A stretch of DNA of 64,000 bases from Elusimicrobiota bacterium. Lineage in GTDB: Bacteria > Elusimicrobiota > JBDRON01. The stretch spans positions 3,431 through 67,430 of the forward strand of contig JBDRON010000033.1 of the NCBI GenBank assembly GCA_043810025.1, written 5' to 3'. This document shows, one piece after another, positions 1 through 64,000 of the stretch (position 1 is the stretch's first letter; each line of letters begins with the position of its first letter). Both the position numbers and the translations under genes were made by a program. Below the pieces are notes generated by a model that saw nothing but the letters and a program-made list of their open reading frames with translations, was not told where the DNA came from and did no database searches.

Positions 1-978
1 CACGATCAGTTTTCGTTCTTCAGAATGGGTTAAATAATATTGTATTTTTTCTTTTAGGTCATTTTCATCTTGATAACAAATTATTTCCTCGCCTATTTTA
101 TACAAATCAGCTATCGCCGCGTTTTCGTCCGCTAAAAGGAAGGTTTGCGAGGCCGGCACTTCAAAAAGGCGCGGAGTAACATTAAATTTTTTATCCCCTG
201 TTCCATAGGAAAGATGAATATCAAGAACGATTTTTGCAGCGTTGTAAATTTTTACCGCCTCTTCGCCAAAAACATTTTGCCGGCGATAACAATTTTTTAA
301 TTCAGGTTTTTTTTCTAGCCAATTGCCCCAAATCCCCAAATTAAAATTTGTTAGTGATTTTAACACTTCCGCTCGTTTAAATTTCATGGTTCCAACAAAA
401 CAAACATCGCTTCCATAATGACTTCTCTCATCATCCGACAATTTCACCCCTCTATGAAGTTCAGGGATACAACCCAAGGGAACTGTTTTGACCCATCTTG
501 AAGAAATTTTTGTATATTTTAAAATATCTTCTGAATCAATCATAAAGAAAAAATCATAATATGGAGATATTTCCTGGACAAATTTTATTCGTATTGGAGC
601 AACTACGGAATCATGGAACCAATTTACCGTAACTATTCCCATTTTTTGTATTTTTTCCAATGTCTGAGGAAGAATACCGTCACCCATTAAAACAAAAAAT
701 ATATCCGGCCGATATTCTTCTATAATTTTTAATAATAACTTATTCATTCTTCCATTTTCTAATGAATCAACTAGCGAAATTGGGGGTATTGATTTTGGAA
801 ATAATTTCTTGATAATTTTTTTTATAAAATAACAATCTGGACTTTTTAAATATTGGCTTTGACGAAAATCAAAAACTTCTGTTTTATAGCCAAGATTTAT
901 TAAACTTTGGTTACAATAATAACCAATTGTTCCTAATATTGTATCCTTTGATTGCGGTGCGGCTAGTAAAATTTTCAT
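1..978 (-). CDS. Glycosyltransferase, CgeB-like/GT1-related (partial; C-terminus runs off window start)
   Basis: The minus-strand ORF starts at ATG 978..976 and overlaps the stop of the upstream wzx-like gene as ATGA. Translation MKILLAAPQSKDTILGTIGYYCNQ...NVTPRLFEVPASQTFLLADEN resembles CgeB/DUF3880-type glycosyltransferases. It is too short for the supplied ORF track only because it is truncated at the window edge. Confidence 0.55.
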   Translation of the reverse strand, partial: MKILLAAPQSKDTILGTIGYYCNQSLINLGYKTEVFDFRQSQYLKSPDCYFIKKIIKKLFPKSIPPISLVDSLENGRMNKLLLKIIEEYRPDIFFVLMGDGILPQTLEKIQKMGIVTVNWFHDSVVAPIRIKFVQEISPYYDFFFMIDSEDILKYTKISSRWVKTVPLGCIPELHRGVKLSDDERSHYGSDVCFVGTMKFKRAEVLKSLTNFNLGIWGNWLEKKPELKNCYRRQNVFGEEAVKIYNAAKIVLDIHLSYGTGDKKFNVTPRLFEVPASQTFLLADENAAIADLYKIGEEIICYQDENDLKEKIQYYLTHSEERKLIV

Positions 979-2504
979 ATTTGTTGCAGTCTCTTTACTA
1001 AATTGCTAAAAAATTCCCTTATTCTGCTCCGGGCAATATTGTCCAGTCCCCATTTCCAGACAATATAAACATAAAGAACAAAAACAAATAGAATTCCGCC
1101 AAGATTAAAAAAATTTAAGAGGGATAGATTAAACCTATTCAAGCACCAAAGCAATAAACTACAAAGTAAAACCGGTGGAAATATTCGATACAAAAGAGAA
1201 CGATACCAAAGTAAAAGATTTATATTTAGCAACTTGCATGAAGCTTTATTGAGCAGTATTGTATCCAATAAGACCCGTAAAAACCAAGCGAAGGCGGCGC
1301 CAACCCCCCCGTATTTGTAAATTAGAAAATATGCTGTCGGAAGGTATAAAACTGTCTCAATAACATGAAAAATAGCCGGAATCTGCGGTTTTCCAATTCC
1401 CTGAAGTATCGTTATTGAAGGACTGGACACAGCATTAATCAAACCGGCAAAAACAAGAATAATCAGTATTTTTGCAGATCTTTGAGCGAAATCAGTGCCG
1501 ATCCAGAGATTAAGAAAAGATTGACCAAAAATAATAAAAAAAATTGCGGGAAAAAAATAAAGGAAAAAAATAAATAAAGTACCGCGATAATGAAGATCCT
1601 TATTTATATGCTTTTCATCAGAACTATGAAAGCGACTGTAAGCGGGGAAAAGCACTCCTGAGAATGCTGCGGGAATAATTGAAATACTACCCATTAAAGA
1701 ATATGGGACTGAATAATAAGTAAGATTTGCAATAGGACGAAACATTGTCAGAAAAACTTTTTCTATATTAATTAAAATCGGATTAGCAACGCCGGAGATT
1801 GTGACAAATCCTCCATATTTTAGCAGTTGAATCAAGGTATTGAAATTCCAAGCTGGTTTGATTAAAAAAGGCAATAACCTTTTTACAAAAATCCAACAAA
1901 TATAAACATTAATTATCTGCACAATAAGATTAGATACAATTATTTCTTTTAGAGATAATCCCAAGATAAGCAGTAATACCGTCAACCCTATTTGACAGGT
2001 GCCCATTAAAACCCCTATACGGTTTAATATATCAAACCTTTCTAAGGCGCGAATAACACCCCATATTGCCGCCGATAACATAGAAATGAGAAAGCCTATT
2101 GAACTTATTCTCAGGGTAAAAATTGCTATTGATTCTAGATCTGCTGGTATATTAAAAAGTTTTTCCACCAAGATTTTTGCAGAAAAAGCAATTAATACTG
2201 TTCCCAACAAACCCATAAAAAGATATACATATATACATGACCAAAAAACTTTTCTGATTTTTTCTTCTTCTCTTCTAACCAGATATTGAGAGATATATTT
2301 TACTGATGCCGAACCCAAACCAAGCTGCAAAAATCCAAAATATCCGACAACTATACCAGAGAGTGTATATACTCCATAGAGGTTAACATTTAGGTGATGA
2401 ACAATGAAAGGGGTGGAAAAAAAGGCAATCAGCAGCATCCAACCTTGCCCGGCGAAGTTCCATAAAATATTTCTAATAATTTTTTGCGATAAACCTTGTT
2501 CCAT
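975..2504 (-). CDS. wzx: Polysaccharide biosynthesis flippase, Wzx/MOP-superfamily
   Basis: A 509-aa protein with about 12-14 hydrophobic helices typical of the polysaccharide-biosynthesis (Wzx) family. It sits inside an EPS operon. It contains a G7 homopolymer within coding sequence (1314..1320 on the + strand). Confidence 0.75.
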   Translation of the reverse strand: MEQGLSQKIIRNILWNFAGQGWMLLIAFFSTPFIVHHLNVNLYGVYTLSGIVVGYFGFLQLGLGSASVKYISQYLVRREEEKIRKVFWSCIYVYLFMGLLGTVLIAFSAKILVEKLFNIPADLESIAIFTLRISSIGFLISMLSAAIWGVIRALERFDILNRIGVLMGTCQIGLTVLLLILGLSLKEIIVSNLIVQIINVYICWIFVKRLLPFLIKPAWNFNTLIQLLKYGGFVTISGVANPILINIEKVFLTMFRPIANLTYYSVPYSLMGSISIIPAAFSGVLFPAYSRFHSSDEKHINKDLHYRGTLFIFFLYFFPAIFFIIFGQSFLNLWIGTDFAQRSAKILIILVFAGLINAVSSPSITILQGIGKPQIPAIFHVIETVLYLPTAYFLIYKYGGVGAAFAWFLRVLLDTILLNKASCKLLNINLLLWYRSLLYRIFPPVLLCSLLLWCLNRFNLSLLNFFNLGGILFVFVLYVYIVWKWGLDNIARSRIREFFSNLVKRLQQI

Positions 2505-2571
2505 ATTTTATTTGTTGTTCTGATTCTACTATATTAATAACTATAAAGAAAAGCGAAAAAACAATAATAGG

Positions 2572-3993
2572 TTAGCTTCTAGCAGTGTAGAAACTCCCTC
2601 CCTCTTGATGGGGGATGGTTGGGTTGGGGGTGATTGTGTTTAAGGGGAGAGGATAAAGGTAGAGTTTCCTTGCGGCCATAATCATCCCCAATAAAAACCA
2701 AAAAGGTTCCATGATCCGGATAATGATAAAGGTATTGGAAGGAATGGCATGAACTATTAATCCGGCTGTGGCCGATAACATCCCTAAGGCAAAGCCTTTT
2801 AACCAATAGACTTCAATATTCCGATAGAACAGATAAAGATTTTTCAAAATTGACCAAAGCAGCCAAATAAAAGCAATTAAACCAACTACCCCGGTTTCCC
2901 CCAAGACAAGAGGGTACTGTCCGTCAAGAAATCCTGCGCCGGTCACCCCCCAGCCCAAAAGACTGCGTTGAGGGAATTTTACATAAATCATGTTTTTCCA
3001 ACTTTCCAGCCGTGCACCCGCCGAACTATCAATTTTTTTTTCAAAAACGGAAATTGCCTCAGACGATGTGCCGCTAAAGGTATAAAGAACTCGATCCCTC
3101 ATTTCTTGATATAATTCTTTAGATAACAAAGGTAAAATAATTATCCCAATTACTGTAAAAACAACCAACAACAGCTTCTTCCGGCGAGTAAAAAAAATCA
3201 AAGTCAACAACATCGGGACAAAAGCGACATAGGAAGCGCGGGACAAAGTCCGGATAAAAGGAGGGATTAAAAAGAGCAGCAAAGCAATTAGCAGAAAATT
3301 TGCGCCTTTGGACGAATTATAAGCAAAAAAACCAAAAACCAGGGCAATTACAATTATGTAGTAGCCGCCCAGAGTATTTGGTTCGCCAGATTTACCTTCA
3401 AATGGCGCGGTTACTCTTTCCATGCTCCCGAATTGACTGTAAACATAAACTGTCATGATTAAACAGGTGATCAGGCCAACGATTAAGTATAATTTTATTT
3501 GTTTTTCTGATTGGACAACATTGGAGACCATAAAAAATAGCAAAAAATATCCCAGATACCGTAGCAAATAAAAAGTGCCTTTTATCCAATTAACATTACC
3601 GTTAATCATCGCCAACGCGGAAGAAATAAAGCAAATCGAGATATAAAAAAAAATGGGTTTATTCAGCGGGGTTAAAGAAATCAATCCCAATTCCTTGTAA
3701 ACTGTTATCCTGACTAACCAGCTAAGAATGACCAATATTAAAATTATATCATCCATCCTGATTACTATATCCCGGCCGGGAAGTTCGGCTAATTTTAGCT
3801 CCGGTGAAAAAATCATCGAAACGATTAAAATTATCAAAGCTAAATCCGGCCGAAGAAATCCGAGCAAACAGACCGCTAAACCAACTACTAAAGCGATGCT
3901 AAGGAAAGGTGAAACCTGCGTGAGCAATTTACTCAGCAGCAAACAAAAAATAATTATGAAGATTATTCCCAGAATATTTTTAATCGAGGACAT
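2572..3993 (-). CDS. O-antigen ligase/polymerase family (Wzy_C-like) membrane protein
   Basis: A 473-aa polytopic membrane protein with a large loop containing RTLSRASYVAFV, resembling Wzy/WaaL-family proteins. It lies between wzc and wzx. Confidence 0.6.
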   Translation of the reverse strand: MSSIKNILGIIFIIIFCLLLSKLLTQVSPFLSIALVVGLAVCLLGFLRPDLALIILIVSMIFSPELKLAELPGRDIVIRMDDIILILVILSWLVRITVYKELGLISLTPLNKPIFFYISICFISSALAMINGNVNWIKGTFYLLRYLGYFLLFFMVSNVVQSEKQIKLYLIVGLITCLIMTVYVYSQFGSMERVTAPFEGKSGEPNTLGGYYIIVIALVFGFFAYNSSKGANFLLIALLLFLIPPFIRTLSRASYVAFVPMLLTLIFFTRRKKLLLVVFTVIGIIILPLLSKELYQEMRDRVLYTFSGTSSEAISVFEKKIDSSAGARLESWKNMIYVKFPQRSLLGWGVTGAGFLDGQYPLVLGETGVVGLIAFIWLLWSILKNLYLFYRNIEVYWLKGFALGMLSATAGLIVHAIPSNTFIIIRIMEPFWFLLGMIMAARKLYLYPLPLNTITPNPTIPHQEGGSFYTARS

Positions 3994-4071
3994 AGAATAC
4001 CTGCGGAAAATGAAGGTTGCAAGTTAGTTCGAGCTTTGCTCGGAATTTTAGGCGCCTGCAGCGCATATTTT

Positions 4072-4152
4072 TTCCCTCTTTTAAAAAGAGGGGTAGAGGA
4101 GATTTGATTAATATTTTAAAATCCCCCTTAATCCCCCTTTCAAAAGGGGGAA
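4072..4152. repeat. Dual-hairpin intergenic repeat element, copy A (CCCTCTTTTAAAAAGAGGGG ... CCCCCTTTCAAAAGGGGGAA)
   Basis: An ~80-bp unit of two GC-clamped palindromes, near-identical to copies at 13867..13949 and 29884..29966. It lies 35 nt downstream of the wzc-like stop, between wzc and wzy. Confidence 0.8.
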
Positions 4153-4186
4153 TACTGCAACTAAAAAATGTATTGATCTTTTAAGT

Positions 4187-6112
4187 TTAGGAGACATTGA
4201 ATTTATCGGGTGAAAAAGCGGCGGCTCGTTTTTTTTCCTGGGATTTATTCTCGTCTTTATCCGAATAATACTTGTTGGAATAATAATAACCGTAACGGGA
4301 AGACATCTCCGATACCTTTAAATCGTTCAGCACCACACCCAGTATTTTGGCCTGCGCTCCATCCAGCTGGGTTTTTGCCCGCCGCAGAACGCCGCGGGCC
4401 ATTCTTCCCACCTTATAGACTAAGACCACCCCATCCACTTTTGCGCCGACTAAAAGCGCGTCGGCAAAAAGCAGCACCGGCGGACAATCCAGCACCACCA
4501 GATCAAATTCCTCTTTTAAGGACTTAATCAAATTTTGCATTTGGACCGATCCTAATACATCACCTGGGTTGGGAGGGATAAAGCCGACGGTAATCACCGA
4601 AAGGTTTTCCAGACTCATCGTCTTAATCACCTGCTCAATTTTTAATCCGCCCATCAGAAAATCCGGAGTGCCTTTTAAGGCCTCCCGCCAGGAGACAGTT
4701 CCTAAAACAATATCAGTTAAACCGCAATCGGATTTAACCCCCAGGATTCTTCCTACTGCCGGCCGGCGCAGATCTCCTTCCACCAAAACAACCCGCAGCC
4801 CGGAGGCGGCCGCCGCCAAACTAAAATTGGTGGCGGTTAGAGTCTTGCCTTCTTCGACGCCGGCGCTGGTAAAAGCTACAGTTTTCCCTTTGCCTAAAAA
4901 TGTGGCAAACTTCAAATTTGCCCTCAAGGTATGATAGGCTTCCATGTAAGGGGATTTGGAATTGTGATGAATAATTAAATGCTGGCGAATATTTTCAATT
5001 TTATTCTGATGCGAACCGGCAAATATTTTCCCAAATAGATTATACCGCTCCGCAGGTCCGATATGCGGGATAACGCCCAAGACCGGAATCTTCAAAAAAG
5101 CTTCCACATCTTCAATGGTTCCAATGGAAGTATCCAAATTCTCCAGAATAAAAGCAAAAATCAACCCTAAAAACAGGCCAAGCATCAGGCCAACCAGTAA
5201 ATTCAGTTGCTTATTCGGACGGATCGGACGAATCGGTTCGACGGCTCCGCTGACCGGAGAAGCCATTCGGAACTCATCCGCAGCATCGATTTCCGCTTCT
5301 TTATATCTTTTGGAAAGCAACGTATATAATTCTTCATTTATCCTTAATTCCCGGGACAAACGGGCCAGTTCTAATTCAGTTTTGGGCAGACGGCTCTGTT
5401 CATTTTCCGCATATTTAATTTGTTGTTGGACCTTGATTACCTCCGGATGCTGCGCGGTATATTTTTTAATAATGTTCGCCTTTTGAGTTCGCAGATCGGA
5501 AAGTTTGTTGGCCCAGTAACTGCCCATGCCGCTGGTTCCATTTTTCTCGATATAGACTTTTTTCTCCTCTTCCGCTTTCTGCAGTTTTGTCCTGATTTGT
5601 TCCAGTTGTTTACCGATATAATCTCTCTTCTCCCTCTTGAGAAGAGAATATTCCTTCGCTCCCTTTTTGACGTAGACATCAACCAGAGTATTGGCGATTA
5701 AAGCGGCCTTAGGCGCCTTATCGGAATTGACCGAAATCTGAATTAAATTGCTATCCCCGATTTTATCCACCTGGACACCACTGATAATTGAATTAACTTT
5801 TTCGGCTATTTCCGCGTTGGAAGAATCTTCCTGGATCCAATTTAACCGCAAAGCTGTTTGCCGGACGATCGATTCGCTTTTTATTACCCTGACCTCAGTA
5901 TTGATCAAAGTCCATAAATCCACCTGGCCGTAAGCCGAAAGATCTCTCGGCTGATCCAACTTAATTACGGCCTTCGCCTGGTAAACAGGAGATTGCAAAT
6001 TAGTAAAAACTATCGTTGAAACCAAAACCAATCCAAAAATAAAGCTGACAAGAAGCTTGCGTTTTTTTATTATCCGCCAATAATCATGAAGGTTCAATTC
6101 ATAATCAGCCAT
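4187..6112 (-). CDS. wzc: Polysaccharide co-polymerase / BY-kinase (Wzc/GumC/EpsG-like) with N-terminal Wzz domain and C-terminal P-loop tyrosine kinase
   Basis: N-terminal TM plus a coiled-coil chain-length-determinant region. Walker A (TSAGVEEGKT), Walker A' (VVLVEGDLRRP) and Walker B (LVVLDCPP) are present. A Tyr-rich C-terminal tail is characteristic of BY-kinases. Confidence 0.8.
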   Translation of the reverse strand: MADYELNLHDYWRIIKKRKLLVSFIFGLVLVSTIVFTNLQSPVYQAKAVIKLDQPRDLSAYGQVDLWTLINTEVRVIKSESIVRQTALRLNWIQEDSSNAEIAEKVNSIISGVQVDKIGDSNLIQISVNSDKAPKAALIANTLVDVYVKKGAKEYSLLKREKRDYIGKQLEQIRTKLQKAEEEKKVYIEKNGTSGMGSYWANKLSDLRTQKANIIKKYTAQHPEVIKVQQQIKYAENEQSRLPKTELELARLSRELRINEELYTLLSKRYKEAEIDAADEFRMASPVSGAVEPIRPIRPNKQLNLLVGLMLGLFLGLIFAFILENLDTSIGTIEDVEAFLKIPVLGVIPHIGPAERYNLFGKIFAGSHQNKIENIRQHLIIHHNSKSPYMEAYHTLRANLKFATFLGKGKTVAFTSAGVEEGKTLTATNFSLAAAASGLRVVLVEGDLRRPAVGRILGVKSDCGLTDIVLGTVSWREALKGTPDFLMGGLKIEQVIKTMSLENLSVITVGFIPPNPGDVLGSVQMQNLIKSLKEEFDLVVLDCPPVLLFADALLVGAKVDGVVLVYKVGRMARGVLRRAKTQLDGAQAKILGVVLNDLKVSEMSSRYGYYYSNKYYSDKDENKSQEKKRAAAFSPDKFNVS

Positions 6113-6136
6113 CAGTAATCCTCTTTATGCCGCTGT

Positions 6137-7318
6137 CTAAAAATAAATCACCAGCAGAAGAATAAAATTAACCATCGATATCCAGGGTAGAAAATTGTTT
6201 AGCCAGGCGGCACCTTTCGCCGCGCCTTTTTGCGGCACATAAACTATATCGCCGGGCTTTAATTCAATGTCTTTATCCAATCTTCCTTTATCCAAAATCT
6301 CGGAAAGATTAACTGTAAATACCTGTCGTTTTCCCCCGCTTTCCCGAAAAATCCGAATTTTTCTGATGACCGCATTCGGCGATGTTCCGCCAGCCAGAGA
6401 AACTAATTCGACAACTTTTAATTTTTCTTTATGCTCGTAAGAACCTGGTTTATTCACTTCACCAAAAAGATAAATTTCCTTTGCGCCTCTGGGTATATCG
6501 ACAATATCTCCCACTTCCAGCAAAAAATCTTTGCTTTTTTCCTTTTCTCCCAGATCGATTAGAATAACCTCTCGTTCTGAGTCTTTCCCTCGATAAATTT
6601 TTACCGGTTTTAGCACAGCATGATCGGTAAGACCGCCGGCATGGGTAATTAACTGCCAAAGCCGCAGTTCTTCGCCATATTCATACGCGCCCGGGCGAGC
6701 AACCTCTCCTAAGACAAAAACCGACCTTTGGCTAAAGCGCTTGACGATAACCGACACCTGCGGATTAGAAACATAAAATGAAAGTTTCTTTGTTAAAATT
6801 CCGGCCAATCGCTCGACTGTTAAACCGGCCGCCATAATTTTGCCGATTAAAGACAGCGCAATATTCCCATCAGGCTGAACGATTACATCGCGGTTAAATT
6901 CTTCTGTTGGTGAAACCGAAATCCCGAGCAAATCACCGATAGAAATTATATAATCTTTTTTATCTTTGCCGGCAGCAAGCAGCCCCGCCGCTTCCGGTTT
7001 TTCCTTTTTTTGCTCAATTAATCCAGCTAACTTACCTTCTTTCTGAACCGGTTCCTTATCCCCGCTTTTCCCCATTTTCAGCTTTTCCAATTCCTCTTTC
7101 CAAACAGCAAGTTCTTTCAGGTCTTCCCCGTCATATTTATCGATAATCCGTTCCAACAGATACCGCCGGTCGTTGATGTTTAAATTCTTCTGCTTAACCA
7201 TCCTTTGATAATAACTTAAATCTTTTTGAAAGGATGTTTCCGGATCGTCGGCCAGCCCTAAATTAGCCGCCAGCAGCAAACAAATAAAAACAGAAGTAAA
7301 CATATTTGTTATTTTCAT
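6137..7318 (-). CDS. wza: Polysaccharide export outer-membrane protein (Wza-like; Poly_export + SLBB domains)
   Basis: Has an N-terminal signal peptide. The SIGDLLGISV...PDGNIALSLIGKIMAAGLTVERL motif is Poly_export-like. It is the first gene of the minus-strand EPS operon. Confidence 0.8.
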   Translation of the reverse strand: MKITNMFTSVFICLLLAANLGLADDPETSFQKDLSYYQRMVKQKNLNINDRRYLLERIIDKYDGEDLKELAVWKEELEKLKMGKSGDKEPVQKEGKLAGLIEQKKEKPEAAGLLAAGKDKKDYIISIGDLLGISVSPTEEFNRDVIVQPDGNIALSLIGKIMAAGLTVERLAGILTKKLSFYVSNPQVSVIVKRFSQRSVFVLGEVARPGAYEYGEELRLWQLITHAGGLTDHAVLKPVKIYRGKDSEREVILIDLGEKEKSKDFLLEVGDIVDIPRGAKEIYLFGEVNKPGSYEHKEKLKVVELVSLAGGTSPNAVIRKIRIFRESGGKRQVFTVNLSEILDKGRLDKDIELKPGDIVYVPQKGAAKGAAWLNNFLPWISMVNFILLLVIYF

Positions 7319-7342
7319 AAGGTTTTTGGTTTGGCTATCAAA

Positions 7343-7371
7343 CTTATAACAGCAATTAACTATTTTTGCAA
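7343..7371 (-). promoter_or_regulatory. Sigma70-like promoter of the EPS operon (TTGCAA-17-TATAAG on minus strand)
   Basis: The -35 element is at 7366..7371 and the -10 at 7343..7348 on the minus strand, about 25-50 nt upstream of the wza start. Confidence 0.4.
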
Positions 7372-7422
7372 CTAATTTTTAAAATATTTTAATTTTTCAG
7401 CGAATAGGTTTAGGCAAAAAAA

Positions 7423-7451
7423 AGACCCGGCAATAATTGCCGGGTCTTTTT
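7423..7451 (-). terminator. Rho-independent (bidirectional) terminator downstream of csp
   Basis: A GACCCGGCAATAATTGCCGGGTC perfect hairpin is flanked by an A-run on one side and a T-run on the other. It lies 17 nt past the csp stop. Confidence 0.8.
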
Positions 7452-7467
7452 GTGTTTGCGGATTGGA

Positions 7468-7668
7468 TTATAATTTCGTTACGTTAACGGCTTGTTCGCC
7501 TTTAGGGCCTTTGGTAATCTCGAATTGGACTTCCTGTCCTTCGTCCAAAGACTTATAACCTTCACCCTGAATTGCGCTATGATGCACGAAGACATCATTG
7601 CCGGACTCAGGAGTAATGAATCCATAACCTTTTTGGTTATTGAACCATTTAACTTTCCCTTTAACCAT
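7468..7668 (-). CDS. cspA: Cold-shock protein, CspA family
   Basis: The 66-aa product [34 protein letters not shown] contains the RNP1/RNP2 motifs of the cold-shock domain. An SD (AAAGGAGG) precedes the start. Confidence 0.95.
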
Positions 7669-7723
7669 TGTTTACTGCCTCCTTTCGCTAAAATTCCAGT
7701 AAATGGCGGTAGAAACTAAAAAA

Positions 7724-7756
7724 CCGCAAGGCGAGCTTCTTCTGTATGCCTTGCGG
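7724..7756 (-). promoter_or_regulatory. Hairpin plus U-tract within the csp 5' leader (attenuator-like)
   Basis: On the minus strand, CCGCAAGGC-(15 nt)-GCCTTGCGG is followed by TTTTT. It lies between the predicted csp promoter (-35 at 7826..7831, -10 at 7804..7809) and the csp start. Confidence 0.45.
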
Positions 7757-7803
7757 TACAAGATTTCTACTCACTTATCTACTACTACTTTTAATTCGAG
7801 CTA

Positions 7804-7831
7804 AGTATACAACTTTCCCAAGATTTGTCAA
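7804..7831 (-). promoter_or_regulatory. Sigma70-like csp promoter (TTGACA-16-TATACT)
   Basis: The minus-strand TTGACA is at 7831..7826 and TATACT at 7809..7804. This gives a ~128-nt leader typical of cspA mRNAs. Confidence 0.5.
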
Positions 7832-7922
7832 GCAAAAAATTATTTCAAAAATTATTTCATTAAATTTGTTGCATTATTTGGAAAAATGAGCTATGTATTT
7901 AATAGGAGGGGGGGGGTAATTT

Positions 7923-9275
7923 ATGAAAGTTGAATCTAAACGAATTGTTCTTTGTAAAGGAATTCGCACGCCGATCGGCCACCTGTCTAAATCCCTGGCC
8001 GGCTTTTTGCCGGAAGAGTTAATGAGAATTGCTATCGAAAGTCTGATTAAGCAAACAGCTCTCGATCATCATCTTATCGACGGGGTTATGGTCGGCTGGG
8101 TGGGACAGGGAAGCCATGCTCCGAATATCGCCCGCGTCACCGCTCTGCAGGCTAAATTACCGATTCAAATCCATGCTTTCACTGTTCAAGCCAACTGTGT
8201 TTCCGGAATCGAATCAATCTGCTCGGCCGCCCGGCATATTTTACTGGGTGAAGGCGGCCTGTATTTAGCCGGCGGCACAGAATCGATGTCTAATTTCCCT
8301 TACGTCTTTAGAGGCTCGCGCAAGCTGAAAGAACTGCGTTCTTTGGATACTCTTGTGGCAAATTGGAGCACGGTTTTGGAAAACAAGGAAATTGCCCTTA
8401 CCGACTGTATCGAGGAAGGGCTAACCGATCCGGTGGAACATTTAAATATGGCCGCCACCGCTGAGGTTTGCGCTCAAATTTACGGCGCCACCAGGCCGGA
8501 AGAAGATGAGTATGCCTACGAAAGCTACAAACGCGCGCTGGAAGGCGAGGAAGACGGATTTTATTCCAGCCACATCGCTCCGCTGGTTAAAAACGGTGAA
8601 ACCATCTTAGAAAAAGACGAATATCCTTATCTGCGGGAAAGTCTGGTAAAAAAGAAAGAAATGATTGCCAAAGCCCCGCTTTTTTTTGATTCTCCGGCGA
8701 TGAGCATCAAAGATTTTTATAAAACTTATGGAAAATTTATTTTCGGCAAAGAATATCGGGAAGGCGAAAGCAAAGCCACGGTAACCTTGTTTAACTCCTG
8801 CGCCCGTTCCGACGGCGCAGCGGTGTTTATTGTTACTACCGATGAAATCGCCAGGAAGAATAATTTAGAAATTATGGCGGAAATAAAAAACTGGTCATTC
8901 TACGGTGTCAACCCGGCCGTAATGGGGATCGGACCGGTCTATGCCACCTTAGCCGCTTTAAAAAAGGCCGAGCTAAAATTTGAAGATCTCGACTACATCG
9001 AAGTCCACGAGGCCTTCGCCGCAACCAATGTTTCCATCTTTAAACTTGCCAAAAGCAAATATAATCAGGATTGGGAAAAACTTTGGCGGGAAAGAAGGCT
9101 CAACCATTACGGCGGCTCCATCGCTTTAGGACATCCGCTGGCCGCTACCGGAACAAGAATTATCCTCAACCTTGTGGAAATGATGAAACGCGATCCCTCC
9201 GCCCGCTACGGCCTAGCCACCGCCTGCGCCAGCGGCGGACTGGGCGGAGCGATCATTTTGGAGAAATACAAATAA
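7923..9275 (+). CDS. Thiolase-family acetyl-CoA C-acyltransferase
   Basis: The active-site Cys is in QANCVSG, the catalytic His in GHPLAATG, and the C-terminal motif is ACASGGLGGA. A strong SD (AGGAG) is followed by a G9 homopolymer in the spacer before the ATG. Confidence 0.8.
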   Translation: MKVESKRIVLCKGIRTPIGHLSKSLAGFLPEELMRIAIESLIKQTALDHHLIDGVMVGWVGQGSHAPNIARVTALQAKLPIQIHAFTVQANCVSGIESICSAARHILLGEGGLYLAGGTESMSNFPYVFRGSRKLKELRSLDTLVANWSTVLENKEIALTDCIEEGLTDPVEHLNMAATAEVCAQIYGATRPEEDEYAYESYKRALEGEEDGFYSSHIAPLVKNGETILEKDEYPYLRESLVKKKEMIAKAPLFFDSPAMSIKDFYKTYGKFIFGKEYREGESKATVTLFNSCARSDGAAVFIVTTDEIARKNNLEIMAEIKNWSFYGVNPAVMGIGPVYATLAALKKAELKFEDLDYIEVHEAFAATNVSIFKLAKSKYNQDWEKLWRERRLNHYGGSIALGHPLAATGTRIILNLVEMMKRDPSARYGLATACASGGLGGAIILEKYK

Positions 9276-9373
9276 AATCAGCGTAAAGCGCAAATAGCTC
9301 CTATTATGCTTTATTTTGGGTTAAAAAGTTTTTCTATTTCCGGATGAGCCTTAAGCTCTTGACGGATTCCGTA

Positions 9374-9557
9374 TATAGGGGACGTAGCTGATAGTGTTGA
9401 CAGATTGCGATATACATTATCCAACTGCAAATATAGAACAAAATATTTTTGTTTCAGTTTTTGCAAATTACCCCATCCTAAGCATACTGTCCTTTATCGT
9501 CTCCTATTATTTTTCAGCATCCACATCTGTCAACACTATCAGCTACGTCCCCTATAA
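9374..9557. repeat. 32-bp perfect inverted repeat pair (TATAGGGGACGTAGCTGATAGTGTTGACAGAT) flanking 120 bp
   Basis: The left arm is 9374..9405. The right arm is its exact reverse complement at 9526..9557. The spacer is AT-rich and non-coding. The element lies between the thiolase gene and the TA locus. Confidence 0.85.
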
Positions 9558-9579
9558 GCAATTTTTTTCAGAAAAAACC

Positions 9580-9608
9580 TTGACAAAGTATATATATTTG
9601 TGTATACT
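9580..9608 (+). promoter_or_regulatory. Sigma70-like promoter (TTGACA-17-TATACT) for the prlF/yhaV-like operon
   Basis: TTGACA is at 9580..9585 and TATACT at 9603..9608. The SD AAGGAGG at 9617..9623 precedes the ATG at 9632. Confidence 0.6.
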
Positions 9609-9631
9609 TATAATGAAAGGAGGAATCTATT

Positions 9632-9931
9632 ATGAGTATAATGTTAAGAAGATTATTTAAACACGGCGGCAGTTACGCGGTAGATCTGCCAATGAATTTT
9701 GTGAGGAACGCAGGGAATCTCGAAGTTATTCTGGAGAACACCGCCAAGAGAATAAGTATCCGTCCTAAGACAGAATTAGATACTCTCGAGTCCGATCCGC
9801 TGTTCGCTAAATTTATTAATGCCCTGGCTGTTGATGCGATGAAACATCCAGAAAAACTGCACGAAGCAAAGCATATCTGGGATAAAGAATGGGATGAACT
9901 TCTTAAGGGAGTTACCGCGGATGGGGAGTAA
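9632..9931 (+). CDS. prlF: AbrB/MazE/PrlF-like swapped-hairpin antitoxin
   Basis: KHGGSYAVDLPMNFV resembles the looped-hinge AbrB/MazE fold. The gene lies directly upstream of, and overlaps, a YhaV-family toxin gene. Confidence 0.55.
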   Translation: MSIMLRRLFKHGGSYAVDLPMNFVRNAGNLEVILENTAKRISIRPKTELDTLESDPLFAKFINALAVDAMKHPEKLHEAKHIWDKEWDELLKGVTADGE

Positions 9932-10376
9932 TTACCTTTTAAGATACCATGATTTTTATTTCCAGCGGATAACAAAACTGAAAGAGCAGGTAAAGGAACT
10001 GCGCGCTAAACTTAGTATTGAAGAATTCAGACAACACGAAGTTGTAAAACTTGCCTATCGCATCCGTGAAGCGGATCAAGAGATAATTCCACAGAACCCG
10101 GACCGTCCGGACTATCGCCTAACAGGAAATCTCAAAAAATACCGCCGTTACAAGCAGGGTCTGCAGCGTTACCGGTTATTCTTTTGTTTTTCCAACCAAC
10201 CCAAGATTATTCTATATCTATACTTAAACGACGAAAAGCATCTGCGCAAGGCGCAAGATAAGAATGATCCCTACGAAGAGTTTAGCCGGCTTGTATCTAA
10301 GGGTTATTTTTCGCACAACCCAAATGATTCTCAAATTCAAAAGTGGATAAAAGATTATCGTAAAGAAGATATTTAA
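9921..10376 (+). CDS. yhaV: YhaV-family ribonuclease toxin (type II TA)
   Basis: RYRLFFCFSNQPKIILYLYLNDEKHLRKAQDKNDPY matches E. coli YhaV (RYRLFFRYSEKEKVIILGWMNDENTLRTYGKKTDAY) from memory. The preferred start is ATG 9921 (MGSNY), with an upstream GGGAG. The ORF-track start at 9894 is the alternative. Confidence 0.7.
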   Translation: MGSNYLLRYHDFYFQRITKLKEQVKELRAKLSIEEFRQHEVVKLAYRIREADQEIIPQNPDRPDYRLTGNLKKYRRYKQGLQRYRLFFCFSNQPKIILYLYLNDEKHLRKAQDKNDPYEEFSRLVSKGYFSHNPNDSQIQKWIKDYRKEDI

Positions 10377-10423
10377 TGTCGCAAAAGTAACACTTTTACG
10401 ACGTTGCGAATTTGAATATTTTT

Positions 10424-10577
10424 ATCCCGAAGGGATTTTGGATTATGGAAGCCCCGAAGGGGCGAAGGGGTTTTTGGCGCTTAGCATATTTTCCTGCGCC
10501 CTTTCAGGGCTTATTAATGGGATATTTCTTTTTCGGGGGTTAAAACCCCCGCCTATATTCCGGCGTCCTTTCAGGAC
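10424..10577. repeat. Cluster of five short GC-stem hairpins in a non-coding gap
   Basis: The hairpins are ATCCC-GAA-GGGAT, GCCCC-GAA-GGGGC, GCGCCC-TTTCA-GGGC, CGGGGG-TTAAAA-CCCCCG and GTCC-TTTCA-GGAC. No credible ORF overlaps them. Confidence 0.5.
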
Positions 10578-10810
10578 TTTAATGATGCAACTGTTTTCAA
10601 GTGAAAATTTTAATTGCCGCAATTCCTTTTATTGCCATTTTTTCCCAACACCGACGACACCCCTCCCCAAAAAAACCTTAACAAAAAATTAACATACTCT
10701 TAACACGAACTTAACATGAATATGGTACATTTTTAGAGAGATTCAGCCCAAATCTTCCTCTGAAACCGGACATTTTGGCAATTACTCCCAGAAGCCTTTG
10801 TAAATAGTAG

Positions 10811-10853
10811 TTGACAAGGTGTATCATTTCTGATACACTTACATTGTCAAAAC
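10811..10853 (+). promoter_or_regulatory. Promoter with palindromic operator (TTGACA...GTGTATCA-TTTC-TGATACAC...TACACT) for the RHH/RelE operon
   Basis: TTGACA is at 10811..10816, an 8-bp perfect inverted repeat sits inside the spacer, and the -10 TACACT is at 10834..10839. This is the classic autoregulatory layout of TA operons. Confidence 0.6.
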
Positions 10854-10867
10854 AGGAGGTGATTGTA

Positions 10868-11107
10868 ATGACCACAAAACATCCAAGAATTAATCTGGTA
10901 ATCGAAGAACCGATATTCCATATTTTGAAAGACTTGTCGAAAGCTAATTCTCTTTCTCTGTCTTCTCAGGTTAAAAATTTAGTTCTTAAAGCTCTGGAAG
11001 ACATCGAAGATATGGGACTTAACCGGATCGCTGATTATCGAGAAAAAACCTTTAACCGGAAAAATGCTTTATCGTTTGATGAAATGATGAAGAGGTTAGA
11101 TAAATAA
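10868..11107 (+). CDS. Ribbon-helix-helix (CopG/RelB/ParD-like) antitoxin
   Basis: The N-terminal beta-strand MTTKHPRINLVIEEPIF is followed by helices and paired with a downstream RelE/ParE toxin gene. The start was chosen at ATG 10868 after SD AGGAGG; the ORF track extends to 10811 through the promoter. Confidence 0.6.
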   Translation: MTTKHPRINLVIEEPIFHILKDLSKANSLSLSSQVKNLVLKALEDIEDMGLNRIADYREKTFNRKNALSFDEMMKRLDK

Positions 11108-11111
11108 TTTT

Positions 11112-11390
11112 ATGGAATACAAAATTATTTTCGATGAACGTGTTCTCAAAAACGATTTCAAAGCAATCAATCAAAACCTCCAGCAAAGAATAATGACGGC
11201 AATTAAGACCCGTTTAACAGTTTCACCGGAACAATACGGAGCACCGCTGCATAAAACCTTAAAATCTTTCTGGAAATTGCGGGTGGGAGACTACCGGGTC
11301 GTTTTTAAAATCTTTAAAACAGAAATTCACATCTTCGCCATCATGCACCGTAAAAAAGTTTACCTCGCCGCTCTGAACCGCATTAAATAA
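11112..11390 (+). CDS. RelE/ParE-family toxin
   Basis: The 92-aa protein carries LRVGDYRVVF...IFAIMHRKKVY, typical of RelE/ParE. It lies 4 nt after the antitoxin stop. Confidence 0.8.
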   Translation: MEYKIIFDERVLKNDFKAINQNLQQRIMTAIKTRLTVSPEQYGAPLHKTLKSFWKLRVGDYRVVFKIFKTEIHIFAIMHRKKVYLAALNRIK

Positions 11391-11537
11391 CCGGAGTAAC
11401 CCGCCAGAAGAGAAAAACATCGTGAATACCCAGGATAAAAGTTATCTTCAAAGCTTCAATCTCCATCCTCCAATTTCAGCCTGAGCAGTTAAAATTTAAT
11501 CCCCCAACCAAAAACATAATTCTAAAACGCAAAATTT

Positions 11538-13562
<2,025 letters not shown>

Positions 13563-13664
13563 TTACGAAATTTTGTGAAGATATTCAAAGTCTTGAGTCT
13601 TGAGTAATGCGTCTTGAGCTTGATTCTTTAAACTCACAACCCATGACTCATAACTCATGACCCG

Positions 13665-13808
13665 TTATGACAATCTTTTTCGAGAGTTGCAAGCCGACTG
13701 ACTGATTGGCGGAACACTCCAGCATTTGCCGCAGGCTAAAGCGGTTGTTTCTAAAATTTTTTCTGAAATAATCTCCGGTTTTTTGTAAGGTTTTTTTTTC
13801 TTAGGCAT
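13665..13808 (-). CDS. Unannotated 47-aa Lys-rich/Cys-containing peptide (MPKKKKPYKKPEIISEKILETTALACGKCWSVPPISQSACNSRKRLS); candidate RiPP precursor
   Basis: Hand-translated from the minus strand. The ATG is at 13808..13806, the SD AAAGGAGA lies 6 nt upstream, and the TAA stop is at 13667..13665. Three Cys residues sit in the C-terminal half. It lies downstream of the PqqD-like and rSAM/SPASM genes on the same strand and falls below the 60-aa ORF-track cutoff. Confidence 0.35.
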   Translation of the reverse strand: MPKKKKPYKKPEIISEKILETTALACGKCWSVPPISQSACNSRKRLS

Positions 13809-13866
13809 CGGCTTTCTCCTTTTAAAAAAACAGAACTTAGTCTACCTTCAATGCGCGATTTTTCAT

Positions 13867-13949
13867 TTCCCTCTTTTAAAAAGAGGGGTAGGGGAGATTT
13901 TGACAACATTTTCTAAATCCCCCTCAATCCCCCTTTCTAAAAGGGGGAA
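13867..13949. repeat. Dual-hairpin intergenic repeat element, copy B
   Basis: Same two-palindrome architecture and sequence as copies A and C. It lies 27 nt downstream of the rSAM stop, between the rSAM gene and the small peptide ORF. Confidence 0.8.
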
Positions 13950-13975
13950 CTCATAATGCTACAATATAAATCCTT

Positions 13976-14977
13976 CTACAACTTTCCACTAATTTGGCAA
14001 TAGAGGTTTGCCGGGCCGAATAAATCGCCGTCTTCCAAATAGGCGATCCCCGGACAACGTTGACAGACGGCATAGCGGGAACATTTCGCGCAAACCGGCA
14101 AATCCTGCAGTTTTATTTTTCGAAAATTTTGTAATTCTTGGGAACCGGACCAGATTTCGGCGAATGATTGCCGGCGCAGATCTCCCATTTCTATCGGCAA
14201 CTGCAAACAGGGCAGCACTTTTCCTGCGGCCGTAACCGTAACTAAATTTTTACCGGCGCTGCAAAAAAAATCATCGGAAGAAAAACTTCCGCCAACGGAA
14301 CTGCCGGCAAAGTTTTTACCTTGGGCAAAAGCTTTCCTGATCACCGGCAGGGGAAGCCGGTAAGCTAACGGGCGGCGATCGCCGTTATCGCGCGGCGTCA
14401 CAATAAAATCAAATTTTATTTTCACTCCTAACTGACCGGCCAATTGTTTAAGCTTCTTTTGTTCTCCCGCATTAAGGGTCATCAAAAGCGATTTAATTTT
14501 TACGGATACGGCTCTTTCTTTTAAGAGTTTAATCGCCTTTAAGGAACGAGTAAACGAACCTTTTACCCCGGTAATTTTTTCATGGACGGCCGGAGCGGCC
14601 GCATAAAGACTAATATGCACTTCCTGCAAGCTGAGCCGCGCTAACGCCTCGGCCTCCGTTCTCTCGATTAGCGTACCGTTGGTAAACAGCGATAAGGCAA
14701 ATCCTTTTTGCCGGGCAAGGCGAATAATCTTCAGCGCATCCGGCCGGCTAAAAATTTCCCCGCCGGTAAAAATTAGATACAGGCCTCCGGCTTTAGCTAA
14801 TTGATTGAATAAATCAGTCAGTTCTTCGTAAGACAAAATATCAGCTTTTTGATTTTTTACTTTACAGCAATGGAGACAAGAAAGATTGCAATCATCGGTA
14901 AGTTCGACAATTGTATCCAAAGGAATATTATTTTCCAAAGAAAGCCTAAACATCTCCCCGGAAATTGAAGAGTTCAT
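13976..14977 (-). CDS. Radical SAM / SPASM-domain peptide-modifying enzyme
   Basis: The N-terminal motif is CNLSCLHC (CX3CX2C). The C-terminal Cys-rich twitch/SPASM cluster is CSAG...C...CAKCSRYAVCQRCPG. It overlaps the PqqD-like gene by 4 nt. Confidence 0.85.
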   Translation of the reverse strand: MNSSISGEMFRLSLENNIPLDTIVELTDDCNLSCLHCCKVKNQKADILSYEELTDLFNQLAKAGGLYLIFTGGEIFSRPDALKIIRLARQKGFALSLFTNGTLIERTEAEALARLSLQEVHISLYAAAPAVHEKITGVKGSFTRSLKAIKLLKERAVSVKIKSLLMTLNAGEQKKLKQLAGQLGVKIKFDFIVTPRDNGDRRPLAYRLPLPVIRKAFAQGKNFAGSSVGGSFSSDDFFCSAGKNLVTVTAAGKVLPCLQLPIEMGDLRRQSFAEIWSGSQELQNFRKIKLQDLPVCAKCSRYAVCQRCPGIAYLEDGDLFGPANLYCQISGKL

Positions 14978-15246
14978 TTCTTTTCCACAATCCCCTTGCC
15001 CGACAATAGCTCCAAAAAATCCAGCGCATCGGCTAAAACAGTTGATTGATCAACATCGTATACCCCGGCGAGAGAAGCGGAAATTTCTTCCGTAGTATTC
15101 TTTCCATCCAACAACTCCCAAATAAACATCCCCTGCTCGTTAAACTGGTGCAAAGTCGAATCTTTGGGAGTAACCACAAACACCGTCTCCGCTATTTTCC
15201 GCCAAGCGATATTTTTACTTTTTATATACCGGGATTCCTTAATCAT
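14974..15246 (-). CDS. PqqD-family RiPP recognition element (peptide chaperone)
   Basis: The 90-aa protein carries WRKIAETVFVV...LHQFNEQGMFIWELLDGKNTTEEI...YDVD...DFLELL, the PqqD consensus. It is translationally coupled to the rSAM gene. Confidence 0.8.
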   Translation of the reverse strand: MIKESRYIKSKNIAWRKIAETVFVVTPKDSTLHQFNEQGMFIWELLDGKNTTEEISASLAGVYDVDQSTVLADALDFLELLSGKGIVEKK

Positions 15247-15294
15247 ATCTCCAAATCTCCTTTATCTTGTGTCCTGCAGCCTGCTATATGCTAT

Positions 15295-15323
15295 ATTATA
15301 AATCTTAAACCCAAATTTTGCAA
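15295..15323 (-). promoter_or_regulatory. Sigma70-like promoter (TTGCAA-17-TATAAT) of the pqqD-rSAM operon
   Basis: The minus-strand -35 is at 15323..15318 and the -10 TATAAT at 15300..15295. No small ORF lies between it and pqqD. Confidence 0.5.
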
Positions 15324-15455
15324 CAGGACAACGGAATTTGAGTGGAATTTGAGAAAAAAATAAAAATCGCTTGAATTTTTTTGGTATCTGGTTATATCTT
15401 TAAAGGCGGGTGAACTTTAACTTGCTGTAAAGCAGAAAAATCTAAAGGAGAAACA

Positions 15456-16148
15456 ATGCGGGAAAAAATTCTCATTATTGATGATGAACAAGAAGTTGTT
15501 GATTATCTAAAAGCCTCTTTGGAAAGAGAAAATTTTTCGACCATCACCGCGATGTCCGGGGGAGAAGCAATAAGTTTAGTGCACGAAATTAATCCTGATC
15601 TATTGCTGCTGGATATCGGACTGCCGGATATGTCCGGTTTGGAAGTCTGCCGGATTTTAAAACAGGACAAAAAAACCGCCTCCTTGCCGATCATTATGGT
15701 TACCGCTTTCCGGGATCTGGAGGATAAAATAGAAGGGTTGGAATTAGGCGCCGACGACTACCTAACCAAACCCTTCGAATTAAAAGAATTAACCGCCCGG
15801 ATCAAATCGCTGTTCCGGCGTCTGGATTATGGAGGCGAACCCTGGGAGATTATCGAGAAAGGAATGGTAAGTATTAATATTAATCAGGTAACGGTAAAAG
15901 TTAACGGCATTTTAAAAGAAAATATTACCCACCGCGAATTTGACCTGCTTTACTTACTAATGAAAAAAAGCCCAAAAGTGTTAAGCCGAAATTATCTTCT
16001 GGAAACCATCTGGGGTTCGGAATTCTCCGCCACCCCCCGGGCGGTGGACACGGCGATCAAAAGACTGCGCCAAAAACTGGGCAACGGAGAAGCCAAACTA
16101 ATTAAAACCGTAGAAGGATTTGGCTACAAATTCGACTCGGATAACTGA
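15456..16148 (+). CDS. OmpR/PhoB-family response regulator (receiver + winged helix)
   Basis: The receiver carries the phospho-Asp motif LLLLD. The C-terminal winged-helix ends in RAVDTAIKRLRQKL. The SD is AAAGGAG. Confidence 0.85.
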   Translation: MREKILIIDDEQEVVDYLKASLERENFSTITAMSGGEAISLVHEINPDLLLLDIGLPDMSGLEVCRILKQDKKTASLPIIMVTAFRDLEDKIEGLELGADDYLTKPFELKELTARIKSLFRRLDYGGEPWEIIEKGMVSININQVTVKVNGILKENITHREFDLLYLLMKKSPKVLSRNYLLETIWGSEFSATPRAVDTAIKRLRQKLGNGEAKLIKTVEGFGYKFDSDN

Positions 16149-16155
16149 AAGGGAT

Positions 16156-16839
16156 TTATTCCTCGGCGAAGCGGTAGCCGTAACTTTCCACTGTTTCGAT
16201 CCTTCTGCCCTCAACACCTAACTTATAGCGCAAATGGCGGATATGGACATCGACGGTCCGGGTTGTCCCATAATATTCATATCCCCAAATACTTTCCATC
16301 AAATAAGCGCGGCTTACCACCTTGTTTTTCTTCTTCAACAAAGTATAAAGCAAATCGAATTCTTTAGGGGTAAGTTTTATCGGTTTATCTTTTACCATTA
16401 CCGAATGGGAATCCAAATCGAGAACCAGTTTTCCGGAACAAACAATTTTTTCTTTCTCGCCCTTGGTATCCATTCGCCTGATTACGGCTTTTAACCTGGC
16501 CACAAGCTCCGCCGACCTAAACGGCTTTGTGATGTAATCATCCGCTCCTAACTCCAATCCCAAAACCTTGTCCGCTTCGGTTTTTTTGGAACTCAAAATA
16601 ATCACCGGAATAGCGCTGGTCTGATCATCGCTCTTTAAAGTGCGGCAAATATCGAAACCATCCTTCACCGGCAGTTTAAGATCAAGCAGAATCAAATCCG
16701 GCTTAGATTCCCTGATTTTGCGCATTGTCTCGTCAGCGTTGTTGGCTGAAGAAACGCTAAAATCAGCTTCTCTTAAAACCTCAGTGACCAATTTAACTAA
16801 ATCCGGCTCATCATCAACAACCAGAATTTCCTGTTTCAT
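16156..16839 (-). CDS. OmpR/PhoB-family response regulator
   Basis: Contains ILVVDDEPDL...LILLDLKLP and C-terminal RTVDVHIRHLRYKL. It is the last gene of the minus-strand HK-RR-RR operon. Confidence 0.85.
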   Translation of the reverse strand: MKQEILVVDDEPDLVKLVTEVLREADFSVSSANNADETMRKIRESKPDLILLDLKLPVKDGFDICRTLKSDDQTSAIPVIILSSKKTEADKVLGLELGADDYITKPFRSAELVARLKAVIRRMDTKGEKEKIVCSGKLVLDLDSHSVMVKDKPIKLTPKEFDLLYTLLKKKNKVVSRAYLMESIWGYEYYGTTRTVDVHIRHLRYKLGVEGRRIETVESYGYRFAEE

Positions 16840-16880
16840 CGCGCACCATCCTTATAACTATTTTAAGGTAATCTAACGCC

Positions 16881-17261
16881 TCATGAAGTCAGCAGCACAT
16901 TTTTTATTCTTTCCACCAGCTTAAACAAATATTCAAAATTAATCGGCTTTTCGACAAAATCAAGCGCCCCAAGACGAAAACCTTTTTTCTTCTCTGCCCC
17001 GGTAACTACGGAAACAATCACTACCGGTATTTTACAATATCGTTGATCTTTTTTTAAAGCCTTCAATAACTGAAACCCGTTCATTTTCGGCATCAGAAGA
17101 TCTAAAGTAATCAGGTCGGGTAAATTGTTTCCCATTTTTTCAAGGGCTGATTTCCCTTCCAAAGCGATGTCTACCTGATAACCGGCATCTTCCAAATTTA
17201 TTTTTATCAGATTAGCCACGGGAAATTCATCATCAATAACTAAGATCTTTTTCTTTTCCAT
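16881..17261 (-). CDS. Single-domain CheY-like response regulator receiver
   Basis: A 126-aa protein with KILVIDDEFPV...LITLDLLMPKMNG. It overlaps the HK gene by 29 nt. Confidence 0.8.
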   Translation of the reverse strand: MEKKKILVIDDEFPVANLIKINLEDAGYQVDIALEGKSALEKMGNNLPDLITLDLLMPKMNGFQLLKALKKDQRYCKIPVVIVSVVTGAEKKKGFRLGALDFVEKPINFEYLFKLVERIKNVLLTS

Positions 17262-18786
17262 CTGAAGAACCCTCTGTCCCTTCTTCCCGGCATTTTTTCT
17301 CCTTCGGCACGGTGAAAGAAAAAGTACTCCCCTTCTCCGCTTCGTTCTTTAACCAAATTTTACCGCCATGGGCATCCACAATCCCTTTCGCAATCGCCAA
17401 CCCTAAACCTGTGCCCTTAATCTTGCGCAAAAAAATTTTCCCTTCCTTTATCTGATAAAACTTTGTAAACAGCTTTTCCCGGGCATAGACGGGAATCCCT
17501 ATCCCGGTATCAGAAACATTGACCTGCAAACTATCCCCCAGTTCCTGGACGGAGATGGCAACCTTGCCGCCTTCCGGGGTAAACTTCAAACCGTTGCTGA
17601 TTAGATTTGTCAAAACCTGGATAATTCTTTCCGGATCAATTAGCGCCCTGGGCAGGTTTTCCGGATATTCAGCTGTTAACTGAATTTTGTTTTCTTCCGC
17701 ATTCGCTCGAAAAAGAACGATTAACTCCTCAATCATCAAAGAAATTTTGGTTGGCAAAACATTCAGATCCAGCATGTTTTTTTCAATTTGGGCTAAATCT
17801 AAAACATCGTTGACAAACTGGGTTAACCGCTGGGCATTATTCTTGACAATTACTAAATATTCGCGCTGTTTCGGATTCAATTCTCCGGACTTGCGCCTAA
17901 GCAAAAAATCCACATACCCTTGAATGGCCGTCAACGGCGAACGGAGTTCATGAGTAACACTGGAAACAAAATTATCCCGCAATTTATCCAGTTCAGACAA
18001 CTTGTTCTTCATTTTGTCTAAGACCGTTAAGACCTCGCCAAACTCATTTTTATTTTCCACATCAATCAATTGACTAAGGTTATCATCCTTAATCATTTTT
18101 GCTCCCTCACTGATCATCCGAAGCGGCCGAACCAGGAACAAAGTAAAAAACAAGCTGAATACGCTGAATATCCCGCAAAAATTTAAAACCCATTTATTCA
18201 TCTGCGCATAAATGGGTTTTAAAGATAAAAAGGCCTTTTCTTTCGGCTCGATCGCGGTAAGGGTTAAATTAAACTTATCCGCATTGAGGGTATTAAGAAA
18301 AAACTTCTCCGGATGCGTTTTTGTTTCTGAAATCAGATAAGCCAACTCGGCTTTGTTTTTCTGAGGATAAACCAACAAATTGCCGTTCCTGTCATCAACA
18401 ATAAAAATTCTATTTTCATCGAAATTTTTTAATCCCGAAAAAAAACGGACAAACATTTCCCAATCCAAATTACCAACAAAATATTTGTCACCTTGAGAGA
18501 TAACAACCGCGTTTTTGTTTTTGGCCGATTCAATTATTTTTTTTGATACCGGCTTTTTCCTTGCCGCTTTATCCATGGAAGCCAGCGCCATATTGCTAAA
18601 CTTGATTAGCCGGTTTTTTAAATAAAGATTATTTTGGGTAAGAGACACGGCGATTCTTTCCTGAGTTTGTTTTTTAAGATGATATCTTAAACCAAAATAA
18701 ACAGAAACCAAAGGAAGATTGGAAATAACAAGTAAGAGAAGAACTAATCGATAAAACAGTTTACTGCGCAGATAGAACTTAAACAT
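17233..18786 (-). CDS. Sensor histidine kinase (TM sensor, HAMP, HisKA, HATPase_c)
   Basis: The H-box is SHELRSPLTAIQGY and the G-boxes are DTGIGIP and GTGLGLAIAK. There are two TM segments. Confidence 0.85.
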   Translation of the reverse strand: MFKFYLRSKLFYRLVLLLLVISNLPLVSVYFGLRYHLKKQTQERIAVSLTQNNLYLKNRLIKFSNMALASMDKAARKKPVSKKIIESAKNKNAVVISQGDKYFVGNLDWEMFVRFFSGLKNFDENRIFIVDDRNGNLLVYPQKNKAELAYLISETKTHPEKFFLNTLNADKFNLTLTAIEPKEKAFLSLKPIYAQMNKWVLNFCGIFSVFSLFFTLFLVRPLRMISEGAKMIKDDNLSQLIDVENKNEFGEVLTVLDKMKNKLSELDKLRDNFVSSVTHELRSPLTAIQGYVDFLLRRKSGELNPKQREYLVIVKNNAQRLTQFVNDVLDLAQIEKNMLDLNVLPTKISLMIEELIVLFRANAEENKIQLTAEYPENLPRALIDPERIIQVLTNLISNGLKFTPEGGKVAISVQELGDSLQVNVSDTGIGIPVYAREKLFTKFYQIKEGKIFLRKIKGTGLGLAIAKGIVDAHGGKIWLKNEAEKGSTFSFTVPKEKKCREEGTEGSSDGKEKDLSY

Positions 18787-18860
18787 TTTGGGATATTATA
18801 TATTCATTTCTCCGTAGAGTCAATTATTTTTTCAATGTTTTATTTTGAAAATTCATTTTA

Positions 18861-18937
18861 GACGAGACCTTGGTGCGCCTGGGCAGATTCGAACTGCCGA
18901 CCTGCGGATTCGAAGTCCGACGCTCTATCCAGCTGAG
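18861..18937 (-). tRNA. tRNA-Arg (anticodon TCG), CCA encoded
   Basis: The minus-strand sequence GCGCCTGTAGCTCAGCTGGATAGAGCGTCGGACTTCGAATCCGCAGGTCGGCAGTTCGAATCTGCCCAGGCGCACCA folds as a cloverleaf. The acceptor pairs 7 of 7, the T-arm is GGCAG/CTGCC, and the anticodon loop is CTTCGAA. Confidence 0.8.
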
Positions 18938-19039
18938 CTACAGGCGCATCCCAACTTTTTTATTTCAACAAGCCAGTTGTATTCTACTACAAAACTTCAA
19001 GTAAGGGAAGAGGAAAACCAAAAATCGCGGTTCTAGGGG

Positions 19040-20200
19040 TTAATAGCGGAAGATTGCGGAGATTAGGGATTGATCGGGTAACTGCCCGGGATGAACGGCG
19101 TAAACTGTTCCGCCGTGCAGCAAAGTGTGGAAGGCGGCCAGGTTTAACAAATCATCGTCGCCAGCGATTTCTTTGGGGTGAAGTTCGACCGCTTCGTTGA
19201 TCGAATCGAATATCCCCCATTTTTGAACACCAACGGCTACAAACAATGAATCAACTCTTCCATGGTGAGCGGCCGGGACAATTGATTCCAGTTTATTGGA
19301 AACTTTTTCCGTCTTCGCTAGTTGATTGTAGCGTTTCATCGCCTCTTCTTGTTTTCTTCTAAAAAACGGTTCAACTAACGGCCAGGCCAGAAAGCGCAAT
19401 TCTTCTGCCGTGAGCAACTCCGGATTGCCAGGAACGCTGTCTTCAACCAAATAAGGATAGGTGTTCACTTGCCGGTAAATCGACCCCTGATATTCAACAC
19501 AGGCCAAAACCAGAGGAGAGTGTGCTTCTTTTAAGAAATTATGCAGCCCTTGATTCACCTGCTGAAAAAAACGGCCAATATTGATTTTGAAATCATCAAT
19601 ATCTTCAGCCTGAAGATGACAGATAGATCCCCGCTTCCCGCCTTTCGTCATTCTCGACGATACCCCGCTGTGGAACTGCAGATGAGGTTCGTAAATATCA
19701 TGTTGGATGGTTTCGGCAAGACTTTCCGGCATTCCTTTTACTTTAATTTCCTGGCAACTGTATCGACTGCTTTGCAACAGCCTTACCTTGTTTTGGCTGA
19801 TCGCTAAGACATAGAACTGCCCATCATCCATAACTATGGGAAGAAGCGGCTTCAGATGAAAATGATTACTCACTACCACCAATTCTTCAAACACCAGCGG
19901 CAAACGATAATAGACAAGGGTTTCGGCCGATAAAAAAAAGGCCAGCCCATCGCCTTGATGCTGAAAAAAAAGCGTATCCCCCAATACTGCTTGAAGCGGC
20001 TTTAACATTTTTTCCACTTCAAGTTTAGGCACGCCTTTTTGGAGCAAAAAACCCTCCGCTTGCCTAAACATATTCTTAAATCTGATTTGATCATCCAAAG
20101 TATAAGTTACGCGCCGGTGAGTAGACAAATAAATTGAAACGCACCATCCTTTTTCTCTGGCAATTAATTCCTTAAGATCGGATTTTTGGATTAGGTCCAT
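19040..20200 (-). CDS. Hypothetical protein (386 aa), function unknown
   Basis: A long ORF with its own divergent promoter region shared with the ABC-2 permease gene. No motif I can name with confidence. Confidence 0.5.
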   Translation of the reverse strand: MDLIQKSDLKELIAREKGWCVSIYLSTHRRVTYTLDDQIRFKNMFRQAEGFLLQKGVPKLEVEKMLKPLQAVLGDTLFFQHQGDGLAFFLSAETLVYYRLPLVFEELVVVSNHFHLKPLLPIVMDDGQFYVLAISQNKVRLLQSSRYSCQEIKVKGMPESLAETIQHDIYEPHLQFHSGVSSRMTKGGKRGSICHLQAEDIDDFKINIGRFFQQVNQGLHNFLKEAHSPLVLACVEYQGSIYRQVNTYPYLVEDSVPGNPELLTAEELRFLAWPLVEPFFRRKQEEAMKRYNQLAKTEKVSNKLESIVPAAHHGRVDSLFVAVGVQKWGIFDSINEAVELHPKEIAGDDDLLNLAAFHTLLHGGTVYAVHPGQLPDQSLISAIFRY

Positions 20201-20377
20201 TATTTAGATCCTCCTCTGCCCCTATATCCTACCTTAATATTTTACCTTTATTACAAAAAATTATAAATTGGCTGGTTCTGCTTTTATTTGACTTTTTTCC
20301 ACCTTTTGTTTTTAGGTCAGGGATATCAGGATAAGGATTATTTGACACATTCCGACCAAATAAACTAAGATTAATCT

Positions 20378-21181
20378 ATGTTTAAAGCTTACTCTTTCCT
20401 AAAAAGAGATTTTTTAATTGAAAACAATTACCGGCTAAGTTTTCTTGCCCGAATTCTGGGTGTCTTTTTCAACTTAATCATTTTTTATTTTATCGCCAAA
20501 CTTCTGGACAGCTCAACACACCCGGCTCTGGCTGATTACGGCGGCAGCTATTTTGCTTTTGTGCTGATCGGCATCGCTTTTTCTCAATTAATGGGAATCA
20601 GCTTAAGTTCTTTTGCCAACTTTTTTGAACAGGAACAACTCTGGGGCACTCAGGAATCTGTTCTGGTTACCCCCACTCCCCTGGTTAAGCTGATCGTTTA
20701 TTCATCGTTGTGGTCAATATTATTGACCTCGGTAGAAATTTTACTTTATCTGTTTTTGGGCATATTTTTTTTTCGGCTCGATCTTAGCCAAGCCAACTGG
20801 CTGGGCTCTTTACCTTTTTTTGTGCTAACCTTGTTGGCCAACTGCCCCTTAGGAATTATTTCTGCCAGTTTTATTATCGTTTACAAACGCGGCGATCTTT
20901 CCGGTTGGCTGCTGAATAAAATTGTCCAATTTACCAGCGGGGTCTATTTCCCGATAGCGATTTTCCCCGGCTGGCTAAAAAAAATTTCCTTGTTTTTGCC
21001 TTTTACTTATACTTTGGAAGGCTTAAGGAAAACCTTGCTGACCAACGTTTCTTTGCGCACTCTCTATCCGGAACTAATAACCCTGACCTTGTTTTCCGCA
21101 ATCTTACTGCCGTTAAGTTTTTGGATCTTAAACCGGGCTTTGAAGAAAGCAAAACAAATGGGCAGTTTAGCTCAATACTAG
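20378..21181 (+). CDS. ABC-2 type exporter permease
   Basis: Six predicted TM helices in an ABC-2 family arrangement. It is followed by an ABC ATPase gene. Confidence 0.7.
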   Translation: MFKAYSFLKRDFLIENNYRLSFLARILGVFFNLIIFYFIAKLLDSSTHPALADYGGSYFAFVLIGIAFSQLMGISLSSFANFFEQEQLWGTQESVLVTPTPLVKLIVYSSLWSILLTSVEILLYLFLGIFFFRLDLSQANWLGSLPFFVLTLLANCPLGIISASFIIVYKRGDLSGWLLNKIVQFTSGVYFPIAIFPGWLKKISLFLPFTYTLEGLRKTLLTNVSLRTLYPELITLTLFSAILLPLSFWILNRALKKAKQMGSLAQY

Positions 21182-21205
21182 CAGCAATAAGTTAGGCAGG
21201 GAACG

Positions 21206-21232
21206 TCTATATGCGTTCCCTGCAACTTACAT
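21206..21232. repeat. CAGGGAACG-(loop)-CGTTCCCTG palindrome (REP-like family, copy 1)
   Basis: GCAGGGAACGTCTATATGCGTTCCCTGC lies between the ABC permease and ATPase genes. It shares its core with the palindrome at 26283..26306. Confidence 0.6.
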
Positions 21233-21244
21233 AGCAAGGGCATT

Positions 21245-22051
21245 TTGGAGCGAAACATGGAAACTTTGGCGTTGCAAATTACGGAAATCAGCAAGAAGTT
21301 TTCTAATCATCCCCGGCAAGTGCTGGAAAAAATAACGTTTTCTGTCCAACCGGGAGAAATCTTTGGTCTGCTTGGACCGAACGGCGCCGGTAAAACCACC
21401 TTATTGAAAATCTTAGCAACTTTAATTTTACCATCTTCTGGCGGGGCAAAAATAAACGGTTATGATTTAATTGCCCAGGAGGAAAAGATCAGATCATCAA
21501 TCGGCGTGGCCTGGGGAGACGACCGGAGTTTTTACTACCATTTAACCGGTGAAGAAAACCTCCAGTTTTTCGGCTCTCTCTATGGACTTTCCCGCCAACA
21601 GCTTAAACCGCGCATTCAGGAACTTTATCACTGTCTGAAACTGGATGCGGCAAAAGAAAGAAAATATCAGTATTTCTCCACCGGGATGCGTCAGAAACTC
21701 GGGCTGGCCCGAGCCGTATTGCCTAACCCCCCGATCCTTTTCATTGACGAACTGACCCGGGGAATTGATCCCTCCACCACAATTGAATTGCACCGCTGGA
21801 TCAAAAACGAGCTGGGGATAAAACAGAAGAAAACCATCCTGCTGACCACCCATTCTCTGGACGAAGCGCAAGCCGTATGCTCTAAACTGGCCATCCTCAA
21901 CCAGGGCCATATTTTTGCCCAGGGAAGTATCTCGGAAATACTTCAACAGGCCAGAGCCGAATCCCTTGCTGAGGTGTTTGGAAAATTGGAAGAGCAGGGA
22001 TCAAGGGATCAAGGGACCAAGGGGTCTAGGGGAAAGGAAACATTGAAATAA
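21245..22051 (+). CDS. ABC transporter ATP-binding protein
   Basis: Walker A is GPNGAGKTT, the signature FSTGMRQKL and Walker B ILFIDELT. Its 3' end overlaps the convergent nucleotidyltransferase gene by about 50 nt. Confidence 0.9.
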   Translation: MERNMETLALQITEISKKFSNHPRQVLEKITFSVQPGEIFGLLGPNGAGKTTLLKILATLILPSSGGAKINGYDLIAQEEKIRSSIGVAWGDDRSFYYHLTGEENLQFFGSLYGLSRQQLKPRIQELYHCLKLDAAKERKYQYFSTGMRQKLGLARAVLPNPPILFIDELTRGIDPSTTIELHRWIKNELGIKQKKTILLTTHSLDEAQAVCSKLAILNQGHIFAQGSISEILQQARAESLAEVFGKLEEQGSRDQGTKGSRGKETLK

Positions 22052-22936
22052 AATTTTAAAACCTTTAAACACCAAAGATATTGGTCGGTAGAGATAGAGG
22101 AAAGGAAGCATTAAACAGGAAGATTGATACCGGCGAAGAACGAAGACCGGCGCAGGGAAAAGAAATTTTATCAGAAAATTTAGCTTAAAGAAAAAACCGG
22201 GAATAATCATCGGGCGAAGCAAATGCCCGATATCGCCCACCGGAGCGGAACGCCAAACCCGCGATAAGATTTTTTTTTGCCAACCGGGAATTTTGACCCA
22301 ACTAAGCCGTTCGATAGAGGTAGTAATTTTTTCACACAATTCATCAGAAAACCCCACCTCTATTTTTTGTACCCTGGTCAGAACCTCCCGCAGCGAAAAA
22401 GCCAAATTGTATAACTTGGCCTGCCGATACAATTCTTCCCAATCTAAATTATATTTTTTAATGATCAGAGCGCAATCCATCAGCCATTTATCCTCTAACC
22501 AACCATGATGAATCGCCGCGTGAGCCACAATAAAAATCAGGTTATCCTGAGGACCAAGGCTCCGGGCCTCCACCCCGTCGATTTCGAACAGAAGCGCCCG
22601 GGACCAAAGTTGTTCCAGATTTTTTTTACTCAGGTACCAAATTTCCGTATGCAAATCGATGGCCACCGGACAGCCGGGGCGAATAAAATTCAACTCCCCG
22701 CAGGGTAGAACCTGATAGTTCAGCCGCGCTAAAACCCGTTCAATGTCCGGAAGATCTTTTTTCTGAATTAACAAATCCAGATCGTCTATTGGACGCAGGC
22801 CGGGAGCATAAACTGTTTCCCTTAACGCCGCCCCCTTCAGCACAATGGATTCAATCGCATCTTTGGCAAACTCCCCCAGCAATTCCCTAACTTGCCAGTC
22901 AATCAGAAGCTCCCGGCCGATATCTTCCCTATTCAT
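22001..22936 (-). CDS. Nucleotidyltransferase-fold protein (PF14907-like uncharacterised NTase)
   Basis: VLKGAALRETVYAPGLRPIDDLDLLI carries the G[SA]...DxD pol-beta-type motif. It lies 19 nt downstream of the PorV-like gene. Confidence 0.6.
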   Translation of the reverse strand: MNREDIGRELLIDWQVRELLGEFAKDAIESIVLKGAALRETVYAPGLRPIDDLDLLIQKKDLPDIERVLARLNYQVLPCGELNFIRPGCPVAIDLHTEIWYLSKKNLEQLWSRALLFEIDGVEARSLGPQDNLIFIVAHAAIHHGWLEDKWLMDCALIIKKYNLDWEELYRQAKLYNLAFSLREVLTRVQKIEVGFSDELCEKITTSIERLSWVKIPGWQKKILSRVWRSAPVGDIGHLLRPMIIPGFFFKLNFLIKFLFPAPVFVLRRYQSSCLMLPFLYLYRPISLVFKGFKILFQCFLSPRPLGPLIP

Positions 22937-22954
22937 ACCTAATTATAGCAAATT

Positions 22955-24562
22955 CTACTTCTCTCCGGCAATCACCAGAATCATCCCTTTTTTGATCTTG
23001 ACGGAGTAGAGGAAAGCATCTTCCTGTTCTTCCATTATATTTAGCTTTAAAAACCGGCATTCTTTTTCTGCGGTTGTATAATAGAGAACAATTTTGTCCG
23101 CCATGATCTTGTTTTCCGCCAGCCAGGATTTGCTAATTTTCAAGTGTAAAATTGAATTCTTTATCTCCAAAGGGGAATCAAACTTATAAACACTGTGCAC
23201 CACCGCCGCCTGACCAATCAAACCGTTAAGTTCTTCCGGCGGGGCAGGTAATTGCTCCAAAGCCAAATTGAGCGGGCAATCTTTTCCCAGCCGTTGACGC
23301 GTTAAGAAACTCAGTTGAACCAGCAAGGGATCGTCAAAAGATATTTTCACCTCCGACTCGATGGCTTGAGGTGAAATCCTCAACGGTTTAATTTTAATAT
23401 CTTTGCTCACCGCCTTTTGGTTACCGGCTTCCGACCCTTGCTTATCCGGCAAAACATTTTTTTCTTCTACCTTGGCCGCCGCACAGACCGGTTTTTGCCG
23501 GAAAGATTCCTTCTCCACTTTTTGACCGAACCGGGCGGAAAGAGAAAACCGATAAGTGTTCCCCAAAATACCCTGGGGTAAAAAAGCAAAATCAAATTGA
23601 TAATTGCTAATCCTCAGTCCGATTCCCGTAGATAATCCGGAAAGATCGCCTAAATCGTTGCCGTACAGTTTATAACGGTAACCGGCGCGCAGCGCCAGCT
23701 GTTTAAACCAATATTCTCCGCCCGCTGTTACCTTTGTATAATTATCGATGGATTGCGCTAAATCCAGGGAAAAAACCATCCTTTCCTTTAATGGCCGCCA
23801 GGCCATCCCCAGTTGCGCGGTTAACGGCAGATTGTAACTGCGGCTAACCACCTTCAAGGCTGGGCCAAAATTTCGGATCGCCCCACCCCAACTGATCTGG
23901 CGCCAAAAATTTCCCCAAGCCAGGGGACTGCGGGCAATAAAACCGGCATCCAAACCGACACTTGTTCCGCTTTGATTATCGATTTCCTGCCGGATAATTT
24001 TTAAATTCAGGCCGCCGGACAGAGAGCGGTTAAACTGATAGCCATAACTAAGACCGGCGGCAAAATCGTTGGCGCCGAAACTGCCTTCCGATTCCGTCAA
24101 CGGCTCCTCCGGAATATTCTCATTATCCCCGCTGCGCCGCTCCAGATCCTTGGGATAAAACAACCCGGTCAAGCCAAAACCCCAAACATCCCTGGTCCGC
24201 GGATAAACATATCCCAGGAAATCATGCTGTAAATCCTGGAACCATTGATTGTGCATCGCCGATACTTCCTGCTGCCGTATCCGGTTAAGCCCGGCCGGAT
24301 TGGCAAAAACAGCGCTGGGATCGTCACAAACTGCCGCCGCATTCCCCCCCATACCGCCGGCCCGCGCCCCGACAATTAGTTTCAGAAAAGCAGCGCTGGT
24401 CGAACCAGCCGCCTGATGCACCCGGGCGGCTTCGGCGAAAGTAAAAAACAGTCCAAGCAAAATTAAAACAAAAACCGGCTGTTTGCCCTTACCCCAGACC
24501 ACTTTGAAGATATTGGCAACCAGCCGGTAAATAAATTTAAAATAAGATTTATCTTTGCGCAT
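22955..24562 (-). CDS. PorV/PorQ-family (T9SS-associated) outer-membrane beta-barrel protein with C-terminal extension
   Basis: A signal/TM segment is followed by LKLIVGARAGGMGGNAAAVCDDPSAVFANPAGL, matching the PorV/LptO N-terminal signature, and by beta-strand-rich sequence. An extra ~150-aa C-terminal domain is present. Confidence 0.5.
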   Translation of the reverse strand: MRKDKSYFKFIYRLVANIFKVVWGKGKQPVFVLILLGLFFTFAEAARVHQAAGSTSAAFLKLIVGARAGGMGGNAAAVCDDPSAVFANPAGLNRIRQQEVSAMHNQWFQDLQHDFLGYVYPRTRDVWGFGLTGLFYPKDLERRSGDNENIPEEPLTESEGSFGANDFAAGLSYGYQFNRSLSGGLNLKIIRQEIDNQSGTSVGLDAGFIARSPLAWGNFWRQISWGGAIRNFGPALKVVSRSYNLPLTAQLGMAWRPLKERMVFSLDLAQSIDNYTKVTAGGEYWFKQLALRAGYRYKLYGNDLGDLSGLSTGIGLRISNYQFDFAFLPQGILGNTYRFSLSARFGQKVEKESFRQKPVCAAAKVEEKNVLPDKQGSEAGNQKAVSKDIKIKPLRISPQAIESEVKISFDDPLLVQLSFLTRQRLGKDCPLNLALEQLPAPPEELNGLIGQAAVVHSVYKFDSPLEIKNSILHLKISKSWLAENKIMADKIVLYYTTAEKECRFLKLNIMEEQEDAFLYSVKIKKGMILVIAGEK

Positions 24563-24824
24563 ATTTTATTTCGGCAACCCGGCGACCGTGCCCCGGTTCT
24601 TCATCGAAGTTTAGGCCCGTAGCTTTGCGTCCCCGCCTTTCGACGAGTTTGCTATTATCGGTAAAAATAACTAATCTACTTTCAGACCCACCATATATAT
24701 AACATAAATCTCTGAAAAGTCAAGCTAAAAATTTAATATTAAGTTGTATTGTTTATATTACAAGGATAGAGGTAAGCTGTTTAGTTCTCATTGAGTAAAG
24801 ACGGTTCGAGATTGCTCAAAAAAT

Positions 24825-24953
24825 GTAACAGATTAGCTCCCAATAGTAATTCGTCGAGATCTTGTGTAGCCCTTTCTGGTGGCACAGGCTTCCAGCCTGT
24901 GCCACCAGAACAAGCCCCTGCACTGCTGGGAGCTAACCTGTTACGTTTTTTTT
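24825..24953 (-). terminator. Nested-hairpin terminator (18-bp outer IR + 12-bp inner GC hairpin + T8/A-tract), bidirectional
   Basis: The outer arms are GTAACAGATTAGCTCCCA (24825..24842) and TGGGAGCTAACCTGTTAC (24927..24944). The inner hairpin GGTGGCACAGGC-ttcca-GCCTGTGCCACC is at 24878..24906. T8 follows at 24946..24953. It lies downstream of the AAA ATPase gene. Confidence 0.6.
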
Positions 24954-25023
24954 AATGCAGAACGGCCAGCTTTTTCATTACTTCGGCTTTATTGTTGGCG
25001 GAACGGGCTTGCAGATGGCAGGT
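24953..25023 (-). pseudogene. Remnant 3' fragment of a T9SS C-terminal sorting domain gene (encodes ...HLQARSANNKAEVMKKLAVLH*)
   Basis: About 70 nt are near-identical to the last 23 codons plus stop of the intact cargo gene at 26364..26430 (...YHLEARSAHGKAEVMKKLAVLH*). No upstream ORF exists. It abuts and overlaps the last codons of the AAA ATPase gene. Confidence 0.65.
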
Positions 25024-26151
25024 TTATCGCCTTAGAATCCATTCTGAAAACCAGATATCGGAAAATATAAACTTTTTCCCGGCCTTTTCTAAAATATCTT
25101 TTTTTTCCAACAATTTTAACGAAGTCATTACTGTCGAGCGCGCATGCATCTGATAACGGATAATAAACTCCTGTGATGACGGGTTTTCCATTACCCCGCG
25201 CGCAATTCCCTCAAGCAACCGTTGCTGCGTGGAAGGCAGCAATTCCCAAAGCGCGCCATATACATGCCCACTCTCATCCACTATAGATTCAATCGCTTCT
25301 TCTAACGTTTCCTTTTCAATTTTAACCGCCCCAACGTTTAGCTCCCATATCTTATGACAAAGGCTCTGCACATAGTACGGTATATTTTGGGCTTTTTGGA
25401 TTATTTTTCTTATGACCAAATCATCTAATAGTATTTTGCTTTGACCAAATTTTTCTTTAATATATTTAACCCACTCCTCTTCGCCAATTTTATCCAAATA
25501 AACAACCGGCCCGCTATGGTAAAATGCCCTGTTTTTTTTGCTGACCATATCGGTAAGCATCGATTTCTTGGATCCGCTAAATACATACCCGACATTTTCT
25601 TGCCCCTGGATTACTGCTCTTAAATATTTTTCAAGCTGCTCTCCGCCAATCTTTACAATCTCCTGAAACTCGTCAATCATAATGGCTACCCGGCATTTAT
25701 TTTTTTCGGCAATTTTTTGGGATTTCTCCATTAATGTTTCCAGAAGATGATATACTTCCTGTTCGCGGGGTTTTGCATCAATCTCCATGGACAGAGAACC
25801 GTTTTTATCGATGCTAAACTGAGGCCTGAGAGACGCTATCCATTCCCCGACTAGTTTTATCGTCCTTTCCACTGTAGTTACTTCAAGCGATGCTAATGAA
25901 CGGGCATATTGAGCAACAAATTGCTCAATTGACGAACATTTGAATAGATCGATATAGGCAACACGGGTTTTCTTTTTCTTAAGTTCTTCAGATACTTTTT
26001 TTAATAAAGATGATTTCCCATAGCGCCTGCTGGATATTAAAAAAACAATCTGCCCATTAAGCAGTTTTTCGGCTAAATCAGCCTTCTCTTTTTCACGATT
26101 TACGAAGCTGTCGCCGACAACTATTTTACCATAAATAAATGGATTTTCCAT
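25024..26151 (-). CDS. AAA-family ATPase (Arch_ATPase/DUF234-like)
   Basis: Walker A is SSRRYGKSSL and Walker B IMIDEFQE, in an Arch_ATPase-like layout. It has its own promoter (TTGACA-17-TATAAA at 26239..26211 on the minus strand) and its own terminator. Confidence 0.7.
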   Translation of the reverse strand: MENPFIYGKIVVGDSFVNREKEKADLAEKLLNGQIVFLISSRRYGKSSLLKKVSEELKKKKTRVAYIDLFKCSSIEQFVAQYARSLASLEVTTVERTIKLVGEWIASLRPQFSIDKNGSLSMEIDAKPREQEVYHLLETLMEKSQKIAEKNKCRVAIMIDEFQEIVKIGGEQLEKYLRAVIQGQENVGYVFSGSKKSMLTDMVSKKNRAFYHSGPVVYLDKIGEEEWVKYIKEKFGQSKILLDDLVIRKIIQKAQNIPYYVQSLCHKIWELNVGAVKIEKETLEEAIESIVDESGHVYGALWELLPSTQQRLLEGIARGVMENPSSQEFIIRYQMHARSTVMTSLKLLEKKDILEKAGKKFIFSDIWFSEWILRR

Positions 26152-26282
26152 CTACACCTCCGTCCCTATCAACTGATGCATAAATATATAACCTATTTAT
26201 AGGACACCTATTTATACAACATATCTTATTTTCTGTCAAGCGCGGTGTTTTCCGTCATTCCGCCCTCGAATAGCACAGGTAG

Positions 26283-26306
26283 GGAACGGTCGCGACCGTT
26301 CCCTGC
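26283..26306. repeat. GGGAACGGTCGCGACCGTTCCC perfect palindrome (REP-like family, copy 2)
   Basis: A 22-bp perfect palindrome followed by TGCAA, the same core as 21206..21232. It lies about 60 nt downstream of the 1164-aa cargo gene stop. Confidence 0.6.
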
Positions 26307-26363
26307 AATGTCTAAAATATGAAGAGGTTTCTTGTCAAATTACGTAAACTATCAGGGTTTTAT

Positions 26364-29300
26364 CTAATGCAGAACGGCCAACTTTTTCATCACTTCGGCT
26401 TTGCCGTGAGCGGAACGGGCTTCCAGATGGTAGATGTAGACGCCGCTGGCGATGTTTTTGATTTCCCAGACTGTTTCGGAGACCAGGCCGGCTTCACCGC
26501 CGCCTTTTAACTCGGCCACCTTTTCTCCGGCAACATTGTAAACATCAATCGACACATCGGCTTTTTCGCCGAGGTAATATTTAAAAGTTACGCTGCCGCC
26601 TTTGGCCGGGTTGGGATAGGTATAGACCGATTTCTTGTCTAACAGATCACCTGACGCCAAAAACTCCATTACCCGATAGATGGAGAAATGGCTGACTTTA
26701 GCGCTGACTTTTTTATTGCTTCGGTCCACCTGGGAAGTATTGATAATCGTCCATTTGTTTTTTTCCGTATTCCAGTAATAAAGCCGTAAATTTTCTTCCT
26801 TCATCCGGCTCAAATCCACTTCCTGATAAGGTAGTTTGATCGTCACCAATTTCTTGAACTTTATTTCGGCATTGCTCTCTACAAATTCCCGAACTTGGGC
26901 AACCGATTTATTTTGCAGCTGGACCCGCTGGTTTTCGGTTAACAAAGAAAAATCCCGGACCACGTTGGTGGCCCGCACCTTGGCCGAAATCCCGGTCTCC
27001 GCATACTCGCCGGCAGAAAGTTTTTTCACCAGCACCCAATATTTTTCACCGGCCGGGAAACTCCCCTTCTCAAAACTTACCTCCGTACCGTCCTCAAGCA
27101 GAAGATTCCCCTCCTCGTCTGGATTGATGGGCAGCCAATTGTTCAGCGGGGTGATCTTGGCCAAATTAGAAGGGGGTGATTCCTGCCACTGATCATAAGC
27201 GCGCACCAAATAATAATATTCTTCACCGGCATTCAATCCGCTATCCTGATAATTTTGACGGCCTTTGGTTAAAGAAACCACTAAAGAAAAACTCCCCAGG
27301 GCGGCGTTGGTACTGCGGTAAACCCGGTAACCGGCGACATCGTCAGCGCCGCTTCCATCGTCGGCGGATTTCTGCCAACTCAAATTAACCGCGCTGCCAA
27401 AATCTTCCGCCACATCGGAAGCCGCCAAATTCTGCGGAGCGGCCGGCAAGGTCAAATCCACCTGGGCGCTGGCCGACCCGAGATTGGAGTTAGCGCTCCA
27501 ATTCGACGCATTATCCACACTGCGCAGACAAAAATAGCAGGTCACCCCTTCCTTTAACCCGCTCACCACTTCCGTTTCCGCAAATCCCGCCTCCCCTCCG
27601 GTTAACCGTAGACTTTGCCAAACCTCAGCCAGCGTAAAATAGCTCTCCCAATAAAAATTAGCATCAACCGTGTAACGAATATTATAAGACACCGCTTTCC
27701 CGGTCACTCCGTCATCGCCCGGGGCCGTCCAGCTCAAAACTACTTCACCGGCGGACTCACCGGTGCGGACAACCAGGTCAGTAATCGCCGCCGGTGGCTC
27801 CAGATCGGCTCCGGCATAAGGGAAAGTATGCACTTCTCCGGAGAAAGGGCTCTGGTTGTTCCAGACATCCGTGGCTTGGAGTTTAAAATAATAAGTCAGA
27901 TCGTTTGTCAGTTCTGTCTGAAGATAATTGTTTACCGGATGATAAAGCAAGGTTAAATATTGGTAATTCAGGTTATCGGTAGACCGATAAATCAGATAGG
28001 CGCGAATATCCAGTTCGCTGTTCAAATCCCAGCTCAGATTAAGTTTTCCGTCCCCGGGTACGGCTAAAACATTTTTCGGCGCTGAGGGCGGCTGGTTGTC
28101 CAGAGCGATCCCCTCTTTTTCGCTAGAGTTCGCCGAATACCAGACCCCATCGTAACTACGCATTTGGTAATAAAAGGGCTGGCCGGTCAACACGGAACTA
28201 TCCTGGTAAAAAGTTGTTCCGGCCGGCAGAATCGCGTAAGGTTGGCCATAGTTATAGCTGCCGGAAACAGTAGAACGATAAATCAAATATTCCTGCAGAT
28301 CGTTATCGTTATCCCCATCATCGATAGACTTGCTCCAGAGTAAATTAATTACCCCGCCTTCATCGAGAAGATTATCCACTACCGTCAGTTCTTGCGGCGG
28401 CGCCGGCGGTAAATTTATTTGGACTATAGCAGCAGTTGTCGTATCATCGCCGGAAGCCGGCAGTTCGTTCACAGTAAGTTTCAGGGTGTAGAGCCCATCA
28501 AGGACCTCGGTCAGCGGCCAATTGACCAGAAGACCGTTATCCACGGACATCGTCGAGTAAATAATCTCCGTCCACTGCGCGGGATTTTCTCCGGCTCCGT
28601 ATTCCAGCAGATAGCTGGAAAAATTCGGGCCAAACGCCGAACCGCGAATATTGATCTTTTCCACATTCCCAGAAAAAAGTTCCCCGCTGGCCGGACTGCT
28701 GATCGCCGAAACCCGTTCCGCTTTAAAGGCATAAATATGTCCGTCTTTCGTTCCGATATAAAGCCAGCCGTTGGCAATACAGGGAGAAGAAGCAAGGGAT
28801 GTCCCCAAATTTTTGCTGACCACCTCCGTCCCGTCACCAGCCTTCAACACATAAAGATTGCCGTCCGGCGAGGCGGCATAAACAAGATCGTTAACCACTG
28901 CCGGTGAGGGAAGAAATCCGATATCCGTGGCGTTACCCAAACTTTTCTGCCAGATAACGCTTCCGTTAGCGGCTGACAAGGCAAAAAGTTTGACCGGTGA
29001 AAACCCGCTCAGCAAATACACCCGGCCGCGAGCGGCCGCCGGCGAAGAAACATTAGTGGATTGAACAGAAAAATCCGGCGTGGTCCAGCCGGAAAGCATC
29101 GTCCCCTTATTGATATCCAAAGCATAGAGTTTCCGATCGTCATCGCCGGGCAGGCAATAAACCACCCCGTTCTCTACCGCCGGCGAAGAAAAGAAAATGC
29201 TCCCCTGGGTCGAAAAACTCCAGAGTGACTGTCCGTTGGCCGAATCCAGACAATAAAATTTTCCGTCATTGGCGCCGGCAAAAAGTTTATTGCCGCTGAC

Positions 29301-29858
29301 CGCCGGCGAAGAATAAACAAACTGACCCACCGGATAACTCCAAAGCAAATTGGCGGCCGCTGCGTCTAAAGCCAAAATTTCTTTCCGGGGATAACCGGCA
29401 CCGAAAAATATTTTACCCTTCGCGATCACCGGCGAAGAATTATCCGCTGACCCCGTATTATAGGTCCAGCGGATGTCACCGGTTAAGGCATCAAAAGCAT
29501 AAAGATTACCATCCCGGCAGGAAAGATAAACCGTCCCGCTGGAAACCAGCGGGGTGGAATCTACCCAGCCGCTGGTCGAATACTGCCAGACCACCTCCCC
29601 CGTGTAAGCGTCAAAGGCAAAAATACTCATATCCCGGGCGCCGATATAAACCATTCCGCGGGCCGTCACCGGCGAAGAAACAATATTGTCCCCGATGTTA
29701 TATTTCCACTGATAATCCCAGCTGCCGCCGGGCGGATAAGCCTGCTCGTGCGTATAGCCGCTGCGATTGACATTCCCCCGAAACATCGGCCAATCCGCGG
29801 AATAAGCAGCGGGTGCAAGTGACCAGATTAAAATAATAATTTTTATTAAACGGTTCAT
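26364..29858 (-). CDS. Secreted PQQ-like beta-propeller / fibronectin-III repeat protein with T9SS C-terminal sorting domain
   Basis: A signal peptide (MNRLIKIIILIWSLAPAAYSA) is followed by repeated G.VY.G..DG.LYA.DA.TG...W propeller blades and several FN3-like modules. The C-terminal ~80 aa, YTYPNPAKGGSVTFKY...VYNVAGEKV...SGVYIYHLEA, fits the T9SS type A sorting-domain consensus. Confidence 0.8.
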   Translation of the reverse strand: MNRLIKIIILIWSLAPAAYSADWPMFRGNVNRSGYTHEQAYPPGGSWDYQWKYNIGDNIVSSPVTARGMVYIGARDMSIFAFDAYTGEVVWQYSTSGWVDSTPLVSSGTVYLSCRDGNLYAFDALTGDIRWTYNTGSADNSSPVIAKGKIFFGAGYPRKEILALDAAAANLLWSYPVGQFVYSSPAVSGNKLFAGANDGKFYCLDSANGQSLWSFSTQGSIFFSSPAVENGVVYCLPGDDDRKLYALDINKGTMLSGWTTPDFSVQSTNVSSPAAARGRVYLLSGFSPVKLFALSAANGSVIWQKSLGNATDIGFLPSPAVVNDLVYAASPDGNLYVLKAGDGTEVVSKNLGTSLASSPCIANGWLYIGTKDGHIYAFKAERVSAISSPASGELFSGNVEKINIRGSAFGPNFSSYLLEYGAGENPAQWTEIIYSTMSVDNGLLVNWPLTEVLDGLYTLKLTVNELPASGDDTTTAAIVQINLPPAPPQELTVVDNLLDEGGVINLLWSKSIDDGDNDNDLQEYLIYRSTVSGSYNYGQPYAILPAGTTFYQDSSVLTGQPFYYQMRSYDGVWYSANSSEKEGIALDNQPPSAPKNVLAVPGDGKLNLSWDLNSELDIRAYLIYRSTDNLNYQYLTLLYHPVNNYLQTELTNDLTYYFKLQATDVWNNQSPFSGEVHTFPYAGADLEPPAAITDLVVRTGESAGEVVLSWTAPGDDGVTGKAVSYNIRYTVDANFYWESYFTLAEVWQSLRLTGGEAGFAETEVVSGLKEGVTCYFCLRSVDNASNWSANSNLGSASAQVDLTLPAAPQNLAASDVAEDFGSAVNLSWQKSADDGSGADDVAGYRVYRSTNAALGSFSLVVSLTKGRQNYQDSGLNAGEEYYYLVRAYDQWQESPPSNLAKITPLNNWLPINPDEEGNLLLEDGTEVSFEKGSFPAGEKYWVLVKKLSAGEYAETGISAKVRATNVVRDFSLLTENQRVQLQNKSVAQVREFVESNAEIKFKKLVTIKLPYQEVDLSRMKEENLRLYYWNTEKNKWTIINTSQVDRSNKKVSAKVSHFSIYRVMEFLASGDLLDKKSVYTYPNPAKGGSVTFKYYLGEKADVSIDVYNVAGEKVAELKGGGEAGLVSETVWEIKNIASGVYIYHLEARSAHGKAEVMKKLAVLH

Positions 29859-29883
29859 CAGCGAACACCTTCCTTGATATTTA

Positions 29884-29966
29884 TTCCCCTCTTTATAAAA
29901 GAGGGGCTAGGGGAGTTTAAACAGACAGAACCTAACCCCCTTAATCCCCCTTTATAAAAGGGGGAA
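29884..29966. repeat. Dual-hairpin intergenic repeat element, copy C
   Basis: CCCCTCTTTATAAAAGAGGGG...CCCCCTTTATAAAAGGGGGAA lies 32 nt downstream of the giant-gene stop and upstream of the cargo gene start. Confidence 0.8.
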
Positions 29967-29997
29967 ATACGATATCACCAGCCGCCCTTGTCATATC

Positions 29998-32900
29998 CTA
30001 AGGTGTTATATCCAATACATATAGTTTGCCGTCGGAGGAACCGATGTACAAGCGGTTGAATTCGGTGTCGATTACCGGCATGGACCGCACGGTGGCGCCG
30101 GTGTTGACCGGCCAGCCGGAACGCAGACTGCCGTCGGCAACGGCCAGACAATAGATGTTGCCGTCATCGCTGCCGAAATAGACGTAGCCGTAACCGTCGT
30201 CCACCGGTGAAGATTTAATCGGACCGCCGGTTTGGCAGGACCAGGCCAATGTCCCGCTGGCCGCATCCACCTTGTAAAGTTTACCGTTATCGGCGCCAAA
30301 ATATAAATATTTTTTTCCGTCCGCTTCCGGGTTGGGTGTCAACCAGACTGAGGTATCGATTGGACTGCCGCAATCAAAATCCACCCATCCGGAGGGGGTA
30401 CCGGTCAAATTGGAGGATGTCCGGCAATACAGTTTGCCATCGCTGGAGGTAATATAAAGATTGTTGCTGGTCGCATGCACACCGCCGGAATCAATAAACG
30501 GAGCCGATCGGACCGGCCCGCCGGTATCAAACCAGGAAGTGGCTGTTCCGTCACCGGATTGCATTCGATAAATCCGGCCGCCATCCGAACCGATCCAACA
30601 GGCGTTTACCCCATCGGTATATTCATCTATGGAGGGAGAAGAACTTAACGCCCCGTTTAATGTGGGCGGCGCCCAGCCCAACACATTGTTTCCATCATTA
30701 ATATTTATTTTATAAACCTTGTTGTCGTTACAACCGATAAACATATTTTCGCCGACAATCTGAATCGCCGAATTCACCACCGCTCCCAGCTCCCGCGACC
30801 AGCCGCCGCCGTTAGTTGTCCCCGAAGTTATATTATCTTTCAGCTTGTAAATAAATCCGGCGTTATCGCTGAAATAAACAAACGTCCCCGCCGTTTCCAC
30901 GGTCGAATTAATCGCCGAAGTTATCGAACCGCTGGAAACAAACGGCTGGGTCCATTTGGCTGTGCCGTCGGGATTCATCGCCAGCAGTCTTTTATCCTCC
31001 GTCCCGGCATAAATAGCCACCTGATTATAAGCGCTGTCGTAACCTAACCCGATAGTCGAAGAAATCGCCGAACCGGTGCTTGTTCCGGCGCTGTACGGCC
31101 AGCTGGTATCCGGCGGGGGCAGCACCGGCACCGAAGCGGTAGTAGAGGATGAATTTACCGCAGCTGTGGGATTGATACTTTGGCTAACATCGCTGGCGCC
31201 ATCTCTTAAGACAAGATCAGCGCCGGCGGTAATCGAGGCGCGGAAGGAACAGGGGGTTTGATCGGTGGCATCAGCGGTCAGTTCCGCGATCACAAAATAG
31301 TCCCGGTAAGACGAAGGATTAACAATCGCCGCCACGCTGTCGGGAGAAACAACATTAAATGTTTGCGCGCCGGCGCCGTCCAAGGAAATACCGGCATTAG
31401 CCAAAACCGCTAAAGTGGAGACATCAATTGCATACTCATAAATACCGGCCGCCCCGTTCTCCTGATCATCGGCGCAGATTAATAGTTGAGCGAACAAGTT
31501 TTGCGCCTCCAGGGTAGTCAACGGCGCTAAATCGGGGTCGGTAAATCTAACCTTGATTTGCTCTATCTCCAAATTATTGTTGGCGCTGTTATTAGTCACC
31601 CTCAGACGCAGCATACTGCCCCGTTTACCGTTGTTCAACCGCGGCAAAGCGGTATTGACGGCGCTAACCGCCGGAATACTGCCGTCATAAGTAACATTGT
31701 TCAATACTATTGCCGGCGCCGGGCCGGAAGCGGTATCGCTGTTCAGATTCAGCCGATAAACCGCTCCATCAATTAAGCCGTAACCATCTTCGTCGAGGAT
31801 TAAAGCCCCCGCCACCGTAGTGGTTTGCGCGGTCAAATTATTTAAAGTGAAGCCTAAATTGGCCAACTTGAAGCGGTGCGGGGAATGCAGATCGGCGCTG
31901 CCGCCGGTGCGGGTAAAGGTGAGGTTATCGGTATAGCCGCCGCTGGAATCCTCACCTAAAGTCAGGGTCAGATTAAAGCGGCGGGGCAGGGCGGTCGAAT
32001 TTACCGGGTAGGTAAAAGTGTTGGCGGAGGCCGGCACGCCAACATTGTTTTTTGCTCCCTCGCCGGTTTGAGCAAAATTGGCGAAGTCGGCCGCATCCAA
32101 ATCGGTATCCGTCCCTTCGTTCGGGTAACGGCCAATGGAACCGCTAACCACCCCGCCCGGCGCCGTCCCCGGATAAGGAATTAAACCGGCTTGATAATCA
32201 TAATAATAATTGGCTCCGCTCTGCCAGCTGACCCGGTCCACCGCCTGACCGGAAGAATTTTCTAAAACCAGAAAATCGCTGTTACTGTCCAATCCGCCGG
32301 CCCCAAAACAGGCAGGATAACTATACTGATTGGCTGAATTATCCGTCGAGGAAAAGTTCAACCCGCTGAAACTATAAGTATCAATATTTAAGCTGAATTG
32401 GAACTGACGCCGGTAAGGGACGATGGTGTTTGCCCCCTGACTGTTCCGCAAAGTCCAATTAGTCAAAGCTTGCTTCGCCGCCGAATTATTATACAATTCG
32501 ATAAATTCCTGGCTTACTATCCCGTAACCGATCTCGTTAATTTTTATCGTCCCGCCGGCGACGTTGAGCAAATTTTTGGTAGTTGTCGGATCCTTTTCCC
32601 AATAGGCGCTGCCGTCATAAATCCGGCTGAAGGAAATACCGGCGCCGTTAATTGCCGGATACTGAACGATATCCACAAGACTGGCGATATTATCTTTCAG
32701 TTTCAAATGGTAACTTTGACCGTTGTCCAGATTGGTATTGGGAACAATCACCAGTAATCCCCCGCTATTAATCGTTTCAGCCACGCCCCCCGTCCAGACC
32801 ACGGATTCAGCGCCCGGCAAAGCGATACTGCCCTGATTATAGACCAACTGCCAGCCGTTTAAAGAAATCGGGTTGGGGGTATTATTATACAATTCAATCC

Positions 32901-35900
32901 AATCCTCCGCTCCCGTAGAACCGGAGAGATAAATTTCATTCAGATAAACATTTTCTTCCCGCGGCAAGGCGCCGGCGGTCCCATTGGAAATCGAAGAAAG
33001 ATTATTGGCTTTGTCATAAGTCTTCAGGGCAAAATAGTAAGTTTTGCCTAAAGTTAAGCCGGTGATTACCCGCGATTCCGTCGAGCCGGCCGAAACCGGC
33101 GCCCAGCTGTTTAACCAGACACCGGCCGTATCCCAGTTGCCGGCATTGATCACCCCGCCGGTAGAATAACGAACCTGATAACCGCCCAAAGTATTGTTGC
33201 CGCTGACACCGTCGTCGCCGGGCGCGGTCCAGGTCAGCACAATCTTGCCTCTCGTCTCTCCGGGATTAGCCGCCAAATCCGCCACCGCCGCCGGCGTTTG
33301 CGTATCTTTTTTCAGATAAAACACATCGTCAACAGTATTGAGATTGCCGGCATTATCGTAAACACGCACCGAAACATAATTAATTCCCTGCTGAGCAGTA
33401 ACAAAATCTATCGCCCAATCCGTCGTATAACCAGCCGCCCCAATATTGGCGGCGATATCCGTCCAATTTTTGATTACCGTGCCGCTGCGGGCGACGGCGC
33501 TGTTCAACGTATATTGAGCGGTAGCCAGCAGGGAAAGATTATCGGCAAAATCAACATTATAAACCGTCCCGCCGCTGTTCCGCCAGGTATCGTCGCCGGT
33601 CTGGTTATCAGTAACACCGGGCAGGCCGACATCCTTCTTTACATAAAAAACATCCGTCCTGTCCACACTGTTTCCCACCCCGTCGAACACCCGCACGGAA
33701 ACATAGTTTGCCCCTTGCTGTAAAGCATTCCAAGCCGTGGTAAGAAATGGCCAGTTAGTCGTATAACTATTCGCATTGATCCCGCTTACTTGGGTAGTCC
33801 AATCCTGCAATACCGTGCCGGCTTGATTGGGCTGGCTGGTAATCTTCGTCTGGAAATAGGAAATTTTGCTTCCGCCGCTATCCAGAAAATCCACGTCATA
33901 AGCGGCGACGTTACTGCACCGCCAGGTATCATCGCCGTACTGGTTATCACTGAGCGAAGGCGGTGAAATATCGTGACGATCTAAAGCAATCATCGCACAT
34001 TCGTAAAGCGCGGTCGAAGAATTGGTTTCATGGATTGTGCCGCCCGTCCAGGCTGAACCGCTCCAGTTGCGGGAACGAATATCGTTACCGGTATCGATCC
34101 CGACCACGGTCATTTTCACGGTGTTGGGATCAGGCAGAAGTCGCAGCCAACGGATGTTGCTGCTCCAGGTATAAGAATCGTTTAAAGGAGCCGACGGGGT
34201 TTGCTGCCAGGCTGTGCCGTTATAAAGGATATAACTAAAATAATTCGCTCCGCTTTTTACCCCGACAGCTAAACACCGGCCGCTGTCTTTTTCCCAAGCG
34301 ATATCCACTCCCCGTCCCGCTACCGAATCCATCGCCGTATTATCCGCTGGTAAAGCGCCCCAAGCCGATCCACTCCAAATGGAAACATTCCAGTGTAGTG
34401 AACCATCCAAACTCGCCATACCAATTTTATTCGAGGCCGGATCGGCTGCCAGTTTCAACCAGTTGGCAATAGCGGCAATCGCCGGACCGACCCCGCCCAC
34501 AGTTACCCAGCTGGTGGTAACCGAATTCCATATATCATAGGTAGTGCCGGTTCCCGACCCAAACAAAACCAGACAGCGGCCGCTCAGCGCCTCCCAAACC
34601 AGATCAAAACACTGTTTGGCGCTCACCGCCGCCGTCGCCGTATTCGTCCGCCGGTTAGCCGTATCCCAAGCGCTGCCCGTCCAACGGATAGAATGGATAT
34701 CGGAATTAGTATCGAGAGTAACCAGCAGCGCTTCATTTGCCGCCGGCCGGACGGCCAGCCGGACCCAGATGGGGATACCGGTCGTCAATACACTGAGACT
34801 AAGCGGCCCTTCCCAACTGCTTCCCGTCCAGCGCCGATAAACCGGATTGGCCGCATTATCGTTATAGACCACCAAACAATTGCCGCTCACTTCTTCATAA
34901 ACAATATCGAAACCCCGGTAAACCGCATTAGTCACCCCAATCGTTGTCGTCTGCCATTCCGTTGTCCAGGTCAGATTAGCTCCATTCCAGCGCTGGATCG
35001 TCAGTTTACCGTCCGAACTTAACACCCCCAGCATCTTTTCGTTGCGCAGTAACGGACAGGCTTTAACTACCACCCAGTTAATCGTCGCCGAGGCGTTCTG
35101 TCCGCTTTGTTCCCCGCCCCAGGAAGCGCCGTCCCAGAGATTATAACGCGGCGCAATTTGGGTACCCTGACCAAAAACCAGCATCCCGCTCGCCGCTCCC
35201 GGGGGCGCGGCTACCGCGCCGGTACTGTTGGAAATAGACGAATAACTAGGCAGATCATCGTAAGCTTTCAGGGCAAAATAATAAGTGGTAGTCGCCGTCA
35301 GATTAGCCAAAACTTTTTCTTCCAGACTACTCACCGGCAGCGGTTCCCAGGACTGGGTATAAGCAGCGGCCGTATTCCAATTGCCGGCGGTAACCGCCGC
35401 CGTGGTTGAATATTTTAACACATAGCCGCCGGAAGGAGGAGCAGCCAAATTGCCGGTGGCTTCGTCTTCTCCCGGCGCCGTCCAGGTTAGTTTAATCTGT
35501 CCGACATAATCGCCGGTCATCGCCGCCAGATCGGTAATCTGACGCGGCGGGGTAATCGCCGCCCAGGCCGAATTGCCGGTTAAATTGGAGATCGTCCCCT
35601 GATTGCCGGCTTTATCCACCGCCTTAAGCGCCAGATAATAAGTTGCTCCCTCCATCAAGCCGGTTAAAGTATAACTTTCGCTTCCTCCGGAAGATTTTGG
35701 GCTGAGCGTCTGGTAATAGGTGGCCGCAATCGTAAAATCAGCCTCGCCGGTAAAATTACTGCCGGTTTTATATTTCAGCAGATAACTAACGGACTGGCCG
35801 GCGCCAGCGTCATCGCCGGACGCCGTCCAGGTTAAATTGATCTTGCCGGCAAAATTGCCGGCCGCGGCCGCCAAATTGGCGATTGCCGACGGAGCCACCG

Positions 35901-38900
35901 TATCTTTTAACACATAAAACACATCCACGCCGGTCGTGGAACTAGCCAAAACATCGTAAGCGCGCACGGTAACATAATTGGTGGTCCCGCCTAAACAACC
36001 GGCAAAATCCACCGGCCAGTCCGTGGTGTAAGCCGCCGCGCCGATCCCGGCAGCGATATCCGTCCAGTCCTTGACCAACGAACCGCTTTGACCGGGCGCG
36101 CTCCAAATCCGGTATTGAACGGTAGATAAACCGATTCCATAATCGGCGAAATCGATATTGTATATTGTTCCCGCCGCCGCCCGCCAGGTATCATCGCCGG
36201 TTTGGGCATCAGTAATCGTCGGACCAACCGTGTCTTTTTTCAGATAGAAAACATCGTTCTGGCTGGTGGTCGAACCGGCCAAATCGTTGGTGCGCGCCGA
36301 AACATAATTCGTTCCCTGATTAGCGCCGGCAAAATCAATGGTCCAATCGGCAGTATAGGCCGAATTATTGATATTGTTGGCAATCACCGTCCAATCTTTG
36401 AGCAAACTGCCGGTTTGGCCGGCCGCGCTCCAAATGGTATATTCGGCTTTCTCCAACAGCGAGCCGCCGCTATCGTTGAAATTTACATTGTAAGCAGTGC
36501 CGGCGGCGCGGCGCCAGGCATCGTCGCCGGACTGCTGGTCGTCAATCGTCGGTGTAATCGTATCTTTCAAAATATAGAAAGGATCATTTAGACTGCTGCT
36601 ATTGCCGGCCAGATCGTAGACCCGCAAGGCTGCATAGTTTGTTGACCCGCTGATTAAAGCCAGCCAACTGGAGTTAACCAGCGGCCAATCCGCGCTGTAA
36701 CCGCTATTATTGATTGCGGAAACTTGGGTCGTCCAATCTTGCCGGACTGTGCCGCTCTGGGCCGGAGCGGAGGTCAGTTTCGTCTGGAAATAACTGATCA
36801 ACGAGCCGCCCAGATCGGCAAAATCAACATTGTATAGTCCGTCATTAAGCCGCCGCCAGGATGTATCGCCGGCCTGTAAATCCTGTATCGTCGGCGCGGT
36901 CGTATCTTTGCGCACGTAAAAAGCATCGGTTAGTGTGGTAAGACTGCCCGCCGTATCCGAACTGCGCACCGAGACATAATTTTCCCCTTCCTGACAGCTG
37001 TCAAAATCCAGCGTCCAGTCGGCAGTATAACTTGTCCCGCTAACCCCGGCGATACCCGTCCAATCTTTGAGCAGCTGCCCGCTTTGGCCGGCCGCGCGGT
37101 AAATGATATATTCGGCTTTATTCAACAGTGACCCGCCGCTGTCGGCAAAATCTATATTGTAAACCGTGCCGACGGCCTTTCTCCAGACATCGTCCCCCGG
37201 CTGGTTATCGGTAATCGTCGGCGTAATAGTGTCTTTCCAGATATAAAAGGGATCGTTTAAAACGGCGCTGTTCCCGGCCTGATCGTAAAGGCGCACCGCC
37301 AGATAATTAGTCGGCCCGCTGCGCAAGGCCTGCCAGGAAGGGTCGAGCAAGGACCAATCCGTCGTATAACTTGCGCCGTTGATCACGGAAACCTGCGTCG
37401 TCCAGTCTTGAAGCGCCGTCCCGCTTTGCGCCGGACCGGTAGTCAATTTCGTCTGGAAATAACTAACCAGCGAGCCGCCGCTATCGAAAAAATCCAGATT
37501 GTAGACGGCATTATTGCTGCGCCGCCAAACCGTATCGCCGGACTGATTATCCTGAATCACGGGAACGGTCGTATCCTTGAGCACCGAGAAAACATCGTTA
37601 GCCGAACCGCTGTTGCCGGCCAGATCGAAAGCCCGCACCGAGACATAATTGGTTCCTTCATTACAGGCGGTGAAATCAATCGGCCAATTCGTCGTATAAC
37701 CGGCGGCGTTAATCCCGCCGGCGATATCTGTCCAATCTTTTAGTTTGTTTCCGGTCTGACCGGCAGAATCATAAATTAAATACTGCGCGGTGGTCAGCTG
37801 GGAACTCAAATCGGCAAAATCAACATTGTAAACCGTCCCGCTGTTATTCCGCCAGGCAGCGTCACCGGACTGACTGTCCGTAATCGTCGGTGAAGTAGTA
37901 TCCTTCTTTACATAAAAAACATCATCGGCGCTGCCGGAAGCCCCCGAATAAGTGTAAACGCGCACCGAAACATAATTAGTCCCTTCCCGGCAAGCGTCAA
38001 AATCCACCGGCCAATCCGCGGTATAAGCGCCGACGTTGATCCCGGCAGCGATATCCGTCCAATCTTTAATCTGTGTTCCCGCGCGGTTGGCAGCCGAGTA
38101 AATTGTATATTGCGCCGAAGACAACAAGGCGCTGGCTCCGGCCTGAAAATCCAGATTATAAACCGTCCCGGCCGTCTTCCGCCAAATATCGTCACCGGAC
38201 TGGTTGTCGGTAACGGTGGGCGCCGCCGTATCTTTTTTCACATAGAAAACATCGTTGACAGTGGCCGCATTACCCGCTCCGTCAAAAACCCGGACGGAAA
38301 CATAAGAGGTCCCGCCGGTCAGCAAAGCCTCCCAACTGGCGGCCGACAACGGCCAATCCGTAGTATAACCGGCGGCATTAATCCCGCTAATCTGCGTCGT
38401 CCAATCCTCTAAAACCGTTCCGCTTTGCGCTGTGCCGGTAGTGAGTTTGGTCTGGAAAGAGGAAAGCAACGAACCGCCGCTGTCCTGAAAATCAACATTG
38501 TACACCGACGTGTTATTACTGCGCCAGCTGTCGTCACCGGACTGATTATCGGTTAACACCGGAGAAGTCGTATCTTTTTTTACATAGAAGACATCATCCA
38601 AACCGGCGCTGTTCCCGGCCCGATCATCGACGCGCACGGAAATATAATTTTCGCCATCTACCGCCGAGTCGAAATCTATCGGCCAGTTCGTGGTATAACT
38701 ATTGCTATTGATACTGCCGGCAATATTGGTCCAAGTCTTTCTTTGTGTGCCGGTCTGGCCGGCCGCCGACCAGATCGTGTATTGGGCATTATTTAAGAAT
38801 GAACCGCCGCTATCCTGAAAATCAACATCGTAAGTCGTCCCGCCGCTGTTCCGCCAGCTGTTATCGCCCAGCTGATTGTCGCTGATACCGGGCGCGGTCA

Positions 38901-41900
38901 GATCTTTTAATACATAGAAAACATCTTCGGCAATCGTCGAATTATTTAAATTGTCATAAGCCTGCACACTTACATAGTTGGTGGTTGCCGCCGCGCAGGC
39001 GGAAAAATCAATCGCCCAGTCGGCCGTGTAATTGGATGCATTAAGGCCGGCCGCAATATTTGTCCAGGTTTTTAACAGCGTGCCGGTACGGTTTGGCCCG
39101 CTATAAATGGAGTATTGGAGATAATTCAGCAGGGAACCGTTGTCCTGAAAATCCACATTGTAAACCGTGCCGCCGCTGTTCCGCCAGGTATCATCGCCGG
39201 TTTGGTTGTCGATCACCGTCGGACCGCTGGTATCTTTTTTCACATAGAATACATCAATAGCTTCCGCGCTGTTTCCTACCCCGTCGTAAACCCGCGCCGA
39301 AACAAAATTATTGCCCTGCTGACCGGCCGTAAAGTCAATCGGCCAATTAGCGGTGTAGGATGTGGTACCGATCGAGACGGCGATATCCGTCCAATCTTTC
39401 AGCTGCACACCGGTTTGTCCGGCCAAACTATAAATTGTGTATTGCGCGGTGGTGAGCAGGGAACCCAAATCGGTAAAATCCACATCGTAAGTCGTCCCGC
39501 CCGCCGTCCGCCAGGCATCGTCGCCGGTTTGGTTATCGGTAATCGCCGGCACAGCGGTATCTTTTTTCACATAAAAACAATCGTTAAGCTGAGCGCTGTT
39601 ACCGGCTCGATCAAAAACTTTCACCGAAACATAATTCGCTCCTTGCCCGCAAGCCGGGAAATCCACCGGCCAATCCGCGGTATAGGATGCGGAGTTAATC
39701 GAGGAGGCGATAGCCGTCCAATCCTTCAGTTTGCTTCCGCCCAGCCCGGCCACGCTATAAATCGTATACTGCGCCGTCGTCAATAGCGACCTCAAATCGG
39801 CAAAATCCACATTATAAGTCGTGCCGGCCGCCGTCCGCCAGGCATCGTCGCCGGTCTGGTTGTCGGTAATCGTCGGGGTAGTCGTATCTTTCAAGATATA
39901 AAACACATCGTTACTCGTCGTGCAATTCAGCAGGTTATCAAAAACCCGCACCGAAACATAACCGGTGGCTGTCTCCGGCAAACCGGCAAAATCCACCGGC
40001 CAGTTAGCGGTATAGCCGGCCGCATTGATCGCGCCGGCGATGTTGGTCCAATCTTTCAGCAGACTGCCTGAGCGGTTAACATCGCCCCAGATTGTATATT
40101 GGGCATAATTGAGCAGGGAATGGTTGTCGGCGAAATCCACATCGTAGGTTTTTCCGGCCGCCGTCTGCCAGGTATCGTCACCGGACTGATTATCGGTAAT
40201 CGTCGGAGTAACCGTATCTTTCTGCACATAAAACACATCGCTGACGGTGGTGGTATTGCCGGCTTCATCCAAAATACGCAAAGAGACATAGTTTCTGCCC
40301 GGCAGAAGTTTATCGAAAGCGGCATTTAACAGTGACCAGTTTGCGCTATACTGGGTGGAACCGATAGCGCTGACCACCGTGGTCCAATCTTCAATCACCG
40401 TCCCGCTCTGCCCGGCGGCAGAGCAGACCTTGCTTAGGAAATAAGATAAATTCGCCCCGCTATTGGAGAAGAAATCAATATCGTAGGCCGCGACGTTGGT
40501 TTTGCGCCAGGTATCATCGCCCAGCTGGTTGTCGACGATACTCGGCGCGCCGGCCGCTTTCCGCACATAAAAAACATCCACCCCCTCCACGGAACCGCCC
40601 GCGCCGTCGAACACCCGCACCGTGATATAATTGTAACCTTGCTGGCAGCCGTTAAAATCTATTTCCCAGTCGTTAGTATAACTATTGCTGTTAATCGCGG
40701 TGACAATATTTGTCCAGGTCTTAATCTCCCCCACAGTCCTCCCCGGCCCGGCCCAGATGGTATATTGGGCATAACTAAGCAGGGAGCCGCCGCTATCCTG
40801 AAAATCCACATTGTAAACGGTACCCGGCGCTGAACGCAAGGTATCGTCACCAGACTGGTTGTCGGTAATTGTTGGAGAGGTGGTATCTTTTTTCACATAA
40901 AAACAATCATCGCCGGTGGTGAGATTGCTGAGGTTATCATAAACACGCGCTGAAACATAGTTTGTCCCTTGCTGACAGGCATCAAAATCCACACCCCAGT
41001 TGGCAGTGTAACCACTATTATTTATCCCGCTGGCGATATCTGTCCAGCTTTTTAGTTCCGTTCCGCTCCGATTCAGCCCCGTCCAAATCGCATACTGCGC
41101 CGTCGCCAGCAAAGACAAACTATCCAGAAAATCCACATTGTATGTTGTCCCGCTTACCTTCCGCCAGGTATCGTCGCCGGTTTGGTAATCGCTGATCGTC
41201 GGTCCAAAAGTATCTTTTTTCACATAAAAAAGATCGTTGGCCGTGGTCGTAGAGCCGGCGGTATCCCAGACCCGCGCCGATACATAATTGGGACCGGCCG
41301 AACAGGCGCCAAAATCTATCGCCCAATCGGCGGTAAAACTGCTGTTTCCGGCCACAGCGGCCGCCGTCGTCCAGTCTTTTAAAACTGTCCCCGTCCGGTT
41401 CACACCGCTGTTAATCGTATATTCGGCGCCGGCCAGCCGCGAACCGACATCGCCAAAATCAATATTGTAAACCGTCCCGCCGGCGGCGCGCCAATTATCG
41501 TCGCCGCTTTGGTTATCGCTGATCGTCGGCGCGGCCGTATCTTTAAGCACATAGAAACAATCATTTAGTGTTTGGCTGTTACCGGCGCGGTCATAAATCC
41601 GTATAGAAATATAGTTCGTTGTCCAACTGACCAAATTATCCCAGATACCGCTGCTCAGCGCCCAATCAGTGGAGTAGCTAGCCGCACCAATATTGCCGGC
41701 CAACGTCGCCCAGTCCTGCACTACCTGTCCACTGCCCGCGGTACCGGTAGCCGCCCGAACCTGAAAATAACTGAGTTGAGATCCGCCGGTATCGTTAAAG
41801 TTTATATCGTAAATACCGTTATTGGTTATCCGCCAGAGGTCATCGCCGCCCTGCTGATCGTCTATCGTCGGCGCGGAAGTATCTTTATAGATATGGAAAC

Positions 41901-44900
41901 AATCAGCCAGTTCACTGCTGTTCCCGGCCCAGTCATCGACCCGCACCGAGACATAATTCAGGCCTTCCCGGCAGGCCGTAAAATCGACGGGCCAATTGGT
42001 CGAATAAGACGACGCATTAACAGCGCCGGCCAGATTCGTCCAATCCTGATACAGCGTCCCCGTTTTGCCGGCTTGACTGTAAATCGCATACTGCAAATTA
42101 TTCAGCAAGGAACCGCCGCTGTCCTGAAAATCGATGTCGTAAACACTGCCGGCTTGACTGCGCCAGGTGTCATCGCCTAATTGGTTATCGGTAAGACCGG
42201 GCAAACTGACATCTTTTTTTACATAAAAAAGATCATTGCCGGCTGCGGAAATACCGGCCTGATCAAAAACACGCGCCGAAACATAATTAGTCACCCCTTC
42301 GCTTAAAGCGGCAAAATCCAGCGGCCAGTCGGTGGTATAAACGGAGGCATTAATCGCCGTGGCGATGTTCGTCCAGGTTTTCAACTGATTGCCCGTCTGC
42401 GCCGGAGCGTCCCAGACGGTGTATTGGGCATAGTCGAGCAGAGCGCTGCCTTGCGCCTGGAAATCCAGATTATAAACAGTCGAACCGCTTTTCCGCCAGG
42501 TATCGTCACCGGACTGGTTATCAATAATCACCGGCGGAGAAGTAGTTTTCTTCACATAAAAAACATCATCGGCGATGGTGAAGTTGTTGGCTTGATCGTA
42601 AACGCGCACTGATACATAATTATAGCCCTGCTGACAGCTATTAAAATCAACTGTCCAGTTGGCCGTGTAAGCGGAGTTGTTAATACCGGCAGCGATATCC
42701 GTCCAGGTTTTCAACTGCGTCCCGGTCCGCCCGGCGGCGCTGTAAATGGTATATTGGGCCAGCGAAAGCAGGGAACCGCTGTCCTGAAAATCAATATCGT
42801 AGGTGGTCCCGGCCGTCGTCCGCCAACTATCGTCGCCGGTCTGGTTATCGACAACGGTGGGAGAGGAGGTGTCTTTTTTTACATAAAAACAATCGTTCAG
42901 CTGGGTAGATTGCCCGGCGTTATCGTCAGCGCGCACCGAGATATAACTTGTCCCTTGCTGACACGCGGTAAAATCGACCGGCCAATCGGTGGTGTAAGAT
43001 CCGGCGTTAATGTTGGCGGCGATATCCGTCCAGGTTTTCAACTGTGTCCCGGTCAGCCCGGCGGCGCTGTAAATGGTGTATTGAACGGAACTGAGCAGGG
43101 AACCGAGATCATTAAAGTCAACATTATAAGCGCTCCCCGCCGCGGTCCGCCAGATATCGTCGCCGGACTGCAAATCGCTGATCGTCGGCACACTGGTATC
43201 TTTTAATACATAGAACAGATCGTTTTGACCGGTCAGCTGGCCGGCCTTATCGGCAAGGCGCACCGAGACATAGTTGGTCCCCTGCTGGCCGACGTTAAAA
43301 TCGATACTCCAGTCGGCCGTGTAATTGCTGTTATTAATATCGGCGGCGATGTTGGTCCAGGTTTTAAGATTATTGCCGGTTTGGTTGGGCTGGGTCCAGA
43401 GCGAGTATTGGGCGTAATCGAGCAAGGAACCGCTGTCCTGAAAATCAATATTGTAGGTCGTGCCCGCCGCCGTCCGCCAGGTATCGTCGCCGGTTTGGTT
43501 AGCGGTGACGGTCGGAACGGTAGTATCTTTTTTTACATAGAAAACATCTTCGGCGATTGCGCTTAAGCCGGCGTAATCATCAGCGCGCGCCGAAACATAA
43601 TTGGTCGCCCCTTCCCGGCAGGCGCTGAAATCGACCGGCCAGTCTGTGGTGTAAGCGCTGGCCGAAACATTGGCGGCGATATCCGTCCAATCTTTTAATT
43701 GGCTGCCGCTGCGGTTGGCGCCGCTGTATATTGTGTATTGCAGATTGTTCAACAGCGACCCGCTGTCCTGAAAATCCAGATTATAAACCGTGCCCGCCGC
43801 CGTCCGCCAGGTATCGTCGCCGGTTTGGTTGTCTATAATACTGGGAACGTCGGTATCTTTCCTGATATAAAAAGCATCCGTCAAACTGACGCTGGAACCG
43901 GCCCAATCGTAGGCGCGCACGGAAACATAGTTAGCGCCGGCCTGACAACTGGAAAAATCCACCGCCCAGTCCGTTGTATAGGTGGTCGTGGAAATATTGG
44001 CGGCAATATTTATCCAGTCAACAAGTGTTGTGCCGCCCCCGCCGGCGGCGCTGCAGATTTTGTATTGCGCATAATTTAACAGTGACCCGCCGCTATCCTG
44101 AAAATCGACATTATAGGTTGTTCCGCCGGCGGTCCGCCAATTTAGATCACCGGTTTGGTTATCAATAATCGTCGGCTCGTGCACATCCTTGAGCAGATAA
44201 AAACAATCATTGAGGCTGACACTGCTGCCGGCCCAATCGTAAGCGCGCGCCGAGACATAATTGGTCGCCCCCTCCAGACAAGCGCTAAAATCGATCGGCC
44301 AGTCCGCAGTGTAAGAGTTGACGTTAATATTAGCGGCGATGGTTGTCCAATCCTTGCGCAGCTGGCCGGTCTGGCTGGGACCGGTGCAAATCCGGTATTG
44401 GACATAGTTCAACCGTGAACCGCCGGTATCGTAAAAATCGCCATTGTAAGTTTTTCCGGCCGTATTCTGCCAGGTAGTGTCGCCGGACTGCAAAGCAGTA
44501 ATTGTCGGCGGCGAGGTATCCTTAAGCACATAGAAACAATCGTTAACCGTGGCGGTGTTGCCGGCTAAATCGTAAGCCTCGACGGAAACATAGTTGGCGG
44601 CGCCCTCCAGACAGGCGGAGAAATCTACCGGCCAATCAGCGGTAAAAGCGCTGCCGCTTACCGCCGGTATCGTCGTCCAATCTTTACGCAATTGACCGCT
44701 GCGGTTAACCTCAGTGTAAATCGTGTATTTAGCGCCGTTCAAGGTGGAGTGCAAGTCCTGAAAATCCAGATTATAAACTTTGCCGGCCGTATTCTGCCAG
44801 GTAGTATCGCCGGATTGTAAATCGGCAACAATCGCCGGAATGGTATCCTTCCGCACATAGAAAGCGTCAATAAGCGCTGAGGAAAAATTGCCGGCGTTAT

Positions 44901-47900
44901 CCTGCGCCCGGACCGAAACATAGTTATTGCCGGAAACCAGCGCGTTCCAGGTATTGGCGATTAACGGCCAATCGGCGGTGTAACTGTTAGCGCCGATATT
45001 GTTGACTTGCGTAGTCCAATCTTCCAGCAGTTGACCGACGTTATTCGGCTGGGTATAAATTTTCGTTTGTATCTTGAGCAGTTGACTGCCGCCGCTGTCC
45101 TCAGCATCAATGTTATAATTAACAGTATTGCTTTTCCGCCAGGTATCGTCGCCGGTTTGGTTGTCGGCAAGTGTCGGCGGCGCTGCGTCATGCTTGCTGG
45201 AAACGACAGCGGCGCATTCGTAGCTATAATCGGAGACAGCGGAGGAATGCAAAGCGCCGCCCGACCAGCTGGAACCGGTCCAAATCCTGCTCCTTAAATC
45301 GCCGCTGATACTGATCCCGCTAAGAAATATTTTATTGGTGTTCGGATCGGGGTTGAGCGTTACCCAGCGCAAATTGCCGGTCCAAACCAGGGTGTCTTTC
45401 GGCGCCGTATTCGGCACCGCTGCCACAAGGGTGACCGGATTATGCCAGCCTAAAACGCTGCTCCAGCCTAAATAACTAAATTGGGAAGCAGCCGCATCTA
45501 CGGCCGCCACCAGACACAACCCGTTATCTTTGCCCCAGGCAATATCCGTAGTTCGACCCGTTGGCCCAATCGCCGAAGCGTCTTCCAGCGGCAAAGCGCC
45601 CCAGTCACTGCCGTCCCAGATCGAGACATTCCAATCACTATCGGCATCCATGGAAGTAAAACCGATCCGGCTGGAAGTCGGATCAGCGGCCATTTTAATC
45701 CAGCCGGCATTGTTTTTAGCGTTAATATTCGGGCCGCTCTGCGCGATGATCGGCCAACTGCCGGCAGTTGGACTGTAAATATCATAAGTTGTAATTCGAC
45801 TGCCGGTACCCCAGAGCGCCAGGCATCGGCCGGCCGTGTTTTCCCAGGCCGCATCGAAACACTGGTAAGCCGCATTGGCTGCCCCGGCGCTGGCATTGGT
45901 CCGGCCGTTAACCCAGGCTGAACCGTTCCAATAGATTGAATAAATATTGAGATTTACATCCATCGCCGTCAGCATTATACCGTTATCGGCCGGACGAGGA
46001 GTAAGTTTTAGCCAGTAAACAGCTCCCGTTAATCCCGGTAAAGACAGGTTAGTTGGCCCAGCCGCCCAGGCCGCCGCCGTTGAACTCCAGACCCGGTAAG
46101 TTATCTGAGCGCCGGTTCCGTTAAAATAAGCGGCCAGACAGCGGCCGGAAAGCTGCTCGTAAGCCAGATCAAAACCGCGGTAAGCGCTGTAGATTGTCCC
46201 CAATGTTGTATTCATCCGGCCCAAATCCACCCAATTACTGTTCACTCCGTCCCAGCGCTGGAGATATAAATCACCATCGGGAGCGGCGGTCCCATCGTAA
46301 CTGAGCGCCCCGAGCATTTTTTCGTTGCGCACTGTTGGGCAGGCCTCCAGCCGTGTCCAGCGAACAACGGACGCGGCCGCCTGGGCCGAATATTGGTAAT
46401 CGTCCCAATTACTGCCTAACCACAGCCGATACTGCGGATTGGCCGAGGAAGCCGAGCCGTAAACCAGCATCCCCTCCGCCATTCCCGGTAAACCCGCCGA
46501 GGCGCTGGGACTGTTGGAAAGATTGCTCAAATTGTTCGCTTCATCATAGGCCCGGACGGCAAAATAGTATAGTGTGCCGTTAGTCAAGCCGGTTACCGTG
46601 CGATTCTCCGTAACACCGGCAGTCATCGGCGCCCAGTTCTGGGCAAAAGTTTGCGCTGTTGTCCAGGCCACTTCACTGCTAATCGAGCTGGCCGCGGAAT
46701 ATTTTAGCGCATAGCGCCCGTTCGGCGGGGCTTGCAGATCACCGACTAACCCGTTATCGCCGGGCGCTGTCCAGCTTAAATTCACCTGTCCGGCAAAATC
46801 GCCGGTCACCGCCGCCAAATCATTGATCGTTCCCGGCAAGGTCGCATCCGCCCCGGATTTACACCAGTTCCCTGATGTGTTGGATAGACTGCTCCGGTTG
46901 CCCGCTTTATCCACAACTTCGATGGCGAGATAATAGGTAGTATCGGCCGTTAAACCGCTAATCGTCTGCGTCTCGCCGTTAGTGGGCGGCAAGGGCGTCC
47001 AGGATTGAGCAAAAGCGGCGGCCTGCTCAAAACTATTCTGATCGGTAAACTGAAAAGTCGCATATTTTACGACATAACTTGCGGCCGTGCCTGAGGCCCC
47101 GTTATCCCCCGTAGCCGTCCAGCTTAAACTGATTTCCCCTTCCAGCGCGGTGGAGGCGGAAAGGTTGTTGATCGCCGTTGGACCAACGGTATCTTTTAGA
47201 AAATAAAAAATATCGTTGGTCGTCGTCGAATTAGCTAATTTATCGAAGGCGCGGACGGAAACATAGTTCGTCCCTTCCTGGCCGGCGGCAAAATCAACAC
47301 CCCAATCCGCGGTGTAATCGGCCGAATTAATATCGCCGGCGATGAGGGTCCAGGTTTTCAAAACCGTCCCACCTTGACCGGCCGCGCTGTTAATTGTATA
47401 CTCCGCCGAATCCAGCCAGACCTCCGGATCATTAAAATCAATGTTATAGACTGTTCCGCCGGCCTTCCGCCAGATATCATCGCCGGTTTGATTGTCAATA
47501 ATCACCGGGCCGGAGGTATCTTTTTTTACATAAAAAACATCGGCGGTGGTAGTCGTAGAACCGGCAACATCCCAGGCGCGCGCCGAGACATAGTTAACAC
47601 CCTGCAAACAAGAATTAAAATCCACGCCCCAAAGAGCAGAGTAAACACTGTTATTAATATCGCCGGCGATGTTCGTCCAATCTTTTAAGATCGTCCCGCT
47701 GCGGTTGGCTGCCGTATTGATCGTATATTGGAAAACAGACAACAACGAGCCGCCGCTATCATTGAGAGTAACATTATAAGTATTGCCGGCGCTCGACCGC
47801 CAGGTATCGTCACCCAGCTGGTTATCAATGATCGAAGGCGCCAAAATATCTTTCTTGAGATAAAAAAGATCATTGGCCGTCTGCTGATTTCCCGCCCGGT

Positions 47901-50900
47901 CGTAAACCCGCGCGGAAACATAATTGGCGCCTTGCTGGGCAGCGCTGAAATCCAGCGGCCAATCCGCGGCAAAACTTGCGACGTTGATGTTGACGGCGAT
48001 ATCCGTCCAGGTTTTCAACTGCGTGCCGGTTTGCCCGGCCGCCGTCCAGATCGTATACTGGGCGGTAGCCAGCAGCGCCAGGGTATCGGCAAAATCAATG
48101 TTGTAAGTTGTGCCGGCGGCTCTCCGCCAGGTATCGTCACCGGTCTGATTATCGGTGATCGAGGGGGTGGTTGTGTCTTTTAAAACATAAAAAACATCGG
48201 CAACCGTCGCGCTGACCCCCGCGGCATCATAAGCCCGGACCGAAACATAATTGGTTCCTTCCCGGCAGGCCGCAAAATCAACCGGCCAATCGGTTGGATA
48301 ACTGCCGGCATTGATATTGGCGGCGATATCCGTCCAAGCCTGATAAACCACCCCTCCTAACCCGGCAGCGCTGCGCACGGTATACTGAACATTGCTGAGC
48401 AAAGAACCGTTGTCGGCAAAATCCACATTGTAAGTTGTCCCGGCGGCGGCCCGCCAACTATCATCACCGGTCTGATTGTCGGTAACCGAAGGAATAATCG
48501 TATCTTTTTTTAGATAGAAAACATCGTTAATCGTGGTTAGATTGCCCGCCTGATCGTAAACCCGAACGGAAACATAGTTGTAACCTTCCTGACCGGCCGT
48601 AAAATCAATTGCCCAATCCGCGGTGTAACTGTCGGCATTAATGCCGGTGGCGATATTCGTCCAGCCTTTTAACTGACTGCCGCTCAAACCGGCGGCCGAA
48701 TAGACGGTATACTGCGCCGAACTGAGGAGGGAAGCGCCGCTGTCCTGAAAATCTATGTTATAAGTTGTCCCGCCGGCCGAACGCCAGGCATCATCGCCGG
48801 TTTGATTATCCGCCACCGTCGGCGAAGAAAGATCAACTGTTGTCGAGCTTTCCGGGATAGCGCTGGAATCGGGGCCGGCCTCGTCGGTATTGCCGGCGTT
48901 ATCTTCGGCAATGATCTTAAATCCGTAAATATTTTCGGCGCCGGCGGTAAAAGCGATGGGCGAAGCGGTAAAGGTTGTCCCATATTGCCCCCAGGTATAG
49001 GGGACACCCGTCTGGGTAGTATAATAAAGTTTTACATTTTTTAACTGTGAACCGCCGCTGTCGCCGGCCGCATAAAGAAGATTGAAATTAGTTGTGTTAC
49101 TATAAGCCGGCGCCAAGGCGCTGCCGCTGGGCGGGGTGGTATCTTTGCGCACATAAAAACCATCGGTTAAAGCAGTAGTATTTCCCGCTTGATCGAACAC
49201 CCGCACGGAAACATAATTCGTTCCTTCGCCTAAAAGCTCCCAACTGCCCGAGACTAACGCCCAATCACTTGTGTAACTCACCGCGCCTATTCCGGAAACT
49301 ACCGTCGTCCAGTCCTGAAGCAGTGTGCCGCTGCCGGCCGCGCCGCTGCTAATTTTTGTCTGGAAATAGGACAATTTAGCATCATTGTCGGCAAAATCCA
49401 GGTTATAAGTTGAGCCGCCGGTTTTGCGCCAGGCATCGTCGCCGGTTTGCTGATCAATGATCGCCGGCGGCGTGGTATCTTTGAGCACATAAAAGGCATC
49501 GGTCAATGAACCGCTGTTCCCGACGTTGTCAAACACCCGGACCGAAACATAATTTTTTCCCGTCATCAGATTAGCCCAAACCGCTGAACTCAAGGACCAA
49601 TCCGCGGTATAGGAATCGGAGGCGATATTTTCGCCGATTGTCGTCCAATCGTTAAGCAAAACGCCGGATTGCGCCGGCCCAGAAGTAACTTTCACCTGGA
49701 AGTGCGACAATTGCGATGTTCCGCTATCGGCAAAATCCAGATTATAGGCCGCCGTATTATCCTTGCGCCAGGTATCGTCACCGGATTGGTTATTGGTTAA
49801 TGTCGGCGCGCTTGTATCTTTCTTTACATAAAATACATCCGTCAGACCGGCGCTGTTGCCCGCCCGGTCATAGACGCGCACGGAAACATAATTTGTTCCT
49901 TGCAGACAACCGGCAAAATCCAGACTCCAATCAGTGGTATAACTGTTAGCGTCAATGTTGGCGGCCAAAGTAGTCCAGGTTTTGACCGCTGTCCCCCCCA
50001 ACGTCGGCTGGGACCAGAGACAATACTGCGCATAATCCAACAGCGCCCCGCCGCTGTCCTGAAAATCAATATTATAATTTGTCCCGGCGCTGTTCCGCCA
50101 AGTGTCGTCACCTAACTGGTTGTCGGTAATGGCCGGCGCCGTCAGATCTTTTTTTACATAGAAGACGTCTTCTGTTATGGTAAAATTACCGATTCCGTCA
50201 TAACTGCGCACAGAAACATAGTTAGTCGTTCCTTCCTGGCAAGCGCTAAAATCTATCCCCCAATTGGCGGTGTAATCACTGGCGACAATCCCTACAGCAA
50301 TATTCGTCCATGTTTTCTGCTCCGTTCCCGTCCGGTTCGGTCCGCTCCAAATGGCATATTGAACCGTCGTTAAGAGAGATAAATTATCCTGAAAATCAAC
50401 ATTGTATGCGGTTCCGGCAGCCTTCCGCCAGGTATCATCGCCGCTCTGGTTATCCACGGTCACCGGTCCGGAAGTATCTTTCTTGACATAAAATACATCT
50501 TCAACAGTAGTGGTAGAGCCGGCTAAATCCCAAACCCGCGCCGAAACATAGTTATAGCTGCTGAGACAAGTATCAAAATCCAGCGCCCAATCGGCAGTAT
50601 AACTGCTGTTCCCGGAAACAGAACCGATAGCGGTCCAATCTTTCACCAGCGCTCCACTGCGATTTAACCCGCGATAAACCGTATATTCGGCCCCGGCCAG
50701 TTTCGAGCCGACATCGCCAAAATCAATATTGTAAACTGTGCCGCTAACCTTTCGCCAGGTATCGTCACCGCTCTGATTATCGGTCATTGTCGGCGGGGCA
50801 GTATCTTTCCAAAGGTAAAAAACATCGTTAGCAGTTTGACTGCTGCCGGCGTGATCCCAAACCCGCACCGAAATATAGTTCGTTGTCCAGCTGACCAAAT

Positions 50901-53900
50901 TGTTCCAGATACCGCCGGTTAAAGCCCAATCATTAGAGTAAGCGCCGGCGTTAATCCCGCTGATCACTTCCGTCCAGTCCTGCACCACCTGACCACTGCC
51001 CGCTGTTCCCGTCGCCGCCCGCACCTCAAAATAATTAAGCAGAGAACCGCCGCTATCATTGAAGTTGATATTGTATGTTCCGTCGTTGCTAGTGCGCCAA
51101 ACCGCATCGCCGCCCTGCTGATCGTCAATCGTCGGCGCGGTAGTATCTTTTTTTACATAGAATACATCGTCCAGTTCCGCAGTATTCCCGGCCCGATCGT
51201 CAGCGCGCACTGAAATATAGCCGGTCACCCCTTCGCTGAGCGCAGCAAAATCAATCCCCCAGTTGCCGGTATAACCGCTGCTGTTCACCGAGGCGGCAAG
51301 ATCTGTCCAATCCTTGACCAGGCTTCCCGTTTTACCGGTTTGAGTGTAGATGGTGTATTGCAGGTTGTTCAGTAAAGATAACCCGTCGGCAAAATCAATA
51401 TCGTAAAGAGCGGCGGTTTTCCGCCAGGTATCGTCGCCAGACTGGTTGTCGGTAATTACCGGCGGGGAAGTGTCTTTTTGCACATAAAAGACATCGGTCA
51501 CCGAGGTGCTGCTGCCGGCAGTATCGAAAACCTTCACGGAAATATAATTGGTTCCCGGCTGGAGCAAATCCCATGTAGTGGACAACAGCGGCCAATTATC
51601 GGTGTAGTGACCGACGTTGATGTTGGAAACAACCGTCGTCCAATCCTCTAAAACCGTCCCCCCCTGGTTAGGCAGAGTGTTCACCTTGGTTTGAAAATAA
51701 TTGAGCAAAGCCGTATCGCTATTGGAAGAAAAGTCAACATTATAGACGCCGTTATTGATTGTTCGCCAAGTATTGTCACCGCTCTGGTTGTCGGTAACCA
51801 CCGGCAGGCCGGCGGCTTTGATCAGATAAAAGACATCTTCCAGTGTTTGGGAATTGTTCGCGTTATCAAAAACTTTTACGGAAACATAATTTTGACCTTG
51901 CTGACAAGCGCCGAAATCAATCCCCCAATTGTCGGTGTAACTGGCCGCATTGATACTGCCGGCTAGATCAGTCCAATTTTTTAACCGCGTCCCACCCTGT
52001 CCAACGTCCGTGCATATCGTATATTGAATATTTTTCAATAACGCCCCGCCGGTATCGGCAAAATCAACATTAAAGATGTTACCGGGATTGGTATTGTATT
52101 CCGTATCGTCACCGCTTTGCAGGTCGGTAATCGTCGGTGTAGTAGTATCCATTTTTACATAAAAGAGGTCATTGAGGCTGGAAATATTGCCGGCGTTGTC
52201 GGCGGTGCGCAGACTGATATAATTTGTCGCTGCCTCCCGCAAAACCGCAAAATCAATTGACCAATCCGTGGTGTAACCGGAATTATTTAAACCGCTAAAA
52301 ATATTTGTCCAGTCTTTCAGTTGATCGCCGGTTTGCTGGCTGCCGGAGTAAATCGTATATTGCGCATAATCCAGCAGGGAGTTGCTATCGTTGAAATCCA
52401 GATTATAAACAGCGCCGGCCGCCTTTTGCCAAGTGTCGTCGCCGCTTTGATTATCCACAATCCCCGGCAAGATGGAATCTTTTTTCAGATAGAAAACATC
52501 GGTGGTTGTACTCTGATTGCCTAAATTGTCCGTGGCCCGCGCGGAGATATAGTTTATTCCCTGCTGACTGGAAACAAAATCGATCGTCCAGGGCGTATTA
52601 TAAAGCGCGGTACCGGCCGAGGTAAAAATATTCGTCCAATCCTTGCGCAGACTACCCGTTTGACCGGGGCCGGTCCAGATGGAATACTGGGCGGAAGACA
52701 ACAGGGAGTGGGCATCCTGAAAACTGACATTGTAAGCGGTCCCGCCGAAACGGCGCCAACTGTCATCACCGGTCTGACTGTCAATGATGGTTGGCACAGC
52801 GGTATCTTTTTGGATATAAAAAGCATCGGTTAGGGAAGCGCTGTTCTGGGCATGATCGAACACCCGCACGGAAGCATAGTTCCTGCCCGCGGCTAAACTC
52901 GTCCATAAATCAGTGGGCAGTGGCCAGTCGGCAGTATAAGAATTAGCAGCAACATCTCCCAGCACCGTCGTCCAATCCGTAATTAAAGCGCCGGTTTGGC
53001 CGGGACCGGTGGTGATTTTTAACTGAAAATAATCCAACTGCGCACTGCCGGTATCGTTAAAATCAATATTGTAAGCGCCGTCGTTTTGTTTTCGCCAGGC
53101 ATCGTCACCGGTTTGATTGTCGGTGATCGTCGGCGCGGCGGTATATTTTTTCAGATAAAAAACATCGTTAAGAGTGGAAAGATTATTGCCGTTGTCGGTT
53201 ACTTTTACCGAAACATAATTGAGGCCTCCGGCGCAGGCGCTGAAATCAATCGGCCAATCCGCCGCGTATTCGTTATTATTCAGATTAGTAAAAATGTCCG
53301 TCCAATTTTTTAAGGTTGTGCCGCCCTGCGCCGGCAGACTGTTAACTAAATATTGCGCCGAAATCAACAGTGAGCCGCCGCCATCTTGAAAATCCACATT
53401 ATAAACCGCACCTTCGCTGTTCCGCCAAGTATCGTCACCCAACTGGTTGTCGCTAATCTGCGGGACGGTAACATCTTTCAAAACATAAAACACATCGTTG
53501 ACGGTGGCGGTATTGCCTGCCCAGTCGAAAGACCGCACGGAAACATAATTGGTTGTCCCTTCGGCGCAGGCGGCAAAATTTATCGGCCAGGGCACCGAAT
53601 AACTGTCGGCATTAATGGCGATGGCGATATCGGTCCAACCCTGCAATTGACTGCCGGTTTGATTTACATCGCTAAAAATAGCGTATTGCGCGGCGGATAA
53701 TTGGGAAGCGCCGGAAACATCGTTGAAACTTACCGTATAAGTTTTACCGGCCGCTTTCTGCCAGACCGTATCGCCGTTTTGGTTATCGGCGATGGTCGGG
53801 GTGGTGGTGTCCTTCAACAGATAAAACAGATCAGCGAGAGTAATGCTGGAACCGGCCCAGTCAAAAACACGGACGGAAACATAGTTGTAACCATCACTGC

Positions 53901-56900
53901 AGGCGGTGAAGTCAACTGCCCAATCCGTCGTATAACTATTGCTGTTAATATTGGCGGCGATATCCGTCCAATCTTTTAAAACCGCTCCGGCCTGCGCCGG
54001 CAATTTGGTAATTTTATACTGGGCGTTGTTGAGCAAGGCTCCGCCGCTGTCCTGAAAATTAAGATCATAAACTGTTCCGCCGGTTTTGCGCCAAGTGTTA
54101 TCGCCGGATTGATTATCGGTGATCGTCGGCACGGTGGTATCTTTCAGCAGATAAAAAACATCGTTGTTTTCCGCACTGATGTTGCCGGCCTGGTCGGCCG
54201 CCCGCGCCGAAACATAACCGGTTGCTCCCTCCCGCAAAACATTCCAACCAGCCGCCGGTAACGGCCAATTGTTGGTATAACTGCTATTATTTATACCGCT
54301 GACCACCGTCGTCCAATTTTGCAAAACTTCTCCCGACTGCGCCGGACCGGTAGTAATTTTGATCTGGAAATAGTCGAGGTTAGACCCGCCGCTGTCGGCA
54401 AAATCAATGTTGTAAGCGCCGTCGTTAATCCGCCGCCAGGTCGTATCGCCGGATTGCAGGTCATTGACCGTCGGAGAAGTAGTATCCTTCTTTACATAAA
54501 AGACATCGTTGACGGCGGCGCTGGAACCGGCCCAATCAAAAACACGGACCGAAACATAATTGTACCCTTCCTGACAGGCGGTGAAATCCACACCCCAGTC
54601 GGCGGTGTAGTCATTGCTGTTAATATTAGCGACAATATCCGTCCAATCTTTATAAATTGCCCCCCCCTGATTGGACAACTGAGTGATTTTATACTGGGCA
54701 TAGTTGAGCAATGAATCGCCGCTATCCAGGAAATTTACATCGTAAACATCCCCACCGGTTTTATGCCAGACATCATCGCCGCTCTGGTTGCCGGCGATGG
54801 CCGGCGCCGAGGTGTCTTTTAAAACATAAAAAACATCGTTGGTTTCGGAGCTGAGATTGCCGGCCGCATCGAGAACACGCACAGAAACATAATTGGTTAC
54901 CCCTTCTCTCAAGGTGTCCCAGCCGGAACTAGGCAGAGACCAGTTAGCAGTATAAACACTGTTGTTAATCCCGCTGATCACCGTCGTCCAGTTTTGCAAG
55001 ACTTCGCCCGATTGACCAACACCGGTAGTGATTTTGATTTGAAAATAATCCAGGTTGGAGCCGCCGGTATCGGCAAAATCAATGTTGTAAGCGCCGTCGT
55101 TGATCCGCCGCCAGGTTGTGTCACCGGATTGAAGATCAGTGATGGTTGGAACAGTAGTATCTTTCAGCACATAGTAGCAATCGTTAACCGTGGTCGTGTT
55201 GCCGGCCAGATCGTAAACTTCCACGGAAACATAGTTGGTTGCCCCTTCCAGACAAGCCTCAAAATCTACTGACCAATCGGTCGTAAAACTTGTCCCGCCG
55301 ACCGTAGGAATCGCCGTCCAATCCTTGCGCAATGCGCCGGTTCGGTTGAGATCGGTATAAATCGTATATTTAGCCCCGGCTAACCGCGAAGCCGAATCGA
55401 GAAAATTTACATTGTAAACGGCGCCGGCGCTTTTTTGCCAGACATCGTCGCCGGACTGCAGGTCTTCCACCGTCGGGGTTGTGGTGTCTTTAAGCAGATA
55501 GAAACAATCGTTGAGGGTAGTATTATTTCCCACTTGATCAAAAACCCTCACACTGACATAGTTGGTTACGCTCTCCTGTAAAGCGGTCCAACTACCGGCA
55601 ATTAAAGACCAGTCTGTCGTATAAGTATTGCCGGACAAACCGCCGGCTTGAGTAGTCCAATCTTGCACCACTATGCCGGACTGGGCAGCGCCGGTCGTAA
55701 TTTTCGTTTGAAAATAACTGAGACCGCTGCCGCCGCTGTCCTGAAAGTCAATGTTGTAGACGCCGCTGTTGGTTTTCCGCCAAACCGTATCACCGGCCTG
55801 CAGATCGGAGATCGCCGGAGTAACAGTATCTATCAACACGGAAAATGTTGATGTCCAGTTACAATAATTATTCGCTTGGTCATAAGTTCTTACCCGCCAA
55901 TAATAAAGATTAGTATTCAAACCGGTCGAAGCGGCCTGCGAGAGGGCCGGACTGGAACTATAGGTGATAGTCGTAAAATCGGCAGCAGTAGCCACTTGTA
56001 ATTCATAGCGGTCGAGCGTTGACCCGCCGCTGTCGGTGGAGTCCGACCAGTCGAAACTGACGGTTTGATTGCTCTGTTTGGCGCCATTGGTGGGGGTCAG
56101 CAAAGTGGGAACAGTCGGCGAGGAAAGATCACAGCCAAAATCCCCTTCCGTTTCCAGATTCCCGCCGAAGGATGCCCAGCCGCTTGTTCCCCCCGTACCG
56201 GAAAGACGGGCCTGCCAGTGATAAGTCGTTCCCGAAGTTAGGCCGGAAATACTCACACTCCCGGCCGCCGCCGGACTGGTAGAATAATAAACCACCGCTG
56301 AGCCGCTATCAGTCGGGGTATTGGTAAAACCGGTTCCCACCGCTCTCACTTCGATTTGCGGCGTTAAGGTATCGGACAGGCGCGGGCTGGTCATCGGCAA
56401 TTTTAAAACGAGATTGTTTTGGTTCGTCCAACTGCCGGTGGAAATAATGGTTGCGCCATCGGATTTATATTGTGTTAGATTCGTCGGGGTATTAGGGATG
56501 GCGATACATTCATAAACAACGGAACCGAGACCGGTAAAGTTGGCCTGATTGGCGGCGATACTGTAATTAGCGGTTACCTGCGAACTGGCTTCAGTAATCT
56601 GACCGACGTTTTGATAAAAGCGGCTCGTCCCGAAAGCCTCGCTGGTCGTGCGGGGATTAACAATTTGGGACCCGGAACCGTTAAAATCAACAGAGGTGGT
56701 AGTATTTTGAGTGATCGTGTTTTTATTATTGGATTGTGTATAATTCATCTTCAACCAGGCCATCCGCAAACTTTTACTGCCCGGAGCAGGAAACCAAAGC
56801 GGCATCGTAGGAGAAAAACCGGCCGCGATACCCGAATCGCTTTGTCCGGCAAAAGTTTGATAATAATTTGTATAGTCCGCCTCATTGGTATAATCATAAG

Positions 56901-58215
56901 TAACCACCAGTTCTACACCGCAAGCGCCTAAAGCATCGGGAGCGGGCGGCGCGGCATAGCTGACGGCAATTGTTGAACCGTTTACCCAGTAACCGGCTTG
57001 CAAGGTCAAATCATGCAATAACGACCAGCCGGAAATTCCGATGGATTCCGCGCGCAGACGATACAAGGTTTGCGTCAAGGAAATTCCGTTGACACTGGCC
57101 TCAACCGGCAGATCTTGACCGGTAGTCGAGTTATAGGAACCAATCATCCGGGCATAAAGACGACGGATGGTAATTCCCGCCTCATTTAAATAAAGCGGCA
57201 GACTAAAACCGGTATCCACCGCCGCATCGGAGGCCTGACCCAAAAAATAGCTGATCGTTTTCGTATGGGTGGAAGCGCTGACCGAATATTCGTAAGTGAC
57301 CAGACATTCTCCGCCAAGCAAATTGATTGTTCCGGCGGCGATAATCATGTTAAAAGTTTGATCGGTATTCACCGCAAAACCGGCTAAACCGGCGTTTCCC
57401 TGATGATCAATAAACAGGAACTCGTAGGAATCAATCAAAGAACCGTCCAAGGTCATCGTCTGACTGTTCGCCGTATTATTGACATTGACCGTAATCGTCG
57501 TATCCGTAGTGGCCGCGCCCGACTGCCGGAAACCGCGCGCCTCAAACCACTGCTGACGAACGGTAAATTTCGGATCACCCAACAACGCTTCGGCAATTTC
57601 CGCCTTATAACCAAACCCATAGGTGCCGGCCGGCGACTCGCTATTTTTTGAAGCCAAACCGTTAGCTTTGTCCCAGTAAAGCGGGAAACGAACCGTTTTA
57701 ATCTGGATGGCCGAGGTATCGTCATATTCGTAGGTAATATATAATTTTAGGGTATGGGTGTTGGAAGTCGGCCCGACAATTTTTGCGCCGGCGGAAAACA
57801 GGGAGGATGTGGTCGTATTCAGGTCGAAAACACTGCCCAAGACGGAAGTCACATCCGCCCGGGCAACAATTTTTCGGGATTCACCGGTAGTATCATCGAA
57901 TTGACCGGTGATCGGGTCGCGCGCCGTGGAAGCAGCTGCCCCTTGATCAAAAAGCAAATCAACATTCGTCGTATCCGCCGAGGAACACCCCAAGGCCTCC
58001 AATTCCAAAATCGCGCTGCGGATCACCCGGACAGCGCCCGTCTCCGGCAGATGGACCGTAAGGGAAGCCGGCAGCCAGTTAGTATTGGAAGCCAAATCCG
58101 CAACGTTATAATACGACCCAAAACTGTACTCGACAGTTTTGATCCGTGTCGCCGCAGTCAGAGATAAATTCCATCCCCAAACCAGCGCCCCGATAAACAG
58201 AAATATTTTTCTCAT
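29998..58215 (-). CDS. Giant secreted repeat protein (9,405 aa): signal peptide, about 58 tandem ~106-aa Ig-like repeats, duplicated FN3 pairs + Trp-rich propeller-like blocks, two lamin-tail domains, C-terminal PQQ-like beta-propeller
   Basis: A single uninterrupted 28,218-nt ORF. The N-terminal signal peptide is MRKIFLFIGALVWGWNLSLTAATR. The repeat unit is conserved in DNQ[ST]GDDTWR..YN[IV]DF.D...[DN]WT...NYVS[VA]R..D.AGN...DVFY[VL]KKDT. The lamin-tail motifs are LNEIYLSG...EDWIELYN and INEIGYG..QEFIELYN. The C-terminal blades have the form YFG.DDG.LY..D...G. Confidence 0.85.
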   Translation of the reverse strand: MRKIFLFIGALVWGWNLSLTAATRIKTVEYSFGSYYNVADLASNTNWLPASLTVHLPETGAVRVIRSAILELEALGCSSADTTNVDLLFDQGAAASTARDPITGQFDDTTGESRKIVARADVTSVLGSVFDLNTTTSSLFSAGAKIVGPTSNTHTLKLYITYEYDDTSAIQIKTVRFPLYWDKANGLASKNSESPAGTYGFGYKAEIAEALLGDPKFTVRQQWFEARGFRQSGAATTDTTITVNVNNTANSQTMTLDGSLIDSYEFLFIDHQGNAGLAGFAVNTDQTFNMIIAAGTINLLGGECLVTYEYSVSASTHTKTISYFLGQASDAAVDTGFSLPLYLNEAGITIRRLYARMIGSYNSTTGQDLPVEASVNGISLTQTLYRLRAESIGISGWSLLHDLTLQAGYWVNGSTIAVSYAAPPAPDALGACGVELVVTYDYTNEADYTNYYQTFAGQSDSGIAAGFSPTMPLWFPAPGSKSLRMAWLKMNYTQSNNKNTITQNTTTSVDFNGSGSQIVNPRTTSEAFGTSRFYQNVGQITEASSQVTANYSIAANQANFTGLGSVVYECIAIPNTPTNLTQYKSDGATIISTGSWTNQNNLVLKLPMTSPRLSDTLTPQIEVRAVGTGFTNTPTDSGSAVVYYSTSPAAAGSVSISGLTSGTTYHWQARLSGTGGTSGWASFGGNLETEGDFGCDLSSPTVPTLLTPTNGAKQSNQTVSFDWSDSTDSGGSTLDRYELQVATAADFTTITYSSSPALSQAASTGLNTNLYYWRVRTYDQANNYCNWTSTFSVLIDTVTPAISDLQAGDTVWRKTNSGVYNIDFQDSGGSGLSYFQTKITTGAAQSGIVVQDWTTQAGGLSGNTYTTDWSLIAGSWTALQESVTNYVSVRVFDQVGNNTTLNDCFYLLKDTTTPTVEDLQSGDDVWQKSAGAVYNVNFLDSASRLAGAKYTIYTDLNRTGALRKDWTAIPTVGGTSFTTDWSVDFEACLEGATNYVSVEVYDLAGNTTTVNDCYYVLKDTTVPTITDLQSGDTTWRRINDGAYNIDFADTGGSNLDYFQIKITTGVGQSGEVLQNWTTVISGINNSVYTANWSLPSSGWDTLREGVTNYVSVRVLDAAGNLSSETNDVFYVLKDTSAPAIAGNQSGDDVWHKTGGDVYDVNFLDSGDSLLNYAQYKITQLSNQGGAIYKDWTDIVANINSNDYTADWGVDFTACQEGYNYVSVRVFDWAGSSAAVNDVFYVKKDTTSPTVNDLQSGDTTWRRINDGAYNIDFADSGGSNLDYFQIKITTGPAQSGEVLQNWTTVVSGINNSSYTNNWPLPAAGWNVLREGATGYVSARAADQAGNISAENNDVFYLLKDTTVPTITDNQSGDNTWRKTGGTVYDLNFQDSGGALLNNAQYKITKLPAQAGAVLKDWTDIAANINSNSYTTDWAVDFTACSDGYNYVSVRVFDWAGSSITLADLFYLLKDTTTPTIADNQNGDTVWQKAAGKTYTVSFNDVSGASQLSAAQYAIFSDVNQTGSQLQGWTDIAIAINADSYSVPWPINFAACAEGTTNYVSVRSFDWAGNTATVNDVFYVLKDVTVPQISDNQLGDDTWRNSEGAVYNVDFQDGGGSLLISAQYLVNSLPAQGGTTLKNWTDIFTNLNNNEYAADWPIDFSACAGGLNYVSVKVTDNGNNLSTLNDVFYLKKYTAAPTITDNQTGDDAWRKQNDGAYNIDFNDTGSAQLDYFQLKITTGPGQTGALITDWTTVLGDVAANSYTADWPLPTDLWTSLAAGRNYASVRVFDHAQNSASLTDAFYIQKDTAVPTIIDSQTGDDSWRRFGGTAYNVSFQDAHSLLSSAQYSIWTGPGQTGSLRKDWTNIFTSAGTALYNTPWTIDFVSSQQGINYISARATDNLGNQSTTTDVFYLKKDSILPGIVDNQSGDDTWQKAAGAVYNLDFNDSNSLLDYAQYTIYSGSQQTGDQLKDWTNIFSGLNNSGYTTDWSIDFAVLREAATNYISLRTADNAGNISSLNDLFYVKMDTTTPTITDLQSGDDTEYNTNPGNIFNVDFADTGGALLKNIQYTICTDVGQGGTRLKNWTDLAGSINAASYTDNWGIDFGACQQGQNYVSVKVFDNANNSQTLEDVFYLIKAAGLPVVTDNQSGDNTWRTINNGVYNVDFSSNSDTALLNYFQTKVNTLPNQGGTVLEDWTTVVSNINVGHYTDNWPLLSTTWDLLQPGTNYISVKVFDTAGSSTSVTDVFYVQKDTSPPVITDNQSGDDTWRKTAALYDIDFADGLSLLNNLQYTIYTQTGKTGSLVKDWTDLAASVNSSGYTGNWGIDFAALSEGVTGYISVRADDRAGNTAELDDVFYVKKDTTAPTIDDQQGGDAVWRTSNDGTYNINFNDSGGSLLNYFEVRAATGTAGSGQVVQDWTEVISGINAGAYSNDWALTGGIWNNLVSWTTNYISVRVWDHAGSSQTANDVFYLWKDTAPPTMTDNQSGDDTWRKVSGTVYNIDFGDVGSKLAGAEYTVYRGLNRSGALVKDWTAIGSVSGNSSYTADWALDFDTCLSSYNYVSARVWDLAGSTTTVEDVFYVKKDTSGPVTVDNQSGDDTWRKAAGTAYNVDFQDNLSLLTTVQYAIWSGPNRTGTEQKTWTNIAVGIVASDYTANWGIDFSACQEGTTNYVSVRSYDGIGNFTITEDVFYVKKDLTAPAITDNQLGDDTWRNSAGTNYNIDFQDSGGALLDYAQYCLWSQPTLGGTAVKTWTTLAANIDANSYTTDWSLDFAGCLQGTNYVSVRVYDRAGNSAGLTDVFYVKKDTSAPTLTNNQSGDDTWRKDNTAAYNLDFADSGTSQLSHFQVKVTSGPAQSGVLLNDWTTIGENIASDSYTADWSLSSAVWANLMTGKNYVSVRVFDNVGNSGSLTDAFYVLKDTTPPAIIDQQTGDDAWRKTGGSTYNLDFADNDAKLSYFQTKISSGAAGSGTLLQDWTTVVSGIGAVSYTSDWALVSGSWELLGEGTNYVSVRVFDQAGNTTALTDGFYVRKDTTPPSGSALAPAYSNTTNFNLLYAAGDSGGSQLKNVKLYYTTQTGVPYTWGQYGTTFTASPIAFTAGAENIYGFKIIAEDNAGNTDEAGPDSSAIPESSTTVDLSSPTVADNQTGDDAWRSAGGTTYNIDFQDSGASLLSSAQYTVYSAAGLSGSQLKGWTNIATGINADSYTADWAIDFTAGQEGYNYVSVRVYDQAGNLTTINDVFYLKKDTIIPSVTDNQTGDDSWRAAAGTTYNVDFADNGSLLSNVQYTVRSAAGLGGVVYQAWTDIAANINAGSYPTDWPVDFAACREGTNYVSVRAYDAAGVSATVADVFYVLKDTTTPSITDNQTGDDTWRRAAGTTYNIDFADTLALLATAQYTIWTAAGQTGTQLKTWTDIAVNINVASFAADWPLDFSAAQQGANYVSARVYDRAGNQQTANDLFYLKKDILAPSIIDNQLGDDTWRSSAGNTYNVTLNDSGGSLLSVFQYTINTAANRSGTILKDWTNIAGDINNSVYSALWGVDFNSCLQGVNYVSARAWDVAGSTTTTADVFYVKKDTSGPVIIDNQTGDDIWRKAGGTVYNIDFNDPEVWLDSAEYTINSAAGQGGTVLKTWTLIAGDINSADYTADWGVDFAAGQEGTNYVSVRAFDKLANSTTTNDIFYFLKDTVGPTAINNLSASTALEGEISLSWTATGDNGASGTAASYVVKYATFQFTDQNSFEQAAAFAQSWTPLPPTNGETQTISGLTADTTYYLAIEVVDKAGNRSSLSNTSGNWCKSGADATLPGTINDLAAVTGDFAGQVNLSWTAPGDNGLVGDLQAPPNGRYALKYSAASSISSEVAWTTAQTFAQNWAPMTAGVTENRTVTGLTNGTLYYFAVRAYDEANNLSNLSNSPSASAGLPGMAEGMLVYGSASSANPQYRLWLGSNWDDYQYSAQAAASVVRWTRLEACPTVRNEKMLGALSYDGTAAPDGDLYLQRWDGVNSNWVDLGRMNTTLGTIYSAYRGFDLAYEQLSGRCLAAYFNGTGAQITYRVWSSTAAAWAAGPTNLSLPGLTGAVYWLKLTPRPADNGIMLTAMDVNLNIYSIYWNGSAWVNGRTNASAGAANAAYQCFDAAWENTAGRCLALWGTGSRITTYDIYSPTAGSWPIIAQSGPNINAKNNAGWIKMAADPTSSRIGFTSMDADSDWNVSIWDGSDWGALPLEDASAIGPTGRTTDIAWGKDNGLCLVAAVDAAASQFSYLGWSSVLGWHNPVTLVAAVPNTAPKDTLVWTGNLRWVTLNPDPNTNKIFLSGISISGDLRSRIWTGSSWSGGALHSSAVSDYSYECAAVVSSKHDAAPPTLADNQTGDDTWRKSNTVNYNIDAEDSGGSQLLKIQTKIYTQPNNVGQLLEDWTTQVNNIGANSYTADWPLIANTWNALVSGNNYVSVRAQDNAGNFSSALIDAFYVRKDTIPAIVADLQSGDTTWQNTAGKVYNLDFQDLHSTLNGAKYTIYTEVNRSGQLRKDWTTIPAVSGSAFTADWPVDFSACLEGAANYVSVEAYDLAGNTATVNDCFYVLKDTSPPTITALQSGDTTWQNTAGKTYNGDFYDTGGSRLNYVQYRICTGPSQTGQLRKDWTTIAANINVNSYTADWPIDFSACLEGATNYVSARAYDWAGSSVSLNDCFYLLKDVHEPTIIDNQTGDLNWRTAGGTTYNVDFQDSGGSLLNYAQYKICSAAGGGGTTLVDWINIAANISTTTYTTDWAVDFSSCQAGANYVSVRAYDWAGSSVSLTDAFYIRKDTDVPSIIDNQTGDDTWRTAAGTVYNLDFQDSGSLLNNLQYTIYSGANRSGSQLKDWTDIAANVSASAYTTDWPVDFSACREGATNYVSARADDYAGLSAIAEDVFYVKKDTTVPTVTANQTGDDTWRTAAGTTYNIDFQDSGSLLDYAQYSLWTQPNQTGNNLKTWTNIAADINNSNYTADWSIDFNVGQQGTNYVSVRLADKAGQLTGQNDLFYVLKDTSVPTISDLQSGDDIWRTAAGSAYNVDFNDLGSLLSSVQYTIYSAAGLTGTQLKTWTDIAANINAGSYTTDWPVDFTACQQGTSYISVRADDNAGQSTQLNDCFYVKKDTSSPTVVDNQTGDDSWRTTAGTTYDIDFQDSGSLLSLAQYTIYSAAGRTGTQLKTWTDIAAGINNSAYTANWTVDFNSCQQGYNYVSVRVYDQANNFTIADDVFYVKKTTSPPVIIDNQSGDDTWRKSGSTVYNLDFQAQGSALLDYAQYTVWDAPAQTGNQLKTWTNIATAINASVYTTDWPLDFAALSEGVTNYVSARVFDQAGISAAGNDLFYVKKDVSLPGLTDNQLGDDTWRSQAGSVYDIDFQDSGGSLLNNLQYAIYSQAGKTGTLYQDWTNLAGAVNASSYSTNWPVDFTACREGLNYVSVRVDDWAGNSSELADCFHIYKDTSAPTIDDQQGGDDLWRITNNGIYDINFNDTGGSQLSYFQVRAATGTAGSGQVVQDWATLAGNIGAASYSTDWALSSGIWDNLVSWTTNYISIRIYDRAGNSQTLNDCFYVLKDTAAPTISDNQSGDDNWRAAGGTVYNIDFGDVGSRLAGAEYTINSGVNRTGTVLKDWTTAAAVAGNSSFTADWAIDFGACSAGPNYVSARVWDTAGSTTTANDLFYVKKDTFGPTISDYQTGDDTWRKVSGTTYNVDFLDSLSLLATAQYAIWTGLNRSGTELKSWTDIASGINNSGYTANWGVDFDACQQGTNYVSARVYDNLSNLTTGDDCFYVKKDTTSPTITDNQSGDDTLRSAPGTVYNVDFQDSGGSLLSYAQYTIWAGPGRTVGEIKTWTNIVTAINSNSYTNDWEIDFNGCQQGYNYITVRVFDGAGGSVEGVDVFYVRKAAGAPSIVDNQLGDDTWRKTNVAAYDIDFFSNSGANLSYFLSKVCSAAGQSGTVIEDWTTVVSAIGSTQYSANWSLLNAAFDKLLPGRNYVSLRILDEAGNTTTVSDVFYVQKDTVTPTITDNQSGDDTWQTAAGKTYDVDFADNHSLLNYAQYTIWGDVNRSGSLLKDWTNIAGAINAAGYTANWPVDFAGLPETATGYVSVRVFDNLLNCTTSNDVFYILKDTTTPTITDNQTGDDAWRTAAGTTYNVDFADLRSLLTTAQYTIYSVAGLGGSKLKDWTAIASSINSASYTADWPVDFPACGQGANYVSVKVFDRAGNSAQLNDCFYVKKDTAVPAITDNQTGDDAWRTAGGTTYDVDFTDLGSLLTTAQYTIYSLAGQTGVQLKDWTDIAVSIGTTSYTANWPIDFTAGQQGNNFVSARVYDGVGNSAEAIDVFYVKKDTSGPTVIDNQTGDDTWRNSGGTVYNVDFQDNGSLLNYLQYSIYSGPNRTGTLLKTWTNIAAGLNASNYTADWAIDFSACAAATTNYVSVQAYDNLNNSTIAEDVFYVLKDLTAPGISDNQLGDNSWRNSGGTTYDVDFQDSGGSFLNNAQYTIWSAAGQTGTQRKTWTNIAGSINSNSYTTNWPIDFDSAVDGENYISVRVDDRAGNSAGLDDVFYVKKDTTSPVLTDNQSGDDSWRSNNTSVYNVDFQDSGGSLLSSFQTKLTTGTAQSGTVLEDWTTQISGINAAGYTTDWPLSAASWEALLTGGTSYVSVRVFDGAGNAATVNDVFYVKKDTAAPTVTDNQSGDDIWRKTAGTVYNLDFQAGASALLSSAQYTIYSAANRAGTQIKDWTDIAAGINVGAYTADWPVDFDACREGTNYVSVRVYTYSGASGSADDVFYVKKDTTSPTITDSQSGDAAWRNNSGTVYNVDFADLSSQLTTAQYLIYDSAGQTGNKLKDWTDIAGGINAAGYTTNWPIDFTACNEGTNYVSVRAFDLAGNSGSANDVFSVLKDTTVPVIQDNQSGDTVWRRSNNAVYNLDFFDSGGSLVSYFQTKLTTGPAQSGTALQDWTTQVSVINGASYTTDWSLLDPSWQALRSGPTNYLAVRLYDQAGNSAVLNDPFYIWKDTITPTITDNQPGDDVWRKAVGTVYNIDFADSGGSLLNKAEYIIYRAAGQSGQLLKDWTGIAGVSGTSYTADWTLDFDSCQEGENYVSVRSSDTAGSLTTLTDAFYVRKDTTAPTIQDLQAGDTSWRRLNDGLYNVDFADLGGSLISYFQTKLTSAPAQSGTVRQDWTTQVSAINNSGYSADWPLVNSSWLALISGSTNYAALRVYDLAGNSSSLNDPFYILKDTITPTIDDQQSGDDAWRRAAGTAYNVNFNDSGGSLLEKAEYTIWSAAGQTGSLLKDWTVIANNINNSAYTADWTIDFAGANQGTNYVSARTNDLAGSTTSQNDVFYLKKDTVGPTITDAQTGDDTWRAAAGTIYNIDFADYGIGLSTVQYRIWSAPGQSGSLVKDWTDIAAGIGAAAYTTDWPVDFAGCLGGTTNYVTVRAYDVLASSTTGVDVFYVLKDTVAPSAIANLAAAAGNFAGKINLTWTASGDDAGAGQSVSYLLKYKTGSNFTGEADFTIAATYYQTLSPKSSGGSESYTLTGLMEGATYYLALKAVDKAGNQGTISNLTGNSAWAAITPPRQITDLAAMTGDYVGQIKLTWTAPGEDEATGNLAAPPSGGYVLKYSTTAAVTAGNWNTAAAYTQSWEPLPVSSLEEKVLANLTATTTYYFALKAYDDLPSYSSISNSTGAVAAPPGAASGMLVFGQGTQIAPRYNLWDGASWGGEQSGQNASATINWVVVKACPLLRNEKMLGVLSSDGKLTIQRWNGANLTWTTEWQTTTIGVTNAVYRGFDIVYEEVSGNCLVVYNDNAANPVYRRWTGSSWEGPLSLSVLTTGIPIWVRLAVRPAANEALLVTLDTNSDIHSIRWTGSAWDTANRRTNTATAAVSAKQCFDLVWEALSGRCLVLFGSGTGTTYDIWNSVTTSWVTVGGVGPAIAAIANWLKLAADPASNKIGMASLDGSLHWNVSIWSGSAWGALPADNTAMDSVAGRGVDIAWEKDSGRCLAVGVKSGANYFSYILYNGTAWQQTPSAPLNDSYTWSSNIRWLRLLPDPNTVKMTVVGIDTGNDIRSRNWSGSAWTGGTIHETNSSTALYECAMIALDRHDISPPSLSDNQYGDDTWRCSNVAAYDVDFLDSGGSKISYFQTKITSQPNQAGTVLQDWTTQVSGINANSYTTNWPFLTTAWNALQQGANYVSVRVFDGVGNSVDRTDVFYVKKDVGLPGVTDNQTGDDTWRNSGGTVYNVDFADNLSLLATAQYTLNSAVARSGTVIKNWTDIAANIGAAGYTTDWAIDFVTAQQGINYVSVRVYDNAGNLNTVDDVFYLKKDTQTPAAVADLAANPGETRGKIVLTWTAPGDDGVSGNNTLGGYQVRYSTGGVINAGNWDTAGVWLNSWAPVSAGSTESRVITGLTLGKTYYFALKTYDKANNLSSISNGTAGALPREENVYLNEIYLSGSTGAEDWIELYNNTPNPISLNGWQLVYNQGSIALPGAESVVWTGGVAETINSGGLLVIVPNTNLDNGQSYHLKLKDNIASLVDIVQYPAINGAGISFSRIYDGSAYWEKDPTTTKNLLNVAGGTIKINEIGYGIVSQEFIELYNNSAAKQALTNWTLRNSQGANTIVPYRRQFQFSLNIDTYSFSGLNFSSTDNSANQYSYPACFGAGGLDSNSDFLVLENSSGQAVDRVSWQSGANYYYDYQAGLIPYPGTAPGGVVSGSIGRYPNEGTDTDLDAADFANFAQTGEGAKNNVGVPASANTFTYPVNSTALPRRFNLTLTLGEDSSGGYTDNLTFTRTGGSADLHSPHRFKLANLGFTLNNLTAQTTTVAGALILDEDGYGLIDGAVYRLNLNSDTASGPAPAIVLNNVTYDGSIPAVSAVNTALPRLNNGKRGSMLRLRVTNNSANNNLEIEQIKVRFTDPDLAPLTTLEAQNLFAQLLICADDQENGAAGIYEYAIDVSTLAVLANAGISLDGAGAQTFNVVSPDSVAAIVNPSSYRDYFVIAELTADATDQTPCSFRASITAGADLVLRDGASDVSQSINPTAAVNSSSTTASVPVLPPPDTSWPYSAGTSTGSAISSTIGLGYDSAYNQVAIYAGTEDKRLLAMNPDGTAKWTQPFVSSGSITSAINSTVETAGTFVYFSDNAGFIYKLKDNITSGTTNGGGWSRELGAVVNSAIQIVGENMFIGCNDNKVYKININDGNNVLGWAPPTLNGALSSSPSIDEYTDGVNACWIGSDGGRIYRMQSGDGTATSWFDTGGPVRSAPFIDSGGVHATSNNLYITSSDGKLYCRTSSNLTGTPSGWVDFDCGSPIDTSVWLTPNPEADGKKYLYFGADNGKLYKVDAASGTLAWSCQTGGPIKSSPVDDGYGYVYFGSDDGNIYCLAVADGSLRSGWPVNTGATVRSMPVIDTEFNRLYIGSSDGKLYVLDITP
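35910..45190 (-). repeat. Coding tandem repeat array 2 of giant gene (about 29 copies of ~318 bp; approximate bounds)
   Basis: Same unit as array 1. It is bounded by the two FN3-pair + Trp-rich block units, at about 45190..47190 and about 33975..35910. Confidence 0.8.
47190..55832 (-). repeat. Coding tandem repeat array 1 of giant gene (about 27 copies of ~318 bp; approximate bounds)
   Basis: The KDT...DNQ.GDD boundaries recur every ~106 aa. Copies are divergent at DNA level. This is protein-coding, not CRISPR. Confidence 0.8.
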
Positions 58216-58294
58216 ATTTACTTGCTAATTGAGCATTTCCAGCACAATAAATGTTTAGCATAGATTAGCCAATTTTTCAATGTGTTTTTTGACA

Positions 58295-58732
58295 CTAAAA
58301 TTTTCGAAAAAGAGGCTGGATGAGGCTGCGGCTGAACCAAAAGATTGTTTTGATTATCCGGCTATAAACTAATCCCAGCCGGCCTTTAGAGAGAAAATGA
58401 TTAGCGGTCAGCCGGCCGATAACTTCTTTAAAATCAACTTTGTGTAAACCAACTATCCCCGTATCATCATTGACCATAAAACTATTTTCCTGCTTCTTTT
58501 CCACCCGATGCAAAAAATATTTTCCCCCGCTGCGATACAAAATACAATCGCCGGGTTTAATTTTGTCCATTCCCACCGGCTCGACAAAGACCAGTTCCCC
58601 ATTTTTCAGCAGCGGCCGCATACATCCGCCGCGGGTAAAAAAAGGGATCAACATCCTTGAACCCACTTGAATCGGCTGGGATAATTTTTTATTTGCTTTC
58701 ATGGGAGAGGGGGCGCCAGAATAATTTTCCAA
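58295..58732 (-). CDS. S24/S26 (LexA / Sec11-SipW-type signal peptidase) fold peptidase-like protein with Cys and His at the predicted nucleophile/base positions
   Basis: FTRGGCMRPLLKNGELVFV aligns to the GSMEP box (Cys where the catalytic Ser normally sits). GDCILYRSGGKYFLHRV aligns to the GD...HRV/KRV box (His where S26A/S24 have Lys, as in Sec11/SipW). There is no obvious TM helix. It overlaps the HprK-like gene by 34 nt and ends 79 nt before the giant-gene start. Confidence 0.45.
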   Translation of the reverse strand: MENYSGAPSPMKANKKLSQPIQVGSRMLIPFFTRGGCMRPLLKNGELVFVEPVGMDKIKPGDCILYRSGGKYFLHRVEKKQENSFMVNDDTGIVGLHKVDFKEVIGRLTANHFLSKGRLGLVYSRIIKTIFWFSRSLIQPLFRKF

Positions 58733-59313
58733 AAAGCGCGGTGTCGGGTAAACTGCATTTCGTAAGCTGGAACTGCGGATAAAAAATCTTCCGCGATAAA
58801 AAAAATTTTTTCTAATAAATGTTTTTCGGAATTAAAGAACAAGAGGTTGGTTAAAAATTTTGGCAAGGACTGTTTCAAGGTGAGAGCGGACAAAATGTTT
58901 TTTTGTGATTTTACAGGAAAATATACGCCATTGACAGGAAAACTTAAGTTTTGCGCAGGCAAATCCAATTCACCGCTGAAAGGTGTGCTGTAAGCCCGAT
59001 ACTGCGTTCCGATTTTTCTTACGGCCACCACCTCGTCACTGAGGATAAAAGAACCGGCCGATAAGCGGGCAATCGTTGACTTGCCGGCCAGGGAAACCCC
59101 GGGGAAAAGATAAGCTTGTTCTTTTTTTACCACACCGGAGGAATGAATTAAAAACCCCTGTTCTTCTAAAAGCAAATAGGTATACAGTATTCTAAGAAAT
59201 GAATCGAAGGAATAAATATTTTTTTCGATCATTCCCTTACCTGTATGCTCAGCTAAATTAATTTCCACTTCAAAATCCCCACGCAAGACAATCAATTTTC
59301 CCTTTTTTAACAA
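58699..59313 (-). CDS. HPr kinase/phosphorylase C-terminal-domain-like P-loop protein (HprK-related kinase)
   Basis: LIHSSGVVKKEQAYLFPGVSLAGKSTIARLSAGSFILSDEVVAV matches the HprK catalytic-domain pattern H[AS]S.V...G.L..G.SG.GKS..A..L...G..L..DD.V.[IV]. It lacks the HprK N-terminal domain. Confidence 0.6.
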   Translation of the reverse strand: MLKKGKLIVLRGDFEVEINLAEHTGKGMIEKNIYSFDSFLRILYTYLLLEEQGFLIHSSGVVKKEQAYLFPGVSLAGKSTIARLSAGSFILSDEVVAVRKIGTQYRAYSTPFSGELDLPAQNLSFPVNGVYFPVKSQKNILSALTLKQSLPKFLTNLLFFNSEKHLLEKIFFIAEDFLSAVPAYEMQFTRHRAFWKIILAPPLP

Positions 59314-59541
59314 TATTTGCGGAGCGATTTCATCGGTATTAGACTTGTTTTTTTTGCGTTAAATTGAATTTTCCAGTTTGCCGTTTGGGGGGAAGAAAAG
59401 TTTTTGTAGCGTTGAGATAAAAGGCGATAGAATTTTAGTTCGGGGGTAGAAAAAACCGGATTTATCTCAGCAATATTCAATGAAAGTTTGTAGTCCATTT
59501 TACTACTGCCGATTATAGCAAATTTTTTCAAAAAACAAAAT

Positions 59542-59862
59542 CTACATCACAAACAACATCTCCGCGTATGTCGGAAGCGGCCAGAGCTCACGGGAAACAA
59601 CTGCTTCCAGAGCATCAACGGCTGCGCGCAGCTCAACCCTTGCGCCGAGCATTTGCGGAACCGAGTGACCGGCCTGGGCCTTTTCCAGTTTTCCCACAGC
59701 TTCCATCGCGCAATCGCCGAGACCGCTGAGCTTTTTGAGCAGCGCTTCGGTGTGTTCCGAGGAGAGGCCCGTGTTCTTAACATTGGAAACAGTTAAGGCC
59801 AGTTCGTTCTGATATTTGACTACGGCCGGAATGATCATCGTCTGGGCCATAGCCAGAGCCAC
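59542..59862 (-). pseudogene. Possible C-terminal fragment of a type III glutamine synthetase-like gene (…ELWPLPTYAEMLF)
   Basis: A short ORF with no start context. Its C-terminal W-P-[LF]-P-[TS]-Y motif recalls GS C-termini. It lies 67 nt downstream of a gltB fragment. The assignment is weak. Confidence 0.25.
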
Positions 59863-59928
59863 ACCGGTTTCGAAGATGATAGTCTTTTCATACTGTTCTT
59901 TGTAAATCTCGTATTGGTATTTTTCAAA

Positions 59929-60390
59929 TCAAAAATTAATTGGGCCAAATCCTCGATGGAGTAAATGCGGTCTCTTCGATAAAACCGCCAGCGGTGTGTC
60001 ATTGCCCATCGAGCCGACCGGTTCCTGCCCGGTTTCCGCCATCGGTTTAATCAGCACATTTAAATCTTCCCGCGTATAGCCAAAAGATTTCAGGAGCGTC
60101 CCCACATCCCTCTCCTCTTTCTTTTCTTCTCTTTGGGAGGAAGGAAGATTGTCCAAATCCAGTATATTTTCTTTAAGCCAGGAAGTGCGGCTGGACAAAT
60201 TGGTGATATAGAAAAATGATTTTTCTTTCAGTTTTGCTTCCCGAATAGTTTTTTCCGTCTGTTTTCTAATTAAATAGAGCTTTCTTTCAAAAGCTAAATT
60301 GTCGCCGTGGTCCGGACCCTTCCCGATAAAAATTTGTTCAAGCACCGGTTCGCTCTCCCGAGCGGTTTGTCCGATCTCCGAATTATCCAC
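59929..60390 (-). pseudogene. gltB: Fragment of glutamate synthase large subunit (gltB) central region
   Basis: FFYITNLSSRTSW and LLKSFGYTREDLNVLIKPMAETGQEPVGSMGNDTPLAVLSKRPHLL match the conserved GltB motifs FYICSLSSRT and QAFGYT.ED...PMA..G.EP.GSMG.DTPLAVLS. Only ~150 aa are present, where the full-length protein is ~1500 aa. The frame is lost immediately after HLL. Confidence 0.55.
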
Positions 60391-60497
60391 CGGAACCGGC
60401 CGCCAACCTAAAAACGTTTGATTTTCTTTTTCGATAATTTTGGTGAAAACATTTTTGCAGAATTACAGGAAAATTCCAGAACTTAAAAACTTAACGT

Positions 60498-60527
60498 TTG
60501 ACATTCCCTGTCAAAAATTGATATTAT
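60498..60527 (+). promoter_or_regulatory. Promoter with palindromic -35 operator (TTGACA-ttccc-TGTCAA ... TATTAT) upstream of the ORF6N gene
   Basis: TTGACA is at 60498..60503, a perfect inverted repeat TTGACAnnnnnTGTCAA overlaps it, and the -10 TATTAT is at 60522..60527. Confidence 0.45.
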
Positions 60528-60603
60528 CGGCCTATGCTCGGATAAAGCAGAATGGAAATTTCCGGCTATGTATACGCACCCGCAATTTGAAGGAGCTCAT
60601 AGA

Positions 60604-61116
60604 ATGAAAGATTTAATTCAATATCAGCGGATTGAAAAAATGATTTTCATTATTCGCGGGCATAAAGTAATGCTGGATAAAGACTTGGCCGAACTTTATG
60701 GTGTCCCCACAAAACGTCTTAATGAACAGGTTCGCAGGAATGCCGAACGATTCCCTGAAGATTTTATCTTTCAATTAAATAGACAAGAAAAAGATAAGGT
60801 GGTCGCAAATTGCGACCACCTTAAATCTTTAAGATTTTCCTCACAATTACCTTTTGCCTTTACAGAACAAGGCGTAGCCATGCTATCCAGCGTATTGAGA
60901 AGCAACCGAGCTATACAAGTCAATATCCAAATAATAAGAGTTTTTGTTAAGCTGAAAAACCTGATATCGAAACACAAGGAACTTGCTAATCGCTTAGCTC
61001 AACTTGAGAAAAGAATGGATAAAAAGGATGAAGAAACACAGATTATTTTTGAAGCTATCCAGCAATTAATGGCAGAACCACAGAAAATAAAAAAGAAAAT
61101 AGGGTTTGTTAAATGA
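60604..61116 (+). CDS. ORF6N (KilA-N-related) DNA-binding domain protein
   Basis: IRGHKVMLDKDLAELYGVPTKRLNEQVRRNAERFPEDFIFQL is the ORF6N domain signature. The start was chosen at ATG 60604 after SD AAGGAG; the ORF track start at 60568 is the alternative. The stop overlaps the HK start as ATGA. Confidence 0.7.
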   Translation: MKDLIQYQRIEKMIFIIRGHKVMLDKDLAELYGVPTKRLNEQVRRNAERFPEDFIFQLNRQEKDKVVANCDHLKSLRFSSQLPFAFTEQGVAMLSSVLRSNRAIQVNIQIIRVFVKLKNLISKHKELANRLAQLEKRMDKKDEETQIIFEAIQQLMAEPQKIKKKIGFVK

Positions 61117-63212
61117 ACGTATTTTCGCTTTCGGGATTATTAATCGTGGTTAGCAGTTCTTTGATGGGGATTTTTGTCCTCTGCAAAGGAAGAAATGTAA
61201 AATCCAACTTAATCTGGGTTTTCTTCGTTTTTGCCGTCGCTATCTGGGGAGCGGGCCTGTTTTTTATTGGTTTTAATCAGGATAGCCAAAAGGGAATTTT
61301 GTTGTGGAGATTAACCCGCATCGGGACAATCTTTATTCCCGTGCTTTTTTTTCATTACACCCACTCCTATTTAAATCTGAACAGAACGGATTTTCTTGCT
61401 CTCGTCTACATCCTCGGAATATTTTTTCTGATTGCCGATTTTACCCCCCTTTTTATTTATCATATGAGCTATGCGTCTTCTTCCTTGCATCGGGATTCTC
61501 CACCCGGAATAATTTATCAGCTCTTCCTGGTCTTCTTTGCCGCAGTAATCATCTACACGCATTACGAATTTTTTAAAGCCCTAAGAGAAGCTTCCGGTTT
61601 AAGAAAAAATCAAATTAAGTATTTTATTTTTTCCACCAGCCTGCTTTTTACCGGCATGAGCCTGTTTTTTTTGCCTTCTTTCAAGAGCGATTGGTACCCC
61701 TGGGGAAATTTTGCCGCCGCCATTTATCCGGCGATAATGGGTTACGCCATAATTCGTTATCGCTTAATGGACATCAACCTGATTTTCCGGGATACCACGG
61801 CTTACCTGCTCAGCACCCTGCTGATTACAGTTGTATTTGCCTTCATTGGTTATCTCTATAATTTTCAGCCGCTGGTCGTAATCCTGCTTTTGGCGCTTTT
61901 GGGTTTAATCTTCCCGATTCTGCACCCCTACTTAAAAAACAAATTATTACCGGTGGTAGAAAAAACATTTTTTAGGGACCGCTACTCTTACCTGAAAAAT
62001 GCGGAAAAATATCGCAATTTTTTCCGGGAAACTTCGGTCACCGTCCGGGATGTCGCCGAAAATCTGGTTGATTCGGCAACAAAAATTTTTGCCCCAAAAA
62101 ATTGCAACCTGCTAGTCTACAAATTTGAAGATAAAACCTACCGGATTAAATTTCAATCAGAGACGGGTAACCCGCTGACAGAAAATTCCGCGCAATTAAA
62201 CGAAGAAAGCCCCCTTCTCCGTACCCTCGACGAGCTGAAAAGAACATTGGTTAAAGAAGAATTGGAAAAATGGCTTTCTTTTTTTGAATACGACATTATC
62301 CGTGAGGATATGGATTTACTCAAAGCGGAGATCAGCGCCCCTTTGTTTATGTTAGGTAAAATCATCGGGATTTTAAATCTGGGACCAAAACAAAATAAAA
62401 TGATGTATAACCATGAGGATATTCGTAATTTAGAGGCCTTGTGCCGGGTAGCCGAAGAAGTTTTAAAAGCGGCAATCATCAGCGAGCAGGAAAGCATTCT
62501 CACCGCCGGGATGACCCACGATCTGCGCACCCCGTTTAGCAATATTTATTCTTTTTATCTCCAGCCTCTGGCCGCCGAAGAGTTGGGACCGCTTAATGGC
62601 GAACAAAAAGAAGCCATCGAACTTATCCACAAAGAACTGGAAAAACATAACCAGCGGCTGGACCTTACCCTGGATCGAACGACATTGGTTTACAAGCGGT
62701 TATATCCGGAAGATTTTGCTTATCCTTTTGATCTTAGCGAGATTATCCGGTATACGATGAAATTATACACCAAGGAATCAAACCGAAAACATTTGTTAAT
62801 GGAAATAAAACTGCCTCCGGCCCTGCCCCTGATTTATGCTGACCCGGACGATATCGAGTTAGGCGTGCTGCAAAATTTAATCAACAACGCTCTCCGCCAT
62901 ACCCAGGAAGGAAAAATCGTCGTTTCTGCCGAGGTAAAAAACAACGAACTGCTCGTTACTGTTAGCGATACCGGTTCGGGGATAGAACCGGACTACCTGG
63001 CAAAAATATTTGATCCCTTTCAACTGGATCAGGCAACTAAGGGAGAAAAAGGACTGGGATTATACCGGGTAAAAGATATTATTACCACCTATCGAGGAAA
63101 AGTCTGGATCGAATCTACTCTAGGCAAAGGAACCACCTTCTATTTCACCCTGCCTCTGGCCACCGAAGAACAAATTCAAAAACACAAAATCATTCATAAA
63201 CAGATGGGTTAA
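61113..63212 (+). CDS. Sensor histidine kinase with N-terminal 7TM sensor domain
   Basis: Seven N-terminal TM helices, then the H-box MTHDLRTPFSNI and the G-boxes SDTGSGIEPDYL and GLGLYRVKDI. Confidence 0.8.
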   Translation: MNVFSLSGLLIVVSSSLMGIFVLCKGRNVKSNLIWVFFVFAVAIWGAGLFFIGFNQDSQKGILLWRLTRIGTIFIPVLFFHYTHSYLNLNRTDFLALVYILGIFFLIADFTPLFIYHMSYASSSLHRDSPPGIIYQLFLVFFAAVIIYTHYEFFKALREASGLRKNQIKYFIFSTSLLFTGMSLFFLPSFKSDWYPWGNFAAAIYPAIMGYAIIRYRLMDINLIFRDTTAYLLSTLLITVVFAFIGYLYNFQPLVVILLLALLGLIFPILHPYLKNKLLPVVEKTFFRDRYSYLKNAEKYRNFFRETSVTVRDVAENLVDSATKIFAPKNCNLLVYKFEDKTYRIKFQSETGNPLTENSAQLNEESPLLRTLDELKRTLVKEELEKWLSFFEYDIIREDMDLLKAEISAPLFMLGKIIGILNLGPKQNKMMYNHEDIRNLEALCRVAEEVLKAAIISEQESILTAGMTHDLRTPFSNIYSFYLQPLAAEELGPLNGEQKEAIELIHKELEKHNQRLDLTLDRTTLVYKRLYPEDFAYPFDLSEIIRYTMKLYTKESNRKHLLMEIKLPPALPLIYADPDDIELGVLQNLINNALRHTQEGKIVVSAEVKNNELLVTVSDTGSGIEPDYLAKIFDPFQLDQATKGEKGLGLYRVKDIITTYRGKVWIESTLGKGTTFYFTLPLATEEQIQKHKIIHKQMG

Positions 63213-63263
63213 AAGCAGCGATTAGATGATTAGGGAATTAGGCGATTTTGTAGAGGATAACTG

Positions 63264-63815
63264 TTACTGTTTTAAAAGACGTTTTATTTCATTGTGGATT
63301 CTGGCGTCTTCTGTTTCGTCTGACAGTTTCATTGCCCAATCGAGGAGATATTCCTTATTCAGTTTACCTGAATTTTTAATAACGATACTTTCCGCGTCAG
63401 CGATGTCTTTCGGCCTTCCGGGAATTATTTTTAGTAAAATTAAATCTTCCGGGGTAGGTAAATTTGTATCTGCGCCATGCAATTTAATCACTTTTTTTCT
63501 TCTTATTGCCTCTTTTTCCAGTTCAATAGAGCAAATTATGAAATCGATGTGACAATCGTCTATTCTTACTTGGAATGTTCCTGTTGTTTTTGCTCCTTTG
63601 AGACACTTTTTTTTAGAAACAATGAATCCCTGCTCGTCTAATTTTTCCAAAAACTTTTCAAGCTCATTTTTATCGAGAATTATATCAACATCAACATCGC
63701 CTGTTGCCCGCGGTTCACCCCAGATTCCGACTGCCATTCCCCCGATGATGATATAATCAATCTTTTCTTTATTGAGAAATGTGACGGTTTTTTTAAATAC
63801 TTCAATTAAATTCAT
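63264..63815 (-). CDS. Minimal nucleotidyltransferase-fold protein (pol-beta superfamily; MNT/AbiEii-like)
   Basis: IIGGMAVGIWGEPRATGDVDVDIIL carries the GG...DxD NTase motif. Its start overlaps the stop of an upstream small ORF as ATGA. Confidence 0.5.
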   Translation of the reverse strand: MNLIEVFKKTVTFLNKEKIDYIIIGGMAVGIWGEPRATGDVDVDIILDKNELEKFLEKLDEQGFIVSKKKCLKGAKTTGTFQVRIDDCHIDFIICSIELEKEAIRRKKVIKLHGADTNLPTPEDLILLKIIPGRPKDIADAESIVIKNSGKLNKEYLLDWAMKLSDETEDARIHNEIKRLLKQ

Positions 63816-64000
63816 CTCTTTGCCTTTAGCAGTAACTCATAACTTACAGGTGTGTCTTTAATAAATTCACTTCCATGGTGATCAAAAAAAAGCAACAGTG
63901 ATTTTTGCAGCTCTTCGGCTTTTTCCAAGCTGAGATTTTTAAGCCATTTCCTTTTCTCTTTTTCCATCAATTTGAACCGATTTTTGCTAAAAAGATAGTT
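63812..64000 (-). CDS. Small upstream partner ORF of the NTase gene (partial; continues beyond window end)
   Basis: Hand translation gives ...MEKEKRKWLKNLSLEKAEELQKSLLLFFDHHGSEFIKDTPVSYELLLKAKR*. The stop TGA overlaps the NTase ATG. The frame is open to the window edge. Confidence 0.3.
   Translation of the reverse strand, partial: NYLFSKNRFKLMEKEKRKWLKNLSLEKAEELQKSLLLFFDHHGSEFIKDTPVSYELLLKAKR

Follow-up and report, generated by a model that had tools for sequence, protein, structure and literature searches.

Inverted pairs of BoxC-class triplex-motif units in operon spacers of an Elusimicrobiota bacterium, with DUF559 as a candidate partner

Introduction

To our knowledge, the BoxC, PIT and TM repeats, recognized some 30 years ago, have no assigned function, mobility mechanism or partner gene. 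Such repeats, called BoxC, PIT or TM_ECO, are the intrastrand triplex motifs of Escherichia coli (Hoyne and Maher, 2000, 2002; Holder et al., 2015, PMC4666352). TM_ECO units have a 9/3–6/9/3/9 geometry, in which the second loop is often TTA, and a total length of about 37 nt; they are intergenic and multi-copy, show no strand or gene-class bias, and often form inverted pairs of two unit types (PMC4666352). According to the literature cited in that paper, the purine-motif triplex forms in DNA and not in RNA. DMS footprinting in E. coli gave no sign of a triplex in vivo, nor did a phenotype emerge; the repeats were reported to be unassociated with mobile elements and only from Proteobacteria, and a link to DUF559 is not mentioned (PMC4666352).

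Results and Discussion

Three Repeat Copies Are Inverted Pairs of Triplex-Motif Units

A sequence-only reading of the 64-kb stretch of DNA analyzed here (the window) had reported three repeat copies of about 83 bp, at 4072–4152, 13867–13949 and 29884–29966. Exactly these three were recovered: allowing up to three mismatches, both hairpin patterns matched only the three copy sites in the 64 kb, and matches occurred in 0 of 100 dinucleotide shuffles. Each copy is a tail-to-tail inverted pair of intrastrand triplex motif units of the BoxC/PIT/TM class. A unit is about 35 nt long and comprises, in order, a 9-nt pyrimidine arm, a loop of 3–5 nt and a 9-nt purine arm, which together make a 9-bp pyrimidine/purine hairpin, then a linker of 2–3 nt and, as a mirror image of the purine arm, a G/A/T segment of 9 nt. 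When single-stranded, a unit could fold as this hairpin plus a purine-motif third strand (G.G-C, A.A-T and T.A-T triads); because the two units are inverted, one triplex-code unit lies on each DNA strand. The window units follow TCCCYCTTT...AAAGRGGGG/A, and every pair combines one GAGGGG-type unit with one GGGGGA-type unit.

All three copies are complete pairs, unstranded as such. The left unit of copy 1 (4073–4105, plus strand, class II) reads TCCCTCTTT-loop-AAAGAGGGG-TA-GAGGAGATTT, its third strand being a perfect mirror plus one additional A, and the right unit, termed U (4119–4152, minus strand, class II), reads TTCCCCCTTT-loop-AAAGGGGGA-TTA-AGGGGGATTT. In copy 2, the left unit (13867–13901, plus strand) is a perfect mirror with nine triads, TTCCCTCTTT-loop-AAAGAGGGG-TA-GGGGAGATTT, and is paired with a U unit (13915–13949, minus strand), TTCCCCCTTT-loop-AAAGGGGGA-TTG-AGGGGGATTT. 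Copy 3 consists of TTCCCCTCTTT-loop-AAAGAGGGG-CTA-GGGGAGTTT (29884–29918, plus strand) and a U unit with a degenerate third-strand tail, TTCCCCCTTT-loop-AAAGGGGGA-TTA-AGGGGGTTA (29933–29966, minus strand), and the AAAT preceding the latter is degenerate (TAA). The spacers of the three copies are unrelated to one another, which argues against recent whole-pair copying from one master copy.

A class II intrastrand triplex motif, as defined by ITxF, has consecutive pyrimidine, purine and reverse-Hoogsteen G/A/T blocks; its stems measure 6–15 nt (meaningful from 8 nt upward), its loops 1–6 nt, and no more than one mismatch is allowed. This layout was found in all six window units, with 9/9/9 blocks, a first loop of 3–5 nt and a second loop of 2–3 nt; two of them, the left one in copy 1 and the right one in copy 3, had an imperfect third strand. 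The class II motif was over-represented relative to scrambled sequence in both window shuffles and third-strand shuffles. The earlier description of a dual hairpin was correct as to the two hairpins and overlooked a third, central stem (GGGGAGATTT / AAATCCCCC), which could form by mutual pairing of the two third strands; the conserved TAGRGGAG is the third strand of the mirror repeat and no linker. The mirror/triplex architecture and its relation to BoxC/PIT elements had also gone unnoticed in that description. The copies can be folded as three hairpins or as one long hairpin, and for both strands of the pairs the DNA fold of minimum energy had three hairpins, with z between −2.0 and −4.4. These computations cover Watson–Crick pairing only, and the case for a triplex rests on the contingency of the base triads. 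A search against Rfam gave nothing at the gathering threshold, and a permissive search gave only noise (E ≥ 2.7 at copy 2).

In geometry, class II purine motif, intergenic multi-copy occurrence and inverted pairs of two unit types, the window family resembles TM_ECO, including its lack of strand and gene-class bias, and the layout of the window pairs recurs in E. coli in a pair located between gcvP and ygfF. However, the window family is of the C5T3/A3G5 type with T.A-T triads at the loop end, whereas TM_ECO has CCCTCNCCC, and the window units do not match the BoxC/TM_ECO consensus CCCTCNCCC N3–6 GGGNGAGGG N3 GGGNGAGGG. Judged by their sequences, the window repeats share a class with BoxC/TM_ECO but form another sequence family. 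They also recall H-DNA, with its homopurine/homopyrimidine mirror repeats around a short center, but in the present units the purine arm and its complementary pyrimidine arm share a strand, so that a lone strand suffices for a triplex and none of it need come from the duplex.

The Third Strand Follows a Triplex Code Across the Family

Scans of genomes and of metagenomes each listed matches beyond the window, and the proposal of a discrete, dispersed REP/MITE-like family was borne out. The family set comprised 285 related loci from at least 12 phyla among the matches listed, and the identity of the core across phyla is partly imposed by the exact-pattern scans. A near-identical unit, including its unselected flanking positions, was found in at least 12 phylum-level lineages, and viral contigs also carried units. 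TM_ECO was described from Proteobacteria and apart from mobile elements, whereas members of this family were found in 12 or more phyla, within MITEs, and in contigs of phages and viruses. A BLAST search with the C5T3 consensus found no match in 5,426 E. coli genomes, and plasmids gave two partial matches. A literature search with the literal element sequence matched only papers on silver-nanocluster DNA.

Across the 285 loci, the segment opposite the purine arm keeps to the purine-motif triplex code: a G of the arm faces G in 96% of cases (621/647), and an A of the arm faces A or T in 98% (379/388). Perfect 9-bp pyrimidine/purine hairpins numbered 594, and 199 of these were followed, mostly after a 3-nt linker, by a strand with 9/9 compatible triads; shuffled third strands scored at best 8 and never 9/9. 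Unlike TM_ECO, the family has off-centre interruptions, which permit a real test of covariation. Among 108 cases in arms that the search pattern left free, 78 showed an interruption co-varying in mirror register (shuffle mean 29.5, maximum 43), and five distinct interrupted arm types behaved in the same way. The ends of the units are sharp, solo units included (AAAT in 94–98%, A at +1 in 94%).

Watson–Crick accounts of the mirror relation, namely alternative hairpins, a long hairpin or a direct repeat, were rejected, as the direct-repeat register gave 1 match in the 108 cases; an interrupted left arm forms a perfect hairpin with its own partner and would bulge in a long hairpin. A G-quadruplex was also rejected, since each strand has only three G-tracts and the interrupting A residues, far from being avoided, co-vary in mirror register. 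The third strand keeps the purine-motif triad rules through several independent compensatory variants, and we infer that the triplex fold is what has been selected.

Placement Is Not Specific to Stops or Orientation

In the window, each copy lies between co-oriented minus-strand genes shortly 3' of a stop codon, as previously noted; from the ORF calls, the distances from the upstream stop were 34, 26 and 31 nt for copies 1, 2 and 3 (a range of 26–34 nt), and those to the next start were 78, 58 and 25 nt. Domain matches agreed with the flanking genes named earlier. Copy 1 lies between a Wzc-like gene (stop at 4187; Wzz/GNVR/AAA_31, kinase-like) and a Wzy-like gene (start at 3993), the latter with only a weak Wzy_C match. 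Copy 2 follows a radical SAM/SPASM gene (stop at 13976) and precedes a 47-aa Cys-rich peptide ORF (start at 13808) with ligA beyond, and copy 3 separates a giant ORF of 9,405 aa (stop at 29998) from a T9SS-tailed beta-propeller protein (Por_Secre_tail; start at 29858).

Family-wide, the genes flanking genome loci were co-oriented in 57 cases, convergent in 17 and divergent in 15 among the matches listed, and the orientation of units relative to genes was unbiased (−− 29 vs. ++ 26). The median distance to a flanking stop was 105 nt (IQR 28–243), that to starts was equal to it, and the neighbors showed no gene-class link. The sequence-only reading had suggested that the element is drawn to, or kept in, gaps within operons some 30 nt past a stop, and had named random placement as evidence to the contrary; random placement is what the census of orientation and stop distance gave. 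A GC-rich hairpin 3' of a stop codon resembles a Rho-independent terminator, but these repeats are equally common at gene starts and occur in divergent regions, and, as observed before, neither hairpin of any of the three copies has a T-run after it, whichever strand is read. An intrinsic terminator was rejected on the latter ground, and a consensus scan of positions 1–20000 reported no terminator-like site at copies 1 and 2, which lie in that range. With neither stop or orientation specificity nor a U-tract, the terminator and operon-gap-targeting readings are unsupported.

One could also suppose that the element punctuates operons at the RNA level, the hairpins (or a long hairpin of about 35 bp) shielding the upstream cistron from 3' exonucleases or being cut by RNase III, and thereby uncoupling neighboring genes. 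The minus-strand RNA of the window copies would fold at −34 to −42 kcal/mol, copies 1 and 2 as one long hairpin, and all three copies lie within co-oriented gene strings with equal polarity; however, the chance of equal orientation in three of three is 0.25, and in the family as a whole units have no orientation bias and are no more drawn to 3' ends than to 5' ends or to divergent promoter regions. In addition, the third strand obeys the purine motif, including T opposite A, which work cited in PMC4666352 excludes in RNA, and PIT elements are described in a citing paper as having neither promoter nor terminator activity in E. coli (Hoyne and Maher, 2002). We therefore consider this explanation unlikely, the ribosome-binding-site-like unit described next notwithstanding, and, for the window locus, the findings speak against taking the elements for terminators or dedicated operon regulators. 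Presence in operon spacers would instead reflect the tolerance of short intergenic gaps for insertions, with no stop-linked regulatory signaling.

In one phage lineage, a unit lies 8 nt ahead of a start codon and its G-run resembles a ribosome-binding site. Conservation of a unit was 100% in a phage lineage even though the coding flanks had diverged, and copies were also found inside a phage portal gene.

The Family Is Insertional

Segmental duplication, raised earlier as an alternative, was ruled out by flank alignment, since similarity stops at the element ends. At the orthologous livK–livH site of Smithella relatives, we found an empty site (7-nt gap), a single unit (87 nt) and a pair-DUF559-pair arrangement (644 nt). 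On such comparisons the family is insertional, and the window copies presumably also arrived by insertion; for these, the nearest relative by LigA in an empty-site comparison was 71% identical and non-syntenic.

A further account is that the copies are cut-and-paste MITEs of a DDE insertion sequence, the arms being transposase-bound terminal inverted repeats and the triplex symmetry incidental. Chunjie of Geobacter is a MITE tolerated in operons and, like the window copies, a small non-coding inverted-repeat element between operon genes. A Methylococcaceae-type MITE, from a sublineage in Methylococcaceae and lake metagenomes, does carry the pair, with perfect 8-bp target duplications at many copies and outer terminal repeats GTAAGYRTTCAGTC, which we take to resemble IS66-type ends. 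However, the pair is internal cargo of this MITE and not its ends, and the outer inverted repeats differ between lineages around a common core. Outer terminal repeats and target duplications, the two marks of a MITE, occurred together only in this sublineage, and were lacking in the window copies and most others; beside core-only pairs, the window copies included, no target-site duplication was found at any offset. Nor can incidental symmetry account for the contingency of G-to-G and A-to-A/T. The analysis turned up no parent IS, and we consider this account very unlikely.

The repeats might alternatively be non-mobile DNA structures maintained by the host and selected at each locus, for supercoil absorption, pausing of replication or transcription, or local recombination. 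Within one genome the arms are conserved far beyond the spacers, the phage unit above is invariant between diverged flanks, and Holder et al. (PMC4666352) tied TM_ECO to local genomic variability. This explanation nevertheless appears quite improbable, given presence and absence at one orthologous site (livK–livH), copy numbers that are far apart between related strains, hitch-hiking in MITEs, occurrence inside the phage portal gene, and the lack of a gene-class link.

The units are short palindromes with conserved arms, present singly, in tandem arrays, and as inverted doublets around a short spacer that varies. They recall REP, REPIN and BIME sequences, and many copies have TAG or CTAG after the first hairpin; a family mobilized by a RAYT (an IS200/IS605-type Y1 transposase) would account for this. 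A single small gene bracketed by the repeats, of a clade that matches the repeat type, is a further likeness. Here, however, that gene encodes a PD-(D/E)xK Vsr-fold DUF559 protein and not an HUH Y1 transposase, and no recurrent transposase family, Y1 included, was found among 865 neighboring ORFs within 1.5–2 kb of units at the 285 loci listed. REPs are specific to a species or genus, whereas these units have a mirror third strand and are near-identical across phyla. As far as we know, mirror covariation plays no part in RAYT–REP recognition as described. We consider a RAYT origin very unlikely.

With moderate confidence, we prefer the reading that each window copy is a pair of triplex-motif units and most likely a non-coding, non-autonomous insertion of a horizontally spreading family with DUF559 as its likely partner; the copies would be analogous to REP doublets (REPINs).

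DUF559 as a Candidate Partner

In 2.0 Mb of DNA anchored on the repeats, each of the five DUF559 ORFs had units on both sides, the gene was bracketed by repeats in several independent samples, and it was the only small gene so bracketed; clustering of flanks for composite elements was confounded by units that the detector missed. All three protein-anchored Smithella families looked up had a unit adjoining the DUF559 gene, as complete pairs in P0144 and P0122 and as only a degenerate unit in P0214. In viral contigs, the stretches within 300 nt of a DUF559 gene had an approximately 10-fold enrichment of units (12 in 22.0 kb vs. 8 in 150.4 kb), and the strict detector found no unit at 38 of the 43 DUF559 loci there. 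DUF559 clades matched the repeat type, with identities of 44–87% within and 33–52% between clades. No DUF559 gene was found in the 64-kb window.

In E. coli, a TM_ECO unit lies 160 nt downstream of ycjD and a degenerate unit spans the ycjD stop codon. A duplicated 3' fragment of ycjD beside the E. coli unit was rejected as part of the repeat, as it was found at the ycjD locus only. Phylogroups with ycjD have 19–30 TM_ECO copies and B2 strains without it 1–2, a contrast that is essentially one phylogenetic event, and other ycjD-less strains keep 6–13 copies (O157 Sakai, 11; 042, 12–13; IAI39, 6).

These associations suggest that a DUF559 endonuclease of about 120 aa (YcjD-like, Vsr-fold) is the likely trans-acting partner of the repeats, and the pair-flanked DUF559 gene itself also inserts into operon spacers. 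We know of no PD-(D/E)xK nuclease that acts as an autonomous DNA transposer. More tentatively, BoxC/PIT/TM-type repeats, including the window copies, may be satellites of a selfish YcjD/DUF559 endonuclease of which pair-DUF559-pair would be the autonomous form, with the nuclease recognizing the hairpin-plus-third-strand fold on single-stranded DNA and its clades co-diversifying with repeat type. If true, this would give DUF559/YcjD a function, explain the origin of orphan BoxC-type repeats, and supply the first comparative-genomic evidence for selection on a DNA triplex code in bacteria. The class is now seen to extend, with near-identical units, over many phyla and into phages, and the repeated bracketing of DUF559, E. 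coli ycjD included, turns an open question into experiments feasible in E. coli K-12. For annotation, the repeats often give rise to spurious small ORFs (with peptides like PLNPPFSKGE), to contig breaks and to odd in-frame inserts.

Structure of the three copies

The repeat holds up as a real element. It consists of two triplex-code units of the BoxC/PIT/TM kind in inverted arrangement, and it represents a new sequence family that crosses phyla. The three copies that the sequence-only reading had placed at 4072–4152, 13867–13949 and 29884–29966 were borne out on the sequence. Each hairpin pattern occurred at only 3 sites in the 64-kb window when up to three mismatches were allowed, and 0 of 100 dinucleotide-preserving shuffles of the window matched these patterns. 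Segmental duplication, which that reading had named as one of the outcomes that would speak against a repeat, was not seen; the aligned flanks were unalike and the similarity ended at TTCCC...GGGAA, so the copies are discrete elements. Each copy sits in a gap between two minus-strand ORFs of the same direction, with the upstream stop codon 34, 26 and 31 nt away, and the genes around the copies are as first described. Copy 1 is flanked by genes for a Wzz/GNVR/AAA_31 protein and a protein with a weak Wzy_C match; copy 2 by a radical SAM/SPASM gene on one side and, on the other, a 47-aa Cys-rich ORF with ligA after it; and copy 3 by a 9405-aa ORF and, next to come, a gene for a beta-propeller protein that carries a Por_Secre_tail. 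In line with the first description, no T-run follows the hairpins, and an Rfam search returned no family at the three copies.

On the plus strand, hairpin H1 (CCCTCTTT-loop-AAAGAGGG) is followed by TA or CTA, GGGGAGATTT, a variable spacer of 13–16 nt, AAATCCCCC, TYAAT and hairpin H2 (CCCCCTTT-loop-AAAGGGGG). The original description as a dual hairpin was right about these two hairpins and incomplete in omitting a third, central stem, in which AAATCCCCC pairs with GGGGAGATTT. Based on H1, H2 and the central stem, the whole element is an imperfect inverted repeat of a unit of ∼35 nt. Folding with DNA parameters gave three hairpins on all six strands (z −2.0 to −4.4), and folding with RNA parameters preferred one long hairpin for copies 1 and 2.

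The mirror relation and the triplex code

The segment that follows the hairpin mirrors the purine arm of that hairpin in every unit (e.g., AAAGAGGGG, TA, GGGGAGATTT). Interrupted variants, anchored at the two unambiguous boundaries AAA/G and G/ATTT, were mirror-identical in all types (GAGGGG, 45–48 loci; GGGAGG, 9–10; GGGAGA, 9; GGAGGG, 6; and GGGGAG, 4–5), and off-diagonal combinations of variants were rare. Among the 108 informative arms, i.e., those free of the search-pattern constraint, 78 were mirror-identical (shuffle control: mean 29.5, maximum 43 in 10,000 trials). The direct-repeat register gave a single match among these 108 arms.

A second test, free of any mirror assumption, started from the 594 hairpins in the loci that have a perfect 9-bp pyrimidine/purine stem. 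In 199 of these, the hairpin was followed by nine of nine triad-compatible bases, mostly after a 3-nt linker; shuffled third strands reached at most eight of nine. The base facing a purine-arm G was G in 621 of 647 cases, and 379 of 388 bases facing a purine-arm A were A or T. The antiparallel purine motif permits T opposite A, which simple mirror identity does not predict. Watson–Crick pairing was also considered as the source of the mirror and triad pattern, and cannot yield it. Because each variant type may stem from one event, the independent events behind these counts number approximately five to seven, not hundreds.

Distribution, arrangement and placement

An exact scan of one-genome-per-species contigs found the right-hand unit in at least 117 stretches. 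The matches listed came from Gamma- and Betaproteobacteria, Desulfobacterota/Thermodesulfobacteriota, Nitrospirota, Chloroflexota, Acidobacteriota, Omnitrophota, Zixibacteria, Ignavibacteria/Kapaibacteria, Schekmanbacteria, Riflebacteria, Binatota, Deferribacterales and others. In IMG/VR viral contigs, the same exact scan matched 47 stretches, and a pattern scan found complete pairs in at least 120 metagenomic stretches. Carriers that can be cultivated include Methylotuvimicrobium buryatense 5G, Luteimonas and Thiothrix. Positions outside the search pattern were conserved, namely AAAT before the unit (94–98%, solo units included) and A after it (94%); past these, conservation was random. The 572 units in 2.0 Mb of retrieved loci were arranged as 170 solo units, 118 tail-to-tail pairs (the layout in the window, and the class that the metagenome pattern favoured), 71 head-to-head or overlapping pairs and 29 tandem arrangements.

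The proposal that the element targets stop codons or operon gaps found no support in the family-wide counts, which revealed no placement rule. The flanks of genomic loci were co-oriented, convergent and divergent in a ratio of 57:17:15, orientation relative to genes was balanced (29 vs. 26), and the median distance to the flanking stop codon was 105 nt, the same as that to start codons. Because the stop distances are broad, the ∼30 nt in the window falls within their range and is not a signature of targeting. The label "REP/MITE-like" was right in spirit, without the targeting attached to it. RNA functions for the elements are not supported.

Several lineages had peculiarities. In three Xanthomonadaceae loci (L015, L062 and L105), the first hairpin and the third strand are separated by an extra small hairpin, whose stem shows compensatory changes across genomes. 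In a phage lineage from IMG/VR (L121, L129, L133, L136, L141, L144, L149 and L152), a 37-nt unit is 100% conserved next to diverged coding sequence and ends 8 nt upstream of a start codon; at this distance, its AGGGGGA run resembles a ribosome-binding site. Dense arrays occur in L214 (2090–3120, 22 units, with a tandem periodicity of ∼100 nt), L192 (6790–7830, 13 units) and L238 (14 units).

Evidence of insertion

The pair forms the core of a ∼105-bp MITE of Methylococcaceae and lake metagenomes (L020, L065, L070, L086, L167, L190, L212, L229, L253 and others), with outer terminal repeats GTAAGYRTTCAGTC ... GGTGAAYRCTTAC. Many copies have perfect, AT-rich, 8-bp target duplications (e.g., AGTTCAAG, CTTCTCAT, CATTGAGT and AATTTAAC). 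Core-only pairs, including the copies in the window, had no target duplication. In related Smithella genomes, the livK–livH junction was found in three states: empty (TGAcgcaaatATG), with one solo unit (87-nt gap), and with a pair–DUF559–pair arrangement (644-nt gap). In Haemophilus phage SuMu (L287 701–736; NC_019455.1 15687–15722), the annotated portal-protein CDS contains a solo unit with 100% identity to the family consensus. This gene has a net gain of 27 nt relative to its homologue in Mannheimia phage vB_MhM_3927AP2, so the unit is read through in frame. The copies in the window most likely arrived in operon spacers by insertion and are tolerated there.

Comparison with BoxC/PIT/TM_ECO

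With this architecture, the element in the window qualifies as an intrastrand triplex motif. The E. coli motif TM_ECO is the BoxC repeat, named PIT elements by Hoyne and Maher; its consensus is CCCTCNCCC N3-6 GGGNGAGGG N3 GGGNGAGGG, with 9-nt stems and a 3-nt second loop, TTA or CCG (Holder et al., 2015, PMC4666352). According to the same study, TM_ECO is always intergenic, without strand bias or association with a gene class; MG1655 has 23 copies, with five loci being inverted pairs that always combine both unit types, and 262 proteobacterial genomes hold 3610 copies. An oligonucleotide formed a triplex in vitro and none was seen in vivo, promoter and terminator activity was absent in earlier work, the repeat was linked to local variability, and BLAST gave no association with mobile elements (PMC4666352). 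We found no later paper on BoxC/PIT/TM repeats in a literature search.

The pair between E. coli gcvP and ygfF has exactly the layout of the copies in the window. The units in the window differ from the TM_ECO consensus, and the consensus of their own family (C5T3) had 0 matches in 5426 E. coli genomes. They are therefore a separate sequence family within this kind of repeat. TM_ECO-like units (CCCTCTCCC..GGGAGAGGG..GGGTGAGGG) were also present in many of the retrieved non-enterobacterial loci (L005, L011, L031, L069, L086, L087, L159, L242 and others), including those from Nitrospirota, Schekmanbacteria, Desulfobacterota and viral contigs, a wider range than the proteobacterial one reported in 2015.

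Association with DUF559 (YcjD) nucleases

The most valuable outcome is a testable hypothesis, namely that DUF559/YcjD nucleases are partners of the repeats. Clustering of the ORFs near units yielded no transposase; it yielded a ∼120-aa ORF in five loci, with units on both sides each time. These are the unit-richest loci (22 units in L214 and 13 in L192), and the ORF is DUF559 (PF04480, E 1e-34), a predicted Vsr-like PD-(D/E)xK nuclease family with YcjD as its E. coli member (PMC1189080). An HMM search added no DUF559 copy to these five within the 2.0 Mb and had no match in the window.

As predicted before looking, a TM_ECO unit lies 160 nt downstream of E. coli ycjD, and a degenerate unit overlaps the ycjD stop codon. 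Of three Smithella-type DUF559 proteins picked by homology, P0144 has, 50–130 nt upstream, a complete pair of the type present in the window, P0122 is flanked by pairs on both sides, and P0214 has a degenerate unit beside it. All three lie within operons (SIR2–TANGO2, livK–livH and macA–macB). In 43 DUF559-anchored viral contigs, 12 units were within 300 nt of the gene (22.0 kb) vs. 8 elsewhere (150.4 kb); two DUF559 genes were bracketed on both sides, and most had no unit under the strict detector. The nucleases beside C5T3/C6T3 units shared 47–87% identity and those beside TM_ECO-like units, YcjD included, 44–58%, with 33–52% between the groups.

We found ycjD in 3378 of 5426 complete E. coli genomes. 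Phylogroups A, B1 and C carry the gene, and B2 and others have eefRABCD in its place (PMC12817139); TM_ECO copies number 19–30 in A/B1 strains, 1–2 in B2 strains and 6–13 in a few others (PMC4666352). This contrast is one phylogenetic event. The pattern of DUF559 and units parallels the REP–RAYT relationship, and the association is correlative. We know of no chemistry by which a DUF559-type nuclease would disperse the units. In E. coli K-12, part of the ycjD 3′-end recurs as a duplicate (L289 2822–2880 vs. 2929–2985) in the gap from ycjD to the nearby TM_ECO unit; this duplicate is limited to the ycjD locus, with 1–2 places per genome.

Other observations in the window

The radical SAM/SPASM enzyme, repeat copy 2 and the 47-aa ORF, which is Lys-rich, contains Cys and has a good ribosome-binding site, follow one another at 13665–14977 (−); the two genes look like a RiPP precursor–maturase pair split by the repeat. 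The 9405-aa ORF (29998–58215, −) consists mostly of ∼110-aa (327–342-nt) repeats. Its C-terminal part carries a PQQ-like beta-propeller as well as a lamin-tail domain, and the ORF after it encodes a 1164-aa beta-propeller/fn3 protein that has a T9SS sorting tail. An AT-rich leader at 7417–7775 (−) matched the cspA thermoregulator model over its full length (64.3 vs. a gathering threshold of 78 bits, E 3e-14), with several weak sRNA-model matches overlapping, and an Acido-Lenti-1 RNA match at 10533–10578 (+) was slightly below threshold (35.4 vs. 37 bits, E 1e-4). A c-di-GMP-I riboswitch at 24570–24663 (−; 75.3 bits, gathering threshold 35) adjoins the upstream side of a 535-aa UPF0164-family ORF (22955–24562, −).

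Follow-up and report, generated by a model that had tools for sequence, protein, structure and literature searches.

A PqqD, radical SAM/SPASM and cysteine peptide gene set in an Elusimicrobiota bacterium: proposed core of a widespread RiPP-type maturation cassette

On the minus strand of a 64,000-nt stretch of an Elusimicrobiota bacterium genome, here called the window, a gene for a PqqD-family protein and a gene for a radical SAM/SPASM enzyme are followed by an ORF of only 47 codons. Does this ORF encode the peptide on which the two proteins act? A sequence-only reading had proposed a PqqD recognition protein, a radical SAM/SPASM maturase and a downstream cysteine-containing precursor, and this central reading was supported here. 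It is probable that precursor, recognition protein and maturase are part of a conserved multi-component cassette. On the basis of sequence comparisons, we propose that these genes form the central part of a RiPP-type maturation cassette, widespread but uncharacterised, that would tailor a small cysteine peptide.

The PqqD-family protein, the radical SAM/SPASM enzyme and the peptide gene

The PqqD-family protein (90 aa; positions 14974 to 15246, minus strand) was identified with Pfam PqqD (E = 2.5e-15; PF05402 gathering score passed with 57 bits versus 23.4) and is predicted to be a stand-alone RiPP recognition element (RRE) that binds the precursor leader. Its best curated subfamily is lasso_PqqD_Bac, the lasso-peptide PqqD chaperone, at 27 bits versus a cut-off of 80. 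The enzyme gene (333 aa; 13976 to 14977, minus strand) starts 4 nt inside the PqqD gene (ATGA) and, judged by this overlap, is translationally coupled to it. Upstream of the PqqD gene lies a sigma-70-like promoter candidate, TTGCAA-17-TATAAT (15295 to 15323, minus strand). This site, which had been taken to drive the operon, is present with 10 of 12 consensus matches, but such sites are not enriched over shuffled sequences (4 found versus 3.3 ± 2.1 expected), and the promoter is thus plausible without statistical support.

The enzyme matches Pfam Radical_SAM (E = 1.3e-21; 77.9 bits) and SPASM (E = 2.7e-13; 50.4 bits), both above the cut-off. The SAM-cluster motif C30-x3-C34-x2-C37 is invariant in 32 sequences, and so are seven C-terminal cysteines (C239, C257, C296, C299, C305, C308, and C327), indicating two auxiliary [4Fe-4S] clusters. 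The PqqD-like gene, the coupled enzyme gene, the CX3CX2C motif and the C-terminal SPASM cysteine cluster are thus all located on the minus strand where they had been placed. In a profile search against the PDB, the best matches of the enzyme included SkfB (2.6e-39), PqqE (5.5e-29), and CteB (6e-25), and the top folds for its AF2 model (pLDDT 90) were SkfB, SuiB, CteB, PqqE, and anSME. Both its sequence and its modelled fold place the enzyme with the peptide-modifying SPASM/Twitch enzymes SkfB, SuiB, CteB, and PqqE and not with a sulfatase maturase having its own substrate elsewhere. No curated NCBIfam family cut-off was reached. The length of 333 aa had been called unusually short; the family, however, spans 326 to 350 aa, and the AhbD, NirJ2, GeoRSP, and MftC models have 325 to 339 positions. 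For SPASM enzymes with the recognition domain on a separate protein, this length is normal.

The peptide ORF (47 aa; 13665 to 13808, minus strand), assigned by conservation, coding signature and synteny, is preceded by the Shine-Dalgarno sequence AAGGAG at 13817 to 13822. Its presence downstream of the enzyme gene, its cysteines and its translation were as first described, but it is not an unannotated ORF that standard callers miss: NCBI already lists it as hypothetical protein ABII74_02890, and gene callers predicted its homologues too. The precursor reads MPKKKKPYKKPEIISEKILETTALA (leader) followed by CGKCWSVPPISQSACNSRKRLS (core). The predicted leader of 25 aa is Lys-rich and contains Y8-x-x-P11-x-I, a motif that takes the form Y-x-x-P-x-[ILV] over the family. 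The predicted core of 22 aa contains C26, K28, C29, C40, and the C-terminal S47 in the pattern C-G-K-C-x10-C-x6-S. Residues Y8, P11, L24, C26, K28, and C40 are invariant in the peptide alignment, and S47 is at least 90% conserved. Among 101 distinct peptides, a sample skewed to the ET[AT]ALACGK subfamily by the search pattern used, the Tyr is 18 residues from the first Cys in 72 and 20 residues in 26, three Cys are present in 89, the C-terminal residue is Ser in 95, and the A-L-A|C junction is conserved, with Ala or Gly at position -1 in 91 and Ala at position -3 in 78. From this A-x-A|C pattern we infer a leader cleavage site at A25|C26.

Homologues of the peptide that adjoin PqqD and radical SAM genes are 45% to 66% identical to it. 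In the family, pS is 0.77 (synonymous sites are saturated) versus a pN of 0.29, the median dN/dS is 0.23, and the entropies of the three codon positions are 0.77, 0.64, and 1.51. The 47-aa ORF is a real gene, with protein-level conservation far beyond chance and under purifying selection; both the coding signature (a dN/dS not near 1) and the co-location with the same gene pair in relatives are those anticipated for a precursor in the sequence-only reading. A search of 1.84 billion representatives with the peptide yielded 35 proteins (E ≤ 0.001). Peptide cluster representatives of 45 to 99 aa make up at least 31 of them; three large repetitive proteins (P0122, P0128, and P0152) were excluded. 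About 333 metagenome stretches code for a relative. The peptide had no match to any curated family of NCBIfam or Pfam.

The 167-nt region between the enzyme and peptide genes contains an 81-nt palindromic, REP-like repeat element (13869 to 13949, minus strand) and can form a nested hairpin of -54.9 kcal/mol (z = -3.3 versus shuffles). Neither a U-tract terminator at the repeat nor an Rfam match beyond sub-threshold hairpin noise was found. Two more copies, near 4040 to 4110 and 29880 to 29960, are each located directly 3' of a minus-strand gene. The suggestion that the hairpin sets the stoichiometry of peptide to enzyme is not borne out, as the element is a generic repeat with three copies in the window and is not RiPP-specific.

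Dispersed partners and spread of the cassette

The three genes are real, but the putative operon that they form, with the stable repeat hairpin ahead of the peptide gene, is only part of the system, with partners elsewhere in the window: PqqD, enzyme and precursor are located at 13.7 to 15.2 kb, an NTP_transf_5 gene at 22.0 to 22.9 kb, and ScmC-like and peptidase genes at 58.3 to 59.5 kb.

The ScmC-like P-loop protein (58699 to 59498, minus strand) was found by tblastn with the ScmC proteins of relatives. Its gene is frameshifted in this assembly near 59343 to 59355, as seen against the relative L167; the site is a run of A, and an error in the MAG assembly may account for the frameshift. Matches of the window protein to NCBIfam ScmC (5e-8) and HprK_rel_A/B were all below the cut-off. 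The AF2 model of an 87%-identical ScmC (P0158) has a pLDDT of 94, and the best 50 Foldseek matches by E-value were all PEPCK (3e-8) or HprK/P (1e-3). The family keeps a His, the P-loop GxSGxGK[ST]T with its Lys, and D[ED]; Pfam Hpr_kinase_C is present in some homologues, and a precomputed PF27840 domain is also found on homologues. From this modelled fold, the ScmC-like protein is predicted to be a peptide kinase.

The start of the next gene (58295 to 58702, minus strand) overlaps the ScmC stop (ATGA). It encodes a homologue of ER/archaeal-type signal peptidases (S26B-like), recognised by its GGCMRP...HR...D motifs. Alone, the window protein gave only a weak match to Pfam Peptidase_S24 (E = 0.0016), and its nucleophile is Cys, not Ser. 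The family profile, on the other hand, matched SEC11 (6.7e-13) in the PDB, matches to SipW and archaeal SPase I were also obtained, and one relative (from locus L005) passes TIGR02228 (59.5 versus a cut-off of 51.85). The family keeps the elements G-x-[SC]-M-x-P, H-R, and D: of 91 members, 81 have Ser and 7 have Cys as the nucleophile, 90 have the His, and 87 have the Asp. No transmembrane anchor was detected upstream of the motif: in none of 63 members do the 45 residues before the catalytic motif contain an 18-residue hydrophobic window (Kyte-Doolittle >1.6). The peptidases are thus probably soluble, and the homologue in the window is predicted to be the leader peptidase for the precursor. 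In other phyla, this domain is fused to NTP_transf_5, with or without GNAT.

The NTP_transf_5 nucleotidyltransferase of the window (22001 to 22936, minus strand; Pfam PF14907, E = 2.7e-33) resembles the domain fused to the peptidase in relatives (tblastn, 7e-27). It may be a sixth component of the system, with an uncertain connection to the other cassette genes of this genome. ABC-type transport genes were also seen, an exporter in a Paenibacillus variant of the cassette and a transporter near NTP_transf_5 in the window.

Directly downstream of the ScmC and peptidase genes, the ORF list contains a giant surface-protein-like ORF of 9405 aa (29998 to 58215, minus strand). By tblastn, it matched giant ORFs of relatives L081, L083, and L085 with E-values down to 1e-155; continuous giant ORFs are found in these three loci and in L087, L138, and L144. 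In Elusimicrobiota relatives, homologues of the giant ORF are located directly 3' of the peptide gene, and their fusion to the peptidase domain is frequent. In the window, the ScmC and peptidase genes (58295 to 59498) are 43 kb from the PqqD, enzyme and peptide genes and next to the giant ORF, and the same split layout of ScmC, peptidase and giant ORF, with an intact ScmC, is present in the 87%-identical relative L167.

The co-occurrence of these genes was followed from both ends. Among 25 distinct loci that were anchored on the peptide and have 3 kb or more of flank on each side, PqqD neighbours the peptide in 22; PqqD, radical SAM, ScmC and peptidase genes are all present in 14, and PqqD and peptidase only in 7, where no radical SAM or ScmC gene was found within 3 kb. 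Strong as it is, the link between the radical SAM enzyme and the peptide is therefore not an obligate one in cis. Conversely, at least 30 of the 36 genome loci anchored on the radical SAM gene and having PqqD, radical SAM and ScmC genes contain a related peptide, whose ORF mostly starts no more than ~250 nt from the radical SAM stop. The loci anchored in this way span at least 12 phyla, and in Elusimicrobiota and Endomicrobiales loci, peptide homologues adjoin these genes. The window and most relatives have a single radical SAM gene; three were found only in the Nitrospiraceae loci L025, L041, L050, and L053. Distant variants in Paenibacillus and Stigmatella have ScmC and lack the radical SAM gene, and their candidate peptides do not end in Ser, which weakens the assignment of the C-terminal Ser as a target.

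Proposed pathway and alternative explanations

Given the gene identities, folds, conservation, synteny and purifying selection established for the cassette, the following pathway can be proposed. As inferred from its family, the stand-alone PqqD would bind the leader and deliver the precursor to the modifying enzymes. The core would then be modified by the radical SAM/SPASM enzyme with its single SAM cluster and its two predicted auxiliary clusters; the best candidate reaction, put forward tentatively, is the formation of intramolecular Cys cross-links, that is, thioethers of the sacti- or ranthipeptide type. The ScmC-like protein, with its PEPCK/HPr-kinase fold, would phosphorylate the precursor. 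By analogy to phosphorylated lasso peptides, the near-invariant C-terminal Ser is the leading candidate site, an assignment made with some reserve, and NTP_transf_5 may extend the phosphate. Finally, the soluble signal-peptidase homologue, with its Ser/His (here Cys/His) site, would cut the leader at A-L-A|C, for which we see about even chances.

A broader and rather doubtful reading is that the cassette represents a new RiPP class on a modular platform (YxxP leader, PqqD, ScmC kinase, and cytoplasmic leader protease), the product of which serves giant proteins. If this is true, the radical SAM/SPASM enzyme cross-links the Cys core on this platform, while the C-terminal Ser receives a phosphate and perhaps a further decoration from NTP_transf_5. 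The genes of the platform recur beside, or fused to, those of giant surface proteins in Elusimicrobiota, Paenibacillus, and Stigmatella, suggesting that the product, instead of being a toxin, may serve these proteins, for example as cofactor, anchor or maturation factor.

The alternative that survives best, although unlikely, is that the peptide gives rise to a cofactor or metal-binding molecule that stays inside the cell, as for PQQ and mycofactocin, and not to a secreted bioactive natural product. The core residues (C, K, C, and the C-terminal Ser) are retained in at least 12 phyla, a pattern usual for cofactor precursors but not for fast-evolving bacteriocins, and neither a dedicated exporter nor an immunity gene belongs to the conserved core set. 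As no membrane anchor is present on the peptidase, the precursor would be processed in the cytoplasm; for several relatives, MftC and PqqE rank among the best curated matches over the full length; and the CxxC and the further Cys of the core could bind metal. However, the MftC and PqqE cut-offs were missed, the peptide has neither E-x3-Y nor GVY, no conserved cofactor-dependent dehydrogenase was seen among the cassette partners, and the ABC exporter and transporter mentioned above also count against this reading.

It is distinctly unlikely that what this genome holds is the decaying remnant of an operon, with the cassette broken by rearrangement, ScmC a pseudogene and no mature product formed. 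The cassette genes are spread over 46 kb here, whereas they are contiguous in most relatives, and gene debris (59542 to 60390) is found beside ScmC. The frameshifted ScmC and the Cys-for-Ser peptidase may mean that parts of the system are decaying here, or they may reflect an assembly error, the frameshift being at an A-run. Against decay, the PqqD, radical SAM and peptide ORFs are intact with every invariant residue present, the split layout recurs with an intact ScmC in L167, and the Cys nucleophile recurs in the peptidase family (7 of 91 members).

Some radical SAM/SPASM enzymes, such as anSME and QhpD, mature proteins rather than small peptides. That the enzyme here likewise matures a protein (the giant surface protein or another enzyme), with the small ORF as an unrelated conserved neighbour, is very unlikely: anSME is a good structural match (TM 0.69 to 0.71) and giant proteins recur as neighbours in the Elusimicrobiota, Paenibacillus, and Stigmatella loci, but the partner conserved in all phyla is the peptide, whose gene mostly abuts the radical SAM or PqqD gene, and most cassettes outside Elusimicrobiota have no giant neighbours. 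In addition, PqqD-type RREs bind short leaders, and the YxxP leader is at a fixed spacing. An AhbD/NirJ-type tetrapyrrole (heme) enzyme with an incidental PqqD pairing is extremely improbable, since the AhbD (138 bits) and NirJ2 (126 bits) models, although the strongest NCBIfam matches, score far below their 500-bit cut-offs with a best stretch confined to the generic radical SAM core in the N-terminal half (residues 25 to 199), the synteny with PqqD and the peptide is invariant, and no other heme/tetrapyrrole-pathway genes were found in the window ORFs scanned, one JGI relative labelled 'AdoMet-dependent heme synthase' notwithstanding.

Comparison with known systems

The preferred reading, a RiPP-type cassette tailoring a small Cys peptide, can be compared with several known systems. 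Like the sactipeptide and ranthipeptide maturases SkfB, AlbA, CteB, and PapB, the enzyme combines a radical SAM domain with SPASM or Twitch and is associated with a Cys-containing ribosomal peptide, and the short, conserved, Cys-rich peptide encoded beside its maturase resembles SCIFF. These maturases, however, have an N-terminal fused RRE and 400 to 470 aa, whereas the RRE of the cassette is the separate PqqD. The cut-offs of StsB (91.6 versus 625) and AlbA (74.6 versus 850) were missed by the window enzyme, and those of SkfB (≤70 versus 300) and PapB (≤65 versus 340) were missed by its relatives.

In PqqD/PqqE and MftB/MftC, translationally coupled genes likewise encode a stand-alone PqqD-type chaperone and a SPASM enzyme (~340 to 380 aa), and PQQ and mycofactocin also have a short precursor with a conserved C-terminal region. 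The scores were nevertheless below the cut-offs for PqqE (103 versus 381 bits), PqqD (TIGR03859; 24.7 versus 46), and MftC (104.2 versus 265 bits). The single Tyr of the peptide (Y8) is in the leader, with no E-x3-Y as in PqqA, and the peptide ends in RLS and not in GVY as in mycofactocin. A kinase-like protein and an S26B-like peptidase are found here in place of PqqB/C/F or MftD/E/F. This peptidase is similar to S26B signal peptidases (TIGR02228, SipW, and SEC11) in its catalytic motifs but has no N-terminal membrane anchor.

In lasso peptide systems, the HPr-kinase-like proteins PadeK, ThcoK, and BsfK, which have a His-Lys-Asp-Asp motif, phosphorylate a conserved C-terminal Ser of the precursor, a PqqD-like RRE stimulates this phosphorylation, a nucleotidyltransferase decorates the phosphoSer, and the leaders have YxxPxL (PMC9266682, PMC10368454). 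Compared with paeninodin (PadeK/B1), pseudomycoidin (PsmK/PsmN), and BsfK/BsfB1/BsfN, the cassette has in common (i) a PqqD-type RRE, (ii) an HPr-kinase-like kinase (H-K-D-D/E), (iii) an NTP_transf-type partner, (iv) a leader motif of the Y-x-x-P-x-L type set at a constant spacing from the core (-18 to -13 versus -17 to -12), with Ile in the last position in the window peptide, and (v) a C-terminal Ser. Unlike lasso peptides, the cassette would mature its peptide with a radical SAM/SPASM enzyme and an S26B-like peptidase. No lasso cyclase (Asn-synthetase-like C protein) or B2 transglutaminase-like protease was found by Pfam in the scanned window ORFs of at least 100 aa, which outside the giant gene comprised all but about ten (9673 to 9975 and 63226 to 63552 being among these ten), or among the partners conserved across 166 loci.

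Judged by sequence similarity, the nearest curated relative is the uncharacterised SynChlorMet (SCM) cassette (TIGR04248 ScmD, TIGR04249 ScmC, TIGR04250 ScmE, and TIGR04251 ScmF; PF27840 ScmC), which likewise combines a PqqD-like protein, PqqE-like radical SAM/SPASM proteins and ScmC. According to the TIGRFAMs description, SynChlorMet has two PqqE-like radical SAM/SPASM genes, whereas the window cassette has one. Family by family, the window ScmC, PqqD and enzyme match the SynChlorMet models weakly and miss the equivalog cut-offs (enzyme to ScmE, 107.3 versus 400, and to ScmF, 77.4 versus 400; PqqD to ScmD, 24.6 versus 100; ScmC, 32.6 versus 125). We found no literature on SynChlorMet (SCM), and to our knowledge, in line with the TIGRFAMs description, its precursor has never been identified. 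The precursor and the peptidase partner had no cassette-specific model among the NCBIfam and Pfam families scanned. What is defined here beyond SynChlorMet is a conserved precursor family together with a signal-peptidase-like partner.

Core operon and precursor peptide

The operon (13665 to 15323, minus strand) opens with a 90-aa PqqD-family ORF (14974 to 15246; Pfam PqqD, E = 2.5e-15), the stop of which shares 4 nt with the start of a radical SAM (rSAM)/SPASM gene (13976 to 14977). The 333-aa product of the latter carries the motif C30-x3-C34-x2-C37 and a SPASM domain. The rSAM gene is followed by a 167-nt spacer, an AAGGAG sequence, and the 47-aa precursor peptide ORF (13665 to 13808, minus strand; MPKKKKPYKKPEIISEKILETTALACGKCWSVPPISQSACNSRKRLS). 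The sequence-only reading of a PqqD protein, an rSAM/SPASM enzyme, and a downstream Cys-bearing peptide as a RiPP-type operon was supported in its core and can be substantially extended. However, the peptide ORF is not unannotated, as had been stated, but is listed in NCBI as hypothetical protein ABII74_02890; the window derives from an Elusimicrobiota MAG, and for both the rSAM protein and the peptide NCBI contains a sequence of 100% identity. The proposal that the enzyme is unusually short found no support, and the promoter-like sequence TTGCAA-17-TATAAT is present, but such sites are no commoner than in shuffled sequence. Adjoining the operon and divergent from it are three response regulators (two of the OmpR type and one CheY-like) and a HAMP histidine kinase (15456 to 18786), which possibly have a regulatory link to the operon.

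An 81-nt palindromic element (13869 to 13949) between the rSAM and peptide genes folds strongly. This element (TTCCCCCTTTTAGAAAGGGGGATTAAGGGGG...CCCCTCTTTTTAAAAGAGGG) recurs near 4040 to 4110 and 29880 to 29960, every copy lying in the same orientation just beyond the 3' end of a minus-strand gene, and contains no U-tract. An Rfam search of the operon gave sub-threshold miRNA-hairpin noise on the repeat and no family. The element is a generic REP-like repeat of the source genome, and as a three-copy repeat without a U-tract it was rejected as a RiPP-specific attenuator; the idea that the hairpin sets the stoichiometry of peptide to enzyme found no support.

The peptide is conserved and colocated with the same enzymes in relatives. 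The rSAM homologues of 35 to 45% identity are found in Elusimicrobiota, Endomicrobiales, and Omnitrophota, where the conserved arrangement is HD-domain gene, ScmC, PqqD, rSAM, 48-aa ORF, and giant ORF (ScmC being a P-loop protein named after the SynChlorMet [SCM] cassette). The 48-aa ORFs beside these rSAM/PqqD genes share 55 to 66% identity with the window peptide, a stronger conservation than that of the rSAM enzyme itself. A coding signature is also evident: for 72 distinct DNA sequences, the median pS is 0.77 (saturated), pN is 0.29, and the codon-position entropy is 0.77/0.64/1.51, and the median dN/dS over 818 unsaturated pairs is 0.23. A chance ORF is ruled out by the saturated synonymous sites and the low pN.

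When the 47-aa peptide was the query in a word-indexed search of proteins, the only match was the peptide itself. Exhaustive phmmer against 1.84 billion representative proteins gave 35 proteins at E ≤ 0.001, at least 31 of which are representatives of small-peptide clusters (45 to 99 aa) with the consensus KKKPYxKPxhxSEKhFETxALACGKCxxGxPxxQxxCxxxxxxS. The matches also include P0122, P0128, and P0152, large repetitive proteins that were set aside. By inspection, P0122 and P0152 are unrelated repetitive proteins and not fused multicopy precursors, and P0128 (2291 aa, seven matched stretches) was set aside as a possible precursor of this kind from its entry among the matches. Scanning metagenomes for ET[AT]ALACGK, a narrow pattern that biases the sample to such peptides, gave 333 stretches encoding a relative. 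In the libraries searched, neither Pfam nor NCBIfam holds a model of this family.

Among 101 distinct peptides, the first Cys follows the Tyr at a distance of 18 or 20 residues. Ala or Gly immediately precedes this Cys in 91, Ala occupies position -3 in 78, three Cys are present in 89, and 95 end in Ser. A-L-A|C was rejected as a lipobox, the leader being charged and without a hydrophobic h-region. More distant peptides, from rSAM-anchored loci, resemble PYxKPxLxxhxLxxEEhhLxxCK..G..C....C...GS, and since an HMM built from these alone reached the window subfamily within three rounds, the two groups form one superfamily.

Cassette composition and partner proteins

HMMs were built from the neighboring proteins, and six-frame ORFs of 166 loci were scanned with them. 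Five components recur: PqqD, rSAM/SPASM, the peptide, a ScmC-like protein, and a Peptidase_S24/S26-like protein. Their order is (i) ScmC-PqqD-rSAM-peptide-peptidase in Elusimicrobiota, an order resembling that of the window; (ii) ScmC-PqqD-peptide-peptidase-rSAM; (iii) PqqD-rSAM-peptide-ScmC-peptidase in Omnitrophota, Desulfobacterota, Acidobacteriota, Nitrospirota, Chloroflexota, Verrucomicrobiota, Planctomycetota, and others; or (iv) peptidase-PqqD-peptide alone. Of 25 distinct peptide-anchored loci with at least 3 kb on either side, 14 have all four partners, 7 have only PqqD and the peptidase with no rSAM or ScmC gene nearby, and 2 hold orphan peptides. A scan of genome contigs with the generic rSAM pattern [RND]CNLxCxHCY yielded 80 loci, about half of them unrelated rSAM genes (e.g., in Nitrospira and archaea). 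A related peptide was found in at least 30 of the 36 rSAM-anchored genome loci having PqqD, rSAM, and ScmC, with the ORF start mostly within ~250 nt of the rSAM stop. The rSAM/PqqD cassette family extends over at least 12 bacterial phyla, mostly uncultured. In a high-GC lineage (loci L090, L091, L094, L096, L097, L103, L105, L107-L110, L117, and L118), the peptide is flanked by an S26B-like peptidase and PqqD only, with no rSAM or ScmC gene within 6 kb; these two are either encoded elsewhere or dispensable.

The rSAM profile matched the PDB sequences of SkfB (2.6e-39), PqqE (5.5e-29), and CteB (6e-25), as well as SuiB and anSME, and the AF2 model (pLDDT 90) has the same fold neighbors. No NCBIfam rSAM model reached its cut-off with the window protein or the proteins of five relatives, the top matches, AhbD and NirJ2, covering the generic N-terminal core only. 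The window ScmC weakly matches TIGR04249 (ScmC) and HprK-related kinases A and B, and Pfam Hpr_kinase_C is found in some homologues. For the ScmC protein P0158, 87% identical to that of the window (AF2 model, pLDDT 94), the best 50 Foldseek matches in the PDB were all ATP-dependent PEP carboxykinase (E = 3e-8) or HPr kinase/phosphatase (E = 1e-3), and the family keeps a His, G-x-S-G-x-G-K-[ST]-T, and D-[ED].

The peptidase family profile matched the eukaryotic SEC11 catalytic subunit (6.7e-13) and also bacterial SPase I, and one member, which also matches SipW, scored above the cut-off of the archaeal/ER-type signal peptidase model TIGR02228. The nucleophile in G-x-[S/C]-M-x-P is Ser in 81 of 91 members and Cys in 7 (window copy included), while His-Arg is kept in 90 and Asp in 87. 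No hydrophobic anchor precedes the catalytic motif in any of 63 members, so the peptidase is probably a cytoplasmic enzyme. In other phyla it is fused to NTP_transf_5 (PF14907), sometimes also with a GNAT domain.

Partner genes and surroundings in the window

tblastn with the proteins of relatives located a ScmC homologue at approximately 58747 to 59223, directly downstream of which is a Peptidase_S24-like ORF (58295 to 58732, minus strand). Both lie immediately upstream of a 9405-aa ORF (29998 to 58215) homologous to the giant ORFs found 3' of the peptide gene in relatives. The cassette is thus split in the lineage of the window, PqqD, rSAM, and the peptide being ~43 kb from ScmC and the peptidase. 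In an 87%-identical relative (locus L167), the ScmC, peptidase, and giant genes are laid out in the same way, and ScmC is full length (269 aa). Compared with this relative, the window ScmC gene (58699 to 59498, minus strand) carries a frameshift near 59343 to 59355, where the sequence is rich in A; the gene may be truly damaged (a pseudogene), or the MAG may be misassembled at this point. A stand-alone NTP_transf_5 gene is located at 22001 to 22936.

The giant ORF (minus strand) has a signal-peptide-like N terminus, Ig-like domains, and many internal repeats at 65 to 75% DNA identity; its homologues in relatives start with the signal-peptidase-like domain of the cassette. Directly downstream (26364 to 29858, minus strand) is a gene for a 1164-aa beta-propeller/fn3 protein with Por_Secre_tail, a T9SS-type C-terminal sorting domain. 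Beside the ScmC gene, short ORFs with Gln-synt_C-ter, GATase_2, and Glu_syn_central fragments (59542 to 60390, minus strand) look like glutamate/glutamine synthase gene debris and may mark a rearrangement breakpoint. The window also encodes a bacterial archaeo-eukaryotic release factor (baeRF) family protein (19040 to 20200, minus strand); toxin-antitoxin modules (9894 to 10376 and 10811 to 11390, plus strand) with a YhaV-family toxin and a DUF6290 antitoxin-like ORF paired with a ParE toxin; and an exopolysaccharide export/assembly set (975 to 7318, minus strand) comprising a Polysacc_synt_3 flippase, Wzy_C, a Wzz/GNVR/AAA_31 tyrosine-kinase-type protein, and Poly_export/SLBB.

Proposed pathway and relation to known systems

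Phosphorylated lasso peptides have a module in common with the present system: PqqD, a kinase-fold protein, NTP_transf_5, the leader motif YxxPx[ILV], and a C-terminal Ser. The best curated match of the window PqqD is lasso_PqqD_Bac. No domain of a lasso cyclase or B2 protease was detected in the window ORFs of at least 100 aa that were scanned or in the partners conserved across cassettes; the present system has an rSAM/SPASM enzyme and an S26B-like peptidase instead. The HPr-kinase-like enzymes PadeK, ThcoK, and BsfK, which share a His-Lys-Asp-Asp motif, phosphorylate the conserved C-terminal Ser of the linear lasso precursor, the leader of which carries YxxPxL at -17 to -12; the reaction is strongly stimulated by a PqqD-type RiPP recognition element (RRE), and the phosphoserine is decorated by the nucleotidyltransferase PsmN (PMC9266682, PMC10368454). 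Because the same module is present here, we propose a four-step pathway, all reactions of which, apart from the cited precedents, we infer. The leader would be bound by PqqD. The rSAM enzyme would then cross-link the Cys-bearing core, most likely through thioethers, since its nearest relatives are SkfB and CteB and the invariant core residues are Cys. ScmC, the predicted kinase, would phosphorylate the C-terminal Ser, and cleavage by the peptidase at A-L-A|C, which has the small residues at -1 and -3 expected of type I signal peptidase sites, would free a 22-residue core. This soluble ER-type signal-peptidase homologue is the likely leader protease.

Some observations qualify this pathway: the 7 of 25 well-flanked peptide loci that have no nearby rSAM or ScmC gene; the frameshift in the window ScmC; and the rSAM-less variants of Paenibacillus sp. 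598K and Stigmatella, which have ScmC and candidate peptides that do not end in Ser. The Paenibacillus variant (locus L168, 3585 to 8328) comprises a candidate peptide (MKPYVKPSVLTHSKVKFETVISNCVPP...), NTP_transf_5, ScmC, PqqD, an S26B-like protein, and an ABC exporter; it adjoins PA14 proteins and is flanked by Wzz and ParA-type genes like those of the window exopolysaccharide set. In Stigmatella (locus L169, 4845 to 6720) are a giant Big/FG-GAP protein, a 45-aa peptide, ScmC, an S26B-like::GNAT fusion, and EamA.

A concrete, testable precursor is now assigned to the cassette family, and the cultured rSAM-less carriers open parts of the system to experiment. If the proposed steps are true, the system would represent an additional RiPP class, its leader peptidase would be of a new type, and the function of the ScmC family would be explained.

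Among curated systems, the SynChlorMet cassette (ScmC/D/E/F) is the nearest. Its cut-offs were all missed by wide margins, and the present cassette has one rSAM gene whereas SynChlorMet has two, so we regard it as a relative and not a member. To our knowledge, no substrate has been described for SynChlorMet. Membership of SCM, PQQ, mycofactocin, sactipeptide, ranthipeptide, SCIFF, or AhbD systems was rejected on their curated criteria, and the literature search returned no paper describing the present system. The combination of an rSAM/SPASM maturase, an HPr-kinase-fold protein, and a soluble ER-type signal-peptidase homologue had no precedent in the libraries and literature searched. The cassette is read as that of an RRE-dependent rSAM RiPP and a candidate new RiPP class.

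Follow-up and report, generated by a model that had tools for sequence, protein, structure and literature searches.

A 9,405-Residue Modular Protein of an Elusimicrobiota Bacterium and Its Giant-Protein Family in Elusimicrobiota and Firestonebacteria

We found that a giant modular protein of 9,405 aa, whose gene takes up 44% of the analyzed DNA (a stretch of 64 kb, hereafter the window), belongs to a largely undescribed giant-protein family common to Elusimicrobiota and Firestonebacteria. The protein has two conserved ends, namely an N-terminal four-module head and a C-terminal tail composed of a beta-rich region and a PQQ/BamB-like propeller. A stalk of ~8,000 aa separates them, with 55 FN3/Ig-like units, further FN3 domains, lamin-tail domains (LTD) and two Trp-rich propellers. 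In the explanation we favor, the giant is probably a Sec-exported, strongly acidic surface fiber of ~1 MDa of the giant-adhesin kind, with its tail docked to a partner protein that carries a sorting domain. According to a published survey that covered proteins of more than 5,000 aa, Elusimicrobiota are enriched in such proteins, and none of them was assignable to a COG function (PMC11573180). The protein described here is a complete, unbroken example of what seems to be a main family behind this enrichment. An anonymous "hypothetical giant" thereby becomes a testable system with a head, a variable stalk, a tail and fixed partner genes.

Architecture of the giant protein

The gene is one intact ORF on the reverse strand (29998..58215), which starts with ATG, comprises 9,405 codons and has a single stop at its end. 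The frame is unbroken across 28,215 nt, and the single 28.2-kb ORF that the initial annotation had reported was confirmed. The computed mass and pI are 1,010 kDa and 4.23, and acidic residues outnumber basic ones (954 vs. 509). When the domains were mapped by motif, alignment, HMM and Pfam, the coordinates proposed earlier held to ~30 nt. From the N- to the C-terminus, the features are as follows.

58141..58215 (-): Sec-type signal peptide, aa 1-25 (recognizable as MRK, hydrophobic stretch, TAA)
56503..58140 (-): head core, ~aa 26-571, built of four homologous beta-sandwich modules in tandem (~130-148 aa each)
55831..56502 (-): two FN3/Ig-like modules, aa 572-795
49144..55830 (-): repeat array 1a, units R01-R20, aa 796-3024 (motif scan, alignment, HMM)
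48835..49143 (-): FN3/Ig-like insert domain of 103 aa, aa 3025-3127 (jackhmmer seeded with the module at aa 697-795)
47185..48834 (-): repeat array 1b, units R21-R25, aa 3128-3677 (motif scan, alignment, HMM)
46501..47184 (-): FN3 pair 1, aa 3678-3905 (Pfam fn3, two stretches, 45.2 bits; also Pur_ac_phosph_N)
45190..46500 (-): Trp-rich beta-propeller 1, predicted to be eight-bladed, aa 3906-4342
35899..45189 (-): repeat array 2, 28 units R26-R53, aa 4343-7439 (motif scan, alignment, HMM)
35191..35898 (-): FN3 pair 2, aa 7440-7675 (Pfam fn3; collinear with FN3 pair 1)
33973..35190 (-): Trp-rich beta-propeller 2, aa 7676-8081 (duplicate of copy 1; propeller HMM match)
33298..33972 (-): repeat units R54-R55, aa 8082-8306 (motif scan, alignment, HMM)
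32962..33297 (-): single FN3, aa 8307-8418 (Pfam fn3 at 26.3 bits, cutoff 25)
32041..32961 (-): two LTD domains, aa 8419-8725 (PF00932 at 83.8 bits in two stretches, cutoff 34.3)
31096..32040 (-): tail, unique beta-rich region, aa 8726-9040
29998..31095 (-): tail, PQQ/BamB-like beta-propeller and stop, aa 9041-9405 (PQQ_2, PF13360, at 60.1 bits, cutoff 27.6)

The N-terminal region (aa 1-795) consists of the signal, the head core and two FN3/Ig-like modules. Its first residues, MRKIFLFIGALVWGWNLSLTAA followed by TR, were recognized as a Sec signal by eye rather than by a prediction tool, and the first conserved strand of the family (RIKTVEY) begins immediately behind them. In the AF2 model, residues 2-15 formed a helix, at low pLDDT. 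On this reading of the leader, the earlier description of a secreted modular giant was borne out. The extent of the N-terminal region (~790 aa) had also been given correctly; the term "unique" did not hold, because the head is conserved in the family and contains four homologous modules. This four-module head constitutes a large domain family without a curated model.

Repeat array 1 as a whole (aa 796-3677) comprises 20 units, the 103-aa insert and five units, and a gap of the insert's size lies at an equal distance from the head in relatives. A motif count and an independent HMM agreed on 55 units in the giant (25 + 28 + 2) with a period of 109-115 aa in two length classes, which corrects the ~58 units (~27 + ~29 + 2) of ~106 aa in the initial annotation. 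The units were mutually 34-79% identical in protein (mean 50%), HSPs of at least 200 nt between copies were at most 72% identical in DNA, and the longest exact direct repeat in the entire ORF was 42 nt. As had already been argued from their divergence, assembly collapse is unlikely, because the copies differ this much in DNA.

Judged by profile comparison, the ~110-aa repeat is a divergent, distant member of the FN3/Ig superfamily. The profile of the 55 units matched FN3/Ig modules with an hhalign probability of 93.9% (E = 1.6e-7, 72 columns); the target was built from 135 FN3/Ig_Rha78A_N-like modules of the giant's own protein family, with the repeat units left out. None of the single units exceeded the curated cutoff of Big_13, Big_3_3, Big_3_2, Big_6, NF047446 or NF033510. 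Weak matches were obtained to Big_13 in 8 of 55 units (best single-unit E = 0.015), to Big_3_3 in two (E = 2.8e-4), to the Ca_tandemer model NF033510 in nine (E = 0.014) and to the OmpL47-type model NF047446 in 18 (E = 4.1e-6, profile positions 34-63 of 68 only). The 61 bits of NF047446 were a sum across many units of the scanned 4,800-aa fragment. A search of the PDB with the 55-unit profile found nothing below E = 0.89. The possibility that the repeat is simply a well-known named domain was thus realized as far as FN3/Ig-superfamily kinship, but not at any curated threshold. The unit boundaries carry an Asp-rich motif (DT..PTI.DNQ.GDD).

The FN3 pair and the Trp-rich block following it occur twice. 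The two copies align at 43% identity over 652 aa (E = 7e-168), which agrees with the higher-order duplication proposed earlier. The structural model of the Trp-rich block was confident, with radial four-stranded blades and strong structural matches to propellers, and predicts a beta-propeller of eight blades instead of the five counted before. It was said to match no nameable domain, and indeed no Pfam or NCBIfam model covers it, nor did a sequence search of the PDB yield a related chain. From a word-indexed search with 14 matches it had looked like a rare domain, but it is not one: 4,159 cluster representatives were recovered at E <= 1e-3 when HMMER was run exhaustively. The predicted eight-bladed Trp propeller, with ~4,000 cluster representatives, is therefore another large family without a curated model. 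It also exists as a free-standing protein of ~450-560 aa. Because one such stand-alone gene is the last gene of a minor-pilin operon, the propeller may be in use on other surface fibers. Judged by sequence membership together with conserved inter-blade sugar sites, it does not belong to the PLL lectin family. Identity to PLL/BP39L lectins and to PilY1-type tip propellers was 11-12%, with scores no better than those of WD40 proteins. PLL propeller lectins have seven blades, in contrast to the eight in our model. The two Trp-rich propellers probably add binding sites to the stalk.

Toward the C-terminus, the single FN3 (aa 8307-8418) most plainly recalls pair 2, sharing 49% identity with its second FN3. 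The LTD domains belong to PF00932 above the Pfam gathering threshold. No Pfam match was found in the beta-rich region at aa 8726-9040. The C-terminal propeller is a member of the PQQ_2/BamB-like class, which is uninformative on PQQ binding, and it scored slightly under the cutoff of Beta-prop_ACSF4 (PF13570, 131.8 vs. 133 bits). Scans with Pfam and NCBIfam detected no enzymatic domain in the giant. Its FN3, LTD, Ig-like repeats and propellers are content typical for extracellular fibers.

Conserved ends and a stalk of variable length

The same head, repeat, propeller and tail were found in ~85 loci, mostly of MAGs from Elusimicrobiota and Firestonebacteria; in the majority, the ORF extends beyond 3,900 aa. 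The carriers include L020, a MAG of an Elusimicrobium sp. Head matches comprised 51 proteins, 41 genome loci and 44 metagenome loci, and the genome scan used an alignment of eight head sequences. No identical or near-identical contig was present in the GTDB representative genomes or JGI metagenomes, where the closest head was 49% identical over the full length and 52% on a partial match.

Three relatives of ~1,100-1,135 aa (P0022-24) consist of the head and the PQQ propeller alone. From ~aa 8855 to the C-terminus (the last ~550 aa), the giant is 33% identical to residues 568-1133 of P0024, and the beta-rich region and C-terminal propeller are conserved in P0024 and at two further loci (L036 and L038). 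When aa 8726-9405 were used in a word-indexed search, only four PQQ-propeller proteins of a generic kind came up, and none was a homologue of the giant. Since the ~1,100-aa relatives have the head and tail only, the middle of ~8,000 aa is a variable stalk. Complete ORFs of other relatives encode 1,765, 1,884, 3,057 and 3,740 aa, and the long public proteins of the family have 5,077, 5,973 (N-terminally truncated) and 6,457 aa. Most relatives end at contig ends, and in ~20 loci the ORF is still open at least ~3,950 aa downstream of the head. Contigs on which it continues past the 10-kb flank include JAKLIF010000006.1, JAQTOU010000004.1, CALDDQ010000002.1, MGVC01000008.1 and JAJZPL010000001.1. 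The giant is the longest complete family member among those recovered. Because relatives range from ~1,100 to more than 6,000 aa within the same gene neighborhood, the core function would lie at the ends, and the middle would determine reach.

The layout, too, is shared. The order head, ~20 repeats, insert, ~5 repeats, FN3 pair and propeller recurs, at a locus GC of 0.29-0.64 in the relatives, and three further long proteins (P0085, P0076 and P0107) share the layout with two propellers. In P0076, 28 units separate the two propellers and two more follow the second one. MEK6647536.1 (Candidatus Firestonebacteria, 5,973 aa, N-terminally truncated) and MEF3280437.1 (Elusimicrobiota, 5,077 aa) both contain the repeat of the giant, a pair of Trp propellers and the tail. 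MEK6647536.1 matches the giant in its 28 inter-propeller units and the two units behind the second propeller, and MEF3280437.1 has the LTD region in addition. In the databases, these two proteins are named "PQQ-binding-like beta-propeller repeat protein" and "lamin tail domain-containing protein," respectively.

Positional orthology of the units within arrays was considered between relatives and rejected; it was found at array boundaries only (position 2, the unit after the insert and the unit after each propeller). The number of 28 inter-propeller units in two lineages without such orthology suggests that stalk length may be under selection. Horizontal transfer is not the main reason for the GC excess, because the excess lies mainly at codon position 2 and the same offset occurs in relatives whatever their genomic GC.

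Partner genes and competing explanations

The genes around the giant within the window are as follows.

58699..59313 (-): ScmC-like (HprK-related) gene (TIGR04249 at 32.6 bits, under the cutoff of 125)
58295..58732 (-): small upstream gene, weakly Peptidase_S24-like (E = 0.007, under cutoff)
26364..29858 (-): partner gene, 1,164 aa, PQQ/BamB-like propeller, FN3 and T9SS type-A sorting domain
25024..26151 (-): ATPase_2/AAA_22-type NTPase (a similar ATPase lies in the L002 cluster)
22955..24562 (-): PorV/PorQ-family outer-membrane barrel, 535 aa (NF033709 at 178 bits, cutoff 90, plus Pfam UPF0164)
22001..22936 (-): NTP_transf_5 nucleotidyltransferase (syntenic in L001, L002 and L036)
20378..22051 (+): ABC-2 permease and ABC ATPase pair (also next to the cluster in L001, L002, L011, L013, L017 and L039)

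The S24-like, ScmC-like, partner, PorV-like, NTP_transf_5 and ABC-2 genes recur around the giant. The small S24-like gene precedes the head gene in ~30 loci and shares 36% identity with the 115-aa gene found upstream of P0024 (E = 3e-20). The ScmC-like gene is syntenic in ~25 loci, and its counterpart in L002 matches Pfam ScmC. A 74-aa ORF (59307-59531) was tried as the missing N-terminus of ScmC and rejected, as no similarity was found. The PorV/PorQ-family gene is syntenic in L002, L013 and L045. The partner shares 36-38% identity with the gene that immediately follows P0024, and in L036, L038 and L040 a match to its N-terminal propeller comes next after the head gene.

With regard to sorting domains, the giant and this partner differ as first described. 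The giant ends in the PQQ-like propeller, and no T9SS sorting domain (PF18962/TIGR04183 or type-B CTD) was found in it with Pfam or NCBIfam at E <= 0.01. The adjacent gene carries a PQQ propeller, an FN3 and the sorting domain, both as Por_Secre_tail (PF18962, 29.3 bits, cutoff 27) and as TIGR04183 (30.1 bits, cutoff 23). When the stop at 29998 was checked against a possible fusion in relatives, the giant and the sorting-domain gene were separate genes in L002, L036 and L038. No terminator-like or promoter-like site was found between the two genes. We favor, as stated above, a fiber whose tail would dock at the outer membrane to the co-conserved sorting-domain propeller partner, presumably with participation of the PorV/PorQ-family barrel encoded nearby. 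The head could then be held up to ~0.25 um off the cell; whether the head or the tail points outward is a guess.

Another explanation, which we regard as unlikely, is that the giant is a matrix or envelope scaffold, released or loosely bound, organizing an exopolysaccharide or S-layer-like coat with propellers and LTDs that bind the cell's own glycans. Polysaccharide export genes (Polysacc_synt_3, Wzy_C, GNVR/Wzz and Poly_export+SLBB) are present in the window at 975-7318, and the Poly_export+GNVR pair is also found beside the L002 cluster. No sorting, anchoring or secretion signal was recognized in the giant beyond the Sec leader, and the missing anchor would fit a loosely held scaffold. So would the occurrence of head-containing proteins in archaeal MAGs and an Actinomycetota MAG where the partner genes are missing, which implies that the head is independent of the outer membrane. 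Both observations also count against the surface-fiber explanation. However, the polysaccharide genes are 13 kb off in the window, with housekeeping genes between, and the conserved sorting-domain partner and PorV-like barrel favor a defined outer-membrane attachment.

Still less likely is that the giant or its small upstream neighbor is the substrate of RiPP-like maturation genes (ScmC/HprK-like, PqqD, radical SAM/SPASM, S24-like peptidase, NTP_transf_5 and ABC-2 exporter), modification or processing being central. In L002, ScmC, PqqD, rSAM/SPASM and the small gene follow one another in this order immediately before the head gene. The ScmC and small genes hold their position in ~25-30 loci, and NTP_transf_5 and the ABC-2 pair are repeatedly found next to the cluster. 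In the window, by contrast, PqqD and rSAM are absent from that place, the ScmC-like protein is far below its model's cutoff, no precursor-like peptide was found, and the already weak S24-like protein has a Cys where P0085 has the nucleophile Ser. The locus does not qualify as a SynChlorMet cassette on its ScmC score and with no PqqD/rSAM before the giant; L002 has one rSAM gene rather than two. Literature searches on this cassette yielded nothing of use. A role as RiPP substrate is compatible with the surface-fiber explanation.

It is very improbable that the giant serves as a scaffold for nutrient capture or polysaccharide degradation, in the manner of cellulosome scaffoldins or of glycan-binding proteins secreted by the T9SS: many of its beta-sandwich and propeller modules are of kinds that often bind carbohydrates, and single units weakly match Glucodextran_B, CBM64 and CelD_N, but these matches are far under the cutoffs, and no catalytic, cohesin or dockerin domain occurs in the giant or the cluster. 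A collapsed, expanded or chimeric array can practically be dismissed, for although repeat arrays often break assemblies and most relatives stop at contig ends, the long open frame, the short exact repeats and the divergent copies speak against an artifact, as does the same part order in independent assemblies, including the 28 units plus two of P0076.

Returning to the surface fiber, we can tentatively go one step further. The cluster might, with a rather low probability, define an undescribed surface-fiber assembly system of Elusimicrobiota and Firestonebacteria, with a trans-anchored giant, RiPP-type processing and a selected stalk length. For trans-anchoring, the tail propeller would pair with the sorting-domain propeller partner and the PorV/PorQ-like barrel. 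The ScmC/HprK-like kinase, PqqD, rSAM/SPASM, S24-like peptidase, NTP_transf_5 and ABC-2 exporter would modify or process the giant. The questions raised concern the ligands of the head and the Trp propellers, the placement at the outer membrane and the role of the co-travelling RiPP-like maturation genes.

Comparison with known giant surface proteins

The adhesins SiiE, LapA and MpIBP/RTX of Gram-negative bacteria are acidic megadalton proteins that are secreted by the T1SS and use tandem Ig-like units of ~100 aa as an extender. The giant resembles them in its megadalton size, its tens of tandem beta-sandwich units of ~100 aa and its acidity, as well as in having putative ligand-binding modules apart from the stalk and Asp-rich motifs at unit boundaries. 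It differs from them in that it has an N-terminal Sec signal instead of a C-terminal T1SS signal, and in that its head and embedded propellers come from unmodelled families. Scans with Pfam and NCBIfam found no RTX/HemolysinCabind in the giant, which does not class it with the T1SS RTX adhesins. T1SS genes were absent from the window, where the sole nearby ABC transporter is the ABC-2 permease/ATPase pair.

The second comparison is with the T9SS. Apart from the PorV/PorQ-family gene, no T9SS components (translocon, PorU-type sortase) were found in the 64-kb window, and the system is not established for the phylum; literature searches on the T9SS in Elusimicrobia yielded nothing informative. 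This, too, counts against the favored docking at the outer membrane. SprB, a T9SS surface protein of Bacteroidota, has a downstream partner of the PorP/SprF type. The giant is like SprB in being a very large, repetitive, predicted surface protein encoded beside outer-membrane accessory genes, and its cluster is like Bacteroidota T9SS surface-protein loci in combining a PorV/PorQ-family barrel with a type-A sorting domain. In contrast to the Bacteroidota T9SS proteins, the sorting domain resides on the 1,164-aa neighbor and not on the giant, which has no type-B CTD either. Moreover, SprB belongs to Bacteroidota, whereas the giant's family occurs in organisms of the Elusimicrobiota/Firestonebacteria kind.

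Domain order and integrity of the giant gene

The giant protein is a complete, unusually long member of a widespread, uncharacterised family and not a unique oddity, and for two of its domain families there is no curated model. We found that it is encoded by a single ORF (29998..58215, minus strand) that starts with ATG, runs for 9,405 codons without an internal stop and takes up 44% of the window. The product (1,010 kDa, pI 4.23, Asp+Glu 954 vs. Lys+Arg 509) is leader-bearing, acidic, all-beta and modular, and no enzymatic domain was found in it. The 55 repeat units (R01-R55) were located at the same positions by a Q.GD motif scan, by a MAFFT alignment and by an HMM built independently of these.

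Domains of the giant protein
aa 26-571: head, four homologous modules of ~130-148 aa after a Sec-like leader
aa 572-795: two FN3/Ig-like modules
aa 796-3024: 20 repeat units
aa 3025-3127: FN3/Ig-like insert, 103 aa
aa 3128-3677: 5 repeat units
aa 3906-4342: Trp-rich block, first copy
aa 4343-7439: 28 repeat units
aa 7676-8081: Trp-rich block, second copy
aa 8082-8306: 2 repeat units
FN3 pairs (Pfam)
Single FN3 (Pfam, 26.3 bits vs. cutoff 25)
Two lamin-tail domains (Pfam, 83.8 bits)
C-terminal PQQ_2/Beta-prop_ACSF4 propeller (Pfam, 60.1 and 131.8 bits)

The domain map of the initial annotation was good overall, with the FN3 modules, lamin tails and C-terminal propeller backed by Pfam and the coordinates within ~30 nt; its repeat counts (~27 + 29 + 2 units of ~106 aa) were slightly off, the units numbering 25 + 28 + 2 at 109-115 aa. 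The higher-order duplication that it described was borne out, as the FN3 pair and Trp-rich block occur twice, collinearly, with 43% identity over 652 aa (E=7e-168). The units fall into two length classes and share a mean identity of 50% (34-79%) within the arrays, where local block duplications relate R03-R04 to R05-R06 (79% and 70%) and R14-R17 to R35-R38 (61-70%). At the DNA level, off-diagonal HSPs of ≥200 nt within the ORF were at most 72% identical, and the longest exact direct repeat was 42 nt. Near-identical copies are hence unlikely to have been collapsed or wrongly joined, a softer form of the earlier claim that copy divergence rules out assembly collapse. The GC content of the gene (0.52, flanks 0.40-0.45) exceeds its surroundings mainly at codon position 2, and the same offset was seen in relatives of any GC content; the excess thus stems from amino-acid composition, and recent transfer was rejected as its main source.

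A family with constant ends and a variable middle

The N-terminal region, initially taken as unique, is a conserved family head: searches with it yielded 51 proteins, with 41 loci among GTDB representative genomes and a further 44 on metagenome contigs. Almost all genome loci belonged to Elusimicrobiota (Elusimicrobia, Endomicrobia) and Candidatus Firestonebacteria MAGs, the latter including the best match (49% identity). The outliers were one Ignavibacteria-labelled and one Deltaproteobacteria-labelled MAG, and weaker protein matches came from an Actinomycetota MAG and archaeal MAGs. Each of the four head modules opens on a KTV..F-type strand and closes on a TYEY-type one; pairwise hhalign among them gave probabilities of 96-99% (E 4e-9 to 2e-20), and the AF2 model of the head was confident (pLDDT 80, pTM 0.80).

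Most head ORFs extend past the retrieved sequence. About 20 of them stay open for at least ~3,950 aa past the head, a lower bound set by the 10-kb flank, and most remaining loci end at contig ends. These ORFs carry 16-24 copies of the 110-aa repeat from near aa 790-800, a gap of the size of the insert near aa 3,020-3,130 and, where the sequence extends that far, a Trp propeller near aa 3,350-3,700. This layout holds at locus GC contents of 0.29 to 0.64, so the first ~4,300 aa of the architecture are ancient and common to the family.

In three long public proteins the repeat occurs together with two Trp propellers and the tail (the C-terminal unique region plus PQQ propeller); for two of them the NCBI name derives from a terminal domain only.

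Long relatives of the giant protein
P0085: 6,457 aa
P0076 (MEK6647536.1), Firestonebacteria: 5,973 aa, N-terminally truncated
P0107 (MEF3280437.1), Elusimicrobiota: 5,077 aa

P0076 has 28 units between its propellers (aa 909-4000) and two after the second, the same numbers as in the giant (array 35899-45189). No positional orthology of units was found inside the arrays of the two, and the equal number is due either to chance or to selection for stalk length. At the other extreme, P0022-24 (1,099-1,135 aa) are made up of the head and, after it, a PQQ-type propeller, and the last ~550 aa of the giant (part of the unique region plus propeller) matched residues 568-1133 of P0024 (33% identity, E=5e-63). 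Complete intermediates measure 1,765, 1,884, 3,057 and 3,740 aa. Head and tail are therefore constant ends around a middle of zero to ~8,000 aa, as would be expected if the middle were a stalk or extender.

The repeat unit and the Trp-rich propeller

No curated model reached its threshold on the repeat unit, and a profile search of the PDB found nothing. A minority of units gave weak matches to Big_13 (8/55), Big_3_3, Big_3_2 and Big_6, to OmpL47-type NF047446 (18/55, best E 4e-6) and to Ca_tandemer (9/55). The unit was also set against 135 FN3/Ig_Rha78A_N-like modules gathered from the giant's own protein family, after removal of anything overlapping a repeat unit. This profile-profile link (93.9% probability, E=1.6e-7) argues that the repeat is a divergent FN3/Ig-superfamily sandwich. 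The possibility that it might prove a well-known named domain therefore held for the superfamily but not for any named Big/Ig family. Invariant residues are Q11, G13, D14, W58, W74 and D108, and the unit boundary bears an Asp-rich motif (DT..PTI.DNQ.GDD.W). From this motif and the acidity we only infer that calcium might stiffen the linkers, as in RTX adhesins. A Cys occurs at column 86 of alignment A3 (..DF.AC.EG.. motif) in 27 of the 55 units, and a second, rarer Cys column in 9.

As initially stated, the Trp-rich block matches no nameable domain: it had no match in Pfam or NCBIfam, and a sequence search of the PDB gave no relative. Its AlphaFold2 model, from a 15-sequence alignment, was confident and all-beta (pLDDT 85, pTM 0.90) and predicts an eight-bladed propeller instead of the five blade-like sub-repeats first counted; the W.GS.W motifs are spaced ~55 aa apart. 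A word-indexed search with 14 matches had made the domain look rare, which was overturned by an exhaustive HMMER search (4,159 cluster representatives at E≤1e-3, 1,692 at E≤1e-30).

The carriers include free-standing proteins (~440-560 aa) and very large multidomain ones, of which one (7,926 aa) has as many as 12 matched stretches. P0070, P0071, P0097, P0113 and P0127 (6,500-7,900 aa) hold 2-12 stretches and match neither head, repeat nor tail of the giant. The Trp propeller is a module widely used in unrelated giant proteins and has no Pfam model. The gene for the free-standing P0009 (511 aa) closes a minor-pilin operon containing GspH/N_methyl genes (locus L046, 5505-9536), which suggests a further role for the family at the pilus tip. 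Several other free-standing members have an N-terminal hydrophobic segment that looks pseudopilin-like to the eye, with no model match. Propeller pairs within one protein were 44% (window), 54% (P0076) and 69% (P0085) identical, and pairs between proteins 39-50%, which would fit either repeated duplication or partial homogenisation.

Conserved neighbourhood and proposed working

The gene order at L002, the locus of P0024, is ScmC, PqqD, rSAM/SPASM, a 115-aa gene, P0024, a PQQ-propeller + Por_Secre_tail protein, UPF0164/PorV-like, NTP_transf_5, ABC-2 pair, Poly_export and GNVR. A matching gene set surrounds the giant in the window.

Cluster genes in the window
58699-59313: ScmC-like, counterpart of L002 ScmC
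58295-58732 (-): small S24-like gene, 36% identity to the L002 115-aa gene
26364..29858 (-): partner, 1,164-aa PQQ + FN3 + sorting-domain protein between giant and ATPase, 36-38% identity to the L002 partner
ATPase
PorV/PorQ-family barrel (NF033709, 178 bits)
NTP_transf_5 and ABC-2 pair

By tblastn, ScmC and the small gene precede the head in ~25-30 loci, and in L002, L036 and L038 the partner comes after the tail. Giant and partner are separate genes there (4-nt overlap in L002, ~120-145 nt apart in L036 and L038), so the stop at 29998 is the conserved state and not a broken fusion, the two options left by the initial annotation. No terminator-like or promoter-like site was found in the 139-nt gap between them.

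PqqD and rSAM are absent from the position upstream of the giant, and beyond the ScmC-like gene lies a glutamate-synthase fragment. This 153-aa ORF (59929-60390, minus strand), which joins GATase_2 positions 113-181 to Glu_syn_central positions 3-49, looks like pseudogene debris; a neighbouring 106-aa ORF (59542-59862, minus strand) had no Pfam match. At a distance of 6 kb from the cluster is a radical SAM/SPASM gene (13976-14977, minus strand), whose best NCBIfam matches, of AhbD/NirJ type, stay under the cutoffs. The small S24-like protein reads GGCMRPLL, with Cys at the S24/S26 nucleophile Ser position, vs. GGSMRPLL in the homologue that the public gene call of P0085 joins to the giant as one ORF. 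Polysaccharide export genes (975-7318, minus strand) encode a Polysacc_synt_3 flippase, Wzy_C, GNVR/Wzz with ATPase and Poly_export+SLBB, and a Poly_export+GNVR pair also flanks the cluster in L002. A baeRF family 3/7 (release-factor-like) gene (19040-20200, minus strand) adjoins the window's only tRNA, tRNA-Arg(TCG) (18871-18947, minus strand). The flanks also contain a YhaV-type toxin gene (9894-10376, plus strand) and an ORF6N-domain gene (60568-61116, plus strand), of mobile-element or toxin-antitoxin type.

Taken as a whole, the giant is somewhat more probably than otherwise a cell-surface fibre of the giant-adhesin kind. An Ig/FN3-like domain is ~4 nm long; roughly 65 of them would span ~0.25 μm. 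The head, and perhaps the propellers, would bind targets. Because the giant has no anchor of its own, its tail might dock at the outer membrane to the sorting-domain partner, although such specific docking is a tentative and rather doubtful proposal. The products of the RiPP-like cluster genes may act on the giant, or on a separate peptide, by modification or processing.

A published survey reports that proteins >5,000 aa are unusually frequent in Elusimicrobiota and that these received no COG assignment (PMC11573180). The giant's family is not described in the Omnitrophota giant-gene preprint, and a limited literature search found no description of the family or its gene cluster. The giant falls outside the T1SS/RTX class, with no RTX repeats, no T1SS genes and a Sec leader, and its repeat reaches the threshold of none of the named Big/Ig families. 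It is also not T9SS cargo in the defined sense: it lacks a sorting domain, whereas its PQQ-propeller neighbour carries a T9SS-type one (type A), a contrast noted from the start. In its proposed working, the giant is likened to the giant Ig-repeat adhesins SiiE, LapA, MpIBP, Bap and SprB.
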